Shown here in pieces: positions 1 through 64,000 of a stretch of 64,000 nt of DNA. A program made the position numbers and the translations under genes. Source of the DNA: a virus (lineage: Duplodnaviria; Caudoviricetes). Position 1 is the stretch's first letter. Every line of letters starts with the position of its first letter. The stretch lies in the IMG/VR virus record IMGVR_UViG_2816332632_000001, positions 1-64,000 of that record; one strand, 5' to 3'. The notes below the pieces were generated by a model, which saw nothing but the letters and a program-made list of their open reading frames with translations, was not told the DNA's origin and ran no database searches.

Positions 1-567
1 ATGAACTCCATCCGCCCCGCCACCGGCCACACCTCCCTCGATACGCGCGCTCCGTCACCGGTGCCCGTACTGCTGTGTGGCGACCCGCTCGACTGCCTCG
101 GGCAACTCGTCGTGCACGACTCAGAGGCACGGGACGCGCTGGAGCGTCATCGAGCCCGCGCGATCGTCATCGGCATCCACATTCCTGATACAGACCACTC
201 CCGCAAGGCGGTGAAGTATCGACTGCGGAACGCGCGCGACACCGTCAACACCCACCTGCGCAGGTACCCCCTCGTCCGCCACATCATCTACATCGTCCAC
301 CCCGACTCCGGTCAGGGCGCACCTGATACAGCGGTTAGGCTCCTGTCCGCGACCGTGGGCGCGCACCATGCCGAAATCGAAATGCGCCACGGCCGAGATA
401 TCTGCATCACCGGGATCGTGACCTCCGTCCACACCAGCCCGGAAGCCCTCACGGAACGCGTGACCGACAGAATCAGGACCACCCCGATCGAGGGGTCCTA
501 CGCAACCACATGGGAGGAGATCGCCGACAGGCCACTCGCCGCCGCAGCGGCAGAAGCGCTCCTCTAA
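1..567 (+). CDS. Hypothetical protein (may begin at or before the window edge)
   Basis: 188-aa ORF, no recognisable motif. Confidence 0.5.
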   Translation: MNSIRPATGHTSLDTRAPSPVPVLLCGDPLDCLGQLVVHDSEARDALERHRARAIVIGIHIPDTDHSRKAVKYRLRNARDTVNTHLRRYPLVRHIIYIVHPDSGQGAPDTAVRLLSATVGAHHAEIEMRHGRDICITGIVTSVHTSPEALTERVTDRIRTTPIEGSYATTWEEIADRPLAAAAAEALL

Positions 568-639
568 TCGCTCACCCGAACCGAAACCCGCTTCGTCTCA
601 ATGCAGATGGGACAGTGGTTCATCCCTGGGGTGAAAAGT

Positions 640-1239
640 TCATCGCTGCGATTTGCTCGGCTGATCGCCAGCAGCCAGGGCATACGTTTCCTCGTACACC
701 GCCATCCACACTCGCTCATAGACCGATCGAGGAATCCGCCCGTGACGAAGATCATCCGTTGCCTGCTGCATCAGCAACGACAACTCCATGATCATCTCCT
801 CACGTTCGTCATCATCCCGGCTAGGCCGCAGAACAGAACGGCTCGACCATGCTGTGGCTACACGACCGCGAAGGGGGCGGGCACTCCACCACAAGAACAC
901 CCCGATCGAAGTACCGACGATCGCGAACCCGAGCGCAGCCCCCTCGGGCGACAGTCCCGCCGCAACACACAGCAACCAACCCACCACCCCAGCGCCCAGC
1001 CCTACCGGAGCGAATGCGCCCGATAGCCACGCCCGGAACCGTTCATGGTCAGAAGACACAGGCGAGTACACGACCAAGCGGGAGGTTCCCACCCCATGAC
1101 GCGAGACAAAATGAGAAACGTGGCCCCAGCGCACAGGACGGGGCAGCTTGGATCCGCCACCCAACGTCGAGTCGCTGGCGCCAGAACGAACAAGGGGCAT
1201 GATCCGATAATCGCGAGATCGGCGCAGCTCCGGGAGCAC
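640..1239 (-). CDS. Small membrane protein; true start probably downstream of the called start
   Basis: Two hydrophobic segments (WLSGAFAPVGLGAGVVGWLLCV, ALGFAIVGTSIGVFLWW) and a helical C-terminus. Confidence 0.5.
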   Translation of the reverse strand: MLPELRRSRDYRIMPLVRSGASDSTLGGGSKLPRPVRWGHVSHFVSRHGVGTSRLVVYSPVSSDHERFRAWLSGAFAPVGLGAGVVGWLLCVAAGLSPEGAALGFAIVGTSIGVFLWWSARPLRGRVATAWSSRSVLRPSRDDDEREEMIMELSLLMQQATDDLRHGRIPRSVYERVWMAVYEETYALAAGDQPSKSQR

Positions 1240-1455
1240 GCATAACGAGATCCATGCGACAGAGCCGCTGATTCGAGGTCTTTCCTGACGCGATCCTCAT
1301 GACCTCATGCGGTGCTGACCCTTCAGTGCAGAGCAATCGACGTCAATAGGCGGTGGTCGAAGGACCCACTTCCCAGACTGTATCGAGTGCGAGTGCGGTA
1401 TCGATGAGCGCCAGTCCGTCGAGGAGCTCGAACCGAGCCGACAGGTTGGCGTTAC

Positions 1456-2568
1456 CTAAGGTCGGTTATGGTGCGCAAGAAGGCATGCGTGGAGAGCGGT
1501 CGTCGCCTGCCGTGGAAGCACTCCATTCCCCAGCGCTGTGAGCTGCTGGTTCAATGTAAGGCCGTGCCTTTCATCGGTGACCCAGCCCGTCGGGAGACCC
1601 ATAAGCCATTCCACGAACGCCGGTGCCGGACGCGGTCCAGAAGCATCGCTAAGGAGTGCGGGGGCTGGCGCTGGACGGCCCACAATCTGCTCCCATCGGA
1701 TCACTGCTTCGGCGTATCGTCCCCATCGTTGAAGAGCTGCCCGATTATCGTCCACAGGGTGTCCGGCTCCTCTGGTTGCGGGTACCCGTTCGGTCCGTGG
1801 AGGGCGAGGTCGATGATCTGATGACTCAGCGCGATCGTGCCCCGGCGTGCCTTGACCTGTTCCAAGCTCTCCCCTCCACGGGAGGCATCGGAAGCGAGTG
1901 GGGTGCGGAAGAGCGCGGCGGGCGAGGATGAAGACACGGAATCTTGGATGAGGTGCACCAATGAGGGATGCGGGTAGACCAATCCATTGCGCGTCATACC
2001 GGAGGTCGGCCAGGTCTCCGAGAACTGCTCCTGCTGCCCGAAGAGGTCGAGTTCCGGTTTCTCCCAGATGCCACGGGTCGGGTTCCATATCGCGAGGGGT
2101 TGCATCGGTGGTGGATGCATGTTCGGGGTTGCGTTGCTCATTGTCGTCTCCTTCGAGGTTCGTGCGGATTGCGGGTGCAGACAGTAGCCCGCGGACGTTC
2201 TCGATCACGACCCACTCGGGTTGCAGCACGTCGATCGCAGCAGCCATGTGCGCCCAAAGCCCGGAGCGGGTGCCGGGTTTCAGGCCGGCCATCTTCCCGA
2301 CGGTGGACACGTCCTGACAGGGGAACCCGCCACAGAGGATGTCCACCGGTGGCACGGCGTCCCAGTCGATGGTGGTAATGTCGCCGAGGTTCGGGGCATC
2401 GGGCCAGTGGTGGGAGAAGACGCGCGCGACGGGTTCGTTGATCTCGGAGAACCAGACCGTTCGAGCGTCGAAGACTTCCTCGACGGCGAGGTCGAGTCCG
2501 CCGTAGCCGGAGAACAGCGACCCGGCCCGCAGCGGCGTGGCCGGGTCGCTGAGGGTCTGGTCTGCCAC
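1456..2568 (-). CDS. C5 cytosine DNA methyltransferase
   Basis: Motif I SLFSGYGG, IV GGFPCQ, VI ENV, VIII HPRFRVF, IX/X FVEWLMGLP...ALGNGV. Confidence 0.93.
   Translation of the reverse strand: MADQTLSDPATPLRAGSLFSGYGGLDLAVEEVFDARTVWFSEINEPVARVFSHHWPDAPNLGDITTIDWDAVPPVDILCGGFPCQDVSTVGKMAGLKPGTRSGLWAHMAAAIDVLQPEWVVIENVRGLLSAPAIRTNLEGDDNEQRNPEHASTTDATPRDMEPDPWHLGETGTRPLRAAGAVLGDLADLRYDAQWIGLPASLIGAPHPRFRVFILARRALPHPTRFRCLPWRGELGTGQGTPGHDRAESSDHRPRPPRTERVPATRGAGHPVDDNRAALQRWGRYAEAVIRWEQIVGRPAPAPALLSDASGPRPAPAFVEWLMGLPTGWVTDERHGLTLNQQLTALGNGVLPRQATTALHACLLAHHNRP
1701..2141 (-). CDS. Nested alternative-frame ORF inside the MTase (putative second MTase polypeptide / TRD-like part)
   Basis: ATG preceded by GAAGGAG; contains FSETWPTSGMTRNG and LFRTPLASD, as seen in overlapping partners of phage/MGE C5-MTases. 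Confidence 0.6.
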   Translation of the reverse strand: MSNATPNMHPPPMQPLAIWNPTRGIWEKPELDLFGQQEQFSETWPTSGMTRNGLVYPHPSLVHLIQDSVSSSSPAALFRTPLASDASRGGESLEQVKARRGTIALSHQIIDLALHGPNGYPQPEEPDTLWTIIGQLFNDGDDTPKQ

Positions 2569-2849
2569 GGGTGAACCTCCTAGAACGGTGATCCCCGGAG
2601 TCGTGGTGCCACTCCGAGTTGGTCACCAGCCAGGTGCACGAGCCACCCCCACCCGCCGCCGCTCAGCCGACGCCTCCCACTCCGCACCGGCCGCTGTCGA
2701 CGCGCAGCGCTGCCGACCTCCGCGGTTCGCTCGAACGGGTTGTCACGCGTCTTGCAAGCGAGGCGCGCCACCGTCCAAAAGTGACCTCAGAAGTCACCGC
2801 GACAGTGGTTGGTGAGGCTCACCTTCGGGGCGAGGAGAGGCGGTGTGCG
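2569..2849. other. Probable oriT / divergent promoter region
   Basis: Intergenic space between divergent MTase and relaxase; nick site not identified. Confidence 0.3.
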
Positions 2850-5800
2850 GTGACGGTTTCGATGCGGGTGATGTCCGCCGGCGACGGCTACAAGTACCTC
2901 CTGCGCACGGTCGCCTCGGGCGACGGCGAGCGTGCCCTCTCGACCCCGCTGACGAGGTATTACACGAAAGAAGGCACACCACCAGGGCGGTGGATGGGGT
3001 CAGCGGTCACCGCGCTCGGCAGCGGAACCATCACTGTCGGTAATGAGGTTTCCGAGGAGCAGCTTCAACGTCTGATCGGCCAGGGCCGTGACCCCGTGAC
3101 AGGCGAAGCGCTCGGCAGCCCGTACCGGAAGTACCCGACCGTGGCCGAGCGAATCGAGCACCGCACTACCCGTCTCGACGCTGATCTTCCCGTGACCGAG
3201 CGCGCTGAGGCGGTCGCCGCAATCGAGTCAGAAGAAGCCGCGCGTGACTCGCGGAAGGCGGTTGCGGGGTTCGATTTCACGTTCTCGATTCCGAAGTCAG
3301 CTTCGGTGCTGTGGGCGGTTGCGGATGCGGGCACGCAATCGCTGATTGCGGACGCGCACCATGCGGCGGTTGCGGAGATGATTACGTTCATCGAGCGCGA
3401 GGTCGCTGCAACCCGTATCGGTGCAGCAGGACGCAATGGGGCGGTTGCGCAGGCTGATGTGTCCGGGGTGATCGCGACCGCGTTCGATCACTACGACTCC
3501 CGCGCAGGTGACCCGCACCTGCATACGCATGTGGTGATCTCGAACAAAGTGCAGACCGTGCACGACGGCAAATGGCGTTCCCTCGACGGCCGGCCCCTCC
3601 ACGCCGCCACCGTTGCGCTCTCAGAACTCCACGAAGCCGTGTTCGCTGACCACCTCACCCGCGCCTTCGGCGTCGAATGGGAAGCACGCGACATGGGGCG
3701 CGACCGCAACCCCGCCTGGGCGATCACGAATGTGCCGGAGAGGTTGGTGGCGGAGTTCTCATCCCGATCACGGCAGATTGATCAGGAGAAGAACCGCCTC
3801 ATCGCCGAGTACGTTGCCCGTCACGGCAGGCAACCGCCTCTGGCAACGGTCATCAAACTCCGCGCACAAGCGACGTTGGCGACCAGGCCCGAGAAGCAAG
3901 TGCGTTCGCTCGCTGACCTCACCGGTGAGTGGCGGGAACGGGCGTCGCACCTTCTCGGTGAAGACGCCACCCGCTGGGCCCGCACCGTCACCGCGAACGA
4001 TGCACCGCTACTGTTGCGCGCTGATGATGTGCCGCTGGATGTGATCGCCTCGTTGGGCCGGAGTGTGGTCGAGGCGGTCGGTGAGAAGCGGTCGACCTGG
4101 CGCCGATGGAACCTCACCGCCGAAGCTGCCCGCCAAACGATGCCCTACCGGTTCGCCACCACGCAGGATCGTGAAGCTGTCGTGGGAATGGTCGTCGATG
4201 CCGCAGAGCGCGCCTCACTTCGGCTGACCCCGCCCGAGCTCGCGTCAAGCCCGGCCGTGTTCCACCGGGCGGATGACAGCAGCAGGTTCCGGCCAATCGC
4301 GTCAACGGTGTACTCGTCACCGGACATCCTCGCGGCCGAAGATCGACTCCTCGAGCGCGCCCGCACCATGACCGCACCCACGGTGCCAGTCGAAGTAGTC
4401 GAGAAGGTTACCCGCCGCCCAGATCGCGAAGGCAGGCTCCTCGCCGACGACCAAGCCGCAGCACTCACCGCTGTTGCGATCTCAGGCCGCGCAGTCGATG
4501 TGTTGGTCGGCCCCGCAGGGGCGGGAAAGACGACAGCGATGCGGGCGCTGCGTAGCGCGTGGGAGCGGGAACATGGGCGTGGCAGCGTCGTCGGCCTCGC
4601 ACCGTCCGCGGTCGCAGCGCAAGTCCTCGCCGATGATCTCGGTATCCGAACGGAAAATACGGCGAAGTGGTGGCAAGACCACCAGAAGACGGGTACATCG
4701 TTCCGTAATGGGCAGCTCGTCATCGTGGACGAAGCTTCCCTCGCAGGCACGCTCTCCCTGGACCGCATCACGGAACATGCATCAGGGGCCGGGGCGAAGG
4801 TGCTGCTTGTGGGTGATTGGGCGCAACTGCAATCCGTCACCGCCGGCGGTGCGTTCTCGCTCCTCGTTCACGACCGTGCCGATGCCCCGGAGCTGGTCGA
4901 CGTTCACCGGTTCGTCAACGCATGGGAGAAGACGGCCTCTCTTGATCTCCGCCACGGGCGCCCCGAGGCCATCGACGCTTACGCCGAACATGACCGCTTC
5001 ACCGGCGGCGACACCGAGGCGATGATCGACGCCGCCTACACCGCATGGCGCAACGACACCCTCAACGGTGTTTCGACGGTGTTGATCGCTGACTCGAACG
5101 AATCCGTGAATGCGCTGAACCAGCGTGCCCGCGCCGATCTCATCCTCGATGGCACCGTGGACGCTCGCCGCGAAGTCGCCCTCCAAGGCGTTGCCCGTGC
5201 CGGGGTCGGTGACACAATCATCACTCGCAAGAACGACCGCCGCCTTCGCACCCCGCGAGGGTGGGTGCGCAACGGCGATCGCTGGATGGTCACCGACGTT
5301 CGGGACGATGGATCACTCACCGCACGCCGCGCGAACAGCCGCGGCACCGTGACCCTCCCAGCCGACTACGTCTCCGATCACGTTGACCTGGGTTACGCAG
5401 TTACGGCGCATAGGGCGCAAGGAATCACGACTGACACCGCATACGTCCTCGCCGACCCCACCACGATGCGCGAGAACCTGTATGTCGCGATGACCCGCGG
5501 CCGGCACGCGAACCTTGTCTACGTCGCTACCGACCGCCCCGACGATAACCACAGCACCCGGCACCCTTCGGATGACCCGGATGCGACCGCTCGGAGCGTG
5601 CTCTACGGAGTGCTGCAACACGTCGGTGCGGAACTCTCCGCGCACGAAACGCTCACCGCCGAACAAGAAGCGTGGGGTTCGATCGCGCAGCTCGCGGCCG
5701 AGTACGAAACGATCGCGCAAGCCGCCCAACACGACCGCTTCGCCACCCTCATCCGTCAATCCGGCCTCACCCCGGATGAAGCAGAAGACACGATCCACTC

Positions 5801-6398
5801 CGACGCGTTCGGGGCACTCACCGCCGAACTCCGCAGAGCCGAAGCGAACCACCACAACATCGACGCCCTCATCCCGCGGCTCGTCGCAGCACGCGGCTTT
5901 GGCGACGCCGACGACATCGCCTCCGTCATCCACCACCGTCTTACCCGAGCCACCGCCAGACCCGCAGGTTCCGGGCGCACCCGCAAGGCGCCCCGCCTGA
6001 TCGCCGGCCTCATCCCCGAAGCCGCAGGACCCGTGAGCGCCGAGATGCGGAAAGCCCTCACCGAACGCCGCGAGCTGATCGAACAGCGCGCCGTGGCCGT
6101 CCTTGACCAGGCTCTCATCGAACGCCACGAATGGGCGCTCGCACTCGGAAATATGCCACCGGAGACGAGGGCCGCGGCATCGTGGAAACAGCAGGCGAGA
6201 ACCGTGGCCGCGTACCGAGACCGCTACGGCATCAACACGCGCACGCCGCTCGGCCCGGCACCCGACAGCGACGCGCAGAAGATCGACGTTGCGCGAGCGA
6301 AAGCTGCTCTCGCAAGGCTCCGCGATCTCGCTGCCACCGAACGACACGACGAGCCGTCGCGGACCGCGCGACGCGAGGGCACGAGCCGGGGCCTGTGA
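2850..6398 (+). CDS. MobF (TrwC-type) relaxase-helicase
   Basis: GYKYL...TRYY, FDFTFSIPKSAS, HYDSRAGDPHLHTH, Walker A GPAGAGKT, DEAS, YAVTAHRAQG; GTG at 2850 after GAGGAGAGG. Confidence 0.95.
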   Translation: MTVSMRVMSAGDGYKYLLRTVASGDGERALSTPLTRYYTKEGTPPGRWMGSAVTALGSGTITVGNEVSEEQLQRLIGQGRDPVTGEALGSPYRKYPTVAERIEHRTTRLDADLPVTERAEAVAAIESEEAARDSRKAVAGFDFTFSIPKSASVLWAVADAGTQSLIADAHHAAVAEMITFIEREVAATRIGAAGRNGAVAQADVSGVIATAFDHYDSRAGDPHLHTHVVISNKVQTVHDGKWRSLDGRPLHAATVALSELHEAVFADHLTRAFGVEWEARDMGRDRNPAWAITNVPERLVAEFSSRSRQIDQEKNRLIAEYVARHGRQPPLATVIKLRAQATLATRPEKQVRSLADLTGEWRERASHLLGEDATRWARTVTANDAPLLLRADDVPLDVIASLGRSVVEAVGEKRSTWRRWNLTAEAARQTMPYRFATTQDREAVVGMVVDAAERASLRLTPPELASSPAVFHRADDSSRFRPIASTVYSSPDILAAEDRLLERARTMTAPTVPVEVVEKVTRRPDREGRLLADDQAAALTAVAISGRAVDVLVGPAGAGKTTAMRALRSAWEREHGRGSVVGLAPSAVAAQVLADDLGIRTENTAKWWQDHQKTGTSFRNGQLVIVDEASLAGTLSLDRITEHASGAGAKVLLVGDWAQLQSVTAGGAFSLLVHDRADAPELVDVHRFVNAWEKTASLDLRHGRPEAIDAYAEHDRFTGGDTEAMIDAAYTAWRNDTLNGVSTVLIADSNESVNALNQRARADLILDGTVDARREVALQGVARAGVGDTIITRKNDRRLRTPRGWVRNGDRWMVTDVRDDGSLTARRANSRGTVTLPADYVSDHVDLGYAVTAHRAQGITTDTAYVLADPTTMRENLYVAMTRGRHANLVYVATDRPDDNHSTRHPSDDPDATARSVLYGVLQHVGAELSAHETLTAEQEAWGSIAQLAAEYETIAQAAQHDRFATLIRQSGLTPDEAEDTIHSDAFGALTAELRRAEANHHNIDALIPRLVAARGFGDADDIASVIHHRLTRATARPAGSGRTRKAPRLIAGLIPEAAGPVSAEMRKALTERRELIEQRAVAVLDQALIERHEWALALGNMPPETRAAASWKQQARTVAAYRDRYGINTRTPLGPAPDSDAQKIDVARAKAALARLRDLAATERHDEPSRTARREGTSRGL

Positions 6399-6550
6399 CC
6401 TCTTGCCCTTCCGAATGTCACCGGTGCGTCATATCTTGGTAGGTGAGGCGGATTTCTCCTTGATATGACGCTCCTCGGGGCAGGCCGCAAGGCCACTCAC
6501 ACACGCACCGCCTCTGACACTTCGTCGTGCATGTGAGAGGAAACCCCGTC

Positions 6551-6907
6551 ATGATCCGCCAGCTCTGGACCCTCAGCGTCCACACCCGCGCATTCCTGCG
6601 CCGCTACATGCCCACCAACGTCCTCCTCGACGCCATCCGCACCCGCCGAGGACTCAAATGGGGCGTACCCGCGATGCTCCTCGCCGTGCCCTACCTCCTG
6701 GCCGCGAGCACCCTCACCACCCTCATCGCAGACGGCGGACCCGGATGGCTCAACCTCCTCGTCCTTCTCTGCCTGTGGAACACGATGAAGTTCATCATCA
6801 TGGGACCTGTCAGCCTGATCCTTCTCGCCATCGTTCGCGCTCGGGAGGCCGTGCCCGCTCGCACGCATCGTCGAACGGCCACCGACTCTGGGACGCAAGT
6901 AGCCTGA
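6551..6907 (+). CDS. Small membrane protein downstream of the relaxase
   Basis: Hydrophobic helices; ATG at 6551 after GAGGA. Confidence 0.65.
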   Translation: MIRQLWTLSVHTRAFLRRYMPTNVLLDAIRTRRGLKWGVPAMLLAVPYLLAASTLTTLIADGGPGWLNLLVLLCLWNTMKFIIMGPVSLILLAIVRAREAVPARTHRRTATDSGTQVA

Positions 6908-7066
6908 TCGACCGCCGCAGTACCGTGACACAGTAGTGCTCCCTCGTCTGATTCGGGAGCGCAAGAGCATCGACCCTTCCGCGACCCACGGGCGCTCGAT
7001 CCCGAGGGAACCTTCGTCGCCTCATAGAATTGGAGCAAGACGACAACGGAACAAGGAGGTGCCCGC

Positions 7067-8179
7067 GTGTCCATGGCGACTCAACCAAACCCAAGCGGCG
7101 GCGCACCCGAGCTAATTGACTTTCCGAGCCCCGTCGCGGTGAGTTCCCCGGCGCCAGCAGTCCCCGGATCGCCTGTGCCGCCTGCTCACCGTATCTTTTT
7201 CTATTCGCCCGATGAGTGGGAAGTTTTCATCACCGAGTGGGCGACCGGGGTCGCGAATTCGTATCGACAGATCAAGCAACTTGGCGGCTCCGGAGACCGT
7301 GGCGTTGACGTGGCCGCGTTCAAAACTGAGCGAGGCCTCGAAGATGCATGGGACTGCTTCCAGGCCAAGCATTACGACGGATCGCTAGCTTTGTCGGATG
7401 CGTTCCCTGAGATGTTGAAGATCTTCCACGGCGTCGTGGACGCCTACTACTGTCTTCCGGATCGATACGTGTTCGTCGCACCGCGGGGATGCGGCCCCAC
7501 GCTCAATCGTCTGCTGAGCAAACCAACGGAGCTTCGAAAGAAGTTCCTCGAATTGCTCGATGCCGGAGGCCCTGCAACGCGCCTGTACGACGAACAAGCA
7601 TTGCAATCCATCCGTCAACTCGCCGAGATCACGGACTTCTCTGTTTTCCAGTCGCTTGAGCTCAACGAGATGCTCGATGTCCACCGCACGACTCCGTACT
7701 ACGCAGCCAGGTTCGGGACATCCTTACCAGCACGGCCACCCGTCGGACAGACTCCGACCGCCCCCGCACCAAGCGAAGCGATCTATGTCAAGAAGCTCGT
7801 GGACGCCTACCAGGAGCAAGACCCCGCTACCTGCGCCGATCTTGAATCGGCCTCCGAACACACCAAACATGGCCCGCACCTTCAGAGGCAACGCGAGGCC
7901 TTCTATTCCGCTGAAGCGCTCCGGCTCTACGCGAGGGACTCGGTGCCTGACGGCACGTACGAGCTCCTACAAGACGACGTGTATACCGGAGTAGTCGATA
8001 CGGCAGAGGCGACTCATCCCAGTGGCCTCGACAGACTCCGAGCAGTTCTCGCACAGTCCGGCCAACTCGACTTGGGTGCCCACACGCTCATCTCCATGTC
8101 GAACCTCAAAGATCGCCAAGGCATCTGCCACCAACTTGCCAACGCGGACAAACTGACATGGGTGGCCACTGATGAGTAA
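7067..8179 (+). CDS. Lamassu/ABC-3C effector: Mrr-like PD-(D/E)xK nuclease plus C-terminal domain (LmuA-like)
   Basis: YSPDEWE...GGSGDRGVD...FQAKHY nuclease motif; C-terminal DRQGICHQLAN...LTWV. Confidence 0.82.
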   Translation: MSMATQPNPSGGAPELIDFPSPVAVSSPAPAVPGSPVPPAHRIFFYSPDEWEVFITEWATGVANSYRQIKQLGGSGDRGVDVAAFKTERGLEDAWDCFQAKHYDGSLALSDAFPEMLKIFHGVVDAYYCLPDRYVFVAPRGCGPTLNRLLSKPTELRKKFLELLDAGGPATRLYDEQALQSIRQLAEITDFSVFQSLELNEMLDVHRTTPYYAARFGTSLPARPPVGQTPTAPAPSEAIYVKKLVDAYQEQDPATCADLESASEHTKHGPHLQRQREAFYSAEALRLYARDSVPDGTYELLQDDVYTGVVDTAEATHPSGLDRLRAVLAQSGQLDLGAHTLISMSNLKDRQGICHQLANADKLTWVATDE

Positions 8180-8651
8180 TCCCCTCAACAGCCCCCTCGA
8201 AGTGGGCATGCGCGTCCTAATGATCTTGGTCGAAGCTTTCCCTGCACATCTGGATATCAACCGACTGGTGCTCCTCGATCACGGACTGCTGCACAGCGCG
8301 GACCTCGACGGACCCGAGAGCCTCCATCCGCCACTCCCGGTACGAGTCGGCGAACTGGGGGTAAAGCGACAGCACATTGAAGACGGTCTCCATGTCATGA
8401 TCCGGGCGGGACTTGCTGAGATGTCGGCTGAAGACAGCGGCATCGAGTTCTGGGCTAATGAGAGTTCCGAGAACTTCTTGAAGCTGCTCGAAAGTAACTA
8501 CGCGCACGCTCTTCACGATCGCGCGCATTGGGTTGTCGAAGAACTCGGCGCCGTTGACGATGCGCACCTGCGAGAGCGCATGAGAGAAATCTCCTCCCAT
8601 TGGTCCGAGGAGTTTGAGGTCATCCAGCAGGAGAGCAGGCCCGATATCTGA
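8172..8651 (+). CDS. ABC-3C middle component (LmuC-like)
   Basis: NSPLEVGMR...HSADLDGPESLHP...GEL; overlaps both neighbours. Confidence 0.8.
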   Translation: MSNPLNSPLEVGMRVLMILVEAFPAHLDINRLVLLDHGLLHSADLDGPESLHPPLPVRVGELGVKRQHIEDGLHVMIRAGLAEMSAEDSGIEFWANESSENFLKLLESNYAHALHDRAHWVVEELGAVDDAHLRERMREISSHWSEEFEVIQQESRPDI

Positions 8652-10525
8652 TGGGACGACTCACGCTTTCGCACCTGACATTCACTGGCACGAACACCTC
8701 CCCAGCATCGGTCGAGTTCAGTCCGCACGTCACCGTCATCCACGGCCCGTCGGACACGGGAAAGTCGTTCATTGTTGACGCGATCGACTTCGTCCTCGGC
8801 GCCAAGGAACTCAAAGAGATCCCCGAGCGTGAAGGCTACAGTCGCGTTCTGCTGGGTCTTGAGCTACCCACCGGTGAGCACGTCACATTCGCACGATCAG
8901 TAGACGGTGGCGGAATCTCCCTCTACCGAGCCGACATCCGCACCGAGCCCTCGACTCCGCCAGACGAAACGCTCTCTGCAAAGCACAGTGCGGCGAACAC
9001 CAAGAACATCTCTAGGTTCCTTCTCAACCAAGTCGGCCTGGACGAAAACCAGGTGAGGAAGAACGCTCGGAACGAGACTCACATGCTCAGTTTCCGCGAC
9101 CTGACTCGCCTCTGCCTCATCGGCGAGACGGAAATGCAGGCCGAAGAGGCACCCGGTCTCAGCGGTAACCCGGTGAACAAAACAAAAGAGGTCTCGGTTC
9201 TCAAGCTCCTCCTCTCAGGTGACGACGACTCCGCGCTGACCGCAGTTCCCTCGGCGCAAGAACAGAAGCGACTGCGCGGTGCTCGGCAGGAAGTTGTCGA
9301 GAGAATGCTCAATCAACTTGAGTCGCAACTCCAAGATGTTGAAGAGTCGGCAGAACTCAAGACGCAGCTCGGCAAGCTCAACCGCACAATTGACGAGCAC
9401 AGCACGAAGATCGGGAACCTCACAGAAGAGCGCGGTCAGCTACTCCGGCGGCACAACGAGCTTCAATCCGCCGACAGCGCTCAGCGATCGGAATACTCAG
9501 ATGCAGCGGCGCTGCGGCAGCGGTTCACGCTCCTGCAGAAACAGTACGAAAGCGACCTGGCGCGCCTTGAGATGATCGCGGAGGCCGGAAGTCTGCTCGG
9601 CTACTTCCGAAGCGGGACCTGCGTGTTCTGCGGTGCGGAACCGGCCAGTCAACATCTCAATCTGAACTGTGAGGGCGACACCACCAGCTTCGGCAACTCG
9701 GTGGACTCCGAGACTCTGAAAACCCAGGGTCTTCTGGATGATCTCCGCGTGACGATCGAGAACCTTGAAGCACGGACCACGGTGCTTCGTGCGTCGATCG
9801 GGACGAACCGTCAAGACGTCTTGGCCCTACAGAAGGACATCGAAAAGCTCGACGCGAAGATGAACCCAGAGAAGGGGAACCTCCGCGATCTTCTTGCCAA
9901 GCGCAGCGAGATCGAGAAGCACCTGAGCCTCTACGAGCAAGTCAAGACCTTCGAAGACATGATCCGCCGGATCGCTGACGAGACCGAAGCCGAGGTCGCG
10001 ACGGCGGTTGCGGGGTTGAGCCTCACCGCAGTGCGGGAGTTCTCAGGCGAGATTGCCAAGCGCCTCGCCGAGTGGGGGTACCCGTCCGCAGCTTCCGTTC
10101 GCTACGACCGAAACGAACTCGACATTATCGCTGGCGACCAACGGCGCTCAGCGCACGGCAAGGGAGTCCGTGCTGTTCTCCATGCCGCCTTCACGCTCGC
10201 CCTCGCCCAGTACTGCTTCGACCGTGAGCTACCTCACCCTGGATTCGTCGTACTCGACTCGCCTCTCGTCACCTACCGACCGCCGGATCAGTCCGCAGAG
10301 TCGGACGATGAGCCACCAGAGGGTGTCGTCCGAGCGTTCTACCGCGACATCCAGGACAACTTTGACGGTCAGGTAATCGTCATGGAGAACACCGATCCCC
10401 TGGAACCGCTTGGGGCGGACTCGCTCGATATCCGCTTCACGAAACGCGTGGACATAGGACGATACGGCTACATGCCCGCCGTGGCCGACGAACAGGCAGC
10501 CGACACCTTTGCGTTAGAAGGCTAA
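8651..10525 (+). CDS. SMC/Rad50-like ABC ATPase (LmuB-like)
   Basis: Walker A GPSDTGKS, coiled coils, hook CVFC, signature SAHGKG, Walker B VVLDSP. Confidence 0.88.
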   Translation: MGRLTLSHLTFTGTNTSPASVEFSPHVTVIHGPSDTGKSFIVDAIDFVLGAKELKEIPEREGYSRVLLGLELPTGEHVTFARSVDGGGISLYRADIRTEPSTPPDETLSAKHSAANTKNISRFLLNQVGLDENQVRKNARNETHMLSFRDLTRLCLIGETEMQAEEAPGLSGNPVNKTKEVSVLKLLLSGDDDSALTAVPSAQEQKRLRGARQEVVERMLNQLESQLQDVEESAELKTQLGKLNRTIDEHSTKIGNLTEERGQLLRRHNELQSADSAQRSEYSDAAALRQRFTLLQKQYESDLARLEMIAEAGSLLGYFRSGTCVFCGAEPASQHLNLNCEGDTTSFGNSVDSETLKTQGLLDDLRVTIENLEARTTVLRASIGTNRQDVLALQKDIEKLDAKMNPEKGNLRDLLAKRSEIEKHLSLYEQVKTFEDMIRRIADETEAEVATAVAGLSLTAVREFSGEIAKRLAEWGYPSAASVRYDRNELDIIAGDQRRSAHGKGVRAVLHAAFTLALAQYCFDRELPHPGFVVLDSPLVTYRPPDQSAESDDEPPEGVVRAFYRDIQDNFDGQVIVMENTDPLEPLGADSLDIRFTKRVDIGRYGYMPAVADEQAADTFALEG

Positions 10526-10541
10526 GTGAAATCGGCGAGGG

Positions 10542-11051
10542 TCACCGCCTAGTGCTCGCGGCTCGGAGCGACTCCACAACCCCACGAGCTTGTCTACCTC
10601 GCGGGCGAATGTCTGCCCCGGCGCCGACAACGGCATCGCGAACCGTCTTCGGATCAACGGAGAGCCGTTCGGCAACCTCCGCCAACGTGTACCCCGCCTC
10701 GTAGAGATCACACGCTATACGGCGACCGGCCTCGTCCAGGCCCGGGGTCCTGAGACGGCGACCAGCACGCGCAACGAGCGTCGGAATGGTTCCCCGATGC
10801 ACACGATACTTCGCGGCGATAGCCTTCACCGGCGTCCCCGCTTCGTAATCAGCGACCAGTTCTGCACGCTGATCGAGTGTCAATCGTGTTTGAGACTTCA
10901 CCGTATTCTTCGCGACCGGACCCCGAGCATCGCGTCTTCCCGAGTTCCGGACGCGCGGACCGCGCCCCTCAGAGACCTTGAGAACACGGTGAATCAACGA
11001 TTTCAGGGCCGGACGCGTGTTTGAGAATCGCTTGGGAAGGCCCACCAGCAC
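10542..11051 (-). CDS. Tandem helix-turn-helix protein at the element end
   Basis: Two repeats: YEAGTPVKAIAAKYRVHRGTI and YEAGYTLAEVAERLSVDPKTV. Confidence 0.7.
   Translation of the reverse strand: MLVGLPKRFSNTRPALKSLIHRVLKVSEGRGPRVRNSGRRDARGPVAKNTVKSQTRLTLDQRAELVADYEAGTPVKAIAAKYRVHRGTIPTLVARAGRRLRTPGLDEAGRRIACDLYEAGYTLAEVAERLSVDPKTVRDAVVGAGADIRPRGRQARGVVESLRAASTRR
11019..11047 (+). other. Putative att junction; degenerate tRNA 3' end
   Basis: GTTTGAGAATCGCTTGGGAAGGCCCACCA ends in a tRNA-like GGCCCACCA just beyond the integrase stop. Confidence 0.5.
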
Positions 11052-11073
11052 TGGGATTCCGGGCTATCGGCCA

Positions 11074-12261
11074 TCACGATTCCGAGTTTATTCCGAACTT
11101 TGCGTCGATGGCCGCAGCCATCTTCGCGCTGCTCGTGCTCTTGTCCATGTACTTGTCCTGCGTCATGGACGGGTTCGCGTGACCGAGGAACTCGGCGATG
11201 TCGCGAGCGGTCAGACCTTCGCCGTCGAGCGCCGTGGCCACGGTCTTGCGGAAGCCGTGCGACTTGAATCCTTCCATGCCGAGGCGGTCGCGGTTCGCGC
11301 GCCAGTCGGCTCCCGTGTTGGACGGGTCGCGCAGCTTCCCCAGCATCGACGGGAACACGAGGTCGAGCTCATTCTTCGGCATCCGCTCGCGTCGCTTGCG
11401 CAACAGGTCCATGACTCGCTGCGGTGCAACCACGGTGCGCCAGCGATCGTCATCGTCGCGACGTCCCTTCGCCGGCTCCCAGATGATGAGCCCCTTGCCC
11501 TTGATTCGCGAGACGGAAGGGCCGAGGGTGATCGTGCCAGCCTCGAAGTCGACGAAGCTCCAGCGCAGGGCGCACGCCTCGCCGATGCGGCAGCCGACGA
11601 ACGACATGAACTCCCAGAGGTCAGCAAGGTCAAGCCGCTGCATCTCGGGGTCGCTGCGCAGGCGCGCGATGAGCTCAGGCACGGAGTCGACCTTGAGCGC
11701 CTTTGCCGCCTTGCTCGGGCCGTCCTTTCGGATGCCCTGGATGCCGTCGACCGGGTTCGCTGGCAGAACATCGGCGCGGACGGCCATCCCCAGCATCCCG
11801 GAGAGGACGGAGCGGCAGCCTTTCGCGGAGCCGTGGCCGTGCTCCTTCGAGACAGTCGTGATGAACGCTTGGAGGCGGCCGACGGTGGCCTCGCCGACCG
11901 TGAGGCTGCCGATGCGCGGGACGACGATCTTCTGGATGTTGTGCTCGTAGGTGTCGATGGAGCGCGGGGCGAGGTTCGCGTCACGCTTCGACTGGAGGAA
12001 GGCTTCGGCCAGGTCCGCCAGCTTTGTCGACTTCGACAGGGCGCCACCCGAGGAGATCGGCACCTGGATCTTCGTGAGTGCATCCTTCAACACGTTCTCC
12101 GCCTTGCCCTTGGTCGGGCCGAAGCGTTGAACCTGCCGCGAGCGGCCGTCCGAGAATCGGTAGAGGGTGCGCGCGCGCCACTTCCCCTTCTCGATCTCGT
12201 CGAGCTTGATCGTGCCGTATGCGCCAACCGGCGTGCGTGGTCGCCCCACGAAATCCTCCAT
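11074..12261 (-). CDS. int: Tyrosine integrase
   Basis: GCRIGEACALRW, HGFR, LGHANPSMTQDKY. Confidence 0.95.
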   Translation of the reverse strand: MEDFVGRPRTPVGAYGTIKLDEIEKGKWRARTLYRFSDGRSRQVQRFGPTKGKAENVLKDALTKIQVPISSGGALSKSTKLADLAEAFLQSKRDANLAPRSIDTYEHNIQKIVVPRIGSLTVGEATVGRLQAFITTVSKEHGHGSAKGCRSVLSGMLGMAVRADVLPANPVDGIQGIRKDGPSKAAKALKVDSVPELIARLRSDPEMQRLDLADLWEFMSFVGCRIGEACALRWSFVDFEAGTITLGPSVSRIKGKGLIIWEPAKGRRDDDDRWRTVVAPQRVMDLLRKRRERMPKNELDLVFPSMLGKLRDPSNTGADWRANRDRLGMEGFKSHGFRKTVATALDGEGLTARDIAEFLGHANPSMTQDKYMDKSTSSAKMAAAIDAKFGINSES

Positions 12262-12291
12262 TCAAAGTAAGTACAGGAAGACGCTAGCAGA

Positions 12292-12325
12292 TTAGCTGCC
12301 TAATCCGGTAGGCTTAGCTAGCTAA
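12292..12325. promoter_or_regulatory. Paired palindromic operator-like sites between int and xis
   Basis: TTAGCTGCCTAA (12292) and TTAGCTAGCTAA (12314). Confidence 0.75.
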
Positions 12326-12345
12326 TTCCAAACGAAGGAGGATTC

Positions 12346-12534
12346 ATGAGAAACACGCTCGACATCGGCCAGGTCGCATCGAAGCTCGGGCTGGCGGTGC
12401 AGACGCTCTACCGCTGGCGCTCCGAGGGCCACGACATGCCCAAGGGCTTCACCATCGGCAACCGCCTCCGCTGGTACGAAGACGTCGTCGACGCCTGGAT
12501 CGAAGAGCAGTCCGAGAAGGCGGTCGCGGCATGA
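12346..12534 (+). CDS. xis: Excisionase (AlpA/MerR-like HTH)
   Basis: LGLAVQTLYRWR...PKGFTIGNRLRW; divergent from int. Confidence 0.85.
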   Translation: MRNTLDIGQVASKLGLAVQTLYRWRSEGHDMPKGFTIGNRLRWYEDVVDAWIEEQSEKAVAA

Positions 12535-12665
12535 GCGCGTGGACCGACCCCTGCCCATACGGACTTCCGGCTCACGACTTCGAGCCGCTGCGCGAGCTCC
12601 AGAAGTTCTACGTAGGCAACACCATGAAGGTGGCCATCTGCCGGAAGTGCGGGATTGCGCGATGA
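12531..12665 (+). CDS. Small Cys/His zinc-finger-like protein (below track cutoff)
   Basis: MSAWTDPCPYGLPAHDF...ICRKCGIAR; ATGA overlaps at both ends. Confidence 0.55.
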   Translation: MSAWTDPCPYGLPAHDFEPLRELQKFYVGNTMKVAICRKCGIAR

Positions 12666-12994
12666 GCAGCCTCATGGAGCACATCGAGCGCGCGCTCCGG
12701 CCGTCAGAGAAGACGTGGACAATCACCTTCGACGACAGCCCGGCGCTCCGAGACCTCTACGACTGGGTGGATCGCGAGTTACGGGCGGACAGTGACCTCA
12801 TCGAGCAAGATCTGCTTTCGCTCCCCGGGGTGCACCGTGGACTCACTGCGGCCGAGGCGGAGGAAATGGGTCTCATGATCGTGCGACAGCGCCCGCCGCA
12901 CGACCCCACATCGAGCGTGTACCGCGGAATCTGGGCGCATGGTACGCCACTGATCGACCACCACCCGGAATGGGGCGAGGTGCGCGGATGGTGA
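12662..12994 (+). CDS. Hypothetical phage protein
   Basis: ATGA-coupled start MSSLMEH. Confidence 0.6.
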   Translation: MSSLMEHIERALRPSEKTWTITFDDSPALRDLYDWVDRELRADSDLIEQDLLSLPGVHRGLTAAEAEEMGLMIVRQRPPHDPTSSVYRGIWAHGTPLIDHHPEWGEVRGW

Positions 12995-13120
12995 GTCGAA
13001 TCGAGGATGGCCTCGACATTGAGCCAAGTCTCCGATGCCGCGGCTGTGGGGCGGGGATTCGCATGGCGAATCTCGTGTGGGGGGACTGCATCAACCCCTA
13101 CTGCATGGAGGGTGATCCCA

Positions 13121-13417
13121 TTGGGCGCGAGTAGACCGAGCAACAACGATCCTCGCGGCAGCGCCGAGTCCCGACGGCAGCGCAAGATCTTCCTGCTCGC
13201 GACGTTCGGTGACGGCTACACGGCGCCGTGCGCGTTCTGCGGGTTCGAGCTCGACTTCTGGACGATCACCGCCGACCGGTTCCCGATACTCGGGGCGGAC
13301 GGCGGCAGCTACCGTCGCGACAACATTCGGCCGGCGTGCCTCCACTGCAACTCGAGCGAGGGTGCGAAGGAGGGCGCTCGGCGACGGCTCCTGCGAGTAG
13401 GGGTGGTGGCGGCATGA
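13121..13417 (+). CDS. HNH-like endonuclease
   Basis: CAFCG...ADR...GGSYRRDNIRPACLHCN. Confidence 0.75.
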   Translation: MGASRPSNNDPRGSAESRRQRKIFLLATFGDGYTAPCAFCGFELDFWTITADRFPILGADGGSYRRDNIRPACLHCNSSEGAKEGARRRLLRVGVVAA

Positions 13418-13863
13418 ACCTTCGAGATCGACTCCTTCGCCGGAGGAGCATCGTTCCCGAAACCGGCTGCTGGGAGTGGGATGGCTTCAGGCGCCCCGAC
13501 GGGTACGTGCAGATCAAGGTCAAGGGAGCCAACGAGTACATTCATCGCATCGCGCACGAGGTGTTCATCGGCCCCATACCCGATGGCTTCGACGTCGATC
13601 ACACCTGCTTCAATCCGCCATGCTTCAACCCGGAGCACTTGGAGTCCGTGACGCCGGAGGAGAACCTGCGGAGGGCTTGGTCGAGGCTGCGCAAGGTGGT
13701 GCGGGACAACGGGCGAACCGGCTTTCGCGCGAGCCACTGTAAGCGAGGACACGAACTCAACGAAGCAACCACCTACTCCGCATTCAACGCCAAGCGGGGC
13801 ACGGCGTACCGTCGGTGCATCGAGTGTCGCAGGGGCAGGGAAGGGGTGCCATTAGCCAGCTAA
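13414..13863 (+). CDS. HNH endonuclease
   Basis: GCWEW, HR, VDHTCFNPPCFNPEHL, EN, HCKRGH. Confidence 0.88.
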   Translation: MNLRDRLLRRRSIVPETGCWEWDGFRRPDGYVQIKVKGANEYIHRIAHEVFIGPIPDGFDVDHTCFNPPCFNPEHLESVTPEENLRRAWSRLRKVVRDNGRTGFRASHCKRGHELNEATTYSAFNAKRGTAYRRCIECRRGREGVPLAS

Positions 13864-13872
13864 ACTTAGAGG

Positions 13873-14268
13873 ATGAGCCTCCCCCGCCGTAAAGCGATTG
13901 ACGACTGGTCGTCAGAGATCGAAGAGGCCGCTGCAACGAAGCGGAAGGGGAAGATCGTCGTCTACAAGGACCGCGCCGTGCTGATCCCCGAGCGCGCCGC
14001 GCGCATTCAGCACGTTCGGGCGACGACTGAGTTCGCGACAAGCACCGAGTGGAACACGAAGCGCTTCTACCGGTTCCAGATCTCGCTCCAGCCGAACGAT
14101 CCCCCCATCCCCGCCGGAAGCATCATCCGCGTCACCGACGGCGGCAAGGACCACACACTCATCCTCTACGTGTTCGAGGTGCTCAGCGCAGCCAACTCGT
14201 CGGAGGCCGCGCTCCGCACCATCGAAACGGTCACCTCGCTCAAGCCCGCTCCGCCGGTCACGCCGTGA
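13873..14268 (+). CDS. Head-to-tail connector/closure protein
   Basis: Size, position and beta-rich sequence ahead of tail genes. Confidence 0.6.
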   Translation: MSLPRRKAIDDWSSEIEEAAATKRKGKIVVYKDRAVLIPERAARIQHVRATTEFATSTEWNTKRFYRFQISLQPNDPPIPAGSIIRVTDGGKDHTLILYVFEVLSAANSSEAALRTIETVTSLKPAPPVTP

Positions 14269-14714
14269 AGTGGAGCAATGGTGGGCTGCCCTCAATCAGG
14301 TCCAGCATCGAGCTCCGCGAGAAGAAGCTGCGTGAGGGCGCTGAGGACATTGTCAGGGAGACGGTTCACGAAGCCGAGATAGAGCAGCGACGGATCATCG
14401 AGACGGCAGTGACCGAAACGGGCCGACGGAGGGTGGCGACCGGTGGCCGCTCCAGCGCTCACGGCTCCATCTCGCCGGGCCGCATTGACTCCGGCCTCAT
14501 GATCAACAGCACCGGCACGAGCGCCACCGCGGACGGCGGCGAGGTCGTCGGCCGATGGGGCTGGTTTGACCCCGAGGAGTACTTCGAGATCCAGGAGTGG
14601 GGCAGCGACCGCATCCAGGCGATGCACTCCCTCTTCCTCTCGTGGATTCGCGCCCGCGGCCGACTCGCAAAGCGCATCAACAAGCTCGTACGAACAGGAT
14701 CGGCAGGTAGCTAA
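14265..14714 (+). CDS. Neck protein (HK97 gp10-like)
   Basis: PGRIDSGLMINS...YFEIQEWGS...AMH. Confidence 0.7.
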   Translation: MKWSNGGLPSIRSSIELREKKLREGAEDIVRETVHEAEIEQRRIIETAVTETGRRRVATGGRSSAHGSISPGRIDSGLMINSTGTSATADGGEVVGRWGWFDPEEYFEIQEWGSDRIQAMHSLFLSWIRARGRLAKRINKLVRTGSAGS

Positions 14715-15142
14715 TGGCTGACAACTTTGACGGGACGGCCGAGATCGCCGCCGTCCTCGCCCGCATCGACGACATCGCCCCAGGAGGCGTCGAGTCCGTG
14801 CTCCGCGACGACGACGACGCCCCGATCGACGCTTTCGGCGACCTCGTCCCGTACGTCGTCGCCCTCTTCGGTGACACAGAGCGCCTGGGGCGCGACGAGA
14901 CGCTAGTGGAGATTGCCGCGCAGCCGTTCGTGCTTCCCTTCACCCTCGTGTTCTTCGCCTCGAGCGCCGAGCAGATTCGGGACATGCGCGCCGAGGTCAA
15001 GCGCCGATTCATCGACTGGCGGCCGACCGCGACCTCCGACAGCATCCAGACCGCGGGCGGCACGCTCCCCGTCCTGGACGGCAAGAACAAGCCGAGCCGG
15101 GTGCAGGCCACCTCGCACTACATGGTGGACGTCAACCTCTAA
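14714..15142 (+). CDS. Tail terminator
   Basis: PYVV motif, position. Confidence 0.65.
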   Translation: MADNFDGTAEIAAVLARIDDIAPGGVESVLRDDDDAPIDAFGDLVPYVVALFGDTERLGRDETLVEIAAQPFVLPFTLVFFASSAEQIRDMRAEVKRRFIDWRPTATSDSIQTAGGTLPVLDGKNKPSRVQATSHYMVDVNL

Positions 15143-15180
15143 CCTGGGAGTTAGCTGGGAATACGCCGTAGACTAGGTGT

Positions 15181-15393
15181 ATGTCTCAGGCTAAGCACGT
15201 CTACCGCAACGTCGAAAACGGCCGCGAGGGCGTCCTCACCGAGGACCAGGCTCGCATCTGGCCCGACCTCCTGGTTCGCGTGGATGACACCGCCGAGCCG
15301 CCCGCGCCCGAGGAGGCCCCGACTCCGGTTGGCATCCTCTCTGTTGGCGCGAGTGAGGCACAGTCTCCCGCCCGCACCAAGAAGAAGGACTAA
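15181..15393 (+). CDS. Small virion-operon protein
   Basis: TAGACT -10 six nt before ATG (leaderless). Confidence 0.6.
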   Translation: MSQAKHVYRNVENGREGVLTEDQARIWPDLLVRVDDTAEPPAPEEAPTPVGILSVGASEAQSPARTKKKD

Positions 15394-15396
15394 CCG

Positions 15397-15990
15397 ATGG
15401 CAGATCGCCTCCTGCGTGCACACCGGACGATCCTCCTGGTTCCCGTAGTCGAGGTGGGCGGAGAGCCCTTCATCCTCGGCGGGACCAAGACGGCTCCGAA
15501 GGTGTCCCCGCTCTACAACCCCGACAAAGACATCCTCAACACCTGGCTCGCCGTCCAGAGCGACACCCACGCGCTCGCCGGCATCGGTGGCAACGTCTCC
15601 CGCGCCACGCTCGACGACGTCGACCTCGGCCTCGCCGACTCGGACACCGAGAAGGAGCTCGTCATCACCTCCCGCGGAAACGAGGAGGCGATCACGCTCT
15701 TCAATGTGGACGCCAAGTTCGTGTTCCTGCGCGACGAGGACGAGTTCGCGACCGGCGTGTTCAACATGGCTCGCAACCTCACCATCGGCCCCGACCGTCG
15801 CTACGCGATCGTCGACCGCGCCGTGGGCGAGTACACCGCCAACGACCCGTTCGACACCGGCCAGGTCATCTCGCTCTACGACGTCAACACCGACAACGCC
15901 ATCGACTCCACGGACGACAAGGCATCCATCAAGCTCAACCAGAACTTCGTCGGCACCGGCGAGGTCGCGATCAACGTCGACGTGGCGTAA
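15397..15990 (+). CDS. Major tail protein paralogue 1
   Basis: Tail-tube-like; GNVS...DSDT...IVDR pattern shared with next gene. Confidence 0.72.
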   Translation: MADRLLRAHRTILLVPVVEVGGEPFILGGTKTAPKVSPLYNPDKDILNTWLAVQSDTHALAGIGGNVSRATLDDVDLGLADSDTEKELVITSRGNEEAITLFNVDAKFVFLRDEDEFATGVFNMARNLTIGPDRRYAIVDRAVGEYTANDPFDTGQVISLYDVNTDNAIDSTDDKASIKLNQNFVGTGEVAINVDVA

Positions 15991-16002
15991 GGAGTATCGA
16001 AA

Positions 16003-16779
16003 ATGGCAGACACCCGCGTCTACTCGAACAAGCGAAGGACCGTCTGGGCCGCGCTCGAGGAGGCTCACCCGTTCACGGACGAGGAAGCCGTCACCGACGA
16101 CGAGATCAACAACAACATGCTCAACATCTCGGGCGTGGTGAAGTGGGACTCGAGCGACCTCTCTGTTCAGGAGTCCGACCAGATCGACGACCGAGTCCTC
16201 ACCGACTCGGCTGGCGCTCAGCGTCGCGGCTTCACTCAGTTCGGCGGCGGCCTGAACCTCCTCACCCCGCGAGACATGGACAACATCGTCGATGCGGCAG
16301 TGAAGGCGTTCGCGCTGTTCCGCACGCCACGCACGGTGCTGTGGATCGTCGACCGGCCGCTGTACCTCAACAACACCCCTGCGCTTCCCGGCCAGCGCGT
16401 CAACGTGTACCGCGTGGCCGTCGACGCCCAGAAGAACCAGACCTCCGGCGACACGAGCTACTCGTACACCGTCAAGCTGGTCCCGCAGGGCGACGTGTTC
16501 CCACAGCAGGTCATCGCGGACACCACGCCAGCGAAGGTCATCGTCACCGGTCACACGGCGTCGCTCAGCCTCGCCACGAAGCCCTACACGTGGGGCGTGG
16601 CGAAGCTTTCTGGCGCGACTGTCACCAACCAGGCCACCTGGAAGTCGAGCGCGCCGGACGTCGCATCCGTCGACAACCGTGGGCTCGTCACCGCCCTCAA
16701 GGTCGGCACCGCGTCGATCACGGCCACGTACCCCGGCGCCGCGGCGTCGGACCCTGTGGAGATCGAGGTCGCGGCGTAA
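16003..16779 (+). CDS. Major tail protein paralogue 2 with C-terminal Ig-like domain
   Basis: LNIS...ESDQIDDR...IVDR; TWKSSAPDVASVDNRGLVTALKVGTASITAT. Confidence 0.8.
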   Translation: MADTRVYSNKRRTVWAALEEAHPFTDEEAVTDDEINNNMLNISGVVKWDSSDLSVQESDQIDDRVLTDSAGAQRRGFTQFGGGLNLLTPRDMDNIVDAAVKAFALFRTPRTVLWIVDRPLYLNNTPALPGQRVNVYRVAVDAQKNQTSGDTSYSYTVKLVPQGDVFPQQVIADTTPAKVIVTGHTASLSLATKPYTWGVAKLSGATVTNQATWKSSAPDVASVDNRGLVTALKVGTASITATYPGAAASDPVEIEVAA

Positions 16780-16788
16780 ACCCATCGG

Positions 16789-16826
16789 AAAAGGCCCCAC
16801 TCCCATTTCGGGAAGTGGGGCCTTTT
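16789..16826 (+). terminator. Intrinsic terminator
   Basis: AAAAGGCCCCACT...AGTGGGGCCTTTT hairpin. Confidence 0.8.
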
Positions 16827-16844
16827 AGTTAGCTAAACTGGACA

Positions 16845-17564
16845 GTGGAGGCGGCCAATCGGCCGACCGGAGGCTTACAGAAGGAGTGTGCATTGGCAAA
16901 GTCATCAGCGGCGAAGATTTCCGTGGAAGAAGACGAGATCAACGAGACCATCGAGGAGGCGCGCGGCTCATTCAACCTCACCGACAGGCTCATGAACCGC
17001 CCAATGCTGCACGATGTGGTCACCGTGTTCACCGACGAGGTCTCCGGCAAGAAGCTCGGCGGCAGCGAGGTCATCACGAACCAGTTCGGCGTGCCCACCT
17101 CGACGCGGCGCTGGGGCATCCTCGGGGAGATCCACGAGCTCGAGCAGGCACCCGAAGAGGAGCGCGACACCAAGGCCATCGCCAAGCTCAAGCGCGAAGC
17201 GAAGGCACTGCACGCCACGCTCGACAAGTCCGCGCTCACGTTCACGCTGCGCGCCCTGCCCGAGATCGTGGTCAAGGATCTCCGCCGGAAGTCCAAGAAG
17301 TCCCTCAAGATCAAGGGTGCTATCCCGCAGGAGCGGCTCGAGGAGTTCTCCGAGGACTTCACCGCGCGCCTCCTGGTCGACTCGGTCGAGTCATTCAAGG
17401 ACCACGAGTCCGGCGAGACGTACAGCAGGATCTCGTACAACGAGGCGCGCGCTCTCGACGGCTTCCTGCCGAAGAGCGAGTACAAGAAGCTCGACATGGC
17501 GCTCAACGACCTCCAGTTCAAGAGCCAGATCTCCGAGGCGGTCACCGCAGACGCGGATTTCTAG
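16845..17564 (+). CDS. Tail assembly chaperone (G); alternative start TTG at 16893
   Basis: Between tail tube and tape measure; ends at slippery G-GAT-TTC-TAG. Confidence 0.8.
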   Translation: MEAANRPTGGLQKECALAKSSAAKISVEEDEINETIEEARGSFNLTDRLMNRPMLHDVVTVFTDEVSGKKLGGSEVITNQFGVPTSTRRWGILGEIHELEQAPEEERDTKAIAKLKREAKALHATLDKSALTFTLRALPEIVVKDLRRKSKKSLKIKGAIPQERLEEFSEDFTARLLVDSVESFKDHESGETYSRISYNEARALDGFLPKSEYKKLDMALNDLQFKSQISEAVTADADF

Positions 17565-17992
17565 CCGAGTACCTGGCCTCGAAAAAAGGGGCCAGGTACG
17601 CCTACCTGATCAAGACGGCCATCGCGTTCGGGGTGCGCCCCTCTGCGATGATCCTCGGCACCGACTCGAACAAGCCGTGGGGCAAGTGGGATCTCCTGCT
17701 CGCTGAGGCGTACCAGATCTTCCTCGACGAGTGTTGCAAGCAGTGCGGCCTCCCGAAGTACATGTGCCACAGCGAAGACCCCGACATGCAGTTCGTGGTG
17801 GAGACGGACGTGTGTGAGGCGAAGAAGGCTGTCGCACTGTACGAGAAGAACCACAGCGGCAAGAACGGCTACGAGGCTCCCGCCGGTACACAGCTAATCC
17901 CCCGCCCCATCATGGCCGACCCCGAGCGTGACTTCTCGGACCTGCGCACCCCGTTCTACGAGCAGGAAGCCGCCCGACTCTCCGATTCCTGA
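17555..17992 (+). CDS. Tail assembly chaperone T segment, reached by -1 frameshift
   Basis: -1 frame reads FLAEYLASKKG...CKQCG...C to stop at 17992. Confidence 0.75.
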   Translation, partial: GFLAEYLASKKGARYAYLIKTAIAFGVRPSAMILGTDSNKPWGKWDLLLAEAYQIFLDECCKQCGLPKYMCHSEDPDMQFVVETDVCEAKKAVALYEKNHSGKNGYEAPAGTQLIPRPIMADPERDFSDLRTPFYEQEAARLSDS

Positions 17993-18057
17993 AAGTTACC
18001 TGGGAACTCGCTGATAGAATCGTGATTGTCCACGTTTCTGAGAGTTAGGCGGCTTCC

Positions 18058-21000
18058 TTGTCGGACGACATGCGGACCGAAGCCGAAATCCGGCTCAAGG
18101 TCGCGTCAGATGGCGTCGACAAGGCGATGGACGAACTCGCCGGGCTGGACGGCCAGGGCGAGAAAGTAACGCGCACACTCCTCTCCGCACGCAAGGCGCT
18201 CAAAGAGCTCAGCGACGAAGCAGGGACCGGATCTGCTCAGCTTTCCGGCTACGCCGACGGCTTCGGCAAGCTCGTCACGAAGCTCAATGCCTTCAAGAAG
18301 GCCAAGCGGGACGCCGCGCAAACCTCCGTCGTCAACGGCTCCACCGACGGCACCGACCGCGCGGCACTGGAGAAGCTCTCCACCGCCGAACTCGAGCACT
18401 ACATCGCCATCGACGACGCCCGCGGCCAGAACGCCGTGTCGGTTGCCCGTCAGATCGTCGCGCAGCGGCAGCGTGAGACCAGCGAATCCGAGCGCCTGCG
18501 CACGCAGGAAGACCGGATCTACAACCAGCTTCTCTCGGAGCAGACGGCCGCGCGCAAGAAGGCGACGGACTCTGCAATCGCCGAGATCGAGCGCGAGCAC
18601 CGCGCCTACGTTGCGGCGTACTCCGGTGAGTTCAACAACGCCTCACAGCAGAGCGCTGCCGCATCCGCCGCGCAGCAGGACCGCCGCTACGCCGTCCCCA
18701 CCCCAGCCTCCAGGAACACAGCCAACCCGTACGACAAAGCCGCCGCCCAGTCGCAGTACGCCGCCCAGTCAACCCGCGACTACTCGAACTCGCTCAAGGC
18801 TCAGGCCGAGGCGCACAACAAGGTCGTCAACGCCGCGCACGCCGAGGCTCTCGAAGAGGACAAGCTGCGCCGCACGCGCGACGCCGGCACAACCTCCCTG
18901 ATCGCCCAGCGGTACGCGCTCTACGACGTCGCCACCACCTACGGCATCGTGGGCGCCGCCATGACTGCCGTGGCGGCCGGGACCATCAAGGCGTCCGCAG
19001 ACTACGAGAGCGCCTTCACCAACGTCGAGCGCACGACCATCGACTCCAGCGGCAACGTCTCGCAGGCGGTCGAAGACCTCAAGCAGCAGTTCGTCGACCT
19101 GTCCACCCAGATTCCCGTCTCCTTCGAGGATCTCACCAGCATCGCCTCGCTCGGTGCGCAGCTTGGCATTCCCGAGGCCGCACTCGAGTCGTTCACCACC
19201 ACGGTCGCGCAGTTCTCCGCCGTCACCAACGTCACCGTCGACGAGGCATCCAAGTCGTTCGGTGCCCTCGGCTCCCTCATGAAGGTGCCCGCCGACCAGT
19301 TCAACAACCTCGGATCCTCGATCGCCCAGGTAGGTGTGAACTCTGTGGCGACGGAGTCGGAGATCCTCTCCGTCGCGCAGCAGATCGCCTCCTACACGAC
19401 CCTCGCGGGCTACTCGGCGCAGGCGACTATCGGACTGTCGGGCGCGCTCGCATCGCTGCGCGTTCCGCCGGAGCAGGCGCGTTCCGCGATCCAGTCGCTC
19501 TTCAACACCATCAACAACGCCACTGCCAAGGGCGGCCCGGAGCTCGACAACTTCGCCAAGGTGCTCGGCCTCACCGCCGACCAGGCGCGCGACCTGTTCT
19601 CCACGAACCCCGACGAGTTCGTGAACCGCTTCGTCGACTCCCTCTCGCACCTGAACTCGCAGCAGCTTACGCTCACGCTCGACGCGCTCGGCCTGTCCGA
19701 AAAGCGCGTCTCCACTGTCATCACGAAGCTCGCGGGCAACACCGACGTCCTCAAGCAGGCGCAGAACGACGCAAACCAGGCGTGGGCGAGCGGCACCTTC
19801 CTCACCAACGCCTACGGGCTCGTCGCCGACGATCTCAACTCCAAGCTGGCCGAACTTGGCTCCGCCGTTAGTGGGCTAATCGCGTCGCTCGGGCAGAGCG
19901 GCACGCAGCTTGCGCCCCTCATCGACGGCCTGATCGACGTCGTCAATTGGCTCCGCCAGATCGCCAACGACCCGTCCGCACAGGTCTTCATCCGTCTCGG
20001 CCTGGAGATCACCGCTATCGTCGGCGTCTTCGCCACGTTCAAGGCCGCCAGCGCCCTCGCAACCGCCTCCACCTACGCCCTCGTCACCGCCAACGAGGCG
20101 CTCGCGGGCAAGGGTATCCAGGGCGGCATCCGCGGCCTGGCGACATCCATGCTCGGCCTCGGTAACGCCGCGCGCACCGCAGAGGTGGGCACGAAGGGCG
20201 CCGCCGCCGGAGCCACGGTCGCGGGGGCCGTCGCTGGCGGCGCTGCGCCCAAGGTGAACATGCTGAGCGCCGCGCTGCGCGGACTCGGCCGGGCCACCGT
20301 CATTCTCGCCCTGCTCCAGGCCGCCACCGAACTCGTCTTCAACTTCGGCGGGTCCATGAAGTGGCTCGCAGGCATCTTCGGCTTCCTGCGCGACGGCTTC
20401 AACGGGGCCATCCAGGGCGTCGTCGACTTCATCAACACCATCGTCGCGGGCATGGGTCCGCTCGGCCAGTTCATCGGCCTCATGGCGCGCGTCGTCGGCG
20501 GCATGAACAAGAAGATGAACAACGACTGGGTCAACGGGTTCAGCGACTGGGCGGACAGCCTCGACACAACGACGGATGCGTCCGGCTCGCTCGACGACTC
20601 CCTCTACGGCCTCAACGACACGATGGGCGACACCGAGACGGGCTTCGACGGGCTCGGCGACTCGGCCGGCGGAGCGGCAGAGCAGATCCGCACCCTCGAG
20701 GACTACGCCAACGACCTCTCCACCGTGTTCAAGCGCGCCTTCGACATCCGCTTCGGCGGCGAGCAGGCACTCGACACAATCACGAGCGGCTGGCAGAAGA
20801 TCGCACAGGCATCCGCAGACGCCCGCGCCGAGATGGAGAAGGCCAACGCCACCCTCGCTCAGCTTGCGGCCGACAAGTCGATCAACGAGTACTGGCTCTC
20901 CGTCGCCACCGCCTACGGCGACACCCTCCGCGCATCCAAGATCCAGGCCGACCTCGCCAAGAACGCCACCGACACCAAGGCGGCGCAGGACGAACTCACC

Positions 21001-21846
21001 AAGGCGCAGAACGCCAACTCGAAGACCCTCACCGGCAATTCCGAGGCGGCCATCGAAAACCGGTCCACGATCCTCGGGCTCGTCCAGAACTACGACGACC
21101 TCCTCAAGGCGTACGCCGCGAGCGGGATGAGCCAGGAAGACCTCGCCATCAAGGCGCAGCAGCTCAAGGCCGACTTCATGGCGCAGGCGACGCAGCTTGG
21201 CTTCAACTCCGCGGAGCTTGGCCACTACGCCACCGCATTCGACGACGTCACGGTCGCCATCAACGGCGTGCCCCGCAACATCACCGTCTCCTTCGACGCC
21301 AACCCCGCCATCCAGGCGCTCAACGAGCTCCGCGCGCGGATGCAGCAGACCGCCGGAGACGCATACGGCGCAGGCGCATCAGCAGGAGCGGCGTACGGCA
21401 AGGGATGGGTCGACGGCACCGCCAACACCCGGCGCCTGGTCGAGGTTCCCAACGCCTCCGTCCCCGGCGGCAAGGCATACCGCTACGTCAACAACGACGG
21501 CTCCCGCGCGACCCCCGACTTCTTCGCAGAGGGTGGCTACACCGGCGGCGGCGGCAAGTACGAGGCGGCGGGCGTCGTCCACCGCGGCGAGTACGTGTTC
21601 TCGGCGGCAGCGACCCGCAACATCGGCGTCGCCAACCTCGCCTTCGCCCACAACTCCGCCAAGCAGGGCCGCGGATTCTCGCTCGGCAACGGCGGCGGCA
21701 TGGGCATGATGGCGCTTCACCCCGACGACCGCGCGCTCCTACGCGACATCGCCAACCGCATCGGAAACATCGAGGTCGAGTTCGTCGAGGTGTCGCAGGC
21801 GGCACAGGCGGGCGACCGAATCATCGCATCACGAGGAGGCCGCTAG
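18058..21846 (+). CDS. Tape measure protein
   Basis: 1262 aa, Ala-rich helical, YESAFTNVERT, C-terminal FAEGGYTG...VHRGEYV. Confidence 0.95.
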   Translation: MSDDMRTEAEIRLKVASDGVDKAMDELAGLDGQGEKVTRTLLSARKALKELSDEAGTGSAQLSGYADGFGKLVTKLNAFKKAKRDAAQTSVVNGSTDGTDRAALEKLSTAELEHYIAIDDARGQNAVSVARQIVAQRQRETSESERLRTQEDRIYNQLLSEQTAARKKATDSAIAEIEREHRAYVAAYSGEFNNASQQSAAASAAQQDRRYAVPTPASRNTANPYDKAAAQSQYAAQSTRDYSNSLKAQAEAHNKVVNAAHAEALEEDKLRRTRDAGTTSLIAQRYALYDVATTYGIVGAAMTAVAAGTIKASADYESAFTNVERTTIDSSGNVSQAVEDLKQQFVDLSTQIPVSFEDLTSIASLGAQLGIPEAALESFTTTVAQFSAVTNVTVDEASKSFGALGSLMKVPADQFNNLGSSIAQVGVNSVATESEILSVAQQIASYTTLAGYSAQATIGLSGALASLRVPPEQARSAIQSLFNTINNATAKGGPELDNFAKVLGLTADQARDLFSTNPDEFVNRFVDSLSHLNSQQLTLTLDALGLSEKRVSTVITKLAGNTDVLKQAQNDANQAWASGTFLTNAYGLVADDLNSKLAELGSAVSGLIASLGQSGTQLAPLIDGLIDVVNWLRQIANDPSAQVFIRLGLEITAIVGVFATFKAASALATASTYALVTANEALAGKGIQGGIRGLATSMLGLGNAARTAEVGTKGAAAGATVAGAVAGGAAPKVNMLSAALRGLGRATVILALLQAATELVFNFGGSMKWLAGIFGFLRDGFNGAIQGVVDFINTIVAGMGPLGQFIGLMARVVGGMNKKMNNDWVNGFSDWADSLDTTTDASGSLDDSLYGLNDTMGDTETGFDGLGDSAGGAAEQIRTLEDYANDLSTVFKRAFDIRFGGEQALDTITSGWQKIAQASADARAEMEKANATLAQLAADKSINEYWLSVATAYGDTLRASKIQADLAKNATDTKAAQDELTKAQNANSKTLTGNSEAAIENRSTILGLVQNYDDLLKAYAASGMSQEDLAIKAQQLKADFMAQATQLGFNSAELGHYATAFDDVTVAINGVPRNITVSFDANPAIQALNELRARMQQTAGDAYGAGASAGAAYGKGWVDGTANTRRLVEVPNASVPGGKAYRYVNNDGSRATPDFFAEGGYTGGGGKYEAAGVVHRGEYVFSAAATRNIGVANLAFAHNSAKQGRGFSLGNGGGMGMMALHPDDRALLRDIANRIGNIEVEFVEVSQAAQAGDRIIASRGGR

Positions 21847-22760
21847 TGGCGGGCATCAAGCAGTTCTACATCGGCACGCTGGGGCACCTCCAGGTCGCCC
21901 CGATGCCCAAAGACGGCATGACCGTCGACAACGCCGGCTACACGGAGATGATGGCGTTCGAGAACGGCGGTGCGGCAGGAGTGCGCTCCGCGCAGTTCCG
22001 CAAGCGCTACAAGGTCTCGTTCTCCGGCATCGCCTCCGACCTGAACGGCATCGAGTACTACGGTCGCCTCCGGTCGGGTTTCCACGGGACTGGCCTGATC
22101 TACTTCAACAACCCCTTCGACTACAAGACCAACCTGCTCGCCGCTGGGTGGGCGTCGCCTGGTCTCGGCAAGCTCGGCTGGAAGACCATCGGAGACCCCG
22201 AACTCGTCTCCGGCGTCTCGTACACCGACTCGCTGCCCAACGCCTACAACCAGCCGTTCACTGGGGCCACCTTCGGCATCACCGCGGCGGTCGGCGCCGT
22301 CCCCAAGCAGCAGCGCTACCGCCACGTCGTAGTCATCCCACCCGAGCGCACCCTGTGGTTCGGCGCATCCGGCTCGACGACGGGAACGGGCCGCGTCTAC
22401 GTGCGCCCGATTCTCAAGGGCGAAGGAGTGGCCTACGACACCCCGGTCGCCATCGCGCCGGTCAATCCTCAGAGCGCCGCGAGGCTCACCAACTCGTTCT
22501 CCGGTGCCACGTACAAGGCCGTCGAGATCTACCTCGGCCGCGCGTCGACGGCTGCCAGCGTGCTCACCCTGACGTCGATGATGGCGCAGCTTTGGCCGAA
22601 CGGGTCCGCCCCGACCCTCACCGGGCCGCACATCGAAGGCCACGGCCACACCGGGTGCATGTTCGCCGACGATGCCGTGACCGAGAACTACCTGTACTTC
22701 TACCCGCCCCGCAAGGGCATCTCCACCGTGCTTGAGGAGGTCGGAGCATGGCAGCGCTAG
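21846..22760 (+). CDS. Minor tail protein (Dit-like)
   Basis: GTG overlapping the TMP stop; upstream part of the 799-aa track ORF is spurious. Confidence 0.8.
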   Translation: MAGIKQFYIGTLGHLQVAPMPKDGMTVDNAGYTEMMAFENGGAAGVRSAQFRKRYKVSFSGIASDLNGIEYYGRLRSGFHGTGLIYFNNPFDYKTNLLAAGWASPGLGKLGWKTIGDPELVSGVSYTDSLPNAYNQPFTGATFGITAAVGAVPKQQRYRHVVVIPPERTLWFGASGSTTGTGRVYVRPILKGEGVAYDTPVAIAPVNPQSAARLTNSFSGATYKAVEIYLGRASTAASVLTLTSMMAQLWPNGSAPTLTGPHIEGHGHTGCMFADDAVTENYLYFYPPRKGISTVLEEVGAWQR

Positions 22761-24199
22761 CGGCAGCATCGCTCACTGACAACAACATCGGCGAGCTCGA
22801 GGCAGGGTGGTCCGTGACGGAAGCCGTCACCCCGCACGACATCAGCGGCCAGCCTGCGGCCACCGGCTCGGCATCGTTCGCCGGTCAGTCGTTCGCCGAG
22901 TCCTCCTTCGCGATCGACAGGACATCCACCCTCGCGAGCGACATGGGGTCCGTTACCGGCGCAGTGGACAGCGTCGGCGTCGACAACCTGCGCGCGCAGA
23001 TCTCGCAGGGCTCCATCCTCACCAAGCTCAACGTCGACCTGCCGTCAACCAGCCCGGCAATGGGCGGCACGTGGTCGCTCTCCGCACATTTCTCGCGCGC
23101 CATCAAGGCGATCCTGCCCGCCGCGGTGGTCAACTACACAGCAAGCGTTGATCCACAGGTGGTCACACCCCTGTGGCGCGGCAACGTCTGGGACATGCTC
23201 AACCAGCTTGCCTCCGCCTACAAGCGCGAAATCGCGACGTCCGGCTCAACCATCATCGTCCGCGACGTCGGCTCGACCATCCTCCCGCTCGAGGACTTCG
23301 ACAACTCCAGCAAGTCCAAGCTCTCGATCAACACGCAGGCGTCCGGCCAGGTCGTCGAGATCTCGTACTACCAGAGCGCGGCGGTGACCAACCAGGAGGT
23401 CTACAACGCCTTCACCTCGAACAATCAGGTCTTCCAGGCCGACTACGGCGAGACGACCGAGGTGACGATCCCCACCGACACCTACTTCACCACCCTCGTA
23501 CAGCCGACGCCCATGAACGTCCCCAAGCCGTTCAAGGCGCCAATCACGACCGTGGGCGCATACTGCATCACCGCCTCCGACAACCTCCCGGTCCCCGCGG
23601 CGCTGTGGACGCGCTACGGGGGCTCGGTGAGGGTTCGCATCGGCGATGACCCGAACTCGCTCGTGGTGAGCGTCACTGGCCCGCGCTGGCGCATCCCCGG
23701 CTACGACGGCCCATACCGCCTGACCGTCTCCGATGGCCAGAACGACTACGCCACGCTGAGCGTCCGCGGCACCGGCGTGAAGACAAACCCGCAGACCCTC
23801 GCGCTCTCGACGGGGGCAGACCCGGCGATTGCCACGCAGGAGACGGCGACACGGGTGGACAACATCTTCATCTCCACCCTCGCACAGGCGTACGACCGTG
23901 GCGTGTGGGCGAGCGCCTCCGCCGCAGGTCCGACCGTGACCCTCACCTGCTCCGTCCCCACCGACCAGCTTCCGGGCTTCGGCTTGACCTGCGGCTCGCT
24001 GATTCGCTACCGCAACAGCATCTACCGGATCATGCAGGCGACCATCGGCGCACTGCGGACCAGCCTGTCGGCCGTGCAGTACGTCACTGCGGGCGACGAA
24101 GCATCCGCATGGTCGGGGAAGAGCGCCGGAGAGTACGCCGCGTTCTGGGCGGGCAAGACCGCCGGCCAGGCGTCGGTCGAGCCGCTCCGCACCTCGTAG
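22748..24199 (+). CDS. Minor tail protein
   Basis: Position; Ser/Thr/Gly beta-rich. Confidence 0.8.
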   Translation: MAALAAASLTDNNIGELEAGWSVTEAVTPHDISGQPAATGSASFAGQSFAESSFAIDRTSTLASDMGSVTGAVDSVGVDNLRAQISQGSILTKLNVDLPSTSPAMGGTWSLSAHFSRAIKAILPAAVVNYTASVDPQVVTPLWRGNVWDMLNQLASAYKREIATSGSTIIVRDVGSTILPLEDFDNSSKSKLSINTQASGQVVEISYYQSAAVTNQEVYNAFTSNNQVFQADYGETTEVTIPTDTYFTTLVQPTPMNVPKPFKAPITTVGAYCITASDNLPVPAALWTRYGGSVRVRIGDDPNSLVVSVTGPRWRIPGYDGPYRLTVSDGQNDYATLSVRGTGVKTNPQTLALSTGADPAIATQETATRVDNIFISTLAQAYDRGVWASASAAGPTVTLTCSVPTDQLPGFGLTCGSLIRYRNSIYRIMQATIGALRTSLSAVQYVTAGDEASAWSGKSAGEYAAFWAGKTAGQASVEPLRTS

Positions 24200-24232
24200 C
24201 TGTACGTTTCCTGATAGTAAACTGGGAACAAC

Positions 24233-26467
24233 ATGTCAATTCGCCAGGTAACCTCGAGCCTCTCCGACGGGGCATACGTGCGCGCGCTTGAGCAGGAGCT
24301 TGCGGAGCGCGAGCAGCAGCTAAAGTCGGTGCAGTCGCGCGTCGACAGCCTGGAGCGTCGACCGCGCATCGCCACGGCCGCGCCCCTCACCGTCGACCCG
24401 GAGACTGGCGACCCTGTTCGCGATCCCGACCTCGTCCCCGTGACCGTCGACGACCCGCGCTCCCGGTTCACCCCCGACACCCCCGTCGCCTTCGGTGCGA
24501 CCTCCACCGCGGCCTTCGGTCCGACCGGCGCACTCAACGCCGCCGTGCATGCGACGTTCTTCCCAGTCGCCACGGCCGTCAACGGCGACCTCATCGACAT
24601 CACCAAGCACGAGCTCTACGGCCGCCGAGCAGACACGGGCGAGGTCTGGCGGCGTCTCACCACGGGCAGCGGCACAGTGTCCACCCTCGACTACGACCCG
24701 CTGCCGCCAGGCGAGACGTGGCAGTTCAAGGTGCGCGCCATCTCCGGCAACGGCACCCCTGGTGCCTTCACTGCGCCCATCGCGCTCGTCATGAGCGCCG
24801 ACATCACGCCTCCGCCAACCCCATCCGTTCCATCGCTCAGCACGCGGCTCGGAACCGTCACCGTCTCCTGGGATGGCCTCGGCTCCGGCGGCGAGACTCA
24901 GCCGGTCGACTTTGACCGCTGCGACGTCCTGGTCAACGGACAGGTCGCCGGGGCAATCAAGCTGTCGAGCGGCGCATCCACGTTCGTCCTGACCGGCCTC
25001 GCCTACCTGACGAGCTACACAATCCGCCTCGTCGCCGTTGACACCTCCGGCAACCGCTCGCCCCAGTCCGCCCCCGCGAACGTCATCGTCCAGCCGCTCG
25101 TCGACACCGATCTCATCGGCCAGATCATCAACGGCGCGAACATCAAAGACGGCACGATCACAGCCAGTGACAAGATCATCGCCAACACCATCACGGGCGG
25201 CCTCATCCAGGCACTCGCGATCGACGCAGGGAAGATCGCAGCCAACGCCATCACCACCGACAAGCTCGCGGCCGGAGCCATCACCGCTGAGAAGCTCGCC
25301 GTCAACTCGGTCACTGCCAGCAATATCATGATCGGCGATTTTGCCAATCTCGCGAACAATGACGACTGGTCCCTTGGCGCGCCGTCCTGGGTCATCCCCA
25401 CGGGTGGCACGACGATCTACTCGCCCTCGCAGCCCCAGTCGAACAATGGCTACTTCATTCGCCTTCCGATGACACAGAACGAAGGGCAGGGGCTTCGCGC
25501 CCTCGGGCCGAAGTTCAACGCTGTTGCCGGTGAGCAGTTCTCGATCAGTGCCAACGTTTACGCAAACGGAACGGCGACCGGCGGGCTCGTCGGCCTCGAA
25601 CTCATCTGGTTTAGGCAGGACGGGACGAGCCAAACCCAACTAGCAGTCACGCTCACGCCGACATTCCCCGCGGGTTATGTCACCTACACCGCAACGCTCA
25701 CGGCGCCGGCGAACGTTGTGGCAGCGCAGTTCAGCTTTGTCACTGTCGGCAAAGCCACCCAGACAGCAGGCGCGATTGCCACGTTCGCGAACCCGATGGT
25801 CCGTCGCATGGTAGCTGGCTCGCTCATCGTCGACGGAGCGATCGACGGCAAGACCATCACCGGCGCCCTGGTCCGCTCGGCCGCATCCGGCGCACGCACA
25901 GAGATGACCAACCAGGGCATCCGCGTCATTGACGGCACGGGCGTCGAGCAGGTCCGCCTCGGCTACGGCATCGCCACCGGCATGAGCGTCCTCAATCCGA
26001 ACTCGGGCTCACTCGTGCCACTTTCGAGCATCGCGTTCGGCACGACGTCCAGCACGGGTGCGCCGCAGCAGGGCGTGCTCACCACCGGAACGGGCACCTA
26101 CAGCAGCCTCGCGCGCTCGATCGCGCCGGCCGCCGTCTCGAGCGCCTCAGGCCGAATGCTCGTCATGATGTCCGTCAATCTCTCGCTGCCGCCGGGCGCA
26201 TACTTCCGCGTCCGTGCTGCCGTCAACACGGCCGCCCCGCCCGTCGCAGGCGGAGTCAACGACGTCCTCGGCACCACCGTCCAGGTCCAGGAGCTCGACA
26301 CCTACAACGGTGGCCTGACCTCCAACCAGATCACCCTCCTCGGCATCGTCAACGTCACTGCTGGCGCGTCCTACCGGGCATGGGCCGAGATGCAGGTCCG
26401 CGGCGGCACCGCTGGTGGCGTCTGGGGCTACGTCCGTCTCGATACCGTCGTCGCATTCCCCATTTAG
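24233..26467 (+). CDS. Tail fibre / host-range protein with FN3 domains
   Basis: WQFKVRAI and YTIRLVAVD FN3 strands, ITA/ITT repeats, CBM-like insert. Confidence 0.85.
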   Translation: MSIRQVTSSLSDGAYVRALEQELAEREQQLKSVQSRVDSLERRPRIATAAPLTVDPETGDPVRDPDLVPVTVDDPRSRFTPDTPVAFGATSTAAFGPTGALNAAVHATFFPVATAVNGDLIDITKHELYGRRADTGEVWRRLTTGSGTVSTLDYDPLPPGETWQFKVRAISGNGTPGAFTAPIALVMSADITPPPTPSVPSLSTRLGTVTVSWDGLGSGGETQPVDFDRCDVLVNGQVAGAIKLSSGASTFVLTGLAYLTSYTIRLVAVDTSGNRSPQSAPANVIVQPLVDTDLIGQIINGANIKDGTITASDKIIANTITGGLIQALAIDAGKIAANAITTDKLAAGAITAEKLAVNSVTASNIMIGDFANLANNDDWSLGAPSWVIPTGGTTIYSPSQPQSNNGYFIRLPMTQNEGQGLRALGPKFNAVAGEQFSISANVYANGTATGGLVGLELIWFRQDGTSQTQLAVTLTPTFPAGYVTYTATLTAPANVVAAQFSFVTVGKATQTAGAIATFANPMVRRMVAGSLIVDGAIDGKTITGALVRSAASGARTEMTNQGIRVIDGTGVEQVRLGYGIATGMSVLNPNSGSLVPLSSIAFGTTSSTGAPQQGVLTTGTGTYSSLARSIAPAAVSSASGRMLVMMSVNLSLPPGAYFRVRAAVNTAAPPVAGGVNDVLGTTVQVQELDTYNGGLTSNQITLLGIVNVTAGASYRAWAEMQVRGGTAGGVWGYVRLDTVVAFPI

Positions 26468-26474
26468 GAGAGAA

Positions 26475-26735
26475 ATGTCAGATCAGTCAATCACCACCCA
26501 GTTTGGTGTCACCTACCCGAACGGAGTGACGGAGTGGGCCACCGAGGCGTGGTTCGGTGCAATCGACACGCCTGAGAAGCGTGCGACGTTCCAGGAGCAG
26601 TACAACCTCAAGCTCCAGTCACTCGGCGTCCCTGGCCAGGGTCTTTCGTTCGTCACCCGCGAGGTCACCTCTACCTACGGCGCGCCTACCGCACTCGTCG
26701 ACATCATCATCGACCCCGAGGAGCAGTCCGAATGA
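26475..26735 (+). CDS. Small tail-associated protein
   Basis: ATG after AGGAG. Confidence 0.65.
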   Translation: MSDQSITTQFGVTYPNGVTEWATEAWFGAIDTPEKRATFQEQYNLKLQSLGVPGQGLSFVTREVTSTYGAPTALVDIIIDPEEQSE

Positions 26736-27406
26736 CGGCCTCAATCGGATCAGACAACCTCACAGTCTGGACCACATCGGACCCACAGTCGCTCCCAGCC
26801 GCTTCCTCCGCCATGATGACCAGCGTGCGCGCCGCACTCGACGCACGCGCGATCCGGTCGTACAAGTGGGCGAACAGCACCGAGCGCGGCAACGCAACCG
26901 GCATGACCGAGGGCGACCTCGGCGATCAGCGCGACACGGACACGATCTGGCGTTACGACGGAGCTGCCTGGCAGCCACTCATCGCCCCGTCGGTCTCGTA
27001 CCCGGTGACCCTCCAGGGTGTCGCGGCGCTCGGGAACGGCGTGCTCACCGGCTCGTACTCCCGTGTCGGCAAGATGGTCACCGTGGAAGGCTCCCTCCGA
27101 GTCGGCTCGTCGACAACCTTCAACACGTCCAACATCGCCGTGAGCCTCCCGGTCGACGCCGCCAGCAAGTACGCCGCTGCGACAGGGCTCGAGTCGATGG
27201 TCGGCGGATGCGGCATCCTCAACCCCGGCGTCCTCGCGTTCAGTGGCCCCGTCGCCATGCGTGCCGACAACACGCAGGCAGCCAACCTGAAATTCCAGGC
27301 CATCTTCAACAACCAGGTCGTCGACTCTCTCGCCAAGCAAGGCTCGCCCGTCACGCTGGCCAACGGTCACCTCGTCACCTGGACCTTCGCGTACGAGGCG
27401 GCGTAA
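26732..27406 (+). CDS. Minor tail protein
   Basis: DTDTIWRYDGAAW, YSRVGKMVTV. Confidence 0.75.
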   Translation: MTASIGSDNLTVWTTSDPQSLPAASSAMMTSVRAALDARAIRSYKWANSTERGNATGMTEGDLGDQRDTDTIWRYDGAAWQPLIAPSVSYPVTLQGVAALGNGVLTGSYSRVGKMVTVEGSLRVGSSTTFNTSNIAVSLPVDAASKYAAATGLESMVGGCGILNPGVLAFSGPVAMRADNTQAANLKFQAIFNNQVVDSLAKQGSPVTLANGHLVTWTFAYEAA

Positions 27407-27496
27407 CCATCCCGGAGAGTTAGCTAGCTATAGCAGGTAAACTGGGAGAATGCTGAACGTCTCCCGAGTGTCTGTCATCCCGAAGGTGGTCGCCCT

Positions 27497-28306
27497 TTGA
27501 GCATCATCGACGGCCAGGGCCTCATCACCTGGGAAGGCGGCCTCTTCGCCCCCGGCAGCGACCTCCTGCGTCGCGTCAAGTGGGCGTTCGGCAAGATCCG
27601 CGCGGCGGGCGGCACCATCTACCTCAACGAGGCGGGCCGCCCCTTCGGCGTTCCCGGCGACGCAAACGTGGGGTGGGAGTGGCAGACCGCTTCCGGTCGA
27701 TCCACCGTGTGGTTCCAGTGGGGGCGCTACCTGCGTGGAGAGACGCCCTCTGCGGCAGACCCACGCTCCGGCAACGTGTTCGCCTCGGAGCACACCCAGG
27801 GCATCGCCATCGACTGCAACGCACCTACGGCGGCGGACGCAGCACTCCGCGCCAAGTACTTCGCTCAGGCGGGACTCAAGAACACCATCTCGTCCGAGTC
27901 CTGGCACTGGGCCATCCGCGGCAACCCGCTCGTGGACATCAGCATCGACACCGCGTCAGACGGCGCAACACCTCTCACGAACGGAGACGACGAATTGTCC
28001 GCAGCAGAAGTGGCCGACATCAAGGCCCACATCACCGCAGAGACCAACCGCCTCGCTGACTACGTGCGCCGCGAGTCGCGCCTGCGCCTCTACAAGAACT
28101 CGGTCACCGGCAAGTTCATGGCGGCCTCGATCCTGACCGGCCGCTACGAGATCCTCTCCGGCCAGTCCGAGGTCGACTCGCTGGTCCAGAACGGCTACCT
28201 CGAGATCGGCAACGGCGACGCGGTCAACCCGCAGATCGTCGACGAGACGCGCTGGGCCAACATCATCGCCAAGTGCCCGGTCAACATCAAGGCGCTGGCC
28301 CACTGA
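27497..28306 (+). CDS. Endolysin, M15-type Zn peptidase
   Basis: SEHTQGIAID...ESWHW. Confidence 0.85.
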   Translation: MSIIDGQGLITWEGGLFAPGSDLLRRVKWAFGKIRAAGGTIYLNEAGRPFGVPGDANVGWEWQTASGRSTVWFQWGRYLRGETPSAADPRSGNVFASEHTQGIAIDCNAPTAADAALRAKYFAQAGLKNTISSESWHWAIRGNPLVDISIDTASDGATPLTNGDDELSAAEVADIKAHITAETNRLADYVRRESRLRLYKNSVTGKFMAASILTGRYEILSGQSEVDSLVQNGYLEIGNGDAVNPQIVDETRWANIIAKCPVNIKALAH

Positions 28307-28307
28307 C

Positions 28308-28637
28308 ATGAACGACGACGAAATCCCCAAAGACTTCACCGGCCTCGCGGTCGCGATGGGGGTCGTCCAGGAAGGGCAGCGCAACATTTTGCAGGCGTTC
28401 ACCGACTTTAAGAAGGACCAGGTGAAGGCGGTCGACGACATCCGCGCGGAGCACGCCGCAACGCGGACGGAGGTTGAGGGCGTGAAGACGCGGCTGACCG
28501 TCATCGAGTCGCAGGCGCGCCCGAAGACGCCCTGGTTCATCGTCGTCAGCGCCATCGGCGTCATCGTCACCACCGTAGGCGGCGGTATCGGCCTACTCGC
28601 CAGCATGTCTCAAATCGCAGCAGCGGTCGGCAAGTAG
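28308..28637 (+). CDS. Coiled-coil membrane lysis protein
   Basis: Coiled coil then a C-terminal TM helix, directly after the endolysin. Confidence 0.7.
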   Translation: MNDDEIPKDFTGLAVAMGVVQEGQRNILQAFTDFKKDQVKAVDDIRAEHAATRTEVEGVKTRLTVIESQARPKTPWFIVVSAIGVIVTTVGGGIGLLASMSQIAAAVGK

Positions 28638-28659
28638 CCGGCACCCAGGAGGAACCCTT

Positions 28660-29937
28660 TTGTCACGCAAGACCGACGCACTACTCGCCGACCCGGACTT
28701 CGCGGCGGCCATCAACAGCGCAGAGTCGCTGCGCCCCATTGCACAGCGCTACGGCGTCAGCTTCGGCTTCGTGCAGAAGGCCAGAGCAGAAGGGCTCTGT
28801 GAAGGCGTCGAAGGCGTGGAACCGGCGACGGTCGGCGACTCCCGCGAGGAGTCATCCGACGGGCGCATCACCATCGAGAAGAAGGCCGACCGGATCATCC
28901 CCCTGTCGGAGTGGCTCGACGACCTCCGCCGCGACGGCTACAACCCCGACGACTACACCACCTCGCACCGTCACTCCGTCTGGACGCAGCACACCGCCAA
29001 GGGCATCACGAAGACGCTCTACTCGAACGCATTCTCCGCCGTCAAAAAGCCGGTGAAGGAGCTTGCGGCGACGGCAAGGATCGACTGGGAAGCCGCCTCC
29101 AAGTTCGTGGAGGGGTTCACCTACATCCCCGCCAAGCGCGACTTCCTCGTCGACACGGCCATCCTCCAGCCGACCGACGAGCAGTGGGGCAAGACCGACT
29201 TCGACGGCGGCACGCCTCAGACCGAAGAGCGGGTCATGAACTCGTACGCCGCGTTCGCTGACTACGTCCGCGAGTACCGCCCACGCCAGGCGTTTTTCGC
29301 GCGCACGGGTGACGGCATCGAGAACTTCTGCAACACCCCGTCGCAGCGCGACACCAACGATCTCGACCTTCCGGCGATGATTACCCAGTCGTTCAAGATG
29401 GACCTCGCGGGCACGGCCATGATCGCGCCCCTCGTGCAGGAGCTCGTGGAGGCGTACGTGCCGTCCAACCACTCCCGCTGGCGCACTGGAGCGAAGGCGG
29501 ACGCCGGCAACGCGCACGCCGACTTCGGCCTCACCGTCGCCAACCAGCTCCGCGCGATGCAGTCGCTCATGGGCATCCTCCCCAACGTGAAGATCCTCAC
29601 GCCGGAGCCGCACATGGAGTCGATGACGGTGCAGCTTGACACGCTGCGCGCCGGACTCGTCCACGGCCACCAGACCAACTCCCCCGACAAGATCGGCGAG
29701 TGGTGGAAGGGCCAGGACCACGGCCGGATGCCCACCTGGGATGCGGACATTCTATTCGTCGGCCACTTCCATTCGCTCCGCATCTACCAGTCCGGCGACG
29801 GTCGCTGGATCGTCGTCGGTCCCGCAAGCGACAACGGCTCCTCGTGGTTCTCCAACCTCAAGGGCGAGCGCGCTCGATCCGGGATGCTGGCAATGGCGAT
29901 CGAAGGCAAGCGCTGGCGCTTCCAGGAGATCCTCTAG
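28660..29937 (+). CDS. Calcineurin-like metallophosphoesterase with N-terminal HTH
   Basis: TDEQWGK, TGDGIE, SNH, HGH, GHFH. Confidence 0.82.
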   Translation: MSRKTDALLADPDFAAAINSAESLRPIAQRYGVSFGFVQKARAEGLCEGVEGVEPATVGDSREESSDGRITIEKKADRIIPLSEWLDDLRRDGYNPDDYTTSHRHSVWTQHTAKGITKTLYSNAFSAVKKPVKELAATARIDWEAASKFVEGFTYIPAKRDFLVDTAILQPTDEQWGKTDFDGGTPQTEERVMNSYAAFADYVREYRPRQAFFARTGDGIENFCNTPSQRDTNDLDLPAMITQSFKMDLAGTAMIAPLVQELVEAYVPSNHSRWRTGAKADAGNAHADFGLTVANQLRAMQSLMGILPNVKILTPEPHMESMTVQLDTLRAGLVHGHQTNSPDKIGEWWKGQDHGRMPTWDADILFVGHFHSLRIYQSGDGRWIVVGPASDNGSSWFSNLKGERARSGMLAMAIEGKRWRFQEIL

Positions 29938-29977
29938 CCACGGATTAGCCAGCTAATCGCTCCTAGACTTAAACCCT

Positions 29978-30058
29978 ATGGAAAACACCGAGATCGTCGA
30001 CCAGTACGCCTGCCCCATCGACCCGATGGAAGCCTTGCAGTGCGATAGCTGCCAGTAG
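29978..30058 (+). CDS. 26-aa Cys peptide resembling the RNR C-terminal tail (not in track)
   Basis: MENTEIVDQYACPIDPMEALQCDSCQ; TAGACT -10 just upstream. Confidence 0.65.
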   Translation: MENTEIVDQYACPIDPMEALQCDSCQ

Positions 30059-30071
30059 AAAGAGAGACCGC

Positions 30072-30314
30072 ATGACGCACACCGCAAACGTCGATCCCAA
30101 CGCCCCCGCCGAGGTGAATCCGACCAAGTACTCCAAGGAGTTCTGGCAGGATCTCGGCGACCGCTCCGTCTCCAGTGCCGCAGGTGCGGCCCTCTCCGTG
30201 CTTGGCGCGGGTGGGCTCGGCATCGTCACAGCCGACTGGCAGAGCGTCGTCTCCATCTCGCTCATGGCCGGAGCCATCTCGATCCTCAAGGCTTTCGCTG
30301 TCGCCCGAAGGTAG
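30072..30314 (+). CDS. Holin (r1t-like)
   Basis: KEFWQDLGDRSV...DWQSVVS, two TM segments. Confidence 0.8.
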   Translation: MTHTANVDPNAPAEVNPTKYSKEFWQDLGDRSVSSAAGAALSVLGAGGLGIVTADWQSVVSISLMAGAISILKAFAVARR

Positions 30315-30330
30315 GTGATCCCATCTCGAC

Positions 30331-30360
30331 GAACGGCCCCGGATTTCTCCGGGGCCGTTC
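30331..30360. terminator. Hairpin between convergent arms
   Basis: GAACGGCCCCGGA-TTTC-TCCGGGGCCGTTC. Confidence 0.8.
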
Positions 30361-30364
30361 TGGT

Positions 30365-30877
30365 TTAAGCAGCTACCGGTCGCGGCGGCCAGAAGGTGCG
30401 CAGCGTCGGCATGTGCTTCCGCTGTTTGAGGTAGACGAGCGAATGCGTGATGGCGTCGTTCGAGTCGTCGTTGTCGGTGCCCTTAGCGTGCAGCCCGAAT
30501 TCCGCCAGGAAATTGAACCGGACACGCTGCCGCTGCGCCTTCGTCTTCGCCTCGGGCGGGTAGCCGGTGAGCAGCGCCTTGTGTGTGCGCATCTGCCAGG
30601 TCACCGCCCGCCACTCGGCATCCGTGAGTGCCATGCAGAGCGCGCCCTCGATATGCACGGGAGTGAGGTCGGCCTGGAAGTTGTTCCGCGCGAGCACGAA
30701 CTTTTCGACCACGAGCTCGTCGTAGACCGGCCGCTCGTGAGTCCACCAGCGCTTGAACCCCGCCACCCCGCCGTGCACCTGGTAGCGCTCGACGAGTTGA
30801 TAGGGCGTGGTCTCGTTGTAGAAGCCGAGCGAGATCCCCGTGTTCTTGCCAGGGTCGATGGAGAGCAGGCGCGTCAC
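30365..30877 (-). CDS. RuvC-like resolvase
   Basis: LSIDPGKNTG, VVEKF, DSNDAITH. Confidence 0.78.
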   Translation of the reverse strand: MTRLLSIDPGKNTGISLGFYNETTPYQLVERYQVHGGVAGFKRWWTHERPVYDELVVEKFVLARNNFQADLTPVHIEGALCMALTDAEWRAVTWQMRTHKALLTGYPPEAKTKAQRQRVRFNFLAEFGLHAKGTDNDDSNDAITHSLVYLKQRKHMPTLRTFWPPRPVAA

Positions 30878-31140
30878 GGCTCCTCCCCCTCTTCCCAGGC
30901 AATCGTCCGCTGGGCTGTCTTCCAGTTGCCGTACTCGCTCTTGACGTAGGTGATGTGCGCAGTACAGAGCAACACCCACTCGCCGTCACGCATCTCGTAG
31001 AGCGCGCCCTCGCGGCCGACGGCCTTGATCGCGGAGAGCCCGAGCCCGCGCGTTGCGTGCAGCTTCTCGCGTTGATTCCGGGCTGGGATCACTGTGAGGA
31101 ACGTTTGCGGCTTTGCTCGCCGTGGTGTGAGGTCGGTCAT
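30874..31140 (-). CDS. Hypothetical protein
   Basis: Coupled ORF in the leftward operon. Confidence 0.6.
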   Translation of the reverse strand: MTDLTPRRAKPQTFLTVIPARNQREKLHATRGLGLSAIKAVGREGALYEMRDGEWVLLCTAHITYVKSEYGNWKTAQRTIAWEEGEEP

Positions 31141-32489
31141 GCTGCCAGCCCCATCTCCGACCGCTTCGCGCTAACCGCCACCTCGACGAGGGGGCTGAGG
31201 ATGGCCTCACCCAGGAGCGGCGGGACCGCGTTGCCGATCTGGAGGAAGCGCTTGCCCTTCGCGCCCTGGAACGGGAAGCCGTCGGGGTACGACTGGAGCG
31301 CCGCTGCCTGGTTGTCCTCGAGCTTCATTGAGCCGGGTCGGTTCTGGCGCGAGACTCCGCCCTTCACGAACTCCGAGCGCCCTGGCCCGCCGAGTCTGGG
31401 GTCGGCCACAATCGTGGTCGCGGGTCGCTCGTAGGGCCACGACTCCGCAGAACCGGCAACCCGGAAGCCGCCTGGTGTCGTGCCGGACGCGCTGCCGGTC
31501 ACGGTGAGGGCAGGGTGCTCGACCGGGCGAGCGGGCCGCTCACCGTGCCGCTCCAGCATCCCAGCGCCGCGGTGGCGCTCCTGGGTTAGGCCACTCGGGT
31601 ACGACTGGAGCACTGCCGCATCCTGGTCAGTGAGGCGCAGGATTCCACCGTCGTTGTCGGCGTCACCGGAAGGCTCCCACGCTCCTCGCTCTCGCTCGCC
31701 GTAAACGGTTCGACGCGCACCCGATCCCCCGAGCGCCGCCGGATCGGTCCCGCCCTGCTCTGTGCCGGTGGCGACAGTGGGGTACGGCCGCTCGGTCATG
31801 CCCCAGCCGAGTGCCTCTGCCATCGAGACCCACTTCTCCACGCCGTCGTCGAGCTTCTCGGGGCTGCGCGAGTAATAGCGCGAGTGGGTCGGTGTCGGCA
31901 TCTTGGCTTCGACGCCGTCACGGCGTGCGATGAGGATGGCGCGCTTCCGAGTCTGAGGGACGCCATACTGCTCAGCGTTCAGGACGCCAGTCACTACCGA
32001 GTAGCCGATCGCACGCAGGACTTCCGCGCACGCCTCCCAGACGGGGAGCACGGTCGGCACCTGTTCCAGCACGACAAGCATCGGCCGGTCGCGGTAGGCG
32101 TAGGTGAGCGGGGTGAGAACGAGCGCGGTGCGATCGTCCAGCCCCTCCGTCGCCGCACGCAGCGTCTCCGGGGTTTTGTACGCCCCGAACCGGATCGCTC
32201 CGAGCACATCGTCGAGCGCCTTTCGGCCGGCACCCTTCCCCGCAACGGAGAATGTCTGGCATGGCGGGCTCGCGATGAGGAGTTGGTAGGTGTTGAGGAT
32301 GTCGCGGACGTTACCCACCACTTTCCCTTCATCCAGCCCCTCCCAGACGTCACGGTAGAGGGTGGTCATCCCAGCGGCGTCGCGGGTCGCAACGGCCTCG
32401 TCCATGAGCTCGACGCCATGCTCTTCGATCCCGAGGCGCTGGCAGGCGACACCCCAGCCGGTGCCCGCGAACAGGTCGAGCGCGATCAT
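31137..32489 (-). CDS. Phage C5 cytosine methyltransferase with repeated TRD-like segments
   Basis: DLFAG, SPPCQ, EQV, YGVPQTRKR, QIGNAVPP. Confidence 0.9.
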   Translation of the reverse strand: MIALDLFAGTGWGVACQRLGIEEHGVELMDEAVATRDAAGMTTLYRDVWEGLDEGKVVGNVRDILNTYQLLIASPPCQTFSVAGKGAGRKALDDVLGAIRFGAYKTPETLRAATEGLDDRTALVLTPLTYAYRDRPMLVVLEQVPTVLPVWEACAEVLRAIGYSVVTGVLNAEQYGVPQTRKRAILIARRDGVEAKMPTPTHSRYYSRSPEKLDDGVEKWVSMAEALGWGMTERPYPTVATGTEQGGTDPAALGGSGARRTVYGERERGAWEPSGDADNDGGILRLTDQDAAVLQSYPSGLTQERHRGAGMLERHGERPARPVEHPALTVTGSASGTTPGGFRVAGSAESWPYERPATTIVADPRLGGPGRSEFVKGGVSRQNRPGSMKLEDNQAAALQSYPDGFPFQGAKGKRFLQIGNAVPPLLGEAILSPLVEVAVSAKRSEMGLAA

Positions 32490-32821
32490 GCCTCCACCAG
32501 CGCAATCCCGTAGTTCGCGCCGCGTTTGACGACCCACCACTCGCCGTGCACGACCGCTCCCTGGTCGGAGTCGATTCGGCCGTTGGTGAGCAGGGTGTCC
32601 ATGTCCTTCATGAACATCGGGTAGGTGTTGCCGTCGATGTCCTCCCAGATCACTCGCACGGCGCTGCGCCCGCGCTGCCAGGTCTTGTAGAACAGCGAGG
32701 CCGGGAAGGGGTCGTTGGGCCGCCACTCGCCATTGTCGATGGCGCCCGGGAATGTGCGGTAGACGAATTCCTGGAGGTTGCCATTGCGGTACGGCGCGTG
32801 CGTCAGGCTGTTCTTCGTCAT
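32486..32821 (-). CDS. Hypothetical protein
   Basis: Start MTKNSL, ATGA-coupled. Confidence 0.65.
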   Translation of the reverse strand: MTKNSLTHAPYRNGNLQEFVYRTFPGAIDNGEWRPNDPFPASLFYKTWQRGRSAVRVIWEDIDGNTYPMFMKDMDTLLTNGRIDSDQGAVVHGEWWVVKRGANYGIALVEA

Positions 32822-33282
32822 GCCGCGACCGCCTTCGCTGCTGCGCGCGCTCGTCGCGCTTCGAGCCACTGGATGGCGTTGCAGTCGCCGCCGGGGATCT
32901 CGATGCGTTCGAGGACCGTGCGCGCGCCCGCAGCTTCGAGGCCGGCGGCCAGCTTCGCGGCGAAACGGCGCCATTCGTCGGCGTCCGCGGCCTCGGTTCT
33001 GTTGAGATCCTTGATGGCCCGATTCACCTCGCTCTTGCGGCGGTTCACCAGGGCGAGGAGCGTTTTGGCGCGGCGCTTCCACTCCGGCTCACCATCCTCG
33101 GCGTGCTCGATAAGCTGCGCCTGCAACGAGCCGATGATGCCCGCAAGCACCTCGTGCGTCCGGTCGATGAGCTCCGGCTCCATCAGGTCTGCCCACTCAT
33201 CGCGCCGCAGACGCCATTTCACCTCCCCCTCGAAAACGTGGTCGTTCGCCTTGACGAGATCTCCGATAGTCAGTGTGCTCAT
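32818..33282 (-). CDS. Hypothetical helical protein
   Basis: ATGA-coupled. Confidence 0.65.
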   Translation of the reverse strand: MSTLTIGDLVKANDHVFEGEVKWRLRRDEWADLMEPELIDRTHEVLAGIIGSLQAQLIEHAEDGEPEWKRRAKTLLALVNRRKSEVNRAIKDLNRTEAADADEWRRFAAKLAAGLEAAGARTVLERIEIPGGDCNAIQWLEARRARAAAKAVAA

Positions 33283-34136
33283 CCTGTCCATTCCCCTTCC
33301 TGTAGTAGGTCCGCGGCGGTCGCCTCGGCCTGTTTCTGTTTCTTGCTCGCCGCCCGCTCCTTCGGGACGTACCCGGGGACGAGCATCTTCATCCACTCCT
33401 CGAGCCAGGCGGTGAGATCCGCCGCTTTCTCAGAGGTGACGATCTTGTGGAGCGCGGTGTCGCCGTCGTTGTATTCGATGGAGAGGCGCGTGGTCTTCTC
33501 GGCGCGCACCTCGTCGTTCCACCCCATTGACTCGCCATAGCGCTTGTCGATCTTGTAGTGGTAGTGCATCTCGCGTGGCAACCCGACGGGGTCCACGATC
33601 AGCGCGTAGACGAACTTGGCTCCCGGCGCACCCTTGGCCGTGACAGTCTGAATCCATTCGGCGTAGAAGCCCAGACGGCCGCCGGGGTGCTTCGCGAGCA
33701 TGGCAAGGTGGTCGACGTCGTGTGCGGGCGTTTTCAGGTCGCCAGCAGATGCGCCAGTAGCCTTGCTGTCGCCCGCGTAGTAGTCGTCGGGGTGGTGGAC
33801 GGTGAACTCGCGGACGGTGCGGTCCCATGCGAGCGCGTCGACCGATTTGAGAATCCCCGCGGGCGACGTTGGGATAGCCTCGGCGTCGCGCGAGGACGTC
33901 ACGTATGGCGTCACGGTGGCGGCTCCCGCCTTGCGGGCGCGGTCGCGGCTCTTGACGTCGGCGAAGAACTCCCTCCACGTTCCGCCGCCGATCGGCTGTG
34001 TCGGAAACCGGACCGAGGTGCGTTCAGTGGATCGCGCCTCGGAGACGACTGCTTCTTCTGCGTCGGGATCTTCGCTGGCTTCACCCCAGTCGAGGTCTGC
34101 CTCCTCTTCGGAGGCGTCTACGAATCCGACCGTCAT
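33279..34136 (-). CDS. Hypothetical protein
   Basis: 285-aa coupled ORF. Confidence 0.65.
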   Translation of the reverse strand: MTVGFVDASEEEADLDWGEASEDPDAEEAVVSEARSTERTSVRFPTQPIGGGTWREFFADVKSRDRARKAGAATVTPYVTSSRDAEAIPTSPAGILKSVDALAWDRTVREFTVHHPDDYYAGDSKATGASAGDLKTPAHDVDHLAMLAKHPGGRLGFYAEWIQTVTAKGAPGAKFVYALIVDPVGLPREMHYHYKIDKRYGESMGWNDEVRAEKTTRLSIEYNDGDTALHKIVTSEKAADLTAWLEEWMKMLVPGYVPKERAASKKQKQAEATAADLLQEGEWTG

Positions 34137-34504
34137 TTCCAGCCTCGCGGGTCAAAATGCGGCGCAGCCTCTTCATAGAGCAGTGTCACGCCAGGCCCCA
34201 GGAACACGTTGAGGAAGTCCGTCGGAGTGAAGAGGCCCGTGGTGTCGCCTGCGGGCTGGGTGAGGATCTGGCGGACCTTGTCGCGGATCTGCCGCTCGTC
34301 GTTGACGTCCTGGACGTAGGCGACATCGACGGCGAATGGCGGCACAGCTCCCATACCCAGCACTCGTCCGGGCTCTCCAGGGTTGGCGGGGACCGGCTGC
34401 ACGGCGAAGGGGACTTTCAGGCTCATGTACGCGAGGCGAATGCGCTCGAGCTGCTCGGGAGGGAGCGGCCACGGGTGGATCGCAAGCGCGAACGGCTCAG
34501 CCAT
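34133..34504 (-). CDS. Hypothetical protein
   Basis: Start MAEPFAL. Confidence 0.6.
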   Translation of the reverse strand: MAEPFALAIHPWPLPPEQLERIRLAYMSLKVPFAVQPVPANPGEPGRVLGMGAVPPFAVDVAYVQDVNDERQIRDKVRQILTQPAGDTTGLFTPTDFLNVFLGPGVTLLYEEAAPHFDPRGWK

Positions 34505-34877
34505 TGGTGCGCTCCGCCATCCGGGCGAGCGTGCGCTGCGGGATGCCAGCGAGCTTGGCGAGGAAGTTGACGGAGACGCCTGCGGCGATTGCCACGCGCA
34601 CCTTGTCGTTGTCGACCTCGCCGCGGATGCGCATGAGGAGGACGTCGATGGTGGGCTGGAGGGCTTCGGGCTCGAGTCGACCGCCCGTTCTCTCGGTCTT
34701 CGGCACAAGCCCGTTCACCGTGGCCGGTGCGAGACCGACGAACTTGGCGATGTGCCGGTTGGAGTAGATGCCCCACTCCGCGAGCGAAACGGCCGCGTCG
34801 GCCTTCTGCTGGCGGTCGAGTCCTCCGCGGCGCGAGTGAACGTCGCGCGCTTCCTTGAGTGCTGCGAGGGTGGTCAT
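34497..34877 (-). CDS. Tandem-HTH DNA-binding protein
   Basis: SNRHIAKFVGLAPATV and SVNFLAKLAGIPQRTL. Confidence 0.7.
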   Translation of the reverse strand: MTTLAALKEARDVHSRRGGLDRQQKADAAVSLAEWGIYSNRHIAKFVGLAPATVNGLVPKTERTGGRLEPEALQPTIDVLLMRIRGEVDNDKVRVAIAAGVSVNFLAKLAGIPQRTLARMAERTNG

Positions 34878-37411
34878 GCCGCCTCCTTGATTTCGAGCCA
34901 GGTCTCGCCTGACGTTTGGTCTCTGGTCTTGCCGATGCGCCCTTCGGCGACAAGCTGGGTGATGTATCTGTCTGCGGTGAAGACGTCGTTGACGCGGCCG
35001 TAGACCGCCGACTGTTTGACCTTGCGGCCCGGTCTCGACGCGATGTACTGCTCGACCTTGTCGACCTCGCGCCGGTAGCCGGACTGGGTGGTCTTCTTCA
35101 CCATGAAGAGGAGGTTGCCGAGCCATTCCTCCGCCTGTTCCAGGGCAATGAGGTAGTCGAGTCTGGTGATCTCCGTGCGGCCGAGGGAGCAGGCCACCAG
35201 TGCTGCGCACTTCATGACGGTCCAGGTGAAACGCTCGAGCGACGGCTTGATGAGGTCACGGCTGGGGTGGCCTTCGATCAGCTTCTCGAAGTGCTCGTAG
35301 AACTCCAGGTCGCGGTCGATCACCTCGTCGGGCACGAACATCGCGGACGGCTCGCCCGGCTTCGAGATGAGGCGCACGTTGTTGGCGAACTCGGCCGCCC
35401 AATGCTTCTGCATGTGCTTGAAGTCGACGGTGCGTGCGTCGTCGGGCTTGGCGAACCGCTTGCGCTTCATGTCGCGGGTGCGCTCGACGGTGTCGCCGAC
35501 CGCCCACACGAAACGGTGCAGGAAGCCGGAGTCCCAGTCTTCGGGCTCCAGTGCGGCATACAGCTTCTCGTCGATGCCCGCGTACTGCATCACCAGGAAG
35601 GCTTTCGCGTTCTGGCCGGAGATGTCCTTCTTGCCGTTGCGGAGGATCATCGGCACGCGGCCGCCGTAGATGTCGGTGAGCTTCTCGCGGAGGTTCTTGA
35701 GGTAGCCGTTGTTACCCGGCCGGGACGCCGCGATGTGGCCGTGTGCCTCGTCCGAGTTGAACCAGGAGGCCATGCCGTCGCGCTCGATCAACTTCTCGAT
35801 GAGTGCTTCGGGCGTTGCGTCGCCACCGATGTCCGGGTGATTCTCGGCCGTGTAGTAGGCGTCGAGCACGGTGCGCTGCACGTCCATCGACTCCGACTTA
35901 CCGGTCGTCGACTTTCCGCTCGTCATGCCCCAGATGTTGAGCGGCACGACGAGCCCGCCCTCCTTCATGAGGTAGGCGTGCGGCGAGTAGATGAGGGAGA
36001 GGATCAGGAATCGGTTGAGCCGGTGGTACGGAGGGTTGACGGTCGGGAGTGTCTCGTTGACGAAGTTCATGTACTCGGTGCCGAACCACTGCACGCCCGC
36101 GATCTCTTCACGCTCCGCCGGGCTGAGCAACTCTTCCGGGGTGCGCTCGTCAGTCTGCGGCACGAGCGGCGCGCGCTCCTCGGCGGGCGGCGGTGCCACC
36201 TGAGTGCCCGTCTCGCGCTGGATGACGTCGGCGGCCGTGGCAACCTCACGCCACAGCTTTGCGAGGCCGAGCGAGTCGATCTGGAGGTACTGGGACGCCC
36301 TGGTGCCCCAGGCGAGCGACACTGCCTGCTCCTCAGTGAACCCGAGACGCATCGACTCGACGAGGATGAGGTGGCGAAGCTGCCAGTAGCCCTTGTCGGT
36401 CTTGTGGTCCGGCTCGGCGGTCAGGAGCTCCATCCAGGATTCGCCGCGCGTGGTGAACTCGGGCAGCATGTTTGCCACGCCGAGGAATGGGAGCGGGTTC
36501 GGGATGTTCGCTCCGGGCGGGTCGGCAAGCTGGCCGGCGGTGGAGTGTCGGGCGGACGTCCACTGCTCCATGATCTTGTCCTGGCCCCACGCCGGGTACG
36601 TCGGCGTGTGCGACATGAGGATCTCGAGCGCCTGCTCTTCGGTGACCGCGTAGTCGTTGGAGTTGACCATCCGCGACAGCCAGCACGCAGAGCCGAACAC
36701 GACGTCGTGCCATCCGGCACCCTCGTGCCACACCGTCGGCAGCGCCGAGAGGTCGCGGATGATGGCGTTGACCTGTCGCTGCTCGTCGTCGGAGGCGTAC
36801 TCGACCTTCGTGGCGGAGTGCTGCTCGTAGCTGTACGTCGGGCGCTCGACGGTGAGGTAGTCGATCCACGCATCCGGCAGTCGCTCGAAGTCTTCGAGGC
36901 GCGGCGGTCCGGCCATCGGCTCGCCCTCGTAGTCATACCACTGGTACGTCTCGCCCGTCTCGGGGTGGCGTGAGGGGAACACGAGCGAGTAGCGATGGTG
37001 TCGCTGCACGATCTCGATGTCCTTTGCGGGCTTCTGCTCGAACTCGACGCCGTCGGGCACCAGGAAGAAGTGCTGGCGGCTGGGGTGGCCTTGGCCGCGG
37101 GAGGTGCTCGAGATCGTCGCCGGGAGGGAGCCGAGTCTCCTTTCGAGCTCGGCGAGCTGCTCGGCACCCTTCTTCTCGCCGTACTCGTCGACGTCGACGC
37201 CGATGAAGCCCTCCGCGCGCAGGGCGACGTTCTGCCTGCCCCACGACGGGTCGGCTATCCATTCGGCGACCTTCTCGTCGGTGACGGTTCCCTCGCGGCC
37301 GGTGGCGTCTGCTGGGACCGGTCGCTTCCCCTTCACGGGGATTGGTGCGAAGCCGAGCGATCGGTACGTCTGCGCCGAGGTGCTGTAGTCGACGGGGGTT
37401 GAGGCGTCTAT
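34874..37411 (-). CDS. Bifunctional primase-polymerase fused to a helicase-like domain; probable ATA start at 37411
   Basis: AQTYRSLGFAPIPV.GKRP, GVDVD, QHFF, PSRHP, Walker A GKSTTGKS. Confidence 0.88.
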   Translation of the reverse strand: MDASTPVDYSTSAQTYRSLGFAPIPVKGKRPVPADATGREGTVTDEKVAEWIADPSWGRQNVALRAEGFIGVDVDEYGEKKGAEQLAELERRLGSLPATISSTSRGQGHPSRQHFFLVPDGVEFEQKPAKDIEIVQRHHRYSLVFPSRHPETGETYQWYDYEGEPMAGPPRLEDFERLPDAWIDYLTVERPTYSYEQHSATKVEYASDDEQRQVNAIIRDLSALPTVWHEGAGWHDVVFGSACWLSRMVNSNDYAVTEEQALEILMSHTPTYPAWGQDKIMEQWTSARHSTAGQLADPPGANIPNPLPFLGVANMLPEFTTRGESWMELLTAEPDHKTDKGYWQLRHLILVESMRLGFTEEQAVSLAWGTRASQYLQIDSLGLAKLWREVATAADVIQRETGTQVAPPPAEERAPLVPQTDERTPEELLSPAEREEIAGVQWFGTEYMNFVNETLPTVNPPYHRLNRFLILSLIYSPHAYLMKEGGLVVPLNIWGMTSGKSTTGKSESMDVQRTVLDAYYTAENHPDIGGDATPEALIEKLIERDGMASWFNSDEAHGHIAASRPGNNGYLKNLREKLTDIYGGRVPMILRNGKKDISGQNAKAFLVMQYAGIDEKLYAALEPEDWDSGFLHRFVWAVGDTVERTRDMKRKRFAKPDDARTVDFKHMQKHWAAEFANNVRLISKPGEPSAMFVPDEVIDRDLEFYEHFEKLIEGHPSRDLIKPSLERFTWTVMKCAALVACSLGRTEITRLDYLIALEQAEEWLGNLLFMVKKTTQSGYRREVDKVEQYIASRPGRKVKQSAVYGRVNDVFTADRYITQLVAEGRIGKTRDQTSGETWLEIKEAA

Positions 37412-37451
37412 TGGTCTTGCTCCCGTCTGCTTGGTGATTTGCTGTCTAAAT

Positions 37452-37538
37452 TGGTGGAACGGGGAGGATTCGAACCTCCGGCCTGGGATACCTGTTTTGC
37501 GTCGCGCGACCCCTGCTCTGCCACTGAGCTACCGTCCC
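37452..37538 (-). ncRNA. tRNA-like RNA with Ala identity and a 19-nt anticodon loop
   Basis: GGGACGG/CCGTTCC-A-CCA; D arm GCTC/GAGC; T arm GGAGG-TTCGAAT-CCTCC; stem GGGGT/ATCCC closes a 19-nt loop. Confidence 0.8.
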
Positions 37539-37595
37539 TCGGCCCGTTTCGGTCACATCGTGGATGCGACCAGGAGGGCTAGACCCGTGGCCTGG

Positions 37596-38441
37596 CTAGT
37601 AGCCGGACGCCTGTGCTGCTGCGGCCGCCAGCGCGTCGGCGGGGGCCGCCGGTGCTGCGGCCTGCTGCGCGTAGGCGGCGTCGGCGGGTGCCGGCGTCCA
37701 TGTGGGCGGTCCGGCGGGTGCCTGCGGTGCCTGCTGCGGGGCGGCGGGCGGCTGGGCGTACGCCGGTGCCTGCGGTGCGGGGGGTGCGGCCTGGGCGGGT
37801 GCTCCACCGCCCCATGCGGGCGGCGCGGACGGTGCCGCGGGAGCCGGGGCGGCGGCGCGAGCGCCAGCAGCCTTCGGGACGTACCCGGCGACGAGGTTGC
37901 CGTGGTCGTCCAGCCACGGGACGCGCACGGGCGTCTGCGGCGTGGCGTTGATGTCGCCCGGCGCGTCGAAGAAGTCGACCTCGTTGTAGCCGAGGGGGTT
38001 GAAGGCGTCCGGCTCCTTCGGTGCGCCGAGCTTGATGGTCAGCGGCTTGCCGCCGATGTCGGACGGGCCGGGAAGCTGGCCGGTGATGAGGAGGTCGCGG
38101 GACCAGCCCATCGCCTTCTCCCAGAAGTCCCAGAATCCGCGGGCCGGTGCGCCCTGGGGGTTCTTCTCGGTGGGAGCGAACCTCGTGAAGAGCGGGACGC
38201 GGACGAAGAACGACCTCTTGCGGCCGGTGGGCGACTCGTCGACGATCTGCACCTGAATGCGGACCACCTGCTTGTTCGCGTTGCCGCCACTGCCACCGAA
38301 CTTCTCGGTGCCGACGACCTTGGCGACGTACGCCTGGTACGCGCCAGCCGGGAGCGGGGGGAACCCTCCACTACCGCCCTTGGCCGCCTCTTCGGCAGCC
38401 TCGGCAGCGCGAGGGTCAATCTCTGCTACGAATCCAGTCAA
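37596..38441 (-). CDS. Single-stranded DNA-binding protein with Pro/Ala tail
   Basis: FPPLPAGAYQAYV OB-fold start; beside AAA and Cas4-like genes. Confidence 0.7.
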   Translation of the reverse strand: MTGFVAEIDPRAAEAAEEAAKGGSGGFPPLPAGAYQAYVAKVVGTEKFGGSGGNANKQVVRIQVQIVDESPTGRKRSFFVRVPLFTRFAPTEKNPQGAPARGFWDFWEKAMGWSRDLLITGQLPGPSDIGGKPLTIKLGAPKEPDAFNPLGYNEVDFFDAPGDINATPQTPVRVPWLDDHGNLVAGYVPKAAGARAAAPAPAAPSAPPAWGGGAPAQAAPPAPQAPAYAQPPAAPQQAPQAPAGPPTWTPAPADAAYAQQAAAPAAPADALAAAAAQASGY

Positions 38442-38458
38442 TGGTGTTCCTCCTTTGG

Positions 38459-39400
38459 TTAGGCCGCGACCGCGGCCGGGTTGGTGGTGGTGGGTGCGGT
38501 TGCCTCGGGGCGAACGCCGAGGGTCATGCGGGTCTGCGGAAGCGGCTTGCGCGCGACCTTGGCGTCGATGATGTCCCAGAGCTCGAGCAGGTCGAAGTTG
38601 TAGAGCTTCGACGGCAGGAGGTAGCGGTTCTTCGACGCGAACGACTCGGACTCGCCGACGGTGGCGACGAGTTCGGTCTCATTGGTCGCCGGGTTCTTCT
38701 CGTAGTCGAGGTAGGCGACGATGGTGGGGATGGTGGCGAACGATTCCTTGAAGCCGCCCTGGAGCGCCGGCATCGTCTTCACTCCGCCGGTCTTCTCCTC
38801 GACCTCCTTCGGGTGGGCGACGAACCCTCCGGTGAACCGCGGGGAGTTGTGCATGAGGCGGATCATCTCGTCGCTCCAGCGCGAGATCTCCCCCCACGCA
38901 CCGCGGGTGTCGAGGACGCCCTTGTCGCTGTACGTCGTGGCCAGGAAGTGCTTGGCCGCGACCGACTGGATGAGGTTGACCGTGTCGAGCACGACGAGGT
39001 CGTAGCCGAAGTCGGGGATGTTCGGGTTGGGCTCGATGTGGCCGTACGGGGTGCGCCAGCATCCGGCGAGCTCGAGGATGGTTGCCTCGACCTCGGCGAC
39101 GATCGACGATGGCGACGAGGTGGTGGTGTCGATGGGGAAGATTTCGATTCGCCCCTCCTCGACGGCGCGCATCGTGTTGTCGTCGTTCGCGAAGACCTCG
39201 GTGCCGTTGTCGGCGTCCAGGAACAGGGACTTGCGGAAGCGGGGCGTGGCGGCGAGTTTGCCGAATGCGGAGCTCTTGCGGGTGTCGGTCGGGCCGTAGA
39301 GCGCGATGCTCTTGGGCGGACCGACGTGCTCGGCCTTCGTGAACTTGCCTGCGAAGCTCGGTGCTGGCGGGGCCGGAATGGCGGGTGTGGTTGTGGTCAT
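38459..39400 (-). CDS. AAA ATPase (Sak4-like)
   Basis: LYGPTDTRKS, LDADNG, VVLDT, AH, SKNR. Confidence 0.8.
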   Translation of the reverse strand: MTTTTPAIPAPPAPSFAGKFTKAEHVGPPKSIALYGPTDTRKSSAFGKLAATPRFRKSLFLDADNGTEVFANDDNTMRAVEEGRIEIFPIDTTTSSPSSIVAEVEATILELAGCWRTPYGHIEPNPNIPDFGYDLVVLDTVNLIQSVAAKHFLATTYSDKGVLDTRGAWGEISRWSDEMIRLMHNSPRFTGGFVAHPKEVEEKTGGVKTMPALQGGFKESFATIPTIVAYLDYEKNPATNETELVATVGESESFASKNRYLLPSKLYNFDLLELWDIIDAKVARKPLPQTRMTLGVRPEATAPTTTNPAAVAA

Positions 39401-39444
39401 GTGTGTTTCCTCCTCGGATCAGTTTAGCGGACTAATTGGCACAT

Positions 39445-40386
39445 TTAAGCAGCTAAATCGAAGCTGACCTCAATGTCGATGTCGGGGACGGGCGCGACGG
39501 CGGGTGAGATCTCGCCCTTGCCGTCCTGTTCGCAGGCGAAGCAGAGTGCGTGCGACTCGAAGTCAGTCGGCTTGCCGCCGGCCTCGAGGTGACTGAAAAT
39601 GCGCTGCCCGCGGTCGATGAGCCACTCGGCGTAAGCCTGGTCGTAGTCGAACGACATCACGTGGATGTCGTGCACGGCCGTCGGGTCGTCGTATCGCTGG
39701 CCAGCCGGGTTGTCGAACCACCCGGTTCCGTCACGGGCGATGAAGACGAGCGAGGCGCGCTTGCGGCCCGAGCCGTGCATGTAGAGGTTCTGCTGGCCGT
39801 AGTAGCCGGTGACCTTGTAGGCCATCTTCTCCATCTCGGTGGCGTACTCCTTATCGGAGAGCTTCACCCAAGTGCGGCGGCGGCCGAAGGTCGGCTCGAG
39901 ACCCTGCTGGATCTGCATGTAGTCGATGAGAATGCAGATCTTCTTGCGGGTCGAGCCCTTCCAGTCGACAAGCTGGAGCGCGGACAGCAGGAGGTCGATC
40001 GTCCCGCCGACCGGGCCGTAGCCAGCGATGTCGGCGAAGTAGGTGTGGACCTCCGGCTTGGCGTCGGGGTTGAGGCCGATGAGCGCGGCCATCTGCCTGC
40101 GCATCTCTGCGGTCCCGGCTTCGTTGAGGTCGTCGTTGTCGACGAGCTCGTTGACCCTCTGTTCGAGGATCGAGTGGAATGCTGTTCCGAGCACTCGCCC
40201 CATCCAGGCGCGGTCCGTGATCGGAGTGGACCGGTCGTCGCCTAGGAAGTTGAAAGCGAGGCAGCGGTCGCAACCGTTCGACAGGTTCGACGCGCCGATC
40301 CTGACCTGCTTGTCGCGGCTGGTGGGCGCCTTGAGGAGGCTGATCGCCAGGTGGCGGATCTCCTCGTCCGTGTAGATGTCGGTCAC
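39445..40386 (-). CDS. Cas4-like/RecB exonuclease
   Basis: IGAS...CDRC, GTAFH, GTIDL...DWK, QQNLY, CFAC. Confidence 0.85.
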   Translation of the reverse strand: MTDIYTDEEIRHLAISLLKAPTSRDKQVRIGASNLSNGCDRCLAFNFLGDDRSTPITDRAWMGRVLGTAFHSILEQRVNELVDNDDLNEAGTAEMRRQMAALIGLNPDAKPEVHTYFADIAGYGPVGGTIDLLLSALQLVDWKGSTRKKICILIDYMQIQQGLEPTFGRRRTWVKLSDKEYATEMEKMAYKVTGYYGQQNLYMHGSGRKRASLVFIARDGTGWFDNPAGQRYDDPTAVHDIHVMSFDYDQAYAEWLIDRGQRIFSHLEAGGKPTDFESHALCFACEQDGKGEISPAVAPVPDIDIEVSFDLAA

Positions 40387-40544
40387 GACGTCTCTCCCTT
40401 CATGTCGATGGTGGAACCGGTCAGCGGTGCGGGGCGCGGCCCGCTGACCGGTCTTCTTTTCTGGTGCCTTGACTTGTTCACGATCTCTCCCTCCTGGTTG
40501 GTACAAGAAGATTTAATCGCAAATTAGCCACCTAAGTCAAGGGA

Positions 40545-40889
40545 TTAGCTAGCTAATCTTCCAATTTCTTTGTCCGCCATTTGGAGGACACGAAGTTCTC
40601 CCAGGTCAAGCGGGATTTCTTCGAGTATGGGCTTGCCGTCGTCGTAGCCGATCCCGCCCCACACGCCCCAGCCGGGCTTGCTCACCTCTCCGTACTCGCG
40701 GCATAGCTGCCGAATTGGGCATGATGCGCACATCTCCTCAGCCACGGCGGGCTCTGGCGCGACCTCATAGTTCGCGAAGTCCTCTCCCCTCCCGTAGCAG
40801 TTTCTTTTGTGGTCCCAGTCGTTGCGCTTCGCCTCCCGGAGGAGGGCGAAGAACTCGCGACGAACGACGCGCACTCCACGCTTCGGCAC
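40545..40889 (-). CDS. WhiB-family transcription factor
   Basis: C...CASCPIRQLC...GVWGG. Confidence 0.85.
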   Translation of the reverse strand: MPKRGVRVVRREFFALLREAKRNDWDHKRNCYGRGEDFANYEVAPEPAVAEEMCASCPIRQLCREYGEVSKPGWGVWGGIGYDDGKPILEEIPLDLGELRVLQMADKEIGRLAS

Positions 40890-41446
40890 TACCGCGCCTC
40901 CGGCTTCCTGAACACCTTGACGGCGGCCTTGTCGGTAGCGAATGCGAGCAGGAGCGGTGCGCCGCCGGAGATCACGGAGCCGACGATGAGTTGCTGGGGT
41001 GTCGTCGCCGTCGACACGGTCAGGGTGTGCAAGACGTTGGACGCCGCCGAGACGGTCGCGAAGACGGCGATGGCCACCCATGTCCACCTGACGCTCTCGC
41101 CGCGCTCACGCTCGACGAAGAGGGCCACCGTGAAGGCGATGATCGCGACATCGAGCATGACCGGCACGGCGATCTGGAGCCACGGGGACTCCCCCACGGC
41201 CCAGGCCGCCGCCGCGTACAGGCCGGCGAACGACACCGAGAACGATGCGACGGCGAGCAGTGCGACGAGCGACAGCAGGAGTGCGAGGGTGCGTGGCGTG
41301 TCCGCGAAGATCCGCTTGGCGCTGCGAGCAGCCCGCTCCTGCTGGAGTTGAATCTGCTCGCGCTCCGCATTTGACTTGCGGCCCGGCTTCTTCTGCTCCT
41401 TGCGGACGGTCACCGGCTGGTAGACGACCTCCGTAGCGGCGCTCAC
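40889..41446 (-). CDS. DUF2637-like membrane protein
   Basis: SFSVSFAGL, PVMLD, SNVLH; four TM segments. Confidence 0.75.
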   Translation of the reverse strand: MSAATEVVYQPVTVRKEQKKPGRKSNAEREQIQLQQERAARSAKRIFADTPRTLALLLSLVALLAVASFSVSFAGLYAAAAWAVGESPWLQIAVPVMLDVAIIAFTVALFVERERGESVRWTWVAIAVFATVSAASNVLHTLTVSTATTPQQLIVGSVISGGAPLLLAFATDKAAVKVFRKPEAR

Positions 41447-41709
41447 TCCTCGACCTCCCTGGCGGTCTCGGTGAGGACGTCGGCGATGCGCTCGATTGCG
41501 TCCGAGTCGGACGTGGTCGCGTCGTCTCCGGCGCAGCGCTCGGTCCAGGCGATGATTGCGCGGAGTCGGGAGACGATCTCCGCGTTCTGCCGATCTTCGA
41601 GGTGTGCCTCGTACGCCTCTACGGACACGTCGATGCCTGCGAGAGTGCGCTCTTCGCGCCACTCCCGGAAGTCGTCGATCGCCTGGAGCTTGTCTGTGAT
41701 GCTGGTCAT
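41443..41709 (-). CDS. Hypothetical protein
   Basis: Coupled ORF. Confidence 0.6.
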   Translation of the reverse strand: MTSITDKLQAIDDFREWREERTLAGIDVSVEAYEAHLEDRQNAEIVSRLRAIIAWTERCAGDDATTSDSDAIERIADVLTETAREVEE

Positions 41710-41915
41710 GCGGCCATCCTTTCTCGATAGCTGGGGATCTCTTTGTCTCGGCGGTGTCGCCACACGGTCTGGTCGGCGATGCCGAGTCTCCTGGCGATCT
41801 CGGCGTCGCTCAGCGGCTCCTTGAGGAGCGTGTCGATGGCGTCGTGAGTCTCCTCACTGAGCCAGGCGTCCATGCGGCCGGATGTGCCGCGTTCGCTCCT
41901 GACGCCTCCGCTCAA
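41706..41915 (-). CDS. Small HTH protein
   Basis: SDAEIARRLGIADQTVWRHR. Confidence 0.75.
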   Translation of the reverse strand: MSGGVRSERGTSGRMDAWLSEETHDAIDTLLKEPLSDAEIARRLGIADQTVWRHRRDKEIPSYRERMAA

Positions 41916-43399
41916 CGCTGCGCCGCCAGTGTCGAGCGAACGTCTGCGAACGACTGGTACCGGATGAAGGCGCCATCCTCCCAGACCGGCTGTAGCTCCG
42001 AAACGCTCTCCAGTTCCGGGCTCGCCTCCTGGAGGAGCATGAGCTCTCCAGCGTTGCGCACGACCGCGAGGCGGCCAGTGGCGGACTTCTTCATGCCAGA
42101 GTCAGTGACCGGGTTCTTCTGGATGTTGCGGCCTTCGCCGTCGATCTCCACCCAGGTCGCCTTGATGGCGCTCATGAACGTGTCGCGGGTCTGGTACTGG
42201 TAGGTGTAGGAGCCGACGCCGAAGACGATGTTGGTTGACGCGAATCCCTTCGCCTCCAGCCTCTTGACGATGTCAGCCGCTCGCTCGCGAGTGATGCTGT
42301 CACCGTAGATCGCGCCGACGTGCGGGTCGAGGGTGCGGAACCACTGGCCAGCGCCCGATCGCTCGCCCTTGACGCGCTCGCCAGGATATCGGTCGTAGAG
42401 GAGCTCGATCAGCCCCTTCTCCGCGGCCGTGCGTCCGGCTCCAAAGTTCCGTTCCGTGCCGCAGATGATGTCGGCAGGGTCGCCGGAGTCGGGGCGGATG
42501 ACGAGCTTGCCGTCACGCTCCATGATCTCGGAGTAGAGCTTCGGCAGGATGCGAGTGACCACGTTCCACAGATCCCAGGTGTCGGACACGATGGACACGA
42601 TTCCCGTCGGGTAAAGCGAGAGGAGGCGGCGATACGTTTCGAGCTCGTCGTCCTGCCCGCCGGCGCACATGACGGAGTGCTCGGTGGCCGGGACCGAGGC
42701 GAGCACGAGGCCGTTGTCGCCCCTGTAGTACCGCTCGATCCACTCCAGCGATGCGAGCGAGTCGGAGCCGGTGAAGGAGAGGAGGTGGCCTGCGCCGGAT
42801 GCGGCAGCCGACTCCGTGCCCGACATGCCCCTGTAGGAGAAGTCGTGGAGCTGGAAGTCGACGCCGTCGGTAGATCCGGTGGTGGTCAGCGCGGCGTCGT
42901 CGAGAAGCTTGCGGTACTCGTGAGCGAGGGTGGCGCTCGTCGACGGCCCCCACACGGATGCCGAGAGCACAGTCTCGATGTAGTTGGTCAGCCAGAAGAA
43001 CTCCGGGAGCGTGTTCTCCACCGTGAACGACGGCACGCGCAGCGGCACGAGTGTTCCCTCGGGGACCGCGCAGAAGCGCAGCGGGAGGTAGCCGAGGCGA
43101 TGCAGTGCCCGGATGTGGTCGGTGCCGACGGCGTTGGGGCCGAGGATCGAGTTGACGCGCGCCTCGTACTCGGCCACCACGGCATCCTCGTCGGCGGCGA
43201 AGAACGACTCGAATGCGTCCGTGCAGTACCGCTGGAGGAACGCCTGGAGCCCGAAGTGCACGACGTGGTCGACGCCGTCGATGCGGGAGCCGCGGTTGGT
43301 GAAGTTGGAGTAGACGCGGGTTGTGCCCTCGGGGTACTGGCGGCGGTGGTCGAGCTTGTAGGCGTCGGTCTCGAAGAGTGCTGCGGTTGCGGTGGTCAT
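41912..43399 (-). CDS. Nicotinamide phosphoribosyltransferase homologue (Namat-like, NARP1)
   Basis: TDAYKLDH, HDFSYRG, PATEHSV, VSDTWD, IRPDSGDP, YGDSIT, KKSATG. Confidence 0.92.
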   Translation of the reverse strand: MTTATAALFETDAYKLDHRRQYPEGTTRVYSNFTNRGSRIDGVDHVVHFGLQAFLQRYCTDAFESFFAADEDAVVAEYEARVNSILGPNAVGTDHIRALHRLGYLPLRFCAVPEGTLVPLRVPSFTVENTLPEFFWLTNYIETVLSASVWGPSTSATLAHEYRKLLDDAALTTTGSTDGVDFQLHDFSYRGMSGTESAAASGAGHLLSFTGSDSLASLEWIERYYRGDNGLVLASVPATEHSVMCAGGQDDELETYRRLLSLYPTGIVSIVSDTWDLWNVVTRILPKLYSEIMERDGKLVIRPDSGDPADIICGTERNFGAGRTAAEKGLIELLYDRYPGERVKGERSGAGQWFRTLDPHVGAIYGDSITRERAADIVKRLEAKGFASTNIVFGVGSYTYQYQTRDTFMSAIKATWVEIDGEGRNIQKNPVTDSGMKKSATGRLAVVRNAGELMLLQEASPELESVSELQPVWEDGAFIRYQSFADVRSTLAAQR

Positions 43400-44271
43400 C
43401 GGGTGGCTCCGTTCAGGTAGGGGGCGAGTGGGATGGTGGTGAGGTAGCCGCGGCTGGCCATGTACTCGGCCGCCTCCGACTCGGGGAACGAGTCCGTCGT
43501 CCAGATGTGGTCGAAGTGGTTGACGAGCTCGTGGGCACCACCCGAGAACACGCCATGCGTGACGAACAGGCCGAGCCGGTCGAGGTCCAGGCCGGTCGCT
43601 TCGGCGAGCCCGATGAACGTGCCGCCTCCGTCGCAGATGTCGTCGACGACGAGCAGCTTCCCCTCGTCCGGCAGGGGCTCGCAGGAGAAGCCGGACAGCT
43701 TCCCGGTGTCCGAGTCGCGGTGCTTCTCCGCCTGGTACAGCGGGAGTCCGCAGATGTCGGCCACATACTTCGCTCGCTCACGCGCACCCTTGTCCGGGGC
43801 GATGATGCCCGCGAACCGCTGCGCCTTCACGTCGGAGTCCGGTCTGCCAACCACGTGGCGGCGAATGATGGGGGCCGCGTCGGTGACGGTGAGCCGCTCG
43901 ACCAGGTGCTCCATGACGGGCGAGTGGACGTCGACGGCCTGGATGCGGTCGATGGCGAGGTTGTTCAGGAACCGTGCGTACACGGCTGCCCCGAACGGTA
44001 GGCCACGGTCCTGGCGTGCGCCGGGGAGGTACGGGATCTGGGCGATGGTGACCGCGCCGCGCTGGTGTGCGGCGTCGGCCCACATGGCGAGGGTGAAGAG
44101 GTCGTCGGCGTCAGAGCCGTGGATGCGCGCGATCTCGGTGAGCTTGCCGTAGCCGGTGTTCTCGTTGGCGACCTTGACATGCGACTCCCCGGCGGGGAAC
44201 CGCATCGCCTCGAAGGTCGGCTCGGGTGCGATGAAGCCGGGGCCGATGCGGGTCTCGAACGTGATGGTCAT
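43396..44271 (-). CDS. PRPP synthetase homologue (Adps-like, NARP1)
   Basis: FPAGE, PYLPGARQDR, DVHS, APDKGA, VVDDICDGGGTF. Confidence 0.92.
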   Translation of the reverse strand: MTITFETRIGPGFIAPEPTFEAMRFPAGESHVKVANENTGYGKLTEIARIHGSDADDLFTLAMWADAAHQRGAVTIAQIPYLPGARQDRGLPFGAAVYARFLNNLAIDRIQAVDVHSPVMEHLVERLTVTDAAPIIRRHVVGRPDSDVKAQRFAGIIAPDKGARERAKYVADICGLPLYQAEKHRDSDTGKLSGFSCEPLPDEGKLLVVDDICDGGGTFIGLAEATGLDLDRLGLFVTHGVFSGGAHELVNHFDHIWTTDSFPESEAAEYMASRGYLTTIPLAPYLNGATR

Positions 44272-44477
44272 GCGGTACCCCCAGACCAAATCCAGCAAAC
44301 CAGCAGGATTATCCCTAGGGACAGTCCCATCACCAGCGCGGAAATCAGGAACGCCAAGAGGGATGCCGCGAGAGTTTCGATCGCATCCTCGCCCTCCTGC
44401 CAGGTTCGCTTTGCGATGAACCCCGTGATGGCGAGCACGAGGATGAGCGCAAGCAGGATCAGAGCGCCCTCGATCAT
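44268..44477 (-). CDS. Small membrane protein
   Basis: Two TM helices, start MIEGAL. Confidence 0.6.
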   Translation of the reverse strand: MIEGALILLALILVLAITGFIAKRTWQEGEDAIETLAASLLAFLISALVMGLSLGIILLVCWIWSGGTA

Positions 44478-45778
44478 GCGGCCACCAGGCTTCCCTCGGC
44501 CTCGAGGTCGACGGCGTCCTGGTCGAGCATCTTGGTTTCGTGCTGGAGGAAGATCGGCGACTTGGCCTTGAGCAGGAACGGTGCCCACCCATCGGCGCGA
44601 ACGACCACGCCCTCGTCGACAAACCGCTTGGGCAGCGGGACGACGTCGAGGATTGGGTACTTCGCCTCGCCGAGAGTCTGGCCGTTGATGCTGAGGTTCT
44701 TGTCGATCCAGTAGTCCACATCGAACTCAGCGTGCCGCCCACTCCACAACTCGGGCACGTACTTGAGCCCGCGCTCCGTGGCGAACGCCTTCACCTGCGG
44801 CCACGAGAGGTCGACGAGCATCCCGCCGTTGGTGACCACGGCGACGCGGTAGATGTAGAGCTCTGCCGCGCCCTGCGGCAGGTCGTATGTGTAGTCCTTT
44901 TGGATGGGCGCGCCATCCGGGGTCCAGCCGATGAGTTCGCCGTAGACGACGAAATTCTCCGGGATCATGTCGTCGAGGGTGCGGCCGAAGTCGGTCCAGA
45001 TGTCGGAGCCGTAGAAGTGGTTCTGGTTCGGGTTGTTCGGGTCTTTGATGACCTTGCGCGAGCCGTACACGTGGTCGTACTCGGTCTCGCGGACGGTCAC
45101 GCCGAGCTTCTTGGCCAGGCGCTCCAGGAAGGAGAGCTTGCGCTTCACGAGCGTATTGGCGATGCGGATGCTGGTGCCGTGGAGCTTCTGCGTGACGACG
45201 ATCTGCTCGTCCGGCGCGATCTTGAACTCGTTGCGCCAGTAGTTCTCGGTGTCGTAGTGCTCCGGCAGGAACTTCTCGTCGACGCGCTTGAAGACCTTCT
45301 CGTGCTTGGCGGTGCGCTCGCGCGGCTCGGCCGGCTGCTTCACGAGGTACTTGCGGCAGATCTCGTGGTCGCCGATCTTGTCGAACGTGTCGCCGACCTC
45401 GAAGTCGCGAAGATCCTCCGGGTGGTTGAGCAGGTAGTCGAGCGAGGTGAGCGGCATGAAGAGCGCGTCGGAGCGGTGGCCGCGGAACTTCATCGCCTTC
45501 ACTCGGCGGTTGTCCTCCAGGTAGCCCTTCACGCGGTCGTCGACGTTCTTCTCGGCGTGGCGGTACAGCCCATTGAATGCGGCGTACTCGTCGGAGAGTT
45601 GCGTCTCGGCCGGGAAGAACAGGCCGATGTCGCCGACCTTGACATCCTTCGACACGATGGCCTGGAGTCCGAACAGCGGGACGCCGACCACGTTGTCGCA
45701 GTTAGCTAGCTGATTGATGGCGTTCACCCTCACGACGACGGCCGCGTAGTTCGGGTTGACGGGTGCTTCGAGTTTCAA
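44474..45778 (-). CDS. ATP-dependent RNA ligase with N-terminal OB domain
   Basis: Motif I TQKLHGTS, YGELIG, YVP, EGVVVR, LKAK. Confidence 0.85.
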   Translation of the reverse strand: MKLEAPVNPNYAAVVVRVNAINQLANCDNVVGVPLFGLQAIVSKDVKVGDIGLFFPAETQLSDEYAAFNGLYRHAEKNVDDRVKGYLEDNRRVKAMKFRGHRSDALFMPLTSLDYLLNHPEDLRDFEVGDTFDKIGDHEICRKYLVKQPAEPRERTAKHEKVFKRVDEKFLPEHYDTENYWRNEFKIAPDEQIVVTQKLHGTSIRIANTLVKRKLSFLERLAKKLGVTVRETEYDHVYGSRKVIKDPNNPNQNHFYGSDIWTDFGRTLDDMIPENFVVYGELIGWTPDGAPIQKDYTYDLPQGAAELYIYRVAVVTNGGMLVDLSWPQVKAFATERGLKYVPELWSGRHAEFDVDYWIDKNLSINGQTLGEAKYPILDVVPLPKRFVDEGVVVRADGWAPFLLKAKSPIFLQHETKMLDQDAVDLEAEGSLVAA

Positions 45779-45889
45779 AGAGTCCTCCTCAGTTGGTTGT
45801 CCCGCAGCGGGCGCAGCGGAGTTTGCTTGCGGACGAGCGCCAGGCGTGGCCAACCTTCTCGCACCAAAATGCAGTCGCGGTCTTCATGC

Positions 45890-46822
45890 CTAGAAGTCGC
45901 CGTCGGCAACCTGATAGCACTTGAGGCCGATGGCGCGCCACATGGCGACGACACGGTTGCGGTCGTCGAACACGCCGAGCACGTTGTAGCGGCGGCGGAT
46001 GTGCTCGTCGAAGAGCTCGTACTTGACGATGTCGTCGTTGCGCTCGTCGCCGGCCTTCCGCATGAACAGGTGATCGAACGGAACGCCGTTGTCGTGAAGC
46101 CACTGCTCGGTCTCGTCTCGGCAGTCGTCACGACGGCCGGAGACGAGAATGATGGTCGCGTGGTCCCACGCGTAGTGCACCATGCGAAGCACGTTGAGGT
46201 CGATGATGTCCTCGCCGACGCGGCCGTAGTCGTGCCACTCTCGCGGGTTCTCCGGGTCGAGGTGGGCGAGCGTGCCGTCGATGTCGAAGATGTACGCACG
46301 ACGGGCGAAGGTGTCAGGCACGTACCGCTCGAACACGGGGCGGTCGCGCTCAGGGAGGCGCTCGGGCGGGGCGGGCAGCACGCCGCCCGTGCCGCGCACG
46401 TAGCGGTTGTAGAAGTCGCGGATGACCTTCTCGCCGACCGGGTGCTCGCGCTTGCTGTCGCGCTTGATCGCTTCGTCGACCGCGATGGGGAAGTCGCGGA
46501 ACTCGATGGGGCCGACCTCGAGCCACTTGCGCACGTGGCGCGCTCGGAGGTTGGTGTCGTCCACGACGACGTCCTTGCCAGCCTTGAGCGCGCGGCGCGC
46601 GGTGGCGTGCTGGATGGCGGTGATGGCGCCTTCGTTGTCGAAGTCGAAGCGGTAGGGGCCGCCGCCGGTGAACATGCGGCGCAGGTCGTCGCGGTTCAGG
46701 CGGATGCGATTCTCGGGGTCTTCGGCAACCCACTCCTTCGCCCACGTGGACTTGCCGGATGCGGGGATGCCGCGGGTCAGGATAATGCGGCCCTGTCTGG
46801 TGGGCGCGATGGTGTCTGTCAA
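45890..46822 (-). CDS. Polynucleotide 5'-kinase/3'-phosphatase (T4 Pnk-like)
   Basis: GIPASGKST, RDDLR, DDTN, DIDGT, SGR, FDDR. Confidence 0.92.
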   Translation of the reverse strand: MTDTIAPTRQGRIILTRGIPASGKSTWAKEWVAEDPENRIRLNRDDLRRMFTGGGPYRFDFDNEGAITAIQHATARRALKAGKDVVVDDTNLRARHVRKWLEVGPIEFRDFPIAVDEAIKRDSKREHPVGEKVIRDFYNRYVRGTGGVLPAPPERLPERDRPVFERYVPDTFARRAYIFDIDGTLAHLDPENPREWHDYGRVGEDIIDLNVLRMVHYAWDHATIILVSGRRDDCRDETEQWLHDNGVPFDHLFMRKAGDERNDDIVKYELFDEHIRRRYNVLGVFDDRNRVVAMWRAIGLKCYQVADGDF

Positions 46823-46865
46823 ATCTGAATCCTCCAATTCGTGATTAGCTAGCTAAACCCTAGCA

Positions 46866-48461
46866 TTAAGCAGCTAATCGTAGGGTGTTTTTGTTGGAAA
46901 ATGCCCGAAGTTTGTTCGAGCGGTACACGCCCACGTCCTTCGTTTCGCGGGCTTGGATCTTCACCTGCTGGAATCCGCCGTTGGCTTCGGTGCGTCCGGG
47001 GCGGAACAGACGGCGGACGAACTGCTCGTTGACCGCCTCGTCCCCGTCCATTTCGTTCAGCCAGGCGAGCTTGTTGCAGACCTTCTGGAAGCCGTCGAGA
47101 CCAGTGCTCATGGATGGAATGGTTGTGACGATGTACTGGAGCTCCCCGGCCAGGAAGCGCGCCTTGATCTGATCTCGCTGCTTTGAAGAGATGTCGCCCG
47201 TCCACTCCGCCACCGATTCGCCGGCCCTGGTCATGCGCTCGACGACCACCTTGGCGAACCTCTTCGAGTCCATGCCGATGATGGCGGGCTGGTCGCCCCA
47301 GAAGCGGAGGATGCCCTGGAGGGCGCGCAGTTTTGTGCTGACGCACTCCGTGTCGAAGTAGACCTCCCCCTCGTCGGTGACGGAGAGTTCGCCGAGCGCC
47401 GCCGTGCGGAGCCGCTGGCGCAAATTTGCTGGGATCTCGACCGCGAGTGGATTGTCCTCGATCCAGACGATGAGGTCGCGCTCCAGCGACTCGTACTGGT
47501 GGCGCTGCTCCGGCGACAGGTCGACGTACACGGGCAGCGCATCCGGGATCGGCTCGGCCTCGGCGCGGAAGTAGAGCGGGAGGGTCTTCACGAACTCGCC
47601 GGGGTACTTCTCCCCCACCACGCGCTGCACAGGGTTGTCGAAGTGATCGAGGAGCGGCTGACCGTCCTTGTAGACCGTCTCCGTGGTGCACCAGTCGTCC
47701 TGCCATCGCACGTAGTTCGGGTCGATGAGGTCCGGCCAGAGCCAACGGGTGACAGCCCAGATGCCGGGGAACTTGTTGCCCTGCGGGGTGCCGGACATGC
47801 CGAGCTTGTACTCGGAAGCGATGGTCTGGATGGTCTTGAAGCCGGCCGACTTGCGGTTCTGGATGAGGTGGACCTCGTCGAAGATGAGGAGGTCCACCGG
47901 TGGCATTTTGGCGTACGTCTTGAGTTGGACGGAGCGGCGCTCACGGATCGGCACGAGAGCCGGGCCGATGACGGTAGCACCGTTGCCGGGCACGCGCTTC
48001 GCCGGATGCTCCTCCTTCCACAGCGCGCGCTCACTCTCGTTCATCGGCACGAGCACGAGCTCGTCAGAGCCGGTGACGGTCTTGAACTTGGGGCGCCTAG
48101 TCCGGCTCTCGAACGCGAGCTTGCTAACCCAGTCCTGCTTGACGAGGTACTGAGCGCCGACGAAGAAGTGCCCCGGCGCCCCGGCGAGGAGGTCTTGCAT
48201 CGCCTTCTTGCCAGGGGCGCTGGAGTCGATGCGGCGGAGCACGACCGCACCGTCTGTCTGCGCGAGCATGAGGTCCGCGAACTGCCCGTACGTGTCCTTG
48301 ATGCCGACGGTCAGGGTGCGCTCGAACTGCACGGCCGACTCGACGGCGACCAGGGTTTTGCCATAGCCAGGCTCGTCGGCCACGAGCGCCGCCTTGGTCG
48401 GCTCGGCGCGCAGGCTCTTGATCCTGAGCGCCTGCGCTTCGCGGGGCGTCTGCTTCTGCAC
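46866..48461 (-). CDS. SNF2-like helicase
   Basis: ADEPGYGKT, DEVH, SGTP, TGLDG, Q...RLFRPG. Confidence 0.88.
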   Translation of the reverse strand: MQKQTPREAQALRIKSLRAEPTKAALVADEPGYGKTLVAVESAVQFERTLTVGIKDTYGQFADLMLAQTDGAVVLRRIDSSAPGKKAMQDLLAGAPGHFFVGAQYLVKQDWVSKLAFESRTRRPKFKTVTGSDELVLVPMNESERALWKEEHPAKRVPGNGATVIGPALVPIRERRSVQLKTYAKMPPVDLLIFDEVHLIQNRKSAGFKTIQTIASEYKLGMSGTPQGNKFPGIWAVTRWLWPDLIDPNYVRWQDDWCTTETVYKDGQPLLDHFDNPVQRVVGEKYPGEFVKTLPLYFRAEAEPIPDALPVYVDLSPEQRHQYESLERDLIVWIEDNPLAVEIPANLRQRLRTAALGELSVTDEGEVYFDTECVSTKLRALQGILRFWGDQPAIIGMDSKRFAKVVVERMTRAGESVAEWTGDISSKQRDQIKARFLAGELQYIVTTIPSMSTGLDGFQKVCNKLAWLNEMDGDEAVNEQFVRRLFRPGRTEANGGFQQVKIQARETKDVGVYRSNKLRAFSNKNTLRLAA

Positions 48462-48467
48462 GGGGAC

Positions 48468-51400
48468 TCCTTCGGGTGGTGGTGGGTTAGTTCATTCCGG
48501 GGCACCCGCAGTGCGGGCAGGTCTGACACTGGAAGTCGCCGGTGCCCGAGAAAGCGTCCTCCCAGATCTGTGCCCACTCCTCCTCGGTGAGGTGGTCGGG
48601 CTTGTCGGCGCTCACTCGCTCTCCGCTTCGAGTTCGGCTAGGGCCGCACGGCCCTTCTCTGTCAGGCCGCCTGTGTAGAGCTTGATGAGTCCGTGATCGT
48701 GCCTCTCGAACCAGACCAGTCCGCGACGGGCGAATGCAGCGAGCGTGCGCCCGTCGACGCCGTTGAACTCGTTCTGGCCACTGTCATCGAACACTTGCAG
48801 TGCGATGCGATTCGCTCGGGTGTACGCGTCGACGAGCTTGCTCATGCCGCGTTCATCTCCTCGATTGGGTCCGGGAAGAAGTTGAACGAGCGGTAGAGGT
48901 AGCCCGCACCCTCCTGGAGCTTGTTCAGGTGCACAGCCAGCTTGCTCATCGAGCCGTAGCTCCCCACCTTCCCCTCGATGGCGTTCGACAGCGAGTCGGG
49001 AAGGTCCGCCATCTCCGGGTCCGGGTCCACGTTCACGAACTGGATGCCCCCTTCGTCGTCCGCGAGGAGCACGTCGCCGCCGATGGTGGTGGTGCGCGCG
49101 CTCTGGTTCTGAGTCCAGGCGAGGCGGTAGAGCTTGTCATCCGGCTTCGCGTCGGCTGGCCACTGAGTTAGGTCGACGACAGGGGTGCCCGGTTCGATGC
49201 CGAGTTCTCTCAGCGTGCGGGTGTCCTTGTCGAACTCGTTGTATCTGATCTTGGTGTCGCTCATGCTTGCTCGACTCCTTCCTGCCGCAGCGCGGCGATT
49301 GCTTCGGTGATGAGGGTGAGTACGTCGTCGTCGTACTTGTGCTCGAAGTCCGCCTTGCCGCGTTCCCAGCGGCGCGGGTCCATGTGTTTAGGGGCGACCC
49401 CATAGAGCACCACCTGATACGTGTGCGGGTCGCCTGGATGGTCACCGCCTGCGGAGCGAGAGATCTTGAGGTGGCGGCGGGCCATCCCCTGGCCGATGTC
49501 GATGGCTACCTGGACGCTCACGCATTCACCGCCTTGAGCTCAGCGCGAGCGTGGCTCGTCGCATCCTGGGTGCGGTTTGAGTAGGTGCGGAAGGCGTCGA
49601 GGAACCCCGGCGTGCCTTCCCAGAACTCCTCGATAGGCTTGGCCTGGTCGGTGAAGACCTCGATGACCTGTTCGCCCCACGCGCCGGTGCGCACGGTGGC
49701 GTCATAGCCGAGGGCGCTCATGGCGTCGTTGAAGTTGTCGAGCTCCGCGTCGATCTGCTCGATGCTCGGGCCGGCGAGGGTGTCGGTGATGGTGATGCTC
49801 ATGCTGTCCTTCTTTCGATTTAGGTAGTTACTTGCGCCGGAAGATTTGGTTGCGGTGACGGCGGAACCGGGCGCCCTTCGCGGTGACAACGATGAACCAG
49901 TCGCGCTCGTCCGTGTCGAACACCAGGGCGTCTTTCGCCTGTCCGGGGATGTGCGCTTTGCCGACGCACGCGCCGAGTGTGGCGGTGCTCACGTGTCGCA
50001 CTCGCACGGATGCACAATGAAGCAGCCCTGGCAGACCGTCTCGGCGGCGCTGCGGCGTTCGACTCGCGCGACGCATCCGGCGTGCGCCCACCGCGCCTCG
50101 TCGTCCTGAAGGAGGCTCTGGCCTCGCTCGATGGGGTACGGGCAGAGCGGGCACGCACTGTCGAATTGCGCGAGCATCAGAGCAGCGCCGCCATGCGCTC
50201 GCGGGCGGTGCCGACGCTGTCGAAGACGCTCGGCACAATGGTGGCCCCAGTGAAGTTCAGGTGGTCGAAGGAGTTGCGGGACGGCAGGTGCGCCTCGCCG
50301 GGCTCCCACAGCACGACGGGGCCGGCGGGGTGCATAACCACGCGCCTTACCACGCGCATGTGCCCGTCGACGAGAACGGTGACGCCGGGTGTGAGGTCGA
50401 GAATGTCCATGATGCCTAGTCCTCCGAGTCGTATCGTTCGGTGAGCGCGTCCGCAATCGCGGCGGAAGAGAAGTCTTCGAGCTCCGGGTTTTGGTTGGCG
50501 TATCTGGCCAATGTGTTCTCCTTAGTGCGAAATGGTCGAGATTGTGATTCCAATAGCGAGGAATCCGATGATCCAGCCAGCGGTTGCGGCGTGGACGAGT
50601 CCTTTTGGCGGGGAATGCTTCGCGCTCAGGTCAGGGCCGCCAGCTTGGTCAGGACGCGACGGGCGTGGTCACGCTCGGCAATGGTGAACTCCGAGCCGAT
50701 CAGACGCACATCGTTGAGCATGTAGCGCAGGATTTCCGTGTGGGTCCCGCAGTTGGGGTCACCCCACAGCGCCCGTAGCCACACCAGGATCGGGTTGTGG
50801 TTGTCGAACTCGGGGCGGGGTGCGTAGTCAGCCAGGCCGAACCGACCCACCTCCGGAAACATGAGGGCAACCGTTTCGCTGAATCGAGCCCCTGTGGACA
50901 GGAGCCACGGCTCCGGGTCGTGCGTCGTCTTGCCGCTCGTGAAGCCGCTGGTGCTCATGACCAGTTCTCCGTCCAGCCTTCGGGCAGGCGCACGGGCTTG
51001 TCGCATCGGTCGTGCGTGAAGTACTTCGTCTCGAAGTCGCCGCGGTCGTCGTTCGAGAGGTCGATCTGTTCGAGCGAGTAGTCCGTGGACTCGCGCACGT
51101 AGCTCCACCGCTCCGCGTGCTCCACCGCGTGCAGCCCTCCGCCCGGCATGAGCGCAACGCCGCACCACGGGCAGAGCAGCCCGTCGATTGGGGCGCCATC
51201 CTCGTCCCTGTCGACGATTGTGACGGTGAGTGCCGGCCAGGCGTAGGCGTCGTACTGCGCCTTCACCGCGGCGAGCCGTTCGATGATGGCGTCTGCCGCC
51301 TCTCGTTCTTGGGTGTTCATGCCGTCTTCTCCTTCTCTGCCCGTCGGGCTGCCTGCCATGCTTCGTTTCGCTCCTGCTCCGCCTTGCACTCGGCGTACGA

Positions 51401-54400
51401 CTTCCAGCCGGGGATGCTCTCGCCGTCGTACCACCGCTGCTCCTTCTCCCAGTGCCGCACGTACCATCCGCTATCCAGGTTCGCTTCCGCTTCCCGCTTT
51501 GTTTCGTACGTCGGCCCCATCTGCGTGCCCTGTTTGTCGACTACGCACCAGCGTGCGCGCGTGCCGTACGGGATGCGCTCAACCGTCCAGGTTTCGGGCG
51601 GGTTTGCGGCGTGCTGCTCGGGTGAGGTGTAGAGGCTCATGCGCTCATCGCCTCCCGGATGCGCTCCGTAACCTCGACGGTGGTGCCCAGCGCGGCGGGC
51701 GTGTTGCCCCAGCGCTGAATGCTGCCGTCGCGGGCGATGGCGAACTCGAACACTTGGCCCTCGTCGGTCGTACCCCAGCCTCGGAGCTCGATCAGGCTGG
51801 CGTCCCGGATGGTGTCCGTGCTCATGCGATGCCCTCCCAGTCGGTCAACTCGTCCGCGAACGCGGAGCGCACCAGGCCGTCAGCGAACCGCATTTCGAAC
51901 ATCGGGCCGACCTCCTCGTCAACGCCATCATCGGGGCCGAGTTCGCGCAGCACGGTCACGCGCTCGCCGCTGTGCTCGTTGAGCTCCGGCTCACACGTGC
52001 TCTCGTCCGTGGTGTAGCGCGTGAACGTGGCGACAGCGGGTGTCTGGATGGTGCTCACGCTGCGTTCTCCTTCGGGATGTGGCGTTCAGCCTCGACCGTG
52101 TCGAGCATCCGGGCTAGTTCGGCGGTGGGGATGGTCACGTTGCGCTTGTCGGCTGCCAGGGCTGCCGCGACAGTCTCCGTGACCGTTGCGGCTGGCTTGC
52201 GGCGCTTCACTGCGCGGGGCGTCTCGTAGGCGATGCGGGCCACCTGCGCAATGAGCGCTTCGACCTGCTCACGGCTCACGATCGCCTCACCGTTTTCATC
52301 CCACTGCATGAGGTCTGCAAGCTCCGTGGGGAGCGCTTCGAGCTTCGCGGGAATGGTGGGCGCGTCCGGCTCGGATACCGGGGCGATGTGTTCGCCCACA
52401 CGGGCCAGCAGGCGCGCCATGTCGGCGGTCGGGACGCTCACTGTCGCCGCGCCCTTGATCTGCGCTGCGGCGAGCTTGCCAGGGAGCACGTAGCGGGAAA
52501 CGTGCGTGCGCATGAACTCGTCGATGCGGGCGGCGGCGCTCACGCTTTGACCTCCCCGCACCCGTGCTCCGCGGCGGTATCCCAGAGAGCCGCGAGGGTG
52601 TCGTCATGTTCGACATCGCACACTCGCTCTCGGCAGTCGGGGTCCGGGCAGTACAGCGCGAGACTGTCGCTTTCGCCGCTCCAGCGGATTTCGTACCGCC
52701 CTGCAAATTCGTTGCTCACGCGGCGACCTCCTGCGGGGTGTTCTCGGCGAGCCAGGCGAGCGCTTCACGCTCATTCGCCCACAGCCATTCCGCGACCGGG
52801 TTTCGCACCCAAGTCGTGCCGAACAGTGTCGGCTCCGTCGGGATCAGCGTGTCCGAACCGTTGGCGTGCGTCCCCAGCTTGAATGTGGCCGCGTTGGGGG
52901 CGATGCCGTCGGCGTCGTCATACCCGATTGTGAGCTTGATCTGCGCGAGCTCCTCATCCGTGAGCGTGACCACGAGCAGCCCGGCCGCGTCAACGCTGTA
53001 CCGGTTCGCCAGCGGGTCCGTGTGCAGTTCGGCGGGGGTGAACGCTTCGCCCGCCGTGCGGCGCAGCGACTCGTACACCGTGTTCGGGTTCGTCGTGCCG
53101 AGCCCCTGGATGCCGATCTGACGTTTCGGGATGCCGAGCGCGAACGCTTTGCGGACCTCGACGTCCATGTCCCGGGTCAGGCCGGCGATCCGTGCATCCA
53201 ACTCCATTCTGAGCCGGGCGAGGCCGTTCGCCTTCTCGCTGAGCACCCTCTCACGGGTCATGCGGACGTTCGAGAGGGCCATCTTCTGTGTGGCGTCCAA
53301 CTGCATTGAAACTCCATTCTCGGGGGTTTTGCTTGGATTAAGCGTATCGGATGTATCGGAATTTAGCTAGCTAATTTGTACGTATTAGTCAGCAATACGA
53401 ACGCTACATCGGGGAAATACGGTGGCTGCTGAAATGTGACTAGCCAGTAAACGCCTAGGAATCAGCGTTCTTGCGAGATCGCTCTCACTTCACTCTTAAC
53501 ACTTGACCGTATTTAGTTCTTGTAACTACATACGGGGAATACTGGGGGTGTGGGGTATCAGGCTTTGAGGATGAACCAGTACAGCCACATTGCAGCGCCG
53601 GCGGCAACCGGGATGGTTGTCCCGATCAGGGTGTAGGCGGCGAGTCGTGCAAGCTGCTGGATGCGTCGAGCGCGGATGCGCTGGCGGCGAGTCTTCAAAC
53701 CAAGCTCGCGGTACAGCTTGCCCTCAGTCATGCTCGCGGCAGGGTTGAACGTGCGCGCGTAGTGCTGGCGTTCCGACTCTGTGAGGGCTCGTGAATGGTC
53801 CGGAGCCATCACAATCAGGGCGGCGGTGGTGCTCACTTTCCGCCGCCCGTCCGACGCGCAATGATGGCGGTCTGTAGCGCCCACTGCGCAGTGTTCAGAG
53901 TGTTGAACGCCTCACGGGACGTAAACCCAATGAAACCGTGGTCGGTCAGGAATGCGGGGTGAGCCATTCCGGGGGTGTTCGGGTGAATCACGAACAGTCG
54001 CCACGGCTGATAGGCATCCTTGATGAGGGTGAACGTGGAGCCGACCGGCTCAACGCCGAGCTCCACAGCATTCTTGATCGCCAGGCCGGCCATGTGCTCG
54101 ATCTGTGCGCGGGTGTAGTGAGTCAACGGGGGCCACCTTTCTTAGCTTTGCGGCGCCGCTTCATGGCGGCATTGTGGAGTCGTGCACGGTGTTCGGAACG
54201 CTTGCGGGACTCGTATTCGTACCGGTCGCGCTGGCGGGCAAGCTCGTATTCGTCGGGATTCACTTGACCCTCACCCCTGCTCGGATGATGCCGCTAGTGG
54301 CGCGCGTCCGGATTGCGGGCCGACAGTCGATGAGGTACTTACCCTGCTTGACGGGGCGGAGGTCACTGTGCGGGGTGGACACATGCACGCGCTCCCAGAG

Positions 54401-55245
54401 CTGGCCGGGGACTCGGGGCGCAACAGGGGTGAACGCCTCGCACGGGCGCCGGTCGCCCAACCATCCGGTGAGCGCGTTGCGCGCGTCCCGGTCGATACCG
54501 CACGGGCCGTGACCGATCCCGACGGGCTCACCGGCGGCGTTGAAGCTGCCGTGGGACACGCGCTTGTGGCCACAGGTGCAGCGCTGGGCGTCACGGGCTC
54601 GCATTGCCTCATCGTCGATCATTAGTCAGCCTCCACAATCGTCCAGCCGAAAACCTCTAGCACGGCGCTCTCGCGCTCCGCGTTGTAGTCGTCGTACGTG
54701 GCATCCGCGTAGAACTCCTGATAGGTGGCCTGCTCGTTGTCCACGATCAGTTCCGCCGTCCCGAGGTTGAGCTCTGCGGGATCGTTTGGGTAGGACTCGT
54801 GGCCCCAACCCTCGGGATCAGCGACGAAAACCACTGAGCGTCGCTTACCGTTCACGTCCGCGCTGTAGCGGTATGTGCGGAGGTTCATGCGCTCACCTCC
54901 ACCTGTCCGACACGGTTACCGTTCAGGTCGCGGATGATGACGCGCAACCCCTCCTCGAGCGTGTCGCGCTCATCCAGGTTTGCGGCGACTTCACGCAGTG
55001 CTCGCGCTACATCGTCGCCCGTCTGCATTGCCGCATTTCCGAGGTTGATTCGGAGGGTGACTGTGCTCATAGCTCTATTCCTTAGTGGCTTAAATGTGAC
55101 CGGATACGGGGCGCTATGCGGCAAACCGGGCGCGGACGCTGGCTTTGTTCCGCTGGGCGGTCCTCCGCTCCATCGTCCGCTCACGGTCCACCCGGCGGCG
55201 GGAAACGTAGGTGGTGTGACGCTCAGTGCTCATCTTGCGTGCCAT
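48468..55245 (-). other. Array of about 25 small, tightly coupled leftward hypothetical genes
   Basis: For example 48612-48845, 48842-49264, 49261-49521, 50177-50410, 51317-51640, 51637-51825, 51822-52058, 52055-52543, 53833-54126, 54260-54622, 54622-54888, 55114-55245, mostly with 4-bp overlaps. Confidence 0.75.
52716..53306 (-). CDS. Putative DNA-binding protein, first gene of an operon
   Basis: GIPKRQIG...NPNTVYESL HTH-like; palindrome upstream at 53363. Confidence 0.55.
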   Translation of the reverse strand: MQLDATQKMALSNVRMTRERVLSEKANGLARLRMELDARIAGLTRDMDVEVRKAFALGIPKRQIGIQGLGTTNPNTVYESLRRTAGEAFTPAELHTDPLANRYSVDAAGLLVVTLTDEELAQIKLTIGYDDADGIAPNAATFKLGTHANGSDTLIPTEPTLFGTTWVRNPVAEWLWANEREALAWLAENTPQEVAA

Positions 55246-55345
55246 TGTGAATCCTCCATTGAATTCGTTGCTTGACGGTTGGCGTAAATGCCAGGCGCAC
55301 ACCGGATAGGTTCGGGCCGAATCCGGGATGCACCCTACATTGGCG

Positions 55346-56014
55346 CTAACGGGTGGGGAGGACAGGCTGCAACAGGCCAGCGAACCGGTCGCCAATGGTC
55401 ACACGGACGGGTGCCGTTGTGGCGTAGCGGGAATCGGACGGCTTGCCGAACTCGACGCGGAGGGCGAGCGGGTCACGCTTCGAGTTCCCCAGCTTGTTTG
55501 CGCTCACCGCGAACCGCGCGAGGAAATCGCCATTCAGGTGCAGCGGCGCGGCGTCGACGGCGGGCCTCCAATCGGCGAGGAGTCGACCGACGGGCGGATA
55601 GTTGCCCTCCATCGCTTTGAACAGTCGGGATGCGAGGGCAACCCCGTCCCCGTCCCGGATGGTGATGGTGTCGGCCGTGATGGTGACCGTGAGAGTGTCC
55701 GTGGAGGTGTACCGGTCCAAGCCGAGCGCTTTCGCGGTCTGCTTGGTCAGCCATTCAGCGGCCTCACGGGGCACAATGACAGGGTCCGTGTCGGGGTGAA
55801 TGAGCGCCCCGTGGGTGTACTGCCCGACGGCGTAACGGTCGGTTGTGGTGAACGCGTCCGGGCCGACATGCACAGCCTGAATGATGGGGGTAACGGCATC
55901 CTTGGATGCGTGAGGCAGCACAGCGGCGATACCGGCGAACGCATCCGCGTACGGGAACGTGAGCACGTGTGCAAGCTCCGGGGTGGTGGTGGTGGTGGTG
56001 TCAGTGATAGTCAC
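55346..56014 (-). CDS. Truncated DNA polymerase III beta-clamp-like protein
   Basis: HASKD...PIIQAV, TTDRY, EGNYPPVGRLL, LNGDFL. Confidence 0.7.
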   Translation of the reverse strand: MTITDTTTTTTPELAHVLTFPYADAFAGIAAVLPHASKDAVTPIIQAVHVGPDAFTTTDRYAVGQYTHGALIHPDTDPVIVPREAAEWLTKQTAKALGLDRYTSTDTLTVTITADTITIRDGDGVALASRLFKAMEGNYPPVGRLLADWRPAVDAAPLHLNGDFLARFAVSANKLGNSKRDPLALRVEFGKPSDSRYATTAPVRVTIGDRFAGLLQPVLPTR

Positions 56015-56058
56015 GATTACTCCTGTTGTTAGTGGCTTAAATGCGGGTGGTTAGGTGG

Positions 56059-56484
56059 TTAGTGCTCGCACGTGCGAATGAGGGTGGACAGGCCACCCAC
56101 GGTGACGTAATAGCCGGTCAGGGTGTGGCCCGTGTGCAGGTAGTGGCCACGCGCCTCCCGGCCATTCATGACCGTTTCCCTGGGGTCAAACGGCTTCACT
56201 GTGGCTGTTGCATCCGTGGTAGCCACGACGAGAACATAGGCAGCGGTAAGGGCATCCTCCATGTCCTCAATGGGCCAACCGCCTACAGCGTGCACGCCGG
56301 GCAGGGTTACCGTGTTGCGGACGTGCGCGATGATATCGGCATCCGTGGCACCATCCTCCGCGTCCTCACTGCTGCGCTGGTCCTCCACCACAAGCGCTAC
56401 CGCCTGTGCATAGGTGATGGGTGCGATATCCATAATGGCCGGTCCTCCCGGGGTAGTGGTGGAGGGCTCATCCCTCAACCTCAT
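56059..56484 (-). CDS. Hypothetical protein, first of the leftward arm (start uncertain)
   Basis: ORF next to the divergence point. Confidence 0.55.
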   Translation of the reverse strand: MRLRDEPSTTTPGGPAIMDIAPITYAQAVALVVEDQRSSEDAEDGATDADIIAHVRNTVTLPGVHAVGGWPIEDMEDALTAAYVLVVATTDATATVKPFDPRETVMNGREARGHYLHTGHTLTGYYVTVGGLSTLIRTCEH

Positions 56485-56573
56485 AGAACCATCCTACCAA
56501 ATTAGCTAGTTAAAGTGTAGCGATTAGATAGCTAAATGTACGGTTTTATTACCCCACAATGGGTGACATGAAA

Positions 56574-56607
56574 CGAGCTCGAGCGCGCCGGCATGATGGC
56601 AAGCTCG
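56574..56607. other. Candidate cos site (CGCCGGCAT at 56586-56594)
   Basis: Non-coding divergence point; flanked by inverted CGAGCT/AGCTCG. Confidence 0.4.
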
Positions 56608-56755
56608 GGTGCCGGCCGGGGGCATGAGCTCATAGTGTGCCGGGAAACATCCCATATTTTGGTGGCGAATGGGGGTGTTTGCGGGTGCGGCCAGTGCCGT
56701 GAAAATTTTTCGCGATCCGGGCCAAACCTGAATATCCCACCACTACCCTGATGTC

Positions 56756-56941
56756 ATGTCCGACGATCCTCTCCTCAATCCCGTGTGCACCGTGCGGGAT
56801 CTCCAGGCCGCCCTTGCCAGCGTGCCACCTGACACCGAGATTCGAGCGTTCGCAGGCATGGACTCGTCGGTCATCGTCAGCTTTCGGGACGGTCGAGACT
56901 GGCGCGACCTTGCATACTTCCGGCCCGACGGCGACGACTAG
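56756..56941 (+). CDS. Small acidic hypothetical protein
   Basis: TVRDLQAALASVPPDTEI. Confidence 0.55.
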   Translation: MSDDPLLNPVCTVRDLQAALASVPPDTEIRAFAGMDSSVIVSFRDGRDWRDLAYFRPDGDD

Positions 56942-56989
56942 CCCGCCCCGAAAGTGGCCCCCGAATCGCGGCTACGCTTGATATGCACC

Positions 56990-57061
56990 CACCGCTTAGT
57001 TCAATGGCAGACACACCGGCGCGCAAGCCGGAGACGGAGCGTTCGATTCGCGCCAGCGGCA
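56990..57061 (+). pseudogene. Degenerate tRNA-like element
   Basis: TAGTTCAATGGCAG D region, CCGGC-GCGCAA-GCCGG (6-nt loop), GTTCGATTC; about 5-bp acceptor. Confidence 0.55.
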
Positions 57062-57069
57062 GGTGACCT

Positions 57070-57142
57070 TGCCCCGTAGCGCAACTGGTAGAGCGCCTGA
57101 TTCTGGATCAGGAGGTTGTTGGTTCGAATCCAGCCGGGGCAG
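57070..57142 (+). tRNA. tRNA-Gln(CTG)
   Basis: TGCCCCG/CGGGGCA, CCTGA-TTCTGGA-TCAGG, GGTTCGAATCC. Confidence 0.88.
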
Positions 57143-57153
57143 CGCAACACCGA

Positions 57154-57226
57154 TGGCCCGTAGCTCAGTTGGTAGAGCATCCGCCTGTTAAGCGGACGGT
57201 CGCAGGATCGAGACCTGCCGGGCCAG
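57154..57226 (+). tRNA. tRNA-Asn(GTT)
   Basis: TGGCCCG/CGGGCCA, TCCGC-CTGTTAA-GCGGA, atypical T loop ATCGAGA. Confidence 0.88.
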
Positions 57227-57228
57227 CC

Positions 57229-57450
57229 TCACTGCCCTTCGGCGAGCCGCTGCTCCGCCTGACGCACAGCCAGGTTGCGTGCCGCCTCAGCTTCGATGCG
57301 CTGCGCCTGGATCTGGGCGGCCAGTGCGGCGCGAGCATCGCGCTTCTTCTTCGACTCGAGCGGGATGCCGAGCATTGCGGCGCCGAACACCACCAGGAAG
57401 AAGCCGACGACGAGCACGATGCCAACCACGATGGCGATACCCAGAATCAT
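57229..57450 (-). CDS. Small single-TM protein
   Basis: N-terminal hydrophobic run followed by a helix. Confidence 0.55.
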   Translation of the reverse strand: MILGIAIVVGIVLVVGFFLVVFGAAMLGIPLESKKKRDARAALAAQIQAQRIEAEAARNLAVRQAEQRLAEGQ

Positions 57451-57483
57451 GCTCCAACCGTAGCCGACAGCGCCGACAGGGCT

Positions 57484-57639
57484 CTACTCCCCCGAATCCG
57501 GGGCATCCTCGAGCTCGTTGCGGCCGGCGGCCGCTTGCTCCTTCGACCGCGCCAGCAGTTCAACGTCGATCCGCTCCCAGTCCAGTGGCTTCGGGTAGTC
57601 GCCCTTGAAGCCGTCTGCATTCTCTCGTCCAGTAGGCAT
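57484..57639 (-). CDS. 51-aa acidic protein under an SOS box (candidate antirepressor; not in track)
   Basis: MPTGRENADGFKGDYPKPLDWERIDVELLARSKEQAAAGRNELEDAPDSGE. Confidence 0.6.
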   Translation of the reverse strand: MPTGRENADGFKGDYPKPLDWERIDVELLARSKEQAAAGRNELEDAPDSGE

Positions 57640-57642
57640 GTA

Positions 57643-57658
57643 TCGAACATATGTTCGA
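57643..57658. promoter_or_regulatory. LexA (SOS) box overlapping a leftward SigA-like promoter
   Basis: TCGAACATATGTTCGA; minus strand TTGAAA-17 nt-TATGTT-6 nt-ATG. Confidence 0.85.
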
Positions 57659-57790
57659 TTTGCTTCATTTTCAAGCTGGAAAATGTACGGTTATTAGCTA
57701 GCTAATCGGTGGGATTAGCCCACTAATTGCGATAGTGTTGGTGTTGTTCGGGCGTGGAAGCCCAGCAAACACAACGAATTGGAGGATTCA

Positions 57791-58171
57791 TTGACCAACT
57801 TCAAGCACGGCAAGCGCGTCAGACTCGTGGAGAGTGATCTGCTGCGCATCTATGACATCCCGATGCGCGACGGCAAGTACCGCGTTCGCATCGACTTCGA
57901 CGAGCTCGAACTTCTGGACGTCGTCGACATCCACACGGGCCTCGGCAAGTTCCTGGACTCGAAGGACGCCCTGCCCGTCGCCTACAGCGCCCTCGACCCC
58001 GACGTTCTCGAGGCGACACTGCGCAGCTTCATCTCCGACCTCGACTACGACCTGCACAAGAGCATCGACGAGGACGAGGAGACCAACGAGAACCGCTACC
58101 CGGAGCAGGTCGAAGCGTTCCTCGCCGCCTACGAGAAGGCCGTCGAGAAGGCTCTGGAGGACGCCGAATGA
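57791..58171 (+). CDS. Acidic hypothetical protein
   Basis: TTG after GGAGG. Confidence 0.65.
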   Translation: MTNFKHGKRVRLVESDLLRIYDIPMRDGKYRVRIDFDELELLDVVDIHTGLGKFLDSKDALPVAYSALDPDVLEATLRSFISDLDYDLHKSIDEDEETNENRYPEQVEAFLAAYEKAVEKALEDAE

Positions 58172-58506
58172 GCGCACTGCCCACGGTACCCGAGTCCACC
58201 GTCTACCCAGCGAGCGTCGTCTCCGACCCGGATCTTGCGCGGCACCTCGCCCTGCGCGAGAACTCGGACCGCCTCGCAGAAGCGTCGAGGCGAGCAGGGA
58301 TTCTCGCCCGCTTTGAGCGCAAAGAACTAGACCCCGAGACCGTCCGGGGGATCGCGAACTCGACATCCCACTTCCGCGACGTCGCCAACCTCATCATCAA
58401 GGGTACGAAGCCCGGCCGAGAGCAGACTCTCGCGCTCACCGCCCTCGAGGAGGCGAAGTTCTGGACCAACCAGAGCATCGCAATGAACGGGGTGATGTCC
58501 AAGTGA
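58168..58506 (+). CDS. Acb2/Tad1-like helical hairpin protein
   Basis: PGREQTLALTALEEAKFWTNQSIA. Confidence 0.7.
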   Translation: MSALPTVPESTVYPASVVSDPDLARHLALRENSDRLAEASRRAGILARFERKELDPETVRGIANSTSHFRDVANLIIKGTKPGREQTLALTALEEAKFWTNQSIAMNGVMSK

Positions 58507-58982
58507 GCGCCCGCACCAAACTCGCCGCCGCCCAGGAGCAGATCAAGAACCTCCAGGATTCGCTCGCCCAGGAACGCGCGGAGGTCAAGTACCTCCAGGC
58601 CGTCGCCGAGCAGGAGAAGGTCGAGGCGAAGCGGAAGGCGGATACTGCCAAGAGCCTGCACGCGGTTTCGCACGGACTCGGCGGCTACGCAGGGGGTGGC
58701 ATCACCTTCACCGCGCCCGACCTGTCGCCCCGAGTGAAGAAGCTGGAGACGCTGCTCAGCGACATCCTCACCCTCGAGCCGCACCTCAAGCACTACCGCA
58801 CCGAGCCGACCGTGACCAGTCCGTGGGGCTCAAACGCCGACTGGGACTACGACCGCGTGCACCGCGCCGCCGAGCACCTGCGCAGCATCGACGCGCTCGA
58901 GTCGGTCGGCTACACGGACGCCGCGCCGCTCCCCGACAACGTGACGCCGCTGTTCCCGCCCGACCGGGACTGCTGCGCGTGA
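58503..58982 (+). CDS. Coiled-coil hypothetical protein
   Basis: Coupled ORF. Confidence 0.6.
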   Translation: MSARTKLAAAQEQIKNLQDSLAQERAEVKYLQAVAEQEKVEAKRKADTAKSLHAVSHGLGGYAGGGITFTAPDLSPRVKKLETLLSDILTLEPHLKHYRTEPTVTSPWGSNADWDYDRVHRAAEHLRSIDALESVGYTDAAPLPDNVTPLFPPDRDCCA

Positions 58983-59023
58983 CGCGCATTAAGCAGCTAA
59001 TCCACCAACCACAAGGAGGCCCC

Positions 59024-59434
59024 ATGAAACTCAGAACCAAGATCGCCACCGCAGTCCTCGCGGCCACCGCCGCCGGATGGGCACTCACCGGCGCGGCGTG
59101 CGCCAGCGACGCCGACACCGCAAGCCAGAACATCGCCACCGCCGCCGAGCAGTTCGAGGTGCAGCGCACCATCGTCGGCATCAACGGCATCACCGGGAAG
59201 ACGACCTTCTTCGCTGAGGGACGATGCTCGTTCGAGAACTCGGGTCGGCGCTTCGACGTGACCTGCAAGTACGGCCCGAACGAATACCGCAAGCACGTGT
59301 TCATCATGGGCGACCAGGACTCGGTCTCGGTGACCCAGGAGCACGCGATCGACGTCAGCGTCTACCACACGCGCGTCGTCCTCAAGCCCGAAAGCCTCCT
59401 GCCCGAGTTCGACCTCCAGGTTGGCAAGCAGTGA
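59024..59434 (+). CDS. Conserved phage lipoprotein
   Basis: Signal peptide ending at Cys; SQNIATAAEQFEVQR...NGIT...EGRCS. Confidence 0.75.
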   Translation: MKLRTKIATAVLAATAAGWALTGAACASDADTASQNIATAAEQFEVQRTIVGINGITGKTTFFAEGRCSFENSGRRFDVTCKYGPNEYRKHVFIMGDQDSVSVTQEHAIDVSVYHTRVVLKPESLLPEFDLQVGKQ

Positions 59435-60034
59435 CGACAGCAGCGCAGGCCGCGCAAATCCTCGCCCTCCCCCTCGACCCCGAGGAGAACGACGCCGAAG
59501 CTTCGACTGTCGGAGAGTACCTCGGCGCAATCCTCAAGGCCCTTCTGGTTGAGCAGGAATGCTTCAGCGGGAAGCGCCCGCTCGGCAACTCCGGCTGGGA
59601 GGGGCCGCTCGAGGACGCACTCGACGGGGCTGGCTACGAGTGGTCAGCCCTGCACGCGGCCGCCGTGCTCGGGCTGGGTGGCGAGCGATGAGCGCCACCC
59701 GCCAGGTCGAGCGCCGCGGCGTCGGCTTCCTCACCCTCCTCACCCTGCTGTTCATCGCCCTCAAGCTGCTCGGCGTCATCGCCTGGTCGTGGCTCTGGGT
59801 GCTCTCGCCGCTGTGGATTCCGAGTGTCCTCGTTCTGGTGGCCGCGGTCATTATCCTCGTCGTCTACGTGCTGGTCGGCAAGAAGCGGGGGCGTCGATGA
59901 TCGCGCCCCTGGCCGCCTTCGTTGGCGGGATAGTCGTCGGCGTCATCGTCACCGGCGGCGCCTGGTACGGGTGGTTCATCAGCACCTTCGGCCCGGCAGA
60001 CGAACAGGACATCGACCGGAAGGAGCAGGCATGA
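59431..60034 (+). other. Three small coupled genes (59431-59691, 59688-59900 membrane, 59897-60034 membrane)
   Basis: 4-bp overlaps; FSGKRPLGNSGW; LKLLGVIAWSWLWVLSPLWI. Confidence 0.6.
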
Positions 60035-60507
60035 GCAACGAGCAGGAAATCCTCGACGAGCACCACAACGCCATCGTCAACGGGGCGCTCGACGAGGTGC
60101 AGAACCAGATCGACAAGTGGGGCGTCCAGCACCACCCGGACGGCACCGGCTCCGAGTCGGACAAGAGACTCGCAGATGTCGCGAAAGCGCTCACCGACAA
60201 CGCCGCCAAGCACGGCGGCCTCACCTGGAAGCTGATCCTGGATGAGGAGGTCAAGGAGGCGTTCGCCGAGTCGAACGCGGTCAGTCTCCGCGCCGAACTC
60301 GAACAGGTGGCCGCCGTAGCGATCTCGTGGATTCGCGACCTCGACAACCGCCCGAAGGAGGGTGCTCCTCGGGAGCCGCACTACCGCACCTACGGGCGCG
60401 CGGGCGGAGTCAGTGAGGTCTACATCGCCGCAGACGGGACCGCGAACCTCACCGAGGAACTCCTGCACGATCTCATGATCCGTGCTGGCTTCGAGGAACT
60501 CGCGTGA
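60031..60507 (+). CDS. MazG-like NTP pyrophosphohydrolase
   Basis: QIDKWG, ILDEEVKEA, RAELEQVAAVA. Confidence 0.72.
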   Translation: MSNEQEILDEHHNAIVNGALDEVQNQIDKWGVQHHPDGTGSESDKRLADVAKALTDNAAKHGGLTWKLILDEEVKEAFAESNAVSLRAELEQVAAVAISWIRDLDNRPKEGAPREPHYRTYGRAGGVSEVYIAADGTANLTEELLHDLMIRAGFEELA

Positions 60508-60619
60508 TCCACGCAGCCGCCGCACCCACCGGCGAGGAGGTCGGGACGTGCATCGTCCTCCTCCTCGCCCTGGTGGCGCTCGTCTTCCTCAACAACCGAC
60601 CGAAAGGACCGCGACCAGC

Positions 60620-60784
60620 ATGACGAAGACCATCATCAGACTCGACGCCAAGAGCCGCCTCTCCGTCGGCCGCTACACCGAACTCGAGCCCGGCTCGTAC
60701 TTCCGCATCGAGAAGGCCGAAGGCGGCACGCTTACCCTCACGCCGGTCCCGGTCGAGGCCCCTGAAACCGAGGTGGCTGCATGA
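60620..60784 (+). CDS. AbrB/SpoVT-like small DNA-binding protein
   Basis: IRLDAKSRLSV...GTLTLTPV. Confidence 0.6.
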   Translation: MTKTIIRLDAKSRLSVGRYTELEPGSYFRIEKAEGGTLTLTPVPVEAPETEVAA

Positions 60785-61625
60785 GCCAGACGAAACGCGT
60801 CGGCCTCCGGCGCATTCTCCCGACGGTCATCAACTCGCACATGTTCCGCGCAGAGCTCAATCGGGCGATCGACGAGCTTGAGCAGCACGAGGCCAAGACG
60901 GGCGAGCAGATCATCTGGGCGACGATCGACCTTGAAATCGAAGAGGACCAGATCGACGACCGCACGTTCGCCGGCATGGATGCCGAGGTGTCCGTGCTGC
61001 GCTCCCTGCGATTCGGGGCGTACGCCACCGTCCCCGGAGGTGAGGATGAGTAACCGCGCCGCGCTCATCGCGCTCATCCTCGCGTACTGGACGTGCCGCG
61101 CCCTGGCGGCCGCCAGCATCTTCGGCACGCTGACATTCCTGGCCGTCTACGTAGCGACCGGCCAGCCGCAGTTTGGCTACGCGGCGGTGGTCTGCATCGG
61201 TTCGATGGTCGGCTTCGTCATTGCGGGTGCCGTCGCGCAGAATTGGGCTCGCGCATGACGATCACGACCGGAGACTACGTGACCATCGGCCGCAACAAGC
61301 TCACGTGGCGCGTCATTCGGATCGTCGACGGCGTGGCCCAACTCGCCTCCGGCAACTCCAGCCGCCACCGCTTCGAGCACGTGGTCCGTCTCCGACTCTT
61401 CGGCGTGGGAGGCGAGAAATGACCGCCAACATGCGCTACGGCTCCGCGGACATGCTCATCGCCCAGGCCGGAATCGACCCGAACACAGTTTCGACACTCG
61501 GCGTGACCGCACAAGGGTACTGGGAGCCGCAGGGGCGGCGCGGAGACGCCGAGTGCTTCGTATGGCGCTCATGGCCAAGCCAGCAGATCGGTTCCGAGAT
61601 CTACCAGGCGCTCAACCCACGGTGA
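60781..61625 (+). other. Small coupled hypothetical genes
   Basis: 60781-61053, 61046-61258 (membrane), 61255-61422, 61419-61625. Confidence 0.55.
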
Positions 61626-61736
61626 GGGACGACGACTATCCCGAACTTGGCTCCGGCGAGGTCGAATTTACCGAGGGCCGCACCATCATCCACTTCGGGA
61701 GCCCCGCTGGCTCCCAATTCACAGACAGGAGTAACA

Positions 61737-62651
61737 ATGAGCACTCAAAAAGGACTGGTCTACGTCGCTGGGCCCATGACGGGCTATCCGGGATTCAACT
61801 TCCCGGCCTTCGACGCGGCCACGAAGGCGCTGCGCGAGGATGGGTGGTGGCCGATCAACCCCGCCGACCACGACCGGGCGATGGGGTTCACCGGTGAGGG
61901 GATGACCGGCGCCGAGGATCTCCAGGAGCGCGGCTTCAACCTCGCGGAGGCTCTCCTCTGGGATCTCCAGAAGGTTGCCGAGGCGAACGCCATTTACCTT
62001 CTCGAGGGGTGGCGGGAGTCGAAGGGCGCACGCGCCGAGCACGCTCTGGCAGTTGCTCTCGGCAAGGAGATCATCGAACAGCCCGGAAAGCGCCTCCTTG
62101 GCTTCGGCGGTCGGCTCGCGAGCGGGAAGGATGCTCTTGCGGACCACCTCGTGGAGACCGCCGGCTACGTCAAGATCGGCATGAGCGACGCGCTCAACCA
62201 CGCACTACTAACCCTCGACCCGATCATCGACCAGGACGGCCAGTGGGTGCAGCGATACTCGGATGTCATCGAGGAACGCGGCTACGTCGACGCCAAGAAG
62301 CACCCCGAGGTTCGCCGACTCCTCCAGGTGCTCGGCACTGAGGTCGGTCGCGAGATGATCGACGTCGACGTATGGGTCAAGATCAGCGAGCGAATGATCC
62401 GCTCGCTGCTCGCCAACGGCAAGAAGGTCATCATCACCGGCGTCCGGTATCCCAATGAGGTCGATCTCATCGAGCGCCTCGGCGGAAGAACAGTGTGGGT
62501 GGAGCGCCCTAGCGACAGCGCCAGCAAATCCATCCACATCTCCGAATCGTCCGTCCTCCCCCGAGACTTCCAGCACGTCGTCGATAATGACGGGACGCTC
62601 GAGGATCTCTACCGCAAGGGGGATCGGCTGGTCGAGGGGGTGAACCAGTGA
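61737..62651 (+). CDS. DUF4406 (deoxyribosyltransferase-like) fused to a dNMP kinase
   Basis: VYVAGPMTG...NPA...WRESKGARAE; then GRLASGKD...RRLLQVLGTE...VRYPNE...HISE. Confidence 0.82.
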   Translation: MSTQKGLVYVAGPMTGYPGFNFPAFDAATKALREDGWWPINPADHDRAMGFTGEGMTGAEDLQERGFNLAEALLWDLQKVAEANAIYLLEGWRESKGARAEHALAVALGKEIIEQPGKRLLGFGGRLASGKDALADHLVETAGYVKIGMSDALNHALLTLDPIIDQDGQWVQRYSDVIEERGYVDAKKHPEVRRLLQVLGTEVGREMIDVDVWVKISERMIRSLLANGKKVIITGVRYPNEVDLIERLGGRTVWVERPSDSASKSIHISESSVLPRDFQHVVDNDGTLEDLYRKGDRLVEGVNQ

Positions 62652-62821
62652 GCCCGCAGCAAGTTTCCGAGTTTGCGCCCGCAACTAAGGCGCTCCTCGA
62701 CGGCGAGATCCTGGTGACGATCCTGCGCCCGGTCTCCGGCAACATCCTCGTCGACGTCGGCCACGGGACACTTCTCGTCCCCAGGGAGCGGCTCACGTTG
62801 CTCGCTTAGCTAACTAACGCG

Positions 62822-62850
62822 AAAAGCCCCCGTGAGAACGGGGGCTTTTT
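62822..62850. terminator. Bidirectional terminator
   Basis: AAAAGCCCCCGT-GAGA-ACGGGGGCTTTTT. Confidence 0.85.
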
Positions 62851-62864
62851 CGGGTGGTTCACAG

Positions 62865-63077
62865 TCAGACTGACGCGAGGAACCTCTCGACTCCAATCTC
62901 CAGCGGTTCGAGCAGCCCGAACTCCTTCTTGACGGCGGCGATGAACTCCGCCTTGTCGATCTCGATGCAGAACCCGTGGGCTTCGTCGGCAATGAAGACC
63001 GAATTAGGGAGGCTGCGATGCGTCCCCTCGATCTCGACGACGCGGTCGTGGAAAACGTTCTGCAATCTCATAGTCAT
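62865..63077 (-). CDS. Hypothetical protein
   Basis: 70 aa; AAAGG upstream; ends at the terminator. Confidence 0.6.
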   Translation of the reverse strand: MTMRLQNVFHDRVVEIEGTHRSLPNSVFIADEAHGFCIEIDKAEFIAAVKKEFGLLEPLEIGVERFLASV

Positions 63078-63289
63078 GTCGTTTGGTGGCCTTTCATATC
63101 CCTAGTTATCCCCCGTGCATACGCTCCGGTCTACCTGTGAAAGTTAGCATGGTGGTCCGACACAGGATCGGCTTAAATGCGTTTAATGTGCTTGCCACCC
63201 CCGTACTGGGGGCGATAGCCTGTAGCCGCGGATTAACGGGACGTTGGTATAGTTTCCCGTTGTCTAATGATATTTGAGGAGGTCAACTT

Positions 63290-64000
63290 TTGGCTGCTGG
63301 CACGAAGGCGCAATCCGGTACTGCGCCGCGGGTAACTGGTTACGACACGGACATTAAGTACTACGCGAACCGGTACAAGCAGGGCGGCAGGACGACCTAC
63401 TCGTTGAACCTTTCGCCCCTACAGGTGATCTCGACGATTCATCGCCCGGACCCCAGCCAGGCGACACCCGGCAACCGCGCGATCAATGCGAAGCACGCCC
63501 AAGGATTTGCCAAGTACTTCCGCGAGCACGACTCCTGGGTGGTGCCCGGCATGATTATGCGCGTGGCTGAGCCGTTCGACTTCGAGCTAATCGAAGAGGT
63601 CGAGGGCGCATCCTTCGGAGTCATTTCGTTCCCACGACAGGCGGCCGGAGACATTCACATCCTCGACGGTCAGCACCGCATCCTTGGCTTCTACCTGGCT
63701 AGCGAGCAGATCAACCAGGATCTCGACAAGGCGCGGAATCAGCTTGCAATGGCCCGCCGCGTCGACCCACACGGCGCTGCCGTTCGGGAGGCAGAGAACC
63801 GGATCAAGGAGTTGGAGGCGCAGCGCGCACGTTTCGAGCGGGAGCGCGTGGACCTCACCATCGTGGTCGAGTCCGACCCGGCTGCGTACAAGCAGATGTT
63901 CTTCGACATCGCCGACAATGCCAAGGGGATCAGCGGCTCCGTCAAGGCGCGATTCGACGCCCGCAAGGTCGTCAACCGCTCACTCGAGGCCGTTCTGCTC
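63290..64000 (+). CDS. DGQHR/DndB-family (ParB-like) protein, truncated by the window edge (not in track)
   Basis: TTG after GAGGAGG; open to the edge; NR...HA...YF, IHILDGQHR, QMFFDIADNAK. Confidence 0.85.
   Translation, partial: MAAGTKAQSGTAPRVTGYDTDIKYYANRYKQGGRTTYSLNLSPLQVISTIHRPDPSQATPGNRAINAKHAQGFAKYFREHDSWVVPGMIMRVAEPFDFELIEEVEGASFGVISFPRQAAGDIHILDGQHRILGFYLASEQINQDLDKARNQLAMARRVDPHGAAVREAENRIKELEAQRARFERERVDLTIVVESDPAAYKQMFFDIADNAKGISGSVKARFDARKVVNRSLEAVLL

Follow-up and report, generated by a model that had tools for sequence, protein, structure and literature searches.

A dispersed 12-bp palindrome at gene boundaries and promoter hexamers of an actinobacterial prophage, probably the operator of one phage-encoded repressor

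Most of the analyzed record belongs to a temperate phage in its integrated state, from a lineage that is uncultured, the window being the first 64,000 nucleotides of a record of 75,199 bp. The first 10.5 kb are non-phage flank, where genes encode a TrwC relaxase and proteins of ABC-3C and SMC-like type; no gene of this flank has a homologue in the five relatives compared. On its left side the prophage begins somewhere between 10526 and 11074. The tyrosine integrase gene is found at this end (Table 1), while the complete relative G005 holds a matching integrase and excisionase cassette inside its late operon.

A 12-base palindrome, TTAGCTAGCTAA, is scattered over the prophage in large excess over chance: five exact copies (12314, 40545, 46845, 53363 and 57694; 0.00 expected), 15 words within two mismatches (0.27 expected) and 31 within three (3.85 expected, with none of 100 shuffles reaching 31). 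Exact TTAG....CTAA arms occur in 17 words against 0.6 in shuffles, and the commonest 10-mer of the whole record is that of the palindrome motif. The sequence-only reading of this DNA had listed 25 positions, and the kind of sequence described is present at all 25, with 15 of them lying within two mismatches of the palindrome. As for the others, 39424 and 57715 keep exact TTAG/CTAA arms around a different centre; 30365 (ending in ...CTAC), 39445, 46866 and 58989 belong to a second variant, TTAAGCAGCTAA, to which the sequence at 55082 and 56029, TTAGTGGCTTAA, is related; and 37438 and 49820 are weak, with three mismatches, and could be of chance origin. The six pairs reported at 21-22 bp are likewise there, with start-to-start spacings of 22, 21, 21, 21, 22 and 21 bp. 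The first 11 kb, where no site had been noticed, is non-phage and contains no word within two mismatches and three at three mismatches (3905, 10225 and 10514), about the level of chance. The record has two further sites past the end of the window, at positions 67119 and 71438, which the earlier list lacks.

The sites are phage-specific, as judged from related Microbacteriaceae genomes that stood in for that of the true host. In four such genomes (4.0, 4.1, 3.7 and 2.3 Mb) copies within one mismatch number 0, 0, 9 and 0, all nine being on one 70-kb prophage contig, and a reversed control word occurs 6, 6, 3 and 7 times.

Table 1. Palindrome sites and accompanying features, in positions of the window
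Feature	Position	Strand	Context or support
Tyrosine integrase	11074..12261	-	family search of ORFs
Pair TTAGCTGCCTAA + exact TTAGCTAGCTAA, 22 bp spacing	12292..12325		between divergent integrase and excisionase-like genes
TTAGCCAGCTAA	13852..13863	+	on HNH gene stop codon
TTAGTTAGCTAA	16825..16836	+	directly 3' of hairpin after tail-tube gene
TTAGCTAGCTAT	27420..27431	+	6 nt 5' of TAAACTGGGA
TTAGCCAGCTAA	29945..29956	+	7 nt 5' of TAGACT; then small Cys-rich ORF, holin gene
Weak variant TTAAGCAGCTAC	30365..30376		on stop codon of gene 30365-30979
Tandem helix-turn-helix protein, 126 aa, candidate site reader	34500..34877	-	follows primase-polymerase gene; conserved
Weak TTTGCTGTCTAA, 3 mismatches, may be chance	37438..37449		5' of primase-polymerase gene
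Pair TTAGCGGACTAA + TTAAGCAGCTAA, 21 bp spacing	39424..39456	-	gap between two minus-strand genes
Pair TTAGCCACCTAA + exact site, 21 bp spacing	40524..40556	-	flanks exonuclease-gene promoter TTGACT-18-TTAAAT
TTAGCTAGCTGA	45702..45713		intragenic, RNA-ligase gene
Pair exact site + TTAAGCAGCTAA, 21 bp spacing	46845..46877	-	5' of kinase-phosphatase gene; TAGGGT hexamer between
Weak TTAGGTAGTTAC, 3 mismatches, may be chance	49820..49831		
Exact site	53363..53374	-	57 nt 5' of 196-aa gene 52716-53306
Variant TTAGTGGCTTAA	55082..55093	-	between minus-strand genes
Variant TTAGTGGCTTAA	56029..56040	-	5' of sliding-clamp-like gene
Pair TTAGCTAGTTAA + TTAGATAGCTAA, 22 bp spacing	56502..56535	-	TACACT between; TAGGAT 6 nt before ATG 56484
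Stretch under identical contigs, two RNA libraries	56604..57491	+	61-aa ORF 56756-56941; tRNA-Gln and tRNA-Asn 57070-57228
Pair exact site + TTAGCCCACTAA, 21 bp spacing	57694..57726		divergent region, leftward early / rightward genes
Variant TTAAGCAGCTAA	58989..59000	+	intergenic gap
TTAGCTAACTAA	62806..62817		on stop codon; hairpin + T run 3'
Small acidic 70-aa gene	62865..63077	-	BLAST 9/13 records; iterated profile search 13/13
Extended -10 box TGgTATAGT	63245..63253	+	RNA-library contig starts 63261, 7 nt on
DndB-like (DGQHR) protein, 464 aa, candidate site reader	63290..64000, gene continues to 64684 of record	+	Pfam, NCBIfam

The sites mark gene boundaries, 23 of 27 being either intergenic (18) or on a stop codon (5) in a prophage that is only 12.2% intergenic. 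They also keep close to promoter-like hexamers: in 14 of 32 site-directions a TANNNT hexamer starts between -4 and +10 of the site end, compared with 1.5% of random positions. Sites had been said to overlap a -10 box or to start 18-19 bp before one; both arrangements occur, the latter at 27420, 29945, 57694 (minus strand) and 57715. In the 12292 pair a TAGGCT hexamer lies between both sites, and the end of the exact site is 20 nt from the ATG at 12346. The TAA of the 13852 site itself begins a TAAACT hexamer, 6 nt 5' of the ATG at 13873, while the 16825 site overlaps TAAACT, with a GTG start at 16845, and in the 39424 pair TAAACT is overlapped by the proximal site. The exact site at 40545 contains the stop codon of a WhiB-like ORF. 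A TANNNT hexamer follows 6 nt after each site of the 57694 pair, TACATT in the leftward direction and TAGTGT in the rightward one, in a divergent region flanked by acidic proteins that gave no family match. For several hexamers the start codon comes just 5-8 nt later, a spacing suggestive of leaderless genes. Gene 30365-30979, on whose stop codon a weak variant falls, has as its sole match a PHROG family of unknown function, and contains an IDPG stretch that we take to be reminiscent of RuvC-type resolvases.

Of 12 related virus records examined in full length, ten each have a dispersed variant of the site that is their own, and a pattern scan of a further record, G009, gave the G005 variant again. 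The TTAG and CTAA arms persist in seven of these ten, around a changed centre and in 11 or 12 bp (G001, G002, G005, G006, G007, G008 and G014, with the 11-bp spacing in G006 and G008), and three lack these arms (G003, G004 and G013). Centres among the relatives are CTAG, TCGA, TCCA and GCGC, the arms being constant. These lineage-specific variants are conserved at the same junctions, namely integrase/excisionase, the position after the WhiB-like gene (3' of which G001, G003, G004 and G014 also have a site) and tail tube/tail chaperone, where at the junction corresponding to 16825 each of G001, G003, G004, G005 and G014 shows its own variant.

Location at gene boundaries would also be expected of sequences with no regulatory role, such as points of module-boundary recombination, restriction or methylation targets, or transcript hairpins. 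The lineage is indeed mosaic (G005 and G002 have the motif in common and DndB proteins of 66% identity, with portal proteins of only 35%), GCTAGC and CTAG are both contained in the palindrome, and a gene for a C5 methylase is present. However, a centre that varies among relatives while the arms stay makes a poor restriction or methylation target, a perfect 12-nt palindrome leaves no hairpin loop, and neither the 21-22 bp pairing nor the tracking of -10 hexamers is expected of boundary sequences, so that an explanation of this kind appears most improbable.

Positive control deserves more consideration, in which a phage activator would dock on the sites and host RNA polymerase would then use promoters devoid of a -35 box. 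Most site-linked promoters show a -10 hexamer only, without a -35 box, and at late promoters of the relatives the site often spans about -33 to -22, where the -35 contact is expected. Furthermore, asymmetric variants of the relatives are co-oriented with transcription (co-oriented to opposed, 6:1, 4:0, 3:0, 4:0, 4:1 and 6:2), an observation that counts against repression inasmuch as such variants might just as well be part of a promoter. A possible activator is the tandem helix-turn-helix protein, made from the early replication operon, whose gene abuts the primase-polymerase gene within a lytic operon, an unusual location for the gene of a lysogeny repressor; it would perhaps act with the conserved WhiB-like protein (gene present in 10 of 13 related records). 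On the contrary, the offset between site and hexamer is not fixed, ranging from a 3-nt overlap (-3) to positions 3 to 8 nt upstream of the -10-like hexamer, and thus fits a repressor better than an activator of fixed geometry. Moreover, (i) three pairs enclose the hexamer, which places the downstream site over the start point, (ii) integrase/excisionase, early and late promoters all bear sites, leaving no temporal logic, and (iii) 45702, 62806 and 67119 come without any promoter. An activator is, on balance, unlikely. Late promoters of most temperate phages require activation and not repression; that they carry sites here is an observation counter to the repressor reading.

Two RNA libraries yielded contigs identical to the prophage, the compared stretch being 44001-64000 (20 kb). 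Of this stretch they cover about 2.2 kb, as assembled contigs from which neither expression levels nor true transcript ends can be read. The longer stretches, about 1.9 kb, are 56191-56448, 56604-57491 and 63261-64000, and two low-depth pieces of about 0.4 kb fall in 52218-52656. The stretch 56604-57491 also includes an oppositely oriented 73-aa gene, and the DndB-like gene is covered by identical contigs from both libraries. Silence of the prophage with these exceptions counts in favor of a repressor, as far as contigs in 44001-64000 can indicate.

Regarding the protein that would read the sites, the DndB-like protein belongs to the DndB/DGQHR branch of the ParB/Srx superfamily (PF14072 DndB, 1.4e-26, residues 26-355; TIGR03187, 60.2 bits against a cut-off of 58.85; PADLOC DndB, 4.6e-09). 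Only six protein families recur in 13 of 13 related records, its own among them; in all of these records the gene adjoins the terminase genes, and the small 70-aa gene is divergent from it in the six of six records checked for orientation. Among the 80 + 56 + 16 ORFs scanned, none matched a Dnd C, D or E family. The 12-mer is absent from 63078-63289, just upstream of the DndB-like gene, and a one-mismatch site lies just 5' of this gene in G001, G002, G005 and G014. That the DndB-like protein is the site reader is a possibility to be entertained tentatively, hinted at by its recurrence in every related record, the contigs over its gene, the sites 5' of the gene in four relatives but not here, and the autoregulation known for DndB itself.

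The same protein suggests another role for the sites, as loading points in DNA architecture, from which it would serve compaction, packaging or silencing by spreading or sliding. Membership in the ParB/Srx superfamily and proximity to the terminase genes favor this idea, as do the arms of the site, which resemble the TTAG/CTAA core of the RK2 KorB operator; the 11-bp spacing in G006 and G008 likewise resembles that of the operator, with its three central bases. A study of RK2 KorB/KorA describes KorB as a CTP-dependent sliding clamp that silences from afar (PMC11790492). Nonetheless, Pfam at E up to 0.1 gives DndB alone and no ParB domain, and neither a KorB-type helix-turn-helix nor a ParB DNA-binding domain was recognized in the protein. 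Its structural model gave Z scores of 6.0-6.7 with the N-terminal domains of SspE and BrxU and of 4.5-4.9, over about 93 residues, with CTP/CDP-bound ParB domains, so the predicted fold appears nearer to an SspE/BrxU-type NTPase than to ParB CTPase domains; the C-terminal helical half (214-428) gave no clear structural match, in a large model with parts barely tested. Finally, the sites are on the promoters themselves, which makes action at a distance unneeded. An architectural role is consequently regarded as very unlikely, and a KorB-like clamp as speculative.

The tandem helix-turn-helix protein, also proposed from the sequence alone, conserved and kept here, is modeled with a pLDDT of 90.5 as eight helices in two repeats, and as site reader it is a doubtful candidate. 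Other proteins put forward on the same grounds fared differently: the helix-turn-helix protein at 41706 has relatives in none of 79 related sources searched; the supposed AbrB at 60620 has a relative in one of the 79 and shows no AbrB fold in Pfam, PHROGs or NCBIfam; and the protein encoded at 52716 is conserved but belongs to no recognizable DNA-binding family. The chance that the reader is something else falls only a little short of even. A six-frame search of the 75-kb record gave no match to an L5 gp71-type repressor at E up to 10, the tandem helix-turn-helix protein reaches a profile probability of only 3.6% as a gp71 homologue in hhalign, and no HTH_3 or Peptidase_S24 match indicative of lambda-type CI/Cro immunity was found among the ORFs scanned. 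The scanned ORFs include no classical repressor, an observation that speaks against repression.

Taking all of this into account, the sites are probably operators of one phage-encoded global repressor, in a stoperator- or P1-like network. We infer that a protein binds them, that its effect is repressive, and which proteins may be the binder. One phage protein would bind the 12-bp palindrome, holding the TTAG/CTAA arms nearly fixed and the centre more loosely, wherever a site is on or just 5' of a -10 element. Its targets would be the integrase/excisionase region, the early promoters, both leftward and rightward, as well as many small late-operon promoters, and the bound protein would exclude or stop RNA polymerase, leaving the whole prophage silent; sites paired two helical turns apart may permit cooperative binding. 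Of the global silencing system run by a ParB-like clamp that the sequence-only reading had envisaged, a network read by one phage protein stands as the likeliest interpretation, given phage specificity, placement at boundaries and promoters, and the kept junctions, while the clamp stays speculative, considering the DndB branch, the SspE/BrxU-like model and the lack of a recognized KorB helix-turn-helix.

Among known systems, phage P1 C1 and the phiC31 c repressor exemplify a single repressor acting on many scattered promoter operators of a temperate phage, with protein families and site sequences that differ from those found here. RK2 KorB resembles the present case in that a palindromic operator with similar TTAG/CTAA arms recurs around a mobile element and has a ParB-superfamily protein as its reader, the element here encoding a ParB-superfamily protein of DndB type. 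It differs in that the site has four central bases instead of the three of the KorB operator, that the DGQHR/DndB protein lacks a recognized ParB CTPase or KorB DNA-binding domain, and that sites are promoter-proximal, with no KorA-like partner identified. DndB itself is reported to be a DNA-binding autoregulator of dnd operons that represses its own promoter via a palindrome, TACG-N10-CGTA, present twice in one promoter (PMC4507180; PMC10853773). The phage protein shares the DGQHR/DndB domain, whereas the putative sites here are of 12 bp and genome-wide, and dndCDE is missing from the ORFs scanned. The remaining parallel is cluster A mycobacteriophage immunity, which has an L5 gp71-type repressor with an operator and stoperators (PMC9283540; PMC6550527). 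Unlike its asymmetric stoperators, the main site in this prophage is perfectly palindromic and often comes in pairs spaced by 21-22 bp, mostly on or beside -10 hexamers and not inside transcription units, in a phage with no gp71 homologue. In common with cluster A, a short site recurs about 25 times across a temperate actinobacterial phage, mostly in short intergenic gaps of early and late regions, with diverged variants in relatives, the asymmetric ones co-oriented with transcription.

The window contains five exact copies of the 12-bp palindrome TTAGCTAGCTAA, where dinucleotide-preserving shuffles predict 0.00, while 15 copies are found when up to two mismatches are allowed (0.27 expected) and 31 when up to three are allowed (3.85 expected), a number attained by 0 of 100 shuffles. 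This excess is the more striking because TTAG, CTAA and CTAG are each under-represented across the whole record, in which the motif is nonetheless the most frequent 10-mer. All 25 sites listed by the sequence-only reading bear a sequence of the kind described: 15 lie within two mismatches of the palindrome, 39424 and 57715 keep exact TTAG and CTAA arms around a different centre, and six carry a second variant, TTAAGCAGCTAA or TTAAGCCACTAA, while 37438 and 49820 are weak matches that may have arisen by chance. Its six pairs of sites were likewise recovered, at spacings of 22, 21, 21, 21, 22 and 21 bp, and two further sites lie past the window end, at 67119 and 71438 of the 75,199-bp record. A scan of viral contigs with the 14-mer ATTAGCTAGCTAAT returned 36 contigs with a single copy in each and no network, and was uninformative; a full-text literature search for the 12-mer retrieved unrelated papers only.

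The sites appear to be specific to the phage. In four Microbacteriaceae genomes of 4.0, 4.1, 3.7 and 2.3 Mb, reached via related loci and serving as stand-ins for the chromosome of the true host, copies of the motif with at most one mismatch numbered 0, 0, 9 and 0, all nine on one contig that is a related prophage, versus 6, 6, 3 and 7 copies of a control word (the motif reversed). The comparison with host frequency that had been proposed as a refutation thus favours the finding, as far as these stand-ins go. The reported lack of sites in the first 11 kb also holds and marks the prophage flank: the genes of positions 1-10525 have a third-position G+C below that of the phage part, had no homologues in the five relatives compared, and look like a fragment either of a defence island or of an integrative mobilisable element. 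Head genes at one record end and tail genes at the other were initially puzzling. The complete relative G005, which has direct terminal repeats, carries the same integrase and excisionase cassette within its late operon, with a phosphatase gene on one side and the head-tail genes on the other, so that the element is a true integrated prophage whose attachment site lies inside the structural operon. A tRNA-like fragment close to the record's right end is a possible marker of this attachment site. The auxiliary genes suggest NAD salvage and RNA repair, possibly with a counter-defence role, and the 112-aa protein may, judging from its domain match, act as a sponge for cyclic-nucleotide defence signals.

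Features of the prophage record and RNA contigs over it, and dispersed words of related virus records (G handles; L handles are fetched sequence pieces)
Feature	Position	Strand	Content
TrwC relaxase	2619-6398		with helicase domains
ABC-3C CTD6 protein	7067-8179
SMC-like/DUF3732 ATPase	8651-10525
169-aa ORF	10542-11051	-	two helix-turn-helix units, HTH_38/HTH_23 and sigma-70 region-4 type
Integrase/excisionase cassette	11074-12534; relative, L122:10790-12058		between head and tail genes in both
Tyrosine integrase	11074-12261	-
Excisionase-like HTH_17 gene	12346	+
Tail genes and holin	after excisionase-like gene, to 30.3 kb
ORF of about 31 codons	29978-30073	+	CxxxxxxxxCxxC pattern; between lysin-like gene and holin; TAGACT upstream
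Early-gene block	30.4-57.6 kb	-	primase-polymerase, SNF2 helicase, exonuclease, WhiB-like protein, NAD-salvage and RNA-repair genes
tRNA 3'-end-like fragment	37450-37490	-	T arm and acceptor stem; no gene called by ARAGORN
tRNA 3'-end-like fragment	L120:12990-13045	+	T arm and acceptor stem; no gene called by ARAGORN
Auxiliary genes	41912-46837	-	NAMPT/NAPRTase-like enzyme, PRPP-synthetase-like protein, RNA ligase, polynucleotide kinase-phosphatase
RNA contigs	52218-52656		two low-depth pieces
196-aa protein	52716-53306
RNA contig	56191-56448
RNA contigs, both libraries	56604-57491		61-aa acidic ORF, tRNA-Gln, tRNA-Asn, 73-aa gene
Plus-strand genes	from 57779 on	+	into DndB-like gene, terminase, portal, protease, capsid
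112-aa protein	58168-58506	+	Acb2/Tad1 hairpin domain match (8.2e-07)
Small acidic gene	62865-63077	-
RNA contig	63261 onward, 1225 nt		most of DndB-like gene
Dispersed word, G003			TAGCTAGCTAA
Dispersed word, G004			TATCTAGATAA
Dispersed words, G001 and G014			TTAGTCGACTAA and TTAGTCGGCTAA; in G014 also TTAGTCCACTAA
Dispersed word, G005 and G002			TTAGTCCACTAA
Dispersed word, G007			TTAGTGCGCTAA
Dispersed word, G006			TTAGCCACTAA (11 bp)
Dispersed word, G008			TTAGTCACTAA (11 bp)
Dispersed word, G013			TTAGCGCGCAAA

Placement was evaluated for 27 sites, namely those that have exact arms, differ from the palindrome at no more than two positions or belong to the second variant. Eighteen are intergenic, although intergenic sequence makes up only 12.2% of the prophage; five others overlap a stop codon, the flanking SMC-like gene has one at its end, and just three (19868, 45702 and 67119) are truly intragenic. 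Read towards the downstream gene, 14 of 32 site-directions have a TANNNT hexamer that starts between -4 and +10 relative to the site end, versus 1.5% of random positions. The overlap with, or location before, -10 boxes described by the sequence-only reading takes three recurring layouts: the hexamer lies 6-7 nt downstream of the site (27420, 29945, 40524 and both faces of the 57.7-kb divergent region), the final TAA of the site begins a TAAACT hexamer (13852, 16825 and 39424), or the hexamer sits between paired sites with the downstream one over the start point (12292/12314, 46866/46845 and 56524/56502). No promoter-like neighbour accompanies 45702, 62806 or 67119. Several hexamers lie 5-8 nt upstream of a start codon, as expected of leaderless transcripts, which are common in actinobacteria. 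Late genes also share a conserved block comprising the -10 and downstream sequence, TAAACTGGGA in the group of this genome (window 27437-27450 and 24215-24232) and TAGACTCCGC in others, with relatives G005, G014, G003, G012 and G013 as further examples; its location 5-8 nt before the start codon points to a family of leaderless late promoters.

Relatives were found via the SNF2 helicase and the DndB-like protein encoded from 63290, and 12 related virus records were fetched whole. An alignment query was required, the SNF2 helicase as a single-protein locus query giving no relative, and megablast of 20 kb against GenBank phages yielded an 82-bp match only. A dispersed word of its own is present in 10 of the 12 records, G014 having 18 words with exact arms; none was evident in G010 or G012, and G009, covered by pattern scan only, has the same word as G005. 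Exact TTAGCTAGCTAA occurs five times in the present record, three in G003, once in G004 and not in the other ten. TTAG and CTAA arms are kept in seven of ten variants, while the centre and even the length (11 or 12 bp) vary, and some variants are palindromic and others oriented. They recur at the integrase/excisionase gap, directly after the WhiB-like gene, after the hairpin following the tail-tube gene and upstream of the DndB-like gene, that is, at the same junctions but each in the form proper to its genome, as would be predicted for co-evolution between the sites and a reader particular to each genome. The variant series, an unusually clear one, amounts to a natural specificity experiment, in which the site reader must have changed along with its sites. 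The 21-22 bp pairing is mostly peculiar to the present genome.

The sites are probably operators of one putative phage-encoded, genome-wide transcriptional repressor. Repression is favoured over activation because the offset between site and -10 varies, because some sites cover start points, because integrase/excisionase, early and late promoters all carry sites, and because some sites stand without a promoter and resemble stoperators. Two observations count against repression: asymmetric variants in relatives are mainly co-oriented with transcription (6:1, 4:0, 3:0, 4:0, 4:1 and 6:2), and many late promoters have the site at roughly -33 to -22. Both would also suit a phage activator bound at the sites and standing in for a -35 contact, a reading that is quite improbable overall. 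Global silencing, as originally proposed, is the best-supported reading, while its operation by a ParB-like clamp is unlikely.

As regards the reader of these putative operators, the ORFs scanned include no HTH_3 or S24 protein, hence no classical repressor, and L5 gp71 gave nothing against the record at E up to 10. Families present in all 13 records are the protease, the portal, the large terminase, a 169-aa protein, the DndB-like protein and the 196-aa protein, while a 126-aa tandem helix-turn-helix protein encoded after the primase-polymerase is found in 12, the missing record being a fragment. The leading candidates are the 126-aa and the DndB-like proteins. The former matches a designed helix-turn-helix repeat protein by profile, its confident model (pLDDT 90.5) displays two four-helix repeats, and its sequences group the seven records with TTAG...CTAA arms apart from the remainder; the position of its gene, directly adjoining one of a lytic operon, speaks against it. 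The latter matches the Pfam DndB and DGQHR domains, and in structure comparison its modelled N-terminal domain scored Z 6.1-6.7 with SspE, Z 6.0 with BrxU and a weaker Z 4.5-4.9 with ParB CTP-binding domains. Neither model drew a Foldseek match at E up to 0.001, the DndB-like alignment had 0 matches at E up to 1 in a PDB profile search, and the DndB-like protein had no match in 50,697 GenBank phage records. DndB-like proteins of G006 and G008, both with the 11-bp form, are mutual best matches (58% identity), and G005 and G002, between which mosaicism is strong (L121-L124, L133-L134), share a site variant and have DndB-like proteins 66% identical despite portals only 35% identical. Such covariation of protein identity and site class is compatible with both candidates and decides nothing between them.

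Other proteins were considered and set aside. The 196-aa protein, as an autoregulated binder, occurs in 13 of 13 records, but its upstream site is full only in the present genome and G001 and partial in G002; the PDB profile search gave nothing meaningful, and its best Atlas score (0.85) was to unnamed clusters. The 169-aa tandem helix-turn-helix ORF between flank and integrase has no homologue in the 12 relatives, and neither the helix-turn-helix protein at 41706 nor the excisionase-like one has a relative among the 79 related sources searched; in G005, judging by position, an excisionase-like HTH_17 gene adjoins the integrase. The WhiB-like protein has neither a basic tail nor any further part that could read DNA.

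Contigs identical to the window occur in two RNA libraries from a single study and, within 44001-64000, occupy ~2.2 kb; contigs give neither levels nor true ends, and contig-free parts are no evidence of silence. The tRNA-Gln, tRNA-Asn and 61-aa ORF run opposite to the early-gene direction. The contig over the DndB-like gene begins 7 nt past an extended -10 box, TGgTATAGT (63245-63253), and the intergenic region upstream of this gene holds no 12-mer site in the window, while G001, G002, G005 and G014 have a one-mismatch copy of their own site on or just after the corresponding promoter. This pattern would be as expected of an autoregulated, lysogen-expressed regulator, although expression of a prophage gene with some unrelated purpose would give the same picture. 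In the six records checked for orientation, the small acidic gene and the DndB-like gene are divergently arranged, and the family of the former is in all 13 by profile search; the arrangement recalls a two-gene switch. It is conceivable, though rather unlikely, that the DndB-like protein, a DGQHR/DndB-type ParB-superfamily member which the lysogen would express from an operator-free extended -10 promoter, silences this whole Microbacteriaceae temperate phage lineage globally, reading 11- or 12-bp TTAG...CTAA sites in nearly every promoter, with the divergent small gene as the other half of the switch. That it would act as a clamp is less likely still.

The analogy with KorB holds in part. The site arms resemble those of the RK2 KorB operator, and two relatives use its 11-bp spacing; however, the DndB-like protein differs from canonical ParB CTPases, no DNA-binding domain of the KorB type was recognised, and sites so close to promoters need no sliding. 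DndB itself is described in PMC4507180 as a palindrome-binding autoregulator, a role that others question (PMC10853773). Were the DndB-like protein the silencer, phage immunity repressors would gain a new class, KorB would have an independent second counterpart among ParB-superfamily proteins that act as global transcriptional silencers of mobile elements, and a widespread but poorly understood branch of that superfamily would acquire a function, whereas an ordinary small helix-turn-helix reader would make a tidy new case of known logic. Dispersed-operator control is known in a few phage groups, P1 and phiC31 among them, and appears here in an uncultured lineage. What is new is the family-wide variant series, the sites embedded in -10-only, often leaderless promoters, the RNA hint and the reader shortlist, the logic of control by dispersed sites being already known from the stoperators of cluster A phages (PMC9283540).

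What the first reader, a model, noticed from the sequence alone, without database searches (positions are those of the whole stretch)
37452..37538. Alanine-identity tRNA mimic with a 19-nt anticodon loop
Seen (minus strand): GGGACGG TA GCTC AGTGGCA GAGC A GGGGT [CGCGCGACGCAAAACAGGT] ATCCC AGGCC GGAGG TTCGAAT CCTCC CCGTTCC A CCA. Acceptor, D and T arms are intact, CCA is encoded, and G3.U70 plus A73 are present; only the anticodon loop is abnormal (12 extra nt). Known: G3.U70 defines AlaRS substrates regardless of anticodon, as in tmRNA. Inference: it is chargeable with Ala but cannot decode normally. Possible roles are codon-independent Ala donation or ribosome rescue, a decoy for anticodon nucleases, or a precursor with a 12-nt intron (CGC at positions 34-36) sealed by the phage Pnk/ligase. 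It lies alone in the replication operon of a phage rich in Ala-Ala tails.
Basis: partly seen in the sequence, partly recalled or inferred. Interest (0 to 1): 0.85.

Follow-up and report, generated by a model that had tools for sequence, protein, structure and literature searches.

The report
Phage tRNA look-alike without an anticodon
A phage gene encodes an RNA shaped like a transfer RNA whose codon-reading loop is replaced by a conserved self-pairing module, one member of a family that public phage records label inconsistently as ordinary tRNAs.

Summary
Window 37452-37538 (minus strand) is an 87-nt tRNA-shaped gene. It scores 53.6 bits on Rfam tRNA (cut-off 29). Acceptor, D and T arms are intact, G3.U70, A73 and CCA are encoded, and the anticodon loop is 19 nt.

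It is not a lone decayed allele. Thirteen sequences carry the same replacement module: this window, Microbacterium phage PrincePhergus, Gordonia phages (CherryTomatoes, the Smoothie group, BrutonGaster) and IMG/VR contigs. The module has three parts:
- a covarying 2-3 bp stem;
- a perfect 8-10 nt self-complementary run that differs between phages;
- an A-rich tail, about UAAAACAGG.

Across the family the cloverleaf stems covary (11 of 16 pairs) and the 15:48 tertiary pair covaries (13 of 13). GenBank labels these genes Pro, Val, Ala, Leu, OTHER, or leaves them unannotated.

Reading it as an intron finds no support. The Ala-type acceptor is real here and recurs in several non-canonical lineages, but only 4 of the 13 family sequences have it.

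The excess of Ala-Ala protein tails is real (15 of 84 ORFs). Stop/start overlaps and a repeated 12-bp motif account for 12 of the 15.

Best reading: a trans-acting tRNA mimic that does not decode. It may form dimers and be charged with alanine. Its function is unknown, and no expression data were available.

The parts
37452..37538 (-). Whole tRNA-like gene, 87 nt including the encoded CCA
   Evidence: Sequence. Rfam RF00005 at 53.6 bits over 37455-37538.
37532..37538 (-). Acceptor 5' strand GGGACGG (RNA positions 1-7)
   Evidence: The acceptor helix has double changes at 7 of 7 pairs across 13 family members.
37515..37529 (-). D arm GCTC-AGTGGCA-GAGC. G15 pairs with C48 (Levitt pair).
   Evidence: D stem paired in 13 of 13. 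Pair 15:48 is A-U in 10 and G-C in 3, so 13 of 13 paired.
37511..37513 (-). 5' strand (GGG) of the short stem that remains of the anticodon stem
   Evidence: Pairs with CCC at 37485-37487. The equivalent stem is CGG/CCG, GGC/GCC, AGC/GCT, GC/GC or TGG/CCA in relatives (read by eye from the parsed segments).
37501..37510 (-). Perfect 10-nt self-complementary run GTCGCGCGAC
   Evidence: It is the only copy in the window. At the same place relatives have GTCGGCCGAC, GTGCGCAC, GGTGCGCACC, GGTGCACC, GGGATCCC, GATGCGCATC, TGGCTAGCCA or GTGTACAC.
37488..37500 (-). A-rich tail GCAAAACAGGTAT (family consensus about R-Y-AAAACAGG-N-A)
   Evidence: Seen in 12 of 13 family sequences; PrincePhergus differs (GTAACTCTTGA).
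37485..37487 (-). 3' strand (CCC) of the short stem
37480..37484 (-). Variable loop AGGCC (C48 is the partner of G15)
37463..37479 (-). T arm GGAGG-TTCGAAT-CCTCC
   Evidence: T stem paired in 13 of 13, and 3 of 5 pairs show double changes.
37452..37462 (-). Acceptor 3' strand CCGTTCC (U70), discriminator A73, encoded CCA
   Evidence: The two ordinary tRNAs of the record do not encode CCA.
37551..37571 (-). Hairpin just upstream of the gene, after the stop of the 281-aa ORF
   Evidence: 10-pair stem; the 62-nt spacer folds at -25.3 kcal/mol, z -2.29. Similar hairpins precede the PrincePhergus and WilliamStrong elements (read by eye).
34874..37336 (-). Downstream gene: Prim-Pol/DUF3987 primase-helicase (context only)
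   Evidence: Pfam PF09250 6.6e-18 and PF13148 3.9e-10.
37596..38441 (-). Upstream 281-aa ORF with no family match (context only)
   Evidence: No Pfam or PHROG match.

Best explanation
The gene encodes a trans-acting, non-decoding tRNA mimic. It belongs to a conserved phage family that I did not find described in the searches listed under Tried and rejected.

Shown: the RNA keeps everything that makes a tRNA L-shaped and recognisable to tRNA-handling enzymes. That covers the acceptor, D and T arms, U8, the G18G19 and T-loop elbow, and the 15:48 pair. The lower two base pairs of the anticodon stem and the 7-nt loop are replaced by a 23-nt module between the three remaining stem pairs. The module is a self-complementary 8-10-mer followed by a single-stranded A-rich tail (about UAAAACAGG).

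Inferred:
- It is cut out of the replication-operon transcript by RNase P and the 3' tRNA-maturation enzymes.
- It ends in its encoded CCA.
- In this lineage (G3.U70, G2-C71, A73) the host AlaRS can charge it.
- It cannot pair with a codon.
- The self-complementary run lets two molecules pair end to end at the anticodon end, because it is too short-looped to fold stably on itself.
- It acts by occupying or recruiting a tRNA-binding host or phage factor, not by decoding. This would fit a phage that also carries tRNA-repair genes (Pnk and RNA ligase) and an NAD-salvage gene (NAMPT).

My odds: conserved non-decoding tRNA mimic about 0.8; alanylated in vivo about 0.4; dimer about 0.4; decoy or adaptor in phage-host conflict about 0.25. 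The confidence given for this field (0.6) is for the statement as a whole without the decoy step.
For: 1) tRNA shape. Rfam tRNA scores 53.6 bits. Relatives also pass the cut-off at 45-52 bits: PrincePhergus 52.3, CherryTomatoes 47.3, Miskis 50.2, L295 49.8, L297 46.6, L226 45.4.

2) Homology through the insert. PrincePhergus and CherryTomatoes match 72% and 69% of a 121-nt query at 79.5% and 80.7% identity. The loops align: TCGnnCGACGnAA with PrincePhergus, CAAA(A)CAGGT with CherryTomatoes.

3) Spread of the family. BLAST with the Miskis copy finds 21 Gordonia phage records under 16 phage names. An IMG/VR motif scan adds L226/L240/L266/L287, L251, L246/L263, L295, L297 and L298.

4) Selection on structure in 13 sequences.
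- 98.6% of 208 cells are paired.
- 11 of 16 pairs show double changes.
- The covariation score is 0.695 against 0.162 in shuffles (0 of 500 reach it) and at most 0.230 with slid partners.
- The tertiary pair 15:48 is A-U in 10 and G-C in 3.

5) Selection on the module.
- A strict Watson-Crick palindrome of 8 nt or more sits at the same place in 13 of 13.
- The same measure gives 10 of 208 ordinary-size cloverleaf hits and 2 of 49 other long-centre hits.
- Six different central tetramers occur (GCGC, GGCC, TGCA, GATC, CTAG, GTAC), and all are self-complementary. A hairpin loop would not need that.
- L226 and L246 differ by a clean G-C to A-U double change (GGTGCGCACC against GATGCGCATC).
- L298, which is outside the 13, keeps pairing only through a G.U wobble (GGGGTACTCC). 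L251 ends in G.U (GGTGCGCACT). Both point to RNA-level pairing.

6) The isolated 30-nt arm is not a stable monomer hairpin: -5.0 kcal/mol, z +0.68, and 144 of 200 shuffles fold as well. Predicted homodimers pair the palindromes in 6 of 8 members.

7) Ala-type acceptor.
- G3.U70 is kept with different neighbouring pairs: GGGACGG/CCGTTCC (window, PrincePhergus, L004, L048, L063), GGGAAAG/CTTTTCC (L226 group), GCGACGG/CCGTTGC (L046), GGGCCAC/GTGGTCC (Koji, Golden) and AGGCCGC/GCGGTCT (Pherbot).
- Among loci found with the same fixed 5' half, U70 occurs in 4 of 8 non-canonical loci and 0 of 10 ordinary ones.
- In ordinary-size phage tRNAs G3.U70 occurs in 12 of 208, and 9 of those read TGC.
- G3.U70 is the major AlaRS determinant (PMC9976931, passages).

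8) CCA is encoded here but not in the record's two ordinary tRNAs.

9) Context. RNA ligase (phrog_968, 8.5e-104), polynucleotide kinase (phrog_505, 9.1e-95) and NAMPT (phrog_448, 1.1e-189) lie 4-9 kb away on the same strand.
Against: - There is no expression, processing, charging or dimer evidence of any kind.
- G3.U70 is absent from 9 of the 13 family sequences (C-G 7, A-U 1, G-C 1). Discriminators vary (A, C, G). Alanylation therefore cannot be what the module is for.
- This copy has A4-U69 instead of G4-C69 and lacks G20 (one search set).
- Whole-molecule folding energy is no better than shuffles (z -0.66).
- The dimer energy gain is partly generic. In 2 of 8 members the predicted dimer uses swapped T and acceptor arms, not the palindrome.
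- The 13 sequences are related, so the palindrome counts are not independent events.
- A DNA-level role for the palindrome is not excluded.
- No partner protein is shared by the neighbourhoods.
- PrincePhergus lacks the AAAACAGG tail.
- The element sits in replication modules in some phages and at the head of tRNA arrays in others, so position gives no clue to function.
Confidence: 0.6

Rival explanations
1. Cis-acting punctuation element. The tRNA shape serves only as an RNase P / RNase Z cleavage signal. It would separate the upstream genes from the Prim-Pol message and set that message's 5' end and stability. The excised RNA itself would have no job.
For: It lies between ORFs of one strand, with no promoter-like or terminator-like site called between them. 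In Microbacterium phages a tRNA-like element always sits directly upstream of the DNA polymerase I gene. Those elements differ greatly in their lower half while keeping the acceptor and T arms, with compensatory G6-C67 to A6-U67 changes. That is what a bare processing signal would need.
Against: Punctuation does not need G3.U70, A73, an encoded CCA, the 15:48 pair or a conserved palindrome-plus-tail module. In Gordonia phages and in L246 and L295 the same module sits inside tRNA arrays, where processing signals are already abundant.
Confidence: 0.15
2. Precursor of a decoding tRNA-Ala(CGC). A 12-nt intron in the anticodon loop would be removed and the ends sealed by the phage Pnk and RNA ligase.
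For: CGC stands at loop positions 3-5 next to an Ala-type acceptor. The record encodes RNA ligase and polynucleotide kinase.
Against: Any excision of one contiguous piece leaves G or A, not U, at position 33. Homologous positions in relatives give unrelated 'anticodons' that do not match their acceptors. The inserted sequence is the conserved part of the family, not a variable spacer. RNA ligase is absent from 10 of 10 relatives' records. Twelve nucleotides cannot be a group I intron (established knowledge).
Confidence: 0.04
3. Decaying tRNA pseudogene with no function.
For: ARAGORN rejects it. Folding energy is not better than shuffles.
Against: The same module is kept in phages of Microbacterium and Gordonia and in uncultured contigs, with compensatory changes in every helix and in the palindrome.
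Confidence: 0.05
4. The palindrome acts at the DNA level, as a symmetric protein-binding site or cruciform inside a tRNA-like gene, not in the RNA.
For: Eleven of the 13 runs are perfect Watson-Crick palindromes of 8-10 bp. They resemble recognition sites of dimeric DNA-binding proteins.
Against: The sequence differs in nearly every phage while the position in the RNA fold is fixed. L251 and L298 keep symmetry only through G.U. The window has a different genome-wide palindromic motif, TTAGCNNGCTAA, with 19 copies and none at the element. GTCGCGCGAC occurs only once.
Confidence: 0.08
5. Y-RNA-like partner of a Ro60 (Rsr) protein, or a minimal tmRNA-like rescue RNA.
For: A metagenome relative of the 5' half (L056) lies directly upstream of a Ro60 gene (vWA_Ro60 1.1e-60, TROVE 4.8e-17). 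Bacterial YrlA RNAs mimic tRNA and occur in phages (PMC4201824, passages). tmRNA is charged through G3.U70 (recalled).
Against: No TROVE gene is found in this record or in 5 of 5 relatives' records. YrlA has a permuted topology with a closed acceptor-like stem, unlike this RNA. There is no tag frame or pseudoknots, and the permuted tmRNA model scores 11.2 bits against a cut-off of 47.
Confidence: 0.04

Closest known systems
tRNA-like domain of tmRNA (SsrA)
   Same: Both have an acceptor stem with G3.U70 and a T arm, and neither has an anticodon. tmRNA is charged with alanine independently of any codon (recalled; Ala identity rules from PMC9976931).
   Different: This RNA has a full D arm. It has no mRNA-like tag frame and no pseudoknots. 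It is 87 nt long, and the tmRNA models do not match it.
Bacterial and phage YrlA Y RNAs (Chen et al. 2014, PMC4201824; passages read)
   Same: These are non-coding RNAs with tRNA-like D and T arms and the 15:48 pair. They are found in Actinobacteria and mycobacteriophages. The M. smegmatis form is cut by RNase P and receives CCA.
   Different: YrlA is permuted: its ends form the Ro60-binding stem. It is encoded next to Ro60. Here the ends form the acceptor stem, and no Ro60 gene is present.
Phage tRNAs with anticodon-loop changes proposed to escape host anticodon nucleases (van den Berg et al. 2023, PMC10264068; abstract and passages)
   Same: Both are phage-encoded tRNA genes whose anticodon loop departs from the host form. 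Both come from actinobacteriophages, in a setting of tRNA-directed defence and phage tRNA repair.
   Different: Those tRNAs keep a 7-nt loop and still decode. This one replaces the loop and two stem pairs and cannot decode.
Bacillus cereus tRNA-Other, a pseudo-tRNA that does not act in translation (PMC3399842; search listing and abstract only)
   Same: It is a tRNA-shaped RNA with a role outside decoding.
   Different: It is chromosomal, with a different sequence and loop, and no palindromic module is reported in the abstract.
tRNA-like structures at the 3' ends of plant RNA viruses (PMC7749636, PMC8127992, PMC10870377; search listing only)
   Same: These are viral tRNA mimics that host aminoacyl-tRNA synthetases charge without any decoding role.
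   Different: They are cis elements of RNA genomes with pseudoknotted acceptor stems. This is a free-standing gene of a DNA phage with a true cloverleaf.
Kissing-loop dimerisation sites such as the HIV-1 DIS (recalled, not checked in a paper)
   Same: A short GC-rich palindrome is exposed in a loop, and its sequence varies while its self-complementarity is kept.
   Different: Here the context is a tRNA-like RNA of a phage, and dimerisation is only inferred.

Membership tests
Canonical tRNA (Rfam RF00005) | Score at or above the gathering cut-off, with acceptor, D and T arms | tested here: met
   53.6 bits against 29; model positions 1-71 all matched.
Canonical tRNA (Rfam RF00005) | 5-bp anticodon stem closing a 7-nt loop with U33 and a readable anticodon | tested here: not met
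   The loop is 19 nt and no U can be placed at position 33. ARAGORN gives no call. It is therefore not filed as a decoding tRNA.
Canonical tRNA (Rfam RF00005) | Tertiary elbow: G18G19, T-loop TTCGAAT, Levitt pair 15:48 | tested here: met
   All are present. Pair 15:48 covaries in 13 of 13.
Bacterial alanine-accepting RNAs (AlaRS substrates) | G3.U70 wobble pair | tested here: met
   G3 pairs with U70 in GGGACGG/CCGTTCC. In the family it is present in 4 of 13.
Bacterial alanine-accepting RNAs (AlaRS substrates) | A73 and G2-C71 | tested here: met
   identity set from PMC9976931.
Bacterial alanine-accepting RNAs (AlaRS substrates) | G4-C69 and G20 (minor determinants) | tested here: not met
   A4-U69; position 20 is C by my numbering of AGTGGCA.
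Bacterial alanine-accepting RNAs (AlaRS substrates) | Actual charging with alanine | not testable with these tools
   Needs in vitro alanylation or acid-gel analysis.
tmRNA | Tag reading frame, pseudoknots, tmRNA model score | tested here: not met
   ARAGORN calls no tmRNA. tmRNA_permuted scores 11.2 bits against 47.
YrlA / Y RNA | Encoded next to a Ro60 (TROVE) gene; ends form the Ro60-binding stem | tested here: not met
   No TROVE match in the 75-kb record. The ends form the acceptor stem.
Intron-containing tRNA | Excision restores a canonical anticodon arm whose anticodon fits the acceptor identity, consistently among homologues | tested here: not met
   No U33 is possible. Software-read anticodons differ among homologues. 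The insert is the conserved part.
Proposed family: palindrome-plus-AAAACAGG tRNA mimics of phages | D arm TAGCTCA-N-GGCAGAGC type, a 2-3 bp residual stem, an 8-10 nt self-complementary run, an A-rich tail, and a 5-6 nt variable loop before the T arm | tested here: met
   The window has all five. Thirteen of 13 aligned members share the layout. PrincePhergus departs in the tail.

The most novel reading that the evidence does not exclude
Phages of Actinobacteria and other hosts make a class of anticodon-less tRNA mimics that pair tail to tail through a self-complementary loop. In the G3.U70 lineages, which include this one and the Koji-type elements of Microbacterium phages, host AlaRS charges them. 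That would give a codon-independent alanyl-RNA, or an AlaRS / EF-Tu / tRNA-nuclease trap, used in the conflict over the host tRNA pool. The rapid swapping of the lower half between near-identical genomes would then be the trace of an arms race. PrincePhergus and Pherbot show it: their flanks are 96% identical but their elements differ.
Probability: 0.2. Interest if true: 0.85.

Novelty: new variant of a known kind. Interest (0 to 1): 0.66.

Why it matters
- Function. Phage tRNA genes are usually read as codon supplements or as nuclease-resistant replacements. A conserved phage RNA that keeps the whole tRNA body but discards the anticodon points to a use of the tRNA shape outside decoding.
- Testability. 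Cultured, easily handled phage-host pairs carry it (Microbacterium foliorum and Gordonia terrae SEA-PHAGES isolates), so the question is directly testable.
- Annotation. The same gene is filed in GenBank as tRNA-Pro, tRNA-Val, tRNA-Ala, tRNA-Leu, tRNA-Phe(AAA) or tRNA-OTHER, or not at all. These labels feed codon-usage and tRNA-content analyses.
- Selection. The varied but always self-complementary loop sequence is an unusual signature for a tRNA-like RNA.

Tried and rejected
Searches that gave nothing useful:
- Close relatives of the window phage. Megablast of 2 kb around the element against 50,697 phage records found no match. Prim-Pol finds only proteins below 60% identity, in 314 records. 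The search for related loci in IMG/VR found none. Syntenic orthologues of this exact locus could therefore not be compared.
- The genome-contig scan with the acceptor/D/T pattern gave 16 stretches. Fifteen are chance matches outside any tRNA and one is an archaeal intron-containing tRNA.
That scan is incomplete.
- The scan with acceptor+D and T-loop gave 13 ordinary tRNAs of mixed identity: Ile, Phe, Lys, Val, His. The 5' half alone is therefore not diagnostic.
- No RNA holder was listed for the window (3 runs on record as DNA).
- No sigma-70-like promoter and no terminator was called next to the gene.
- GTCGCGCGAC and AAAACAGGT are not repeated in the window beyond chance, so no set of target sites was found.
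- No shared neighbouring protein was found among 18 flanking proteins, apart from the related PrincePhergus and WilliamStrong pair.

Ideas considered and set aside:
- The Ro60 / Y RNA lead from L056.
- The link between Ala-Ala tails and the mimic.
- The intron reading (see Rival explanations).
- attP. The element is a complete cloverleaf in the middle of the replication module, not at a prophage end.
- Descent from tRNA-Tyr. GUAAAACAGG equals the anticodon, A37, A38 and the 3' stem of ordinary phage tRNA-Tyr(GUA). The 5' partner strand is absent, so I treat this as an unexplained resemblance.

Literature. Six searches and passages of PMC5559632 gave no description of this module. Subscription journals and supplementary files were not visible. 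The supplements of PMC4201824 (lists of phage YrlA RNAs) and of PMC10264068 could bear on this.
Full report
**1. The observation**

- Rfam's tRNA model matches 37455-37538 at 53.6 bits (gathering score 29; E 1e-08 for the whole window). All 71 model positions are aligned, with 18 nt standing where the model has six loop positions.
- ARAGORN finds only tRNA-Gln and tRNA-Asn at 57070-57228 and does not call this gene.
- Folding energy alone is not exceptional (z -0.66; 49 of 200 shuffles fold as well). The argument rests on the covariance model and on comparison with relatives.

The record is a 75,199-nt IMG/VR virus record classed as a provirus. The gene lies on the same strand as, and between, a 281-aa ORF with no family match and a Prim-Pol/DUF3987 primase-helicase. 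An AAA_24 ATPase and an exonuclease lie further upstream. So it does sit alone in the replication module.

**2. It is not a lone decayed allele**

BLAST of a 121-nt query (the 87-nt element plus short flanks) against 50,697 phage records gave two near full-length matches.
- Microbacterium phage PrincePhergus: 79.5% identity, annotated tRNA-Pro, 86 nt.
- Gordonia phage CherryTomatoes: 80.7% identity, annotated tRNA-Val, 83 nt.

In both, the similarity runs through the enlarged loop. Using these relatives as queries led to more members.
- The Smoothie group of Gordonia phages and BrutonGaster: 21 records under 16 phage names.
- From an IMG/VR motif scan, the contigs behind L226/L240/L266/L287, L251, L246/L263, L295, L297 and L298.

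GenBank labels these genes tRNA-Pro(cgg), tRNA-Val(cac), tRNA-Ala(cgc), tRNA-Leu(cag) or tRNA-OTHER, or leaves them unannotated. ARAGORN gives 'ta', cac, cgc, or no call.

**3. Anatomy of the family**

Parsing 13 sequences shows one layout:
- nucleotide 26;
- a residual stem of 2-3 pairs, which covaries (GGG/CCC here; CGG/CCG, GGC/GCC, AGC/GCT, GC/GC and TGG/CCA elsewhere);
- a self-complementary run of 8-10 nt;
- an A-rich tail (here GCAAAACAGGTAT; consensus about R-Y-AAAACAGG-N-A);
- the 3' strand of the stem;
- a 5-6 nt variable loop, then the T arm.

The self-complementary run differs in almost every lineage: GTCGCGCGAC, GTCGGCCGAC, GTGCGCAC, GGTGCGCACC, GGTGCACC, GGGATCCC, GATGCGCATC, TGGCTAGCCA and GTGTACAC. 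It is nevertheless a strict Watson-Crick palindrome of 8 nt or more in 13 of 13. The same measure gives 10 of 208 ordinary-size cloverleaf hits and 2 of 49 other long-centre hits in the same loci.

Other points on the run:
- Its six different central tetramers are all self-complementary.
- L226 and L246 differ by a G-C to A-U double change.
- L251 (at the ends of its run) and L298 (inside its run) keep symmetry only through G.U pairs.

On the MAFFT alignment of the 13, the acceptor, D and T helices behave as follows:
- They are paired in 98.6% of 208 cells.
- Eleven of 16 pairs show changes on both sides.
- The covariation score is 0.695. Column shuffles give 0.162 (0 of 500 reach the observed value) and slid partners give at most 0.230.

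The Levitt pair 15:48 is A-U in ten sequences and G-C in three.

These are related sequences, so the counts are not independent events. Even so, the pattern is that of a folded RNA under selection, not of decay.

**4. What the module implies**

The RNA cannot decode.
- There is no 7-nt loop and no U33.
- The positions that software reads as anticodons lie inside the palindrome.

As a monomer the 30-nt arm is weak: -5.0 kcal/mol, z +0.68. A hairpin would not need a self-complementary loop centre. Continuous symmetry through the centre is what an intermolecular duplex needs. ViennaRNA predicts homodimers that pair the runs in 6 of 8 members. In the other two the predicted gain comes from swapped arms, so this calculation is weak support. 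I therefore infer, but have not shown, that two molecules can pair at their anticodon ends, leaving the A-rich tails exposed. A DNA-level role for the palindrome remains possible; the G.U cases and the changing sequence speak against it.

**5. The alanine question**

This copy has G3.U70, G2-C71, A73 and an encoded CCA. The record's two ordinary tRNAs do not encode CCA. The bacterial Ala identity set in PMC9976931 is A73, G2-C71, G3.U70, G4-C69 and G20, and changing G3.U70 to A3-U70 or G3-C70 abolishes charging (passages). This copy has A4-U69 and, by my numbering, C20.

Within the palindrome family G3.U70 occurs in 4 of 13 sequences, on two different acceptor stems. Ala identity is therefore not what defines the module.

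G3.U70 does recur in other non-canonical tRNA-likes with quite different lower halves:
- L063: a 5-bp stem with a 3-nt loop;
- L046: no anticodon arm;
- L004 and L048: long inserts;
- the Koji, Golden and Pherbot elements.

The wobble pair is kept in these while its neighbouring pairs change. Among loci found with the same fixed 5' half, U70 occurs in 4 of 8 non-canonical loci and 0 of 10 ordinary ones. Among 208 ordinary-size cloverleaf hits, G3.U70 occurs in 12, and nine of those carry a TGC anticodon.

I read this as moderate evidence that a subset of these mimics, this one included, is kept chargeable by AlaRS. Charging itself is untested.

**6. A hot spot in Microbacterium phages**

The site between a small hypothetical gene and DNA polymerase I always holds a tRNA-like gene, but not the same one.
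- PrincePhergus has the window type.
- Pherbot, Koji and Golden have flanks 96%, 89% and 84% identical to PrincePhergus. They carry an element annotated tRNA-Phe(AAA) with a 6-bp stem and a 15-nt loop. It does not reach the Rfam cut-off.
- GaeCeo has a long bulged arm (50.2 bits).
- WilliamStrong, Juicer and Mercedes carry an unannotated 117-nt form. It keeps the acceptor and T arms, with compensatory G6-C67 to A6-U67 and A-U to U-A changes.

So the upper half is conserved while the lower half is exchanged between otherwise near-identical genomes.

**7.

Intron. The record does encode an RNA ligase (44474-45853, phrog_968, 8.5e-104) and a polynucleotide kinase (45890-46837, phrog_505, 9.1e-95), next to a NAMPT gene. 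RNA ligase is absent from 10 of 10 relatives' records, and no excision restores a canonical loop.

Rescue or tmRNA. There is no tag frame and no model match.

Y RNA. One metagenome relative of the 5' half (L056) sits upstream of a Ro60 gene. No TROVE gene is present here or in 5 of 5 relatives. YrlA also has a permuted topology (PMC4201824).

Ala-Ala tails. Fifteen of 84 crude ORF calls end in AA against about 1.1 expected.
- Nine are GCA|TGA or GCG|TGA stop/start overlaps, often preceded by a Shine-Dalgarno-like GGAG.
- Three are TTAGCTGCT|TAA (two exact; the third reads GTAGCTGCT|TAA), resembling a 12-bp motif found 19 times in the window against 0.39 expected.
- Three have neither.

Most of the excess (12 of 15 tails) is thus a by-product of gene-junction signals. 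I see no link to the mimic.

**8. Verdict**

The finding is real, and more interesting than a one-off oddity. The gene belongs to a conserved family of tRNA mimics that phage records annotate inconsistently, in which a structured, self-complementary module replaces the anticodon.
- Shown by comparison: it is a non-decoding tRNA-shaped RNA.
- Inferred: it is processed like a tRNA, charged with alanine in this lineage, and dimeric.
- A guess: it serves as a decoy or adaptor in the conflict over tRNAs.

Supplementary files of the papers I consulted could not be read.

Noticed in passing
window, 19 sites, e.g. 12292-12325, 40524-40556, 46845-46856, 53363-53374, 56502-56535, 57694-57726: A 12-bp palindromic motif TTAGCNNGCTAA occurs 19 times (at most 1 mismatch) against 0.39 expected. 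The copies are mostly at gene ends or between genes, and four times they come in pairs 21-22 bp apart. It looks like a phage operator or promoter-associated repeat. None lies within 1.8 kb of the mimic.
   Followed up: partly
window, 84 crude ORF calls: 15 of 84 ORFs end in Ala-Ala (about 1.1 expected) and 27 of 84 end in Ala. Nine of the AA tails are GCA|TGA or GCG|TGA overlaps with the next start, and three overlap the TTAGC..GCTAA motif.
   Followed up: yes
window 37337-37456 (-), upstream of the Prim-Pol ORF 34874-37336: The Prim-Pol reading frame stays open back to the 3' end of the mimic. It encodes ...YRSLGFAPIPV, continuing into KGKRP. This appears to correspond to the first 16 positions of the Pfam profile, which the called ORF lacks: the Pfam match starts at profile position 17, residue 2. 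No ATG, GTG or TTG lies in that stretch. By eye, a GGGAG is followed 8 nt later by ATA at 37411-37409. The start codon of this gene is unclear.
   Followed up: partly
window 41912-43399, 44474-45853, 45890-46837 (all -): Nicotinamide phosphoribosyltransferase, RNA ligase and polynucleotide kinase lie side by side. These are tRNA-repair and NAD-salvage functions, such as phages use against host defences.
   Followed up: partly
L074:1088-1175 and L074:1428-1516 (Gordonia phage Miskis): Two further non-canonical tRNA-like genes lie in the same array. One has the same D arm, a different enlarged centre and a tail ending AGAGC (33.9 bits). The other is annotated tRNA-OTHER(cgtg).
   Followed up: no
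L056:1886-2801 (metagenome contig): A Ro60 (TROVE + vWA_Ro60) gene is preceded by three tRNA hits, a weak tmRNA-like hit, and a 118-nt tRNA-like with a long stem-loop in place of the anticodon arm. This may be a non-permuted Y-RNA-like partner.
   Followed up: partly
L003:2917-3033, L068:601-718, L069:601-725 (Microbacterium phages WilliamStrong, Juicer, Mercedes): An unannotated 117-nt structured RNA (z -2.76) has a tRNA acceptor stem and T arm, a D-like hairpin and an extra long hairpin. It lies upstream of DNA polymerase I and shows compensatory changes.
   Followed up: partly
L306:601-680, L307:585-666, L308:576-657 (Pherbot, Koji, Golden): Genes annotated tRNA-Phe(AAA) have a 15-nt loop, a reduced D arm, G3.U70, A73 and (Koji, Golden) CCA. 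They do not reach the Rfam tRNA cut-off. The Phe label looks wrong.
   Followed up: partly
L246:5353-5914 (-) and L295:3524-3911 (+): A ROOL RNA (RF03087, 366 bits) and a tmRNA (94 bits; tag ATLRSNSYALAA) lie in the tRNA arrays that also hold family members.
   Followed up: no
L037-L044, L051, L053 (IMG/VR and metagenome contigs): tRNA 5' halves identical to the search pattern are followed by inserts of more than 100 nt before any T arm. These may be tRNA genes with large introns or other fusions.
   Followed up: no
L054:38-114 and L058 (metagenome contigs): A tRNA-like with a 5-bp stem and a 9-nt anticodon loop (ACTAATGGA); 51.6 bits.
   Followed up: no
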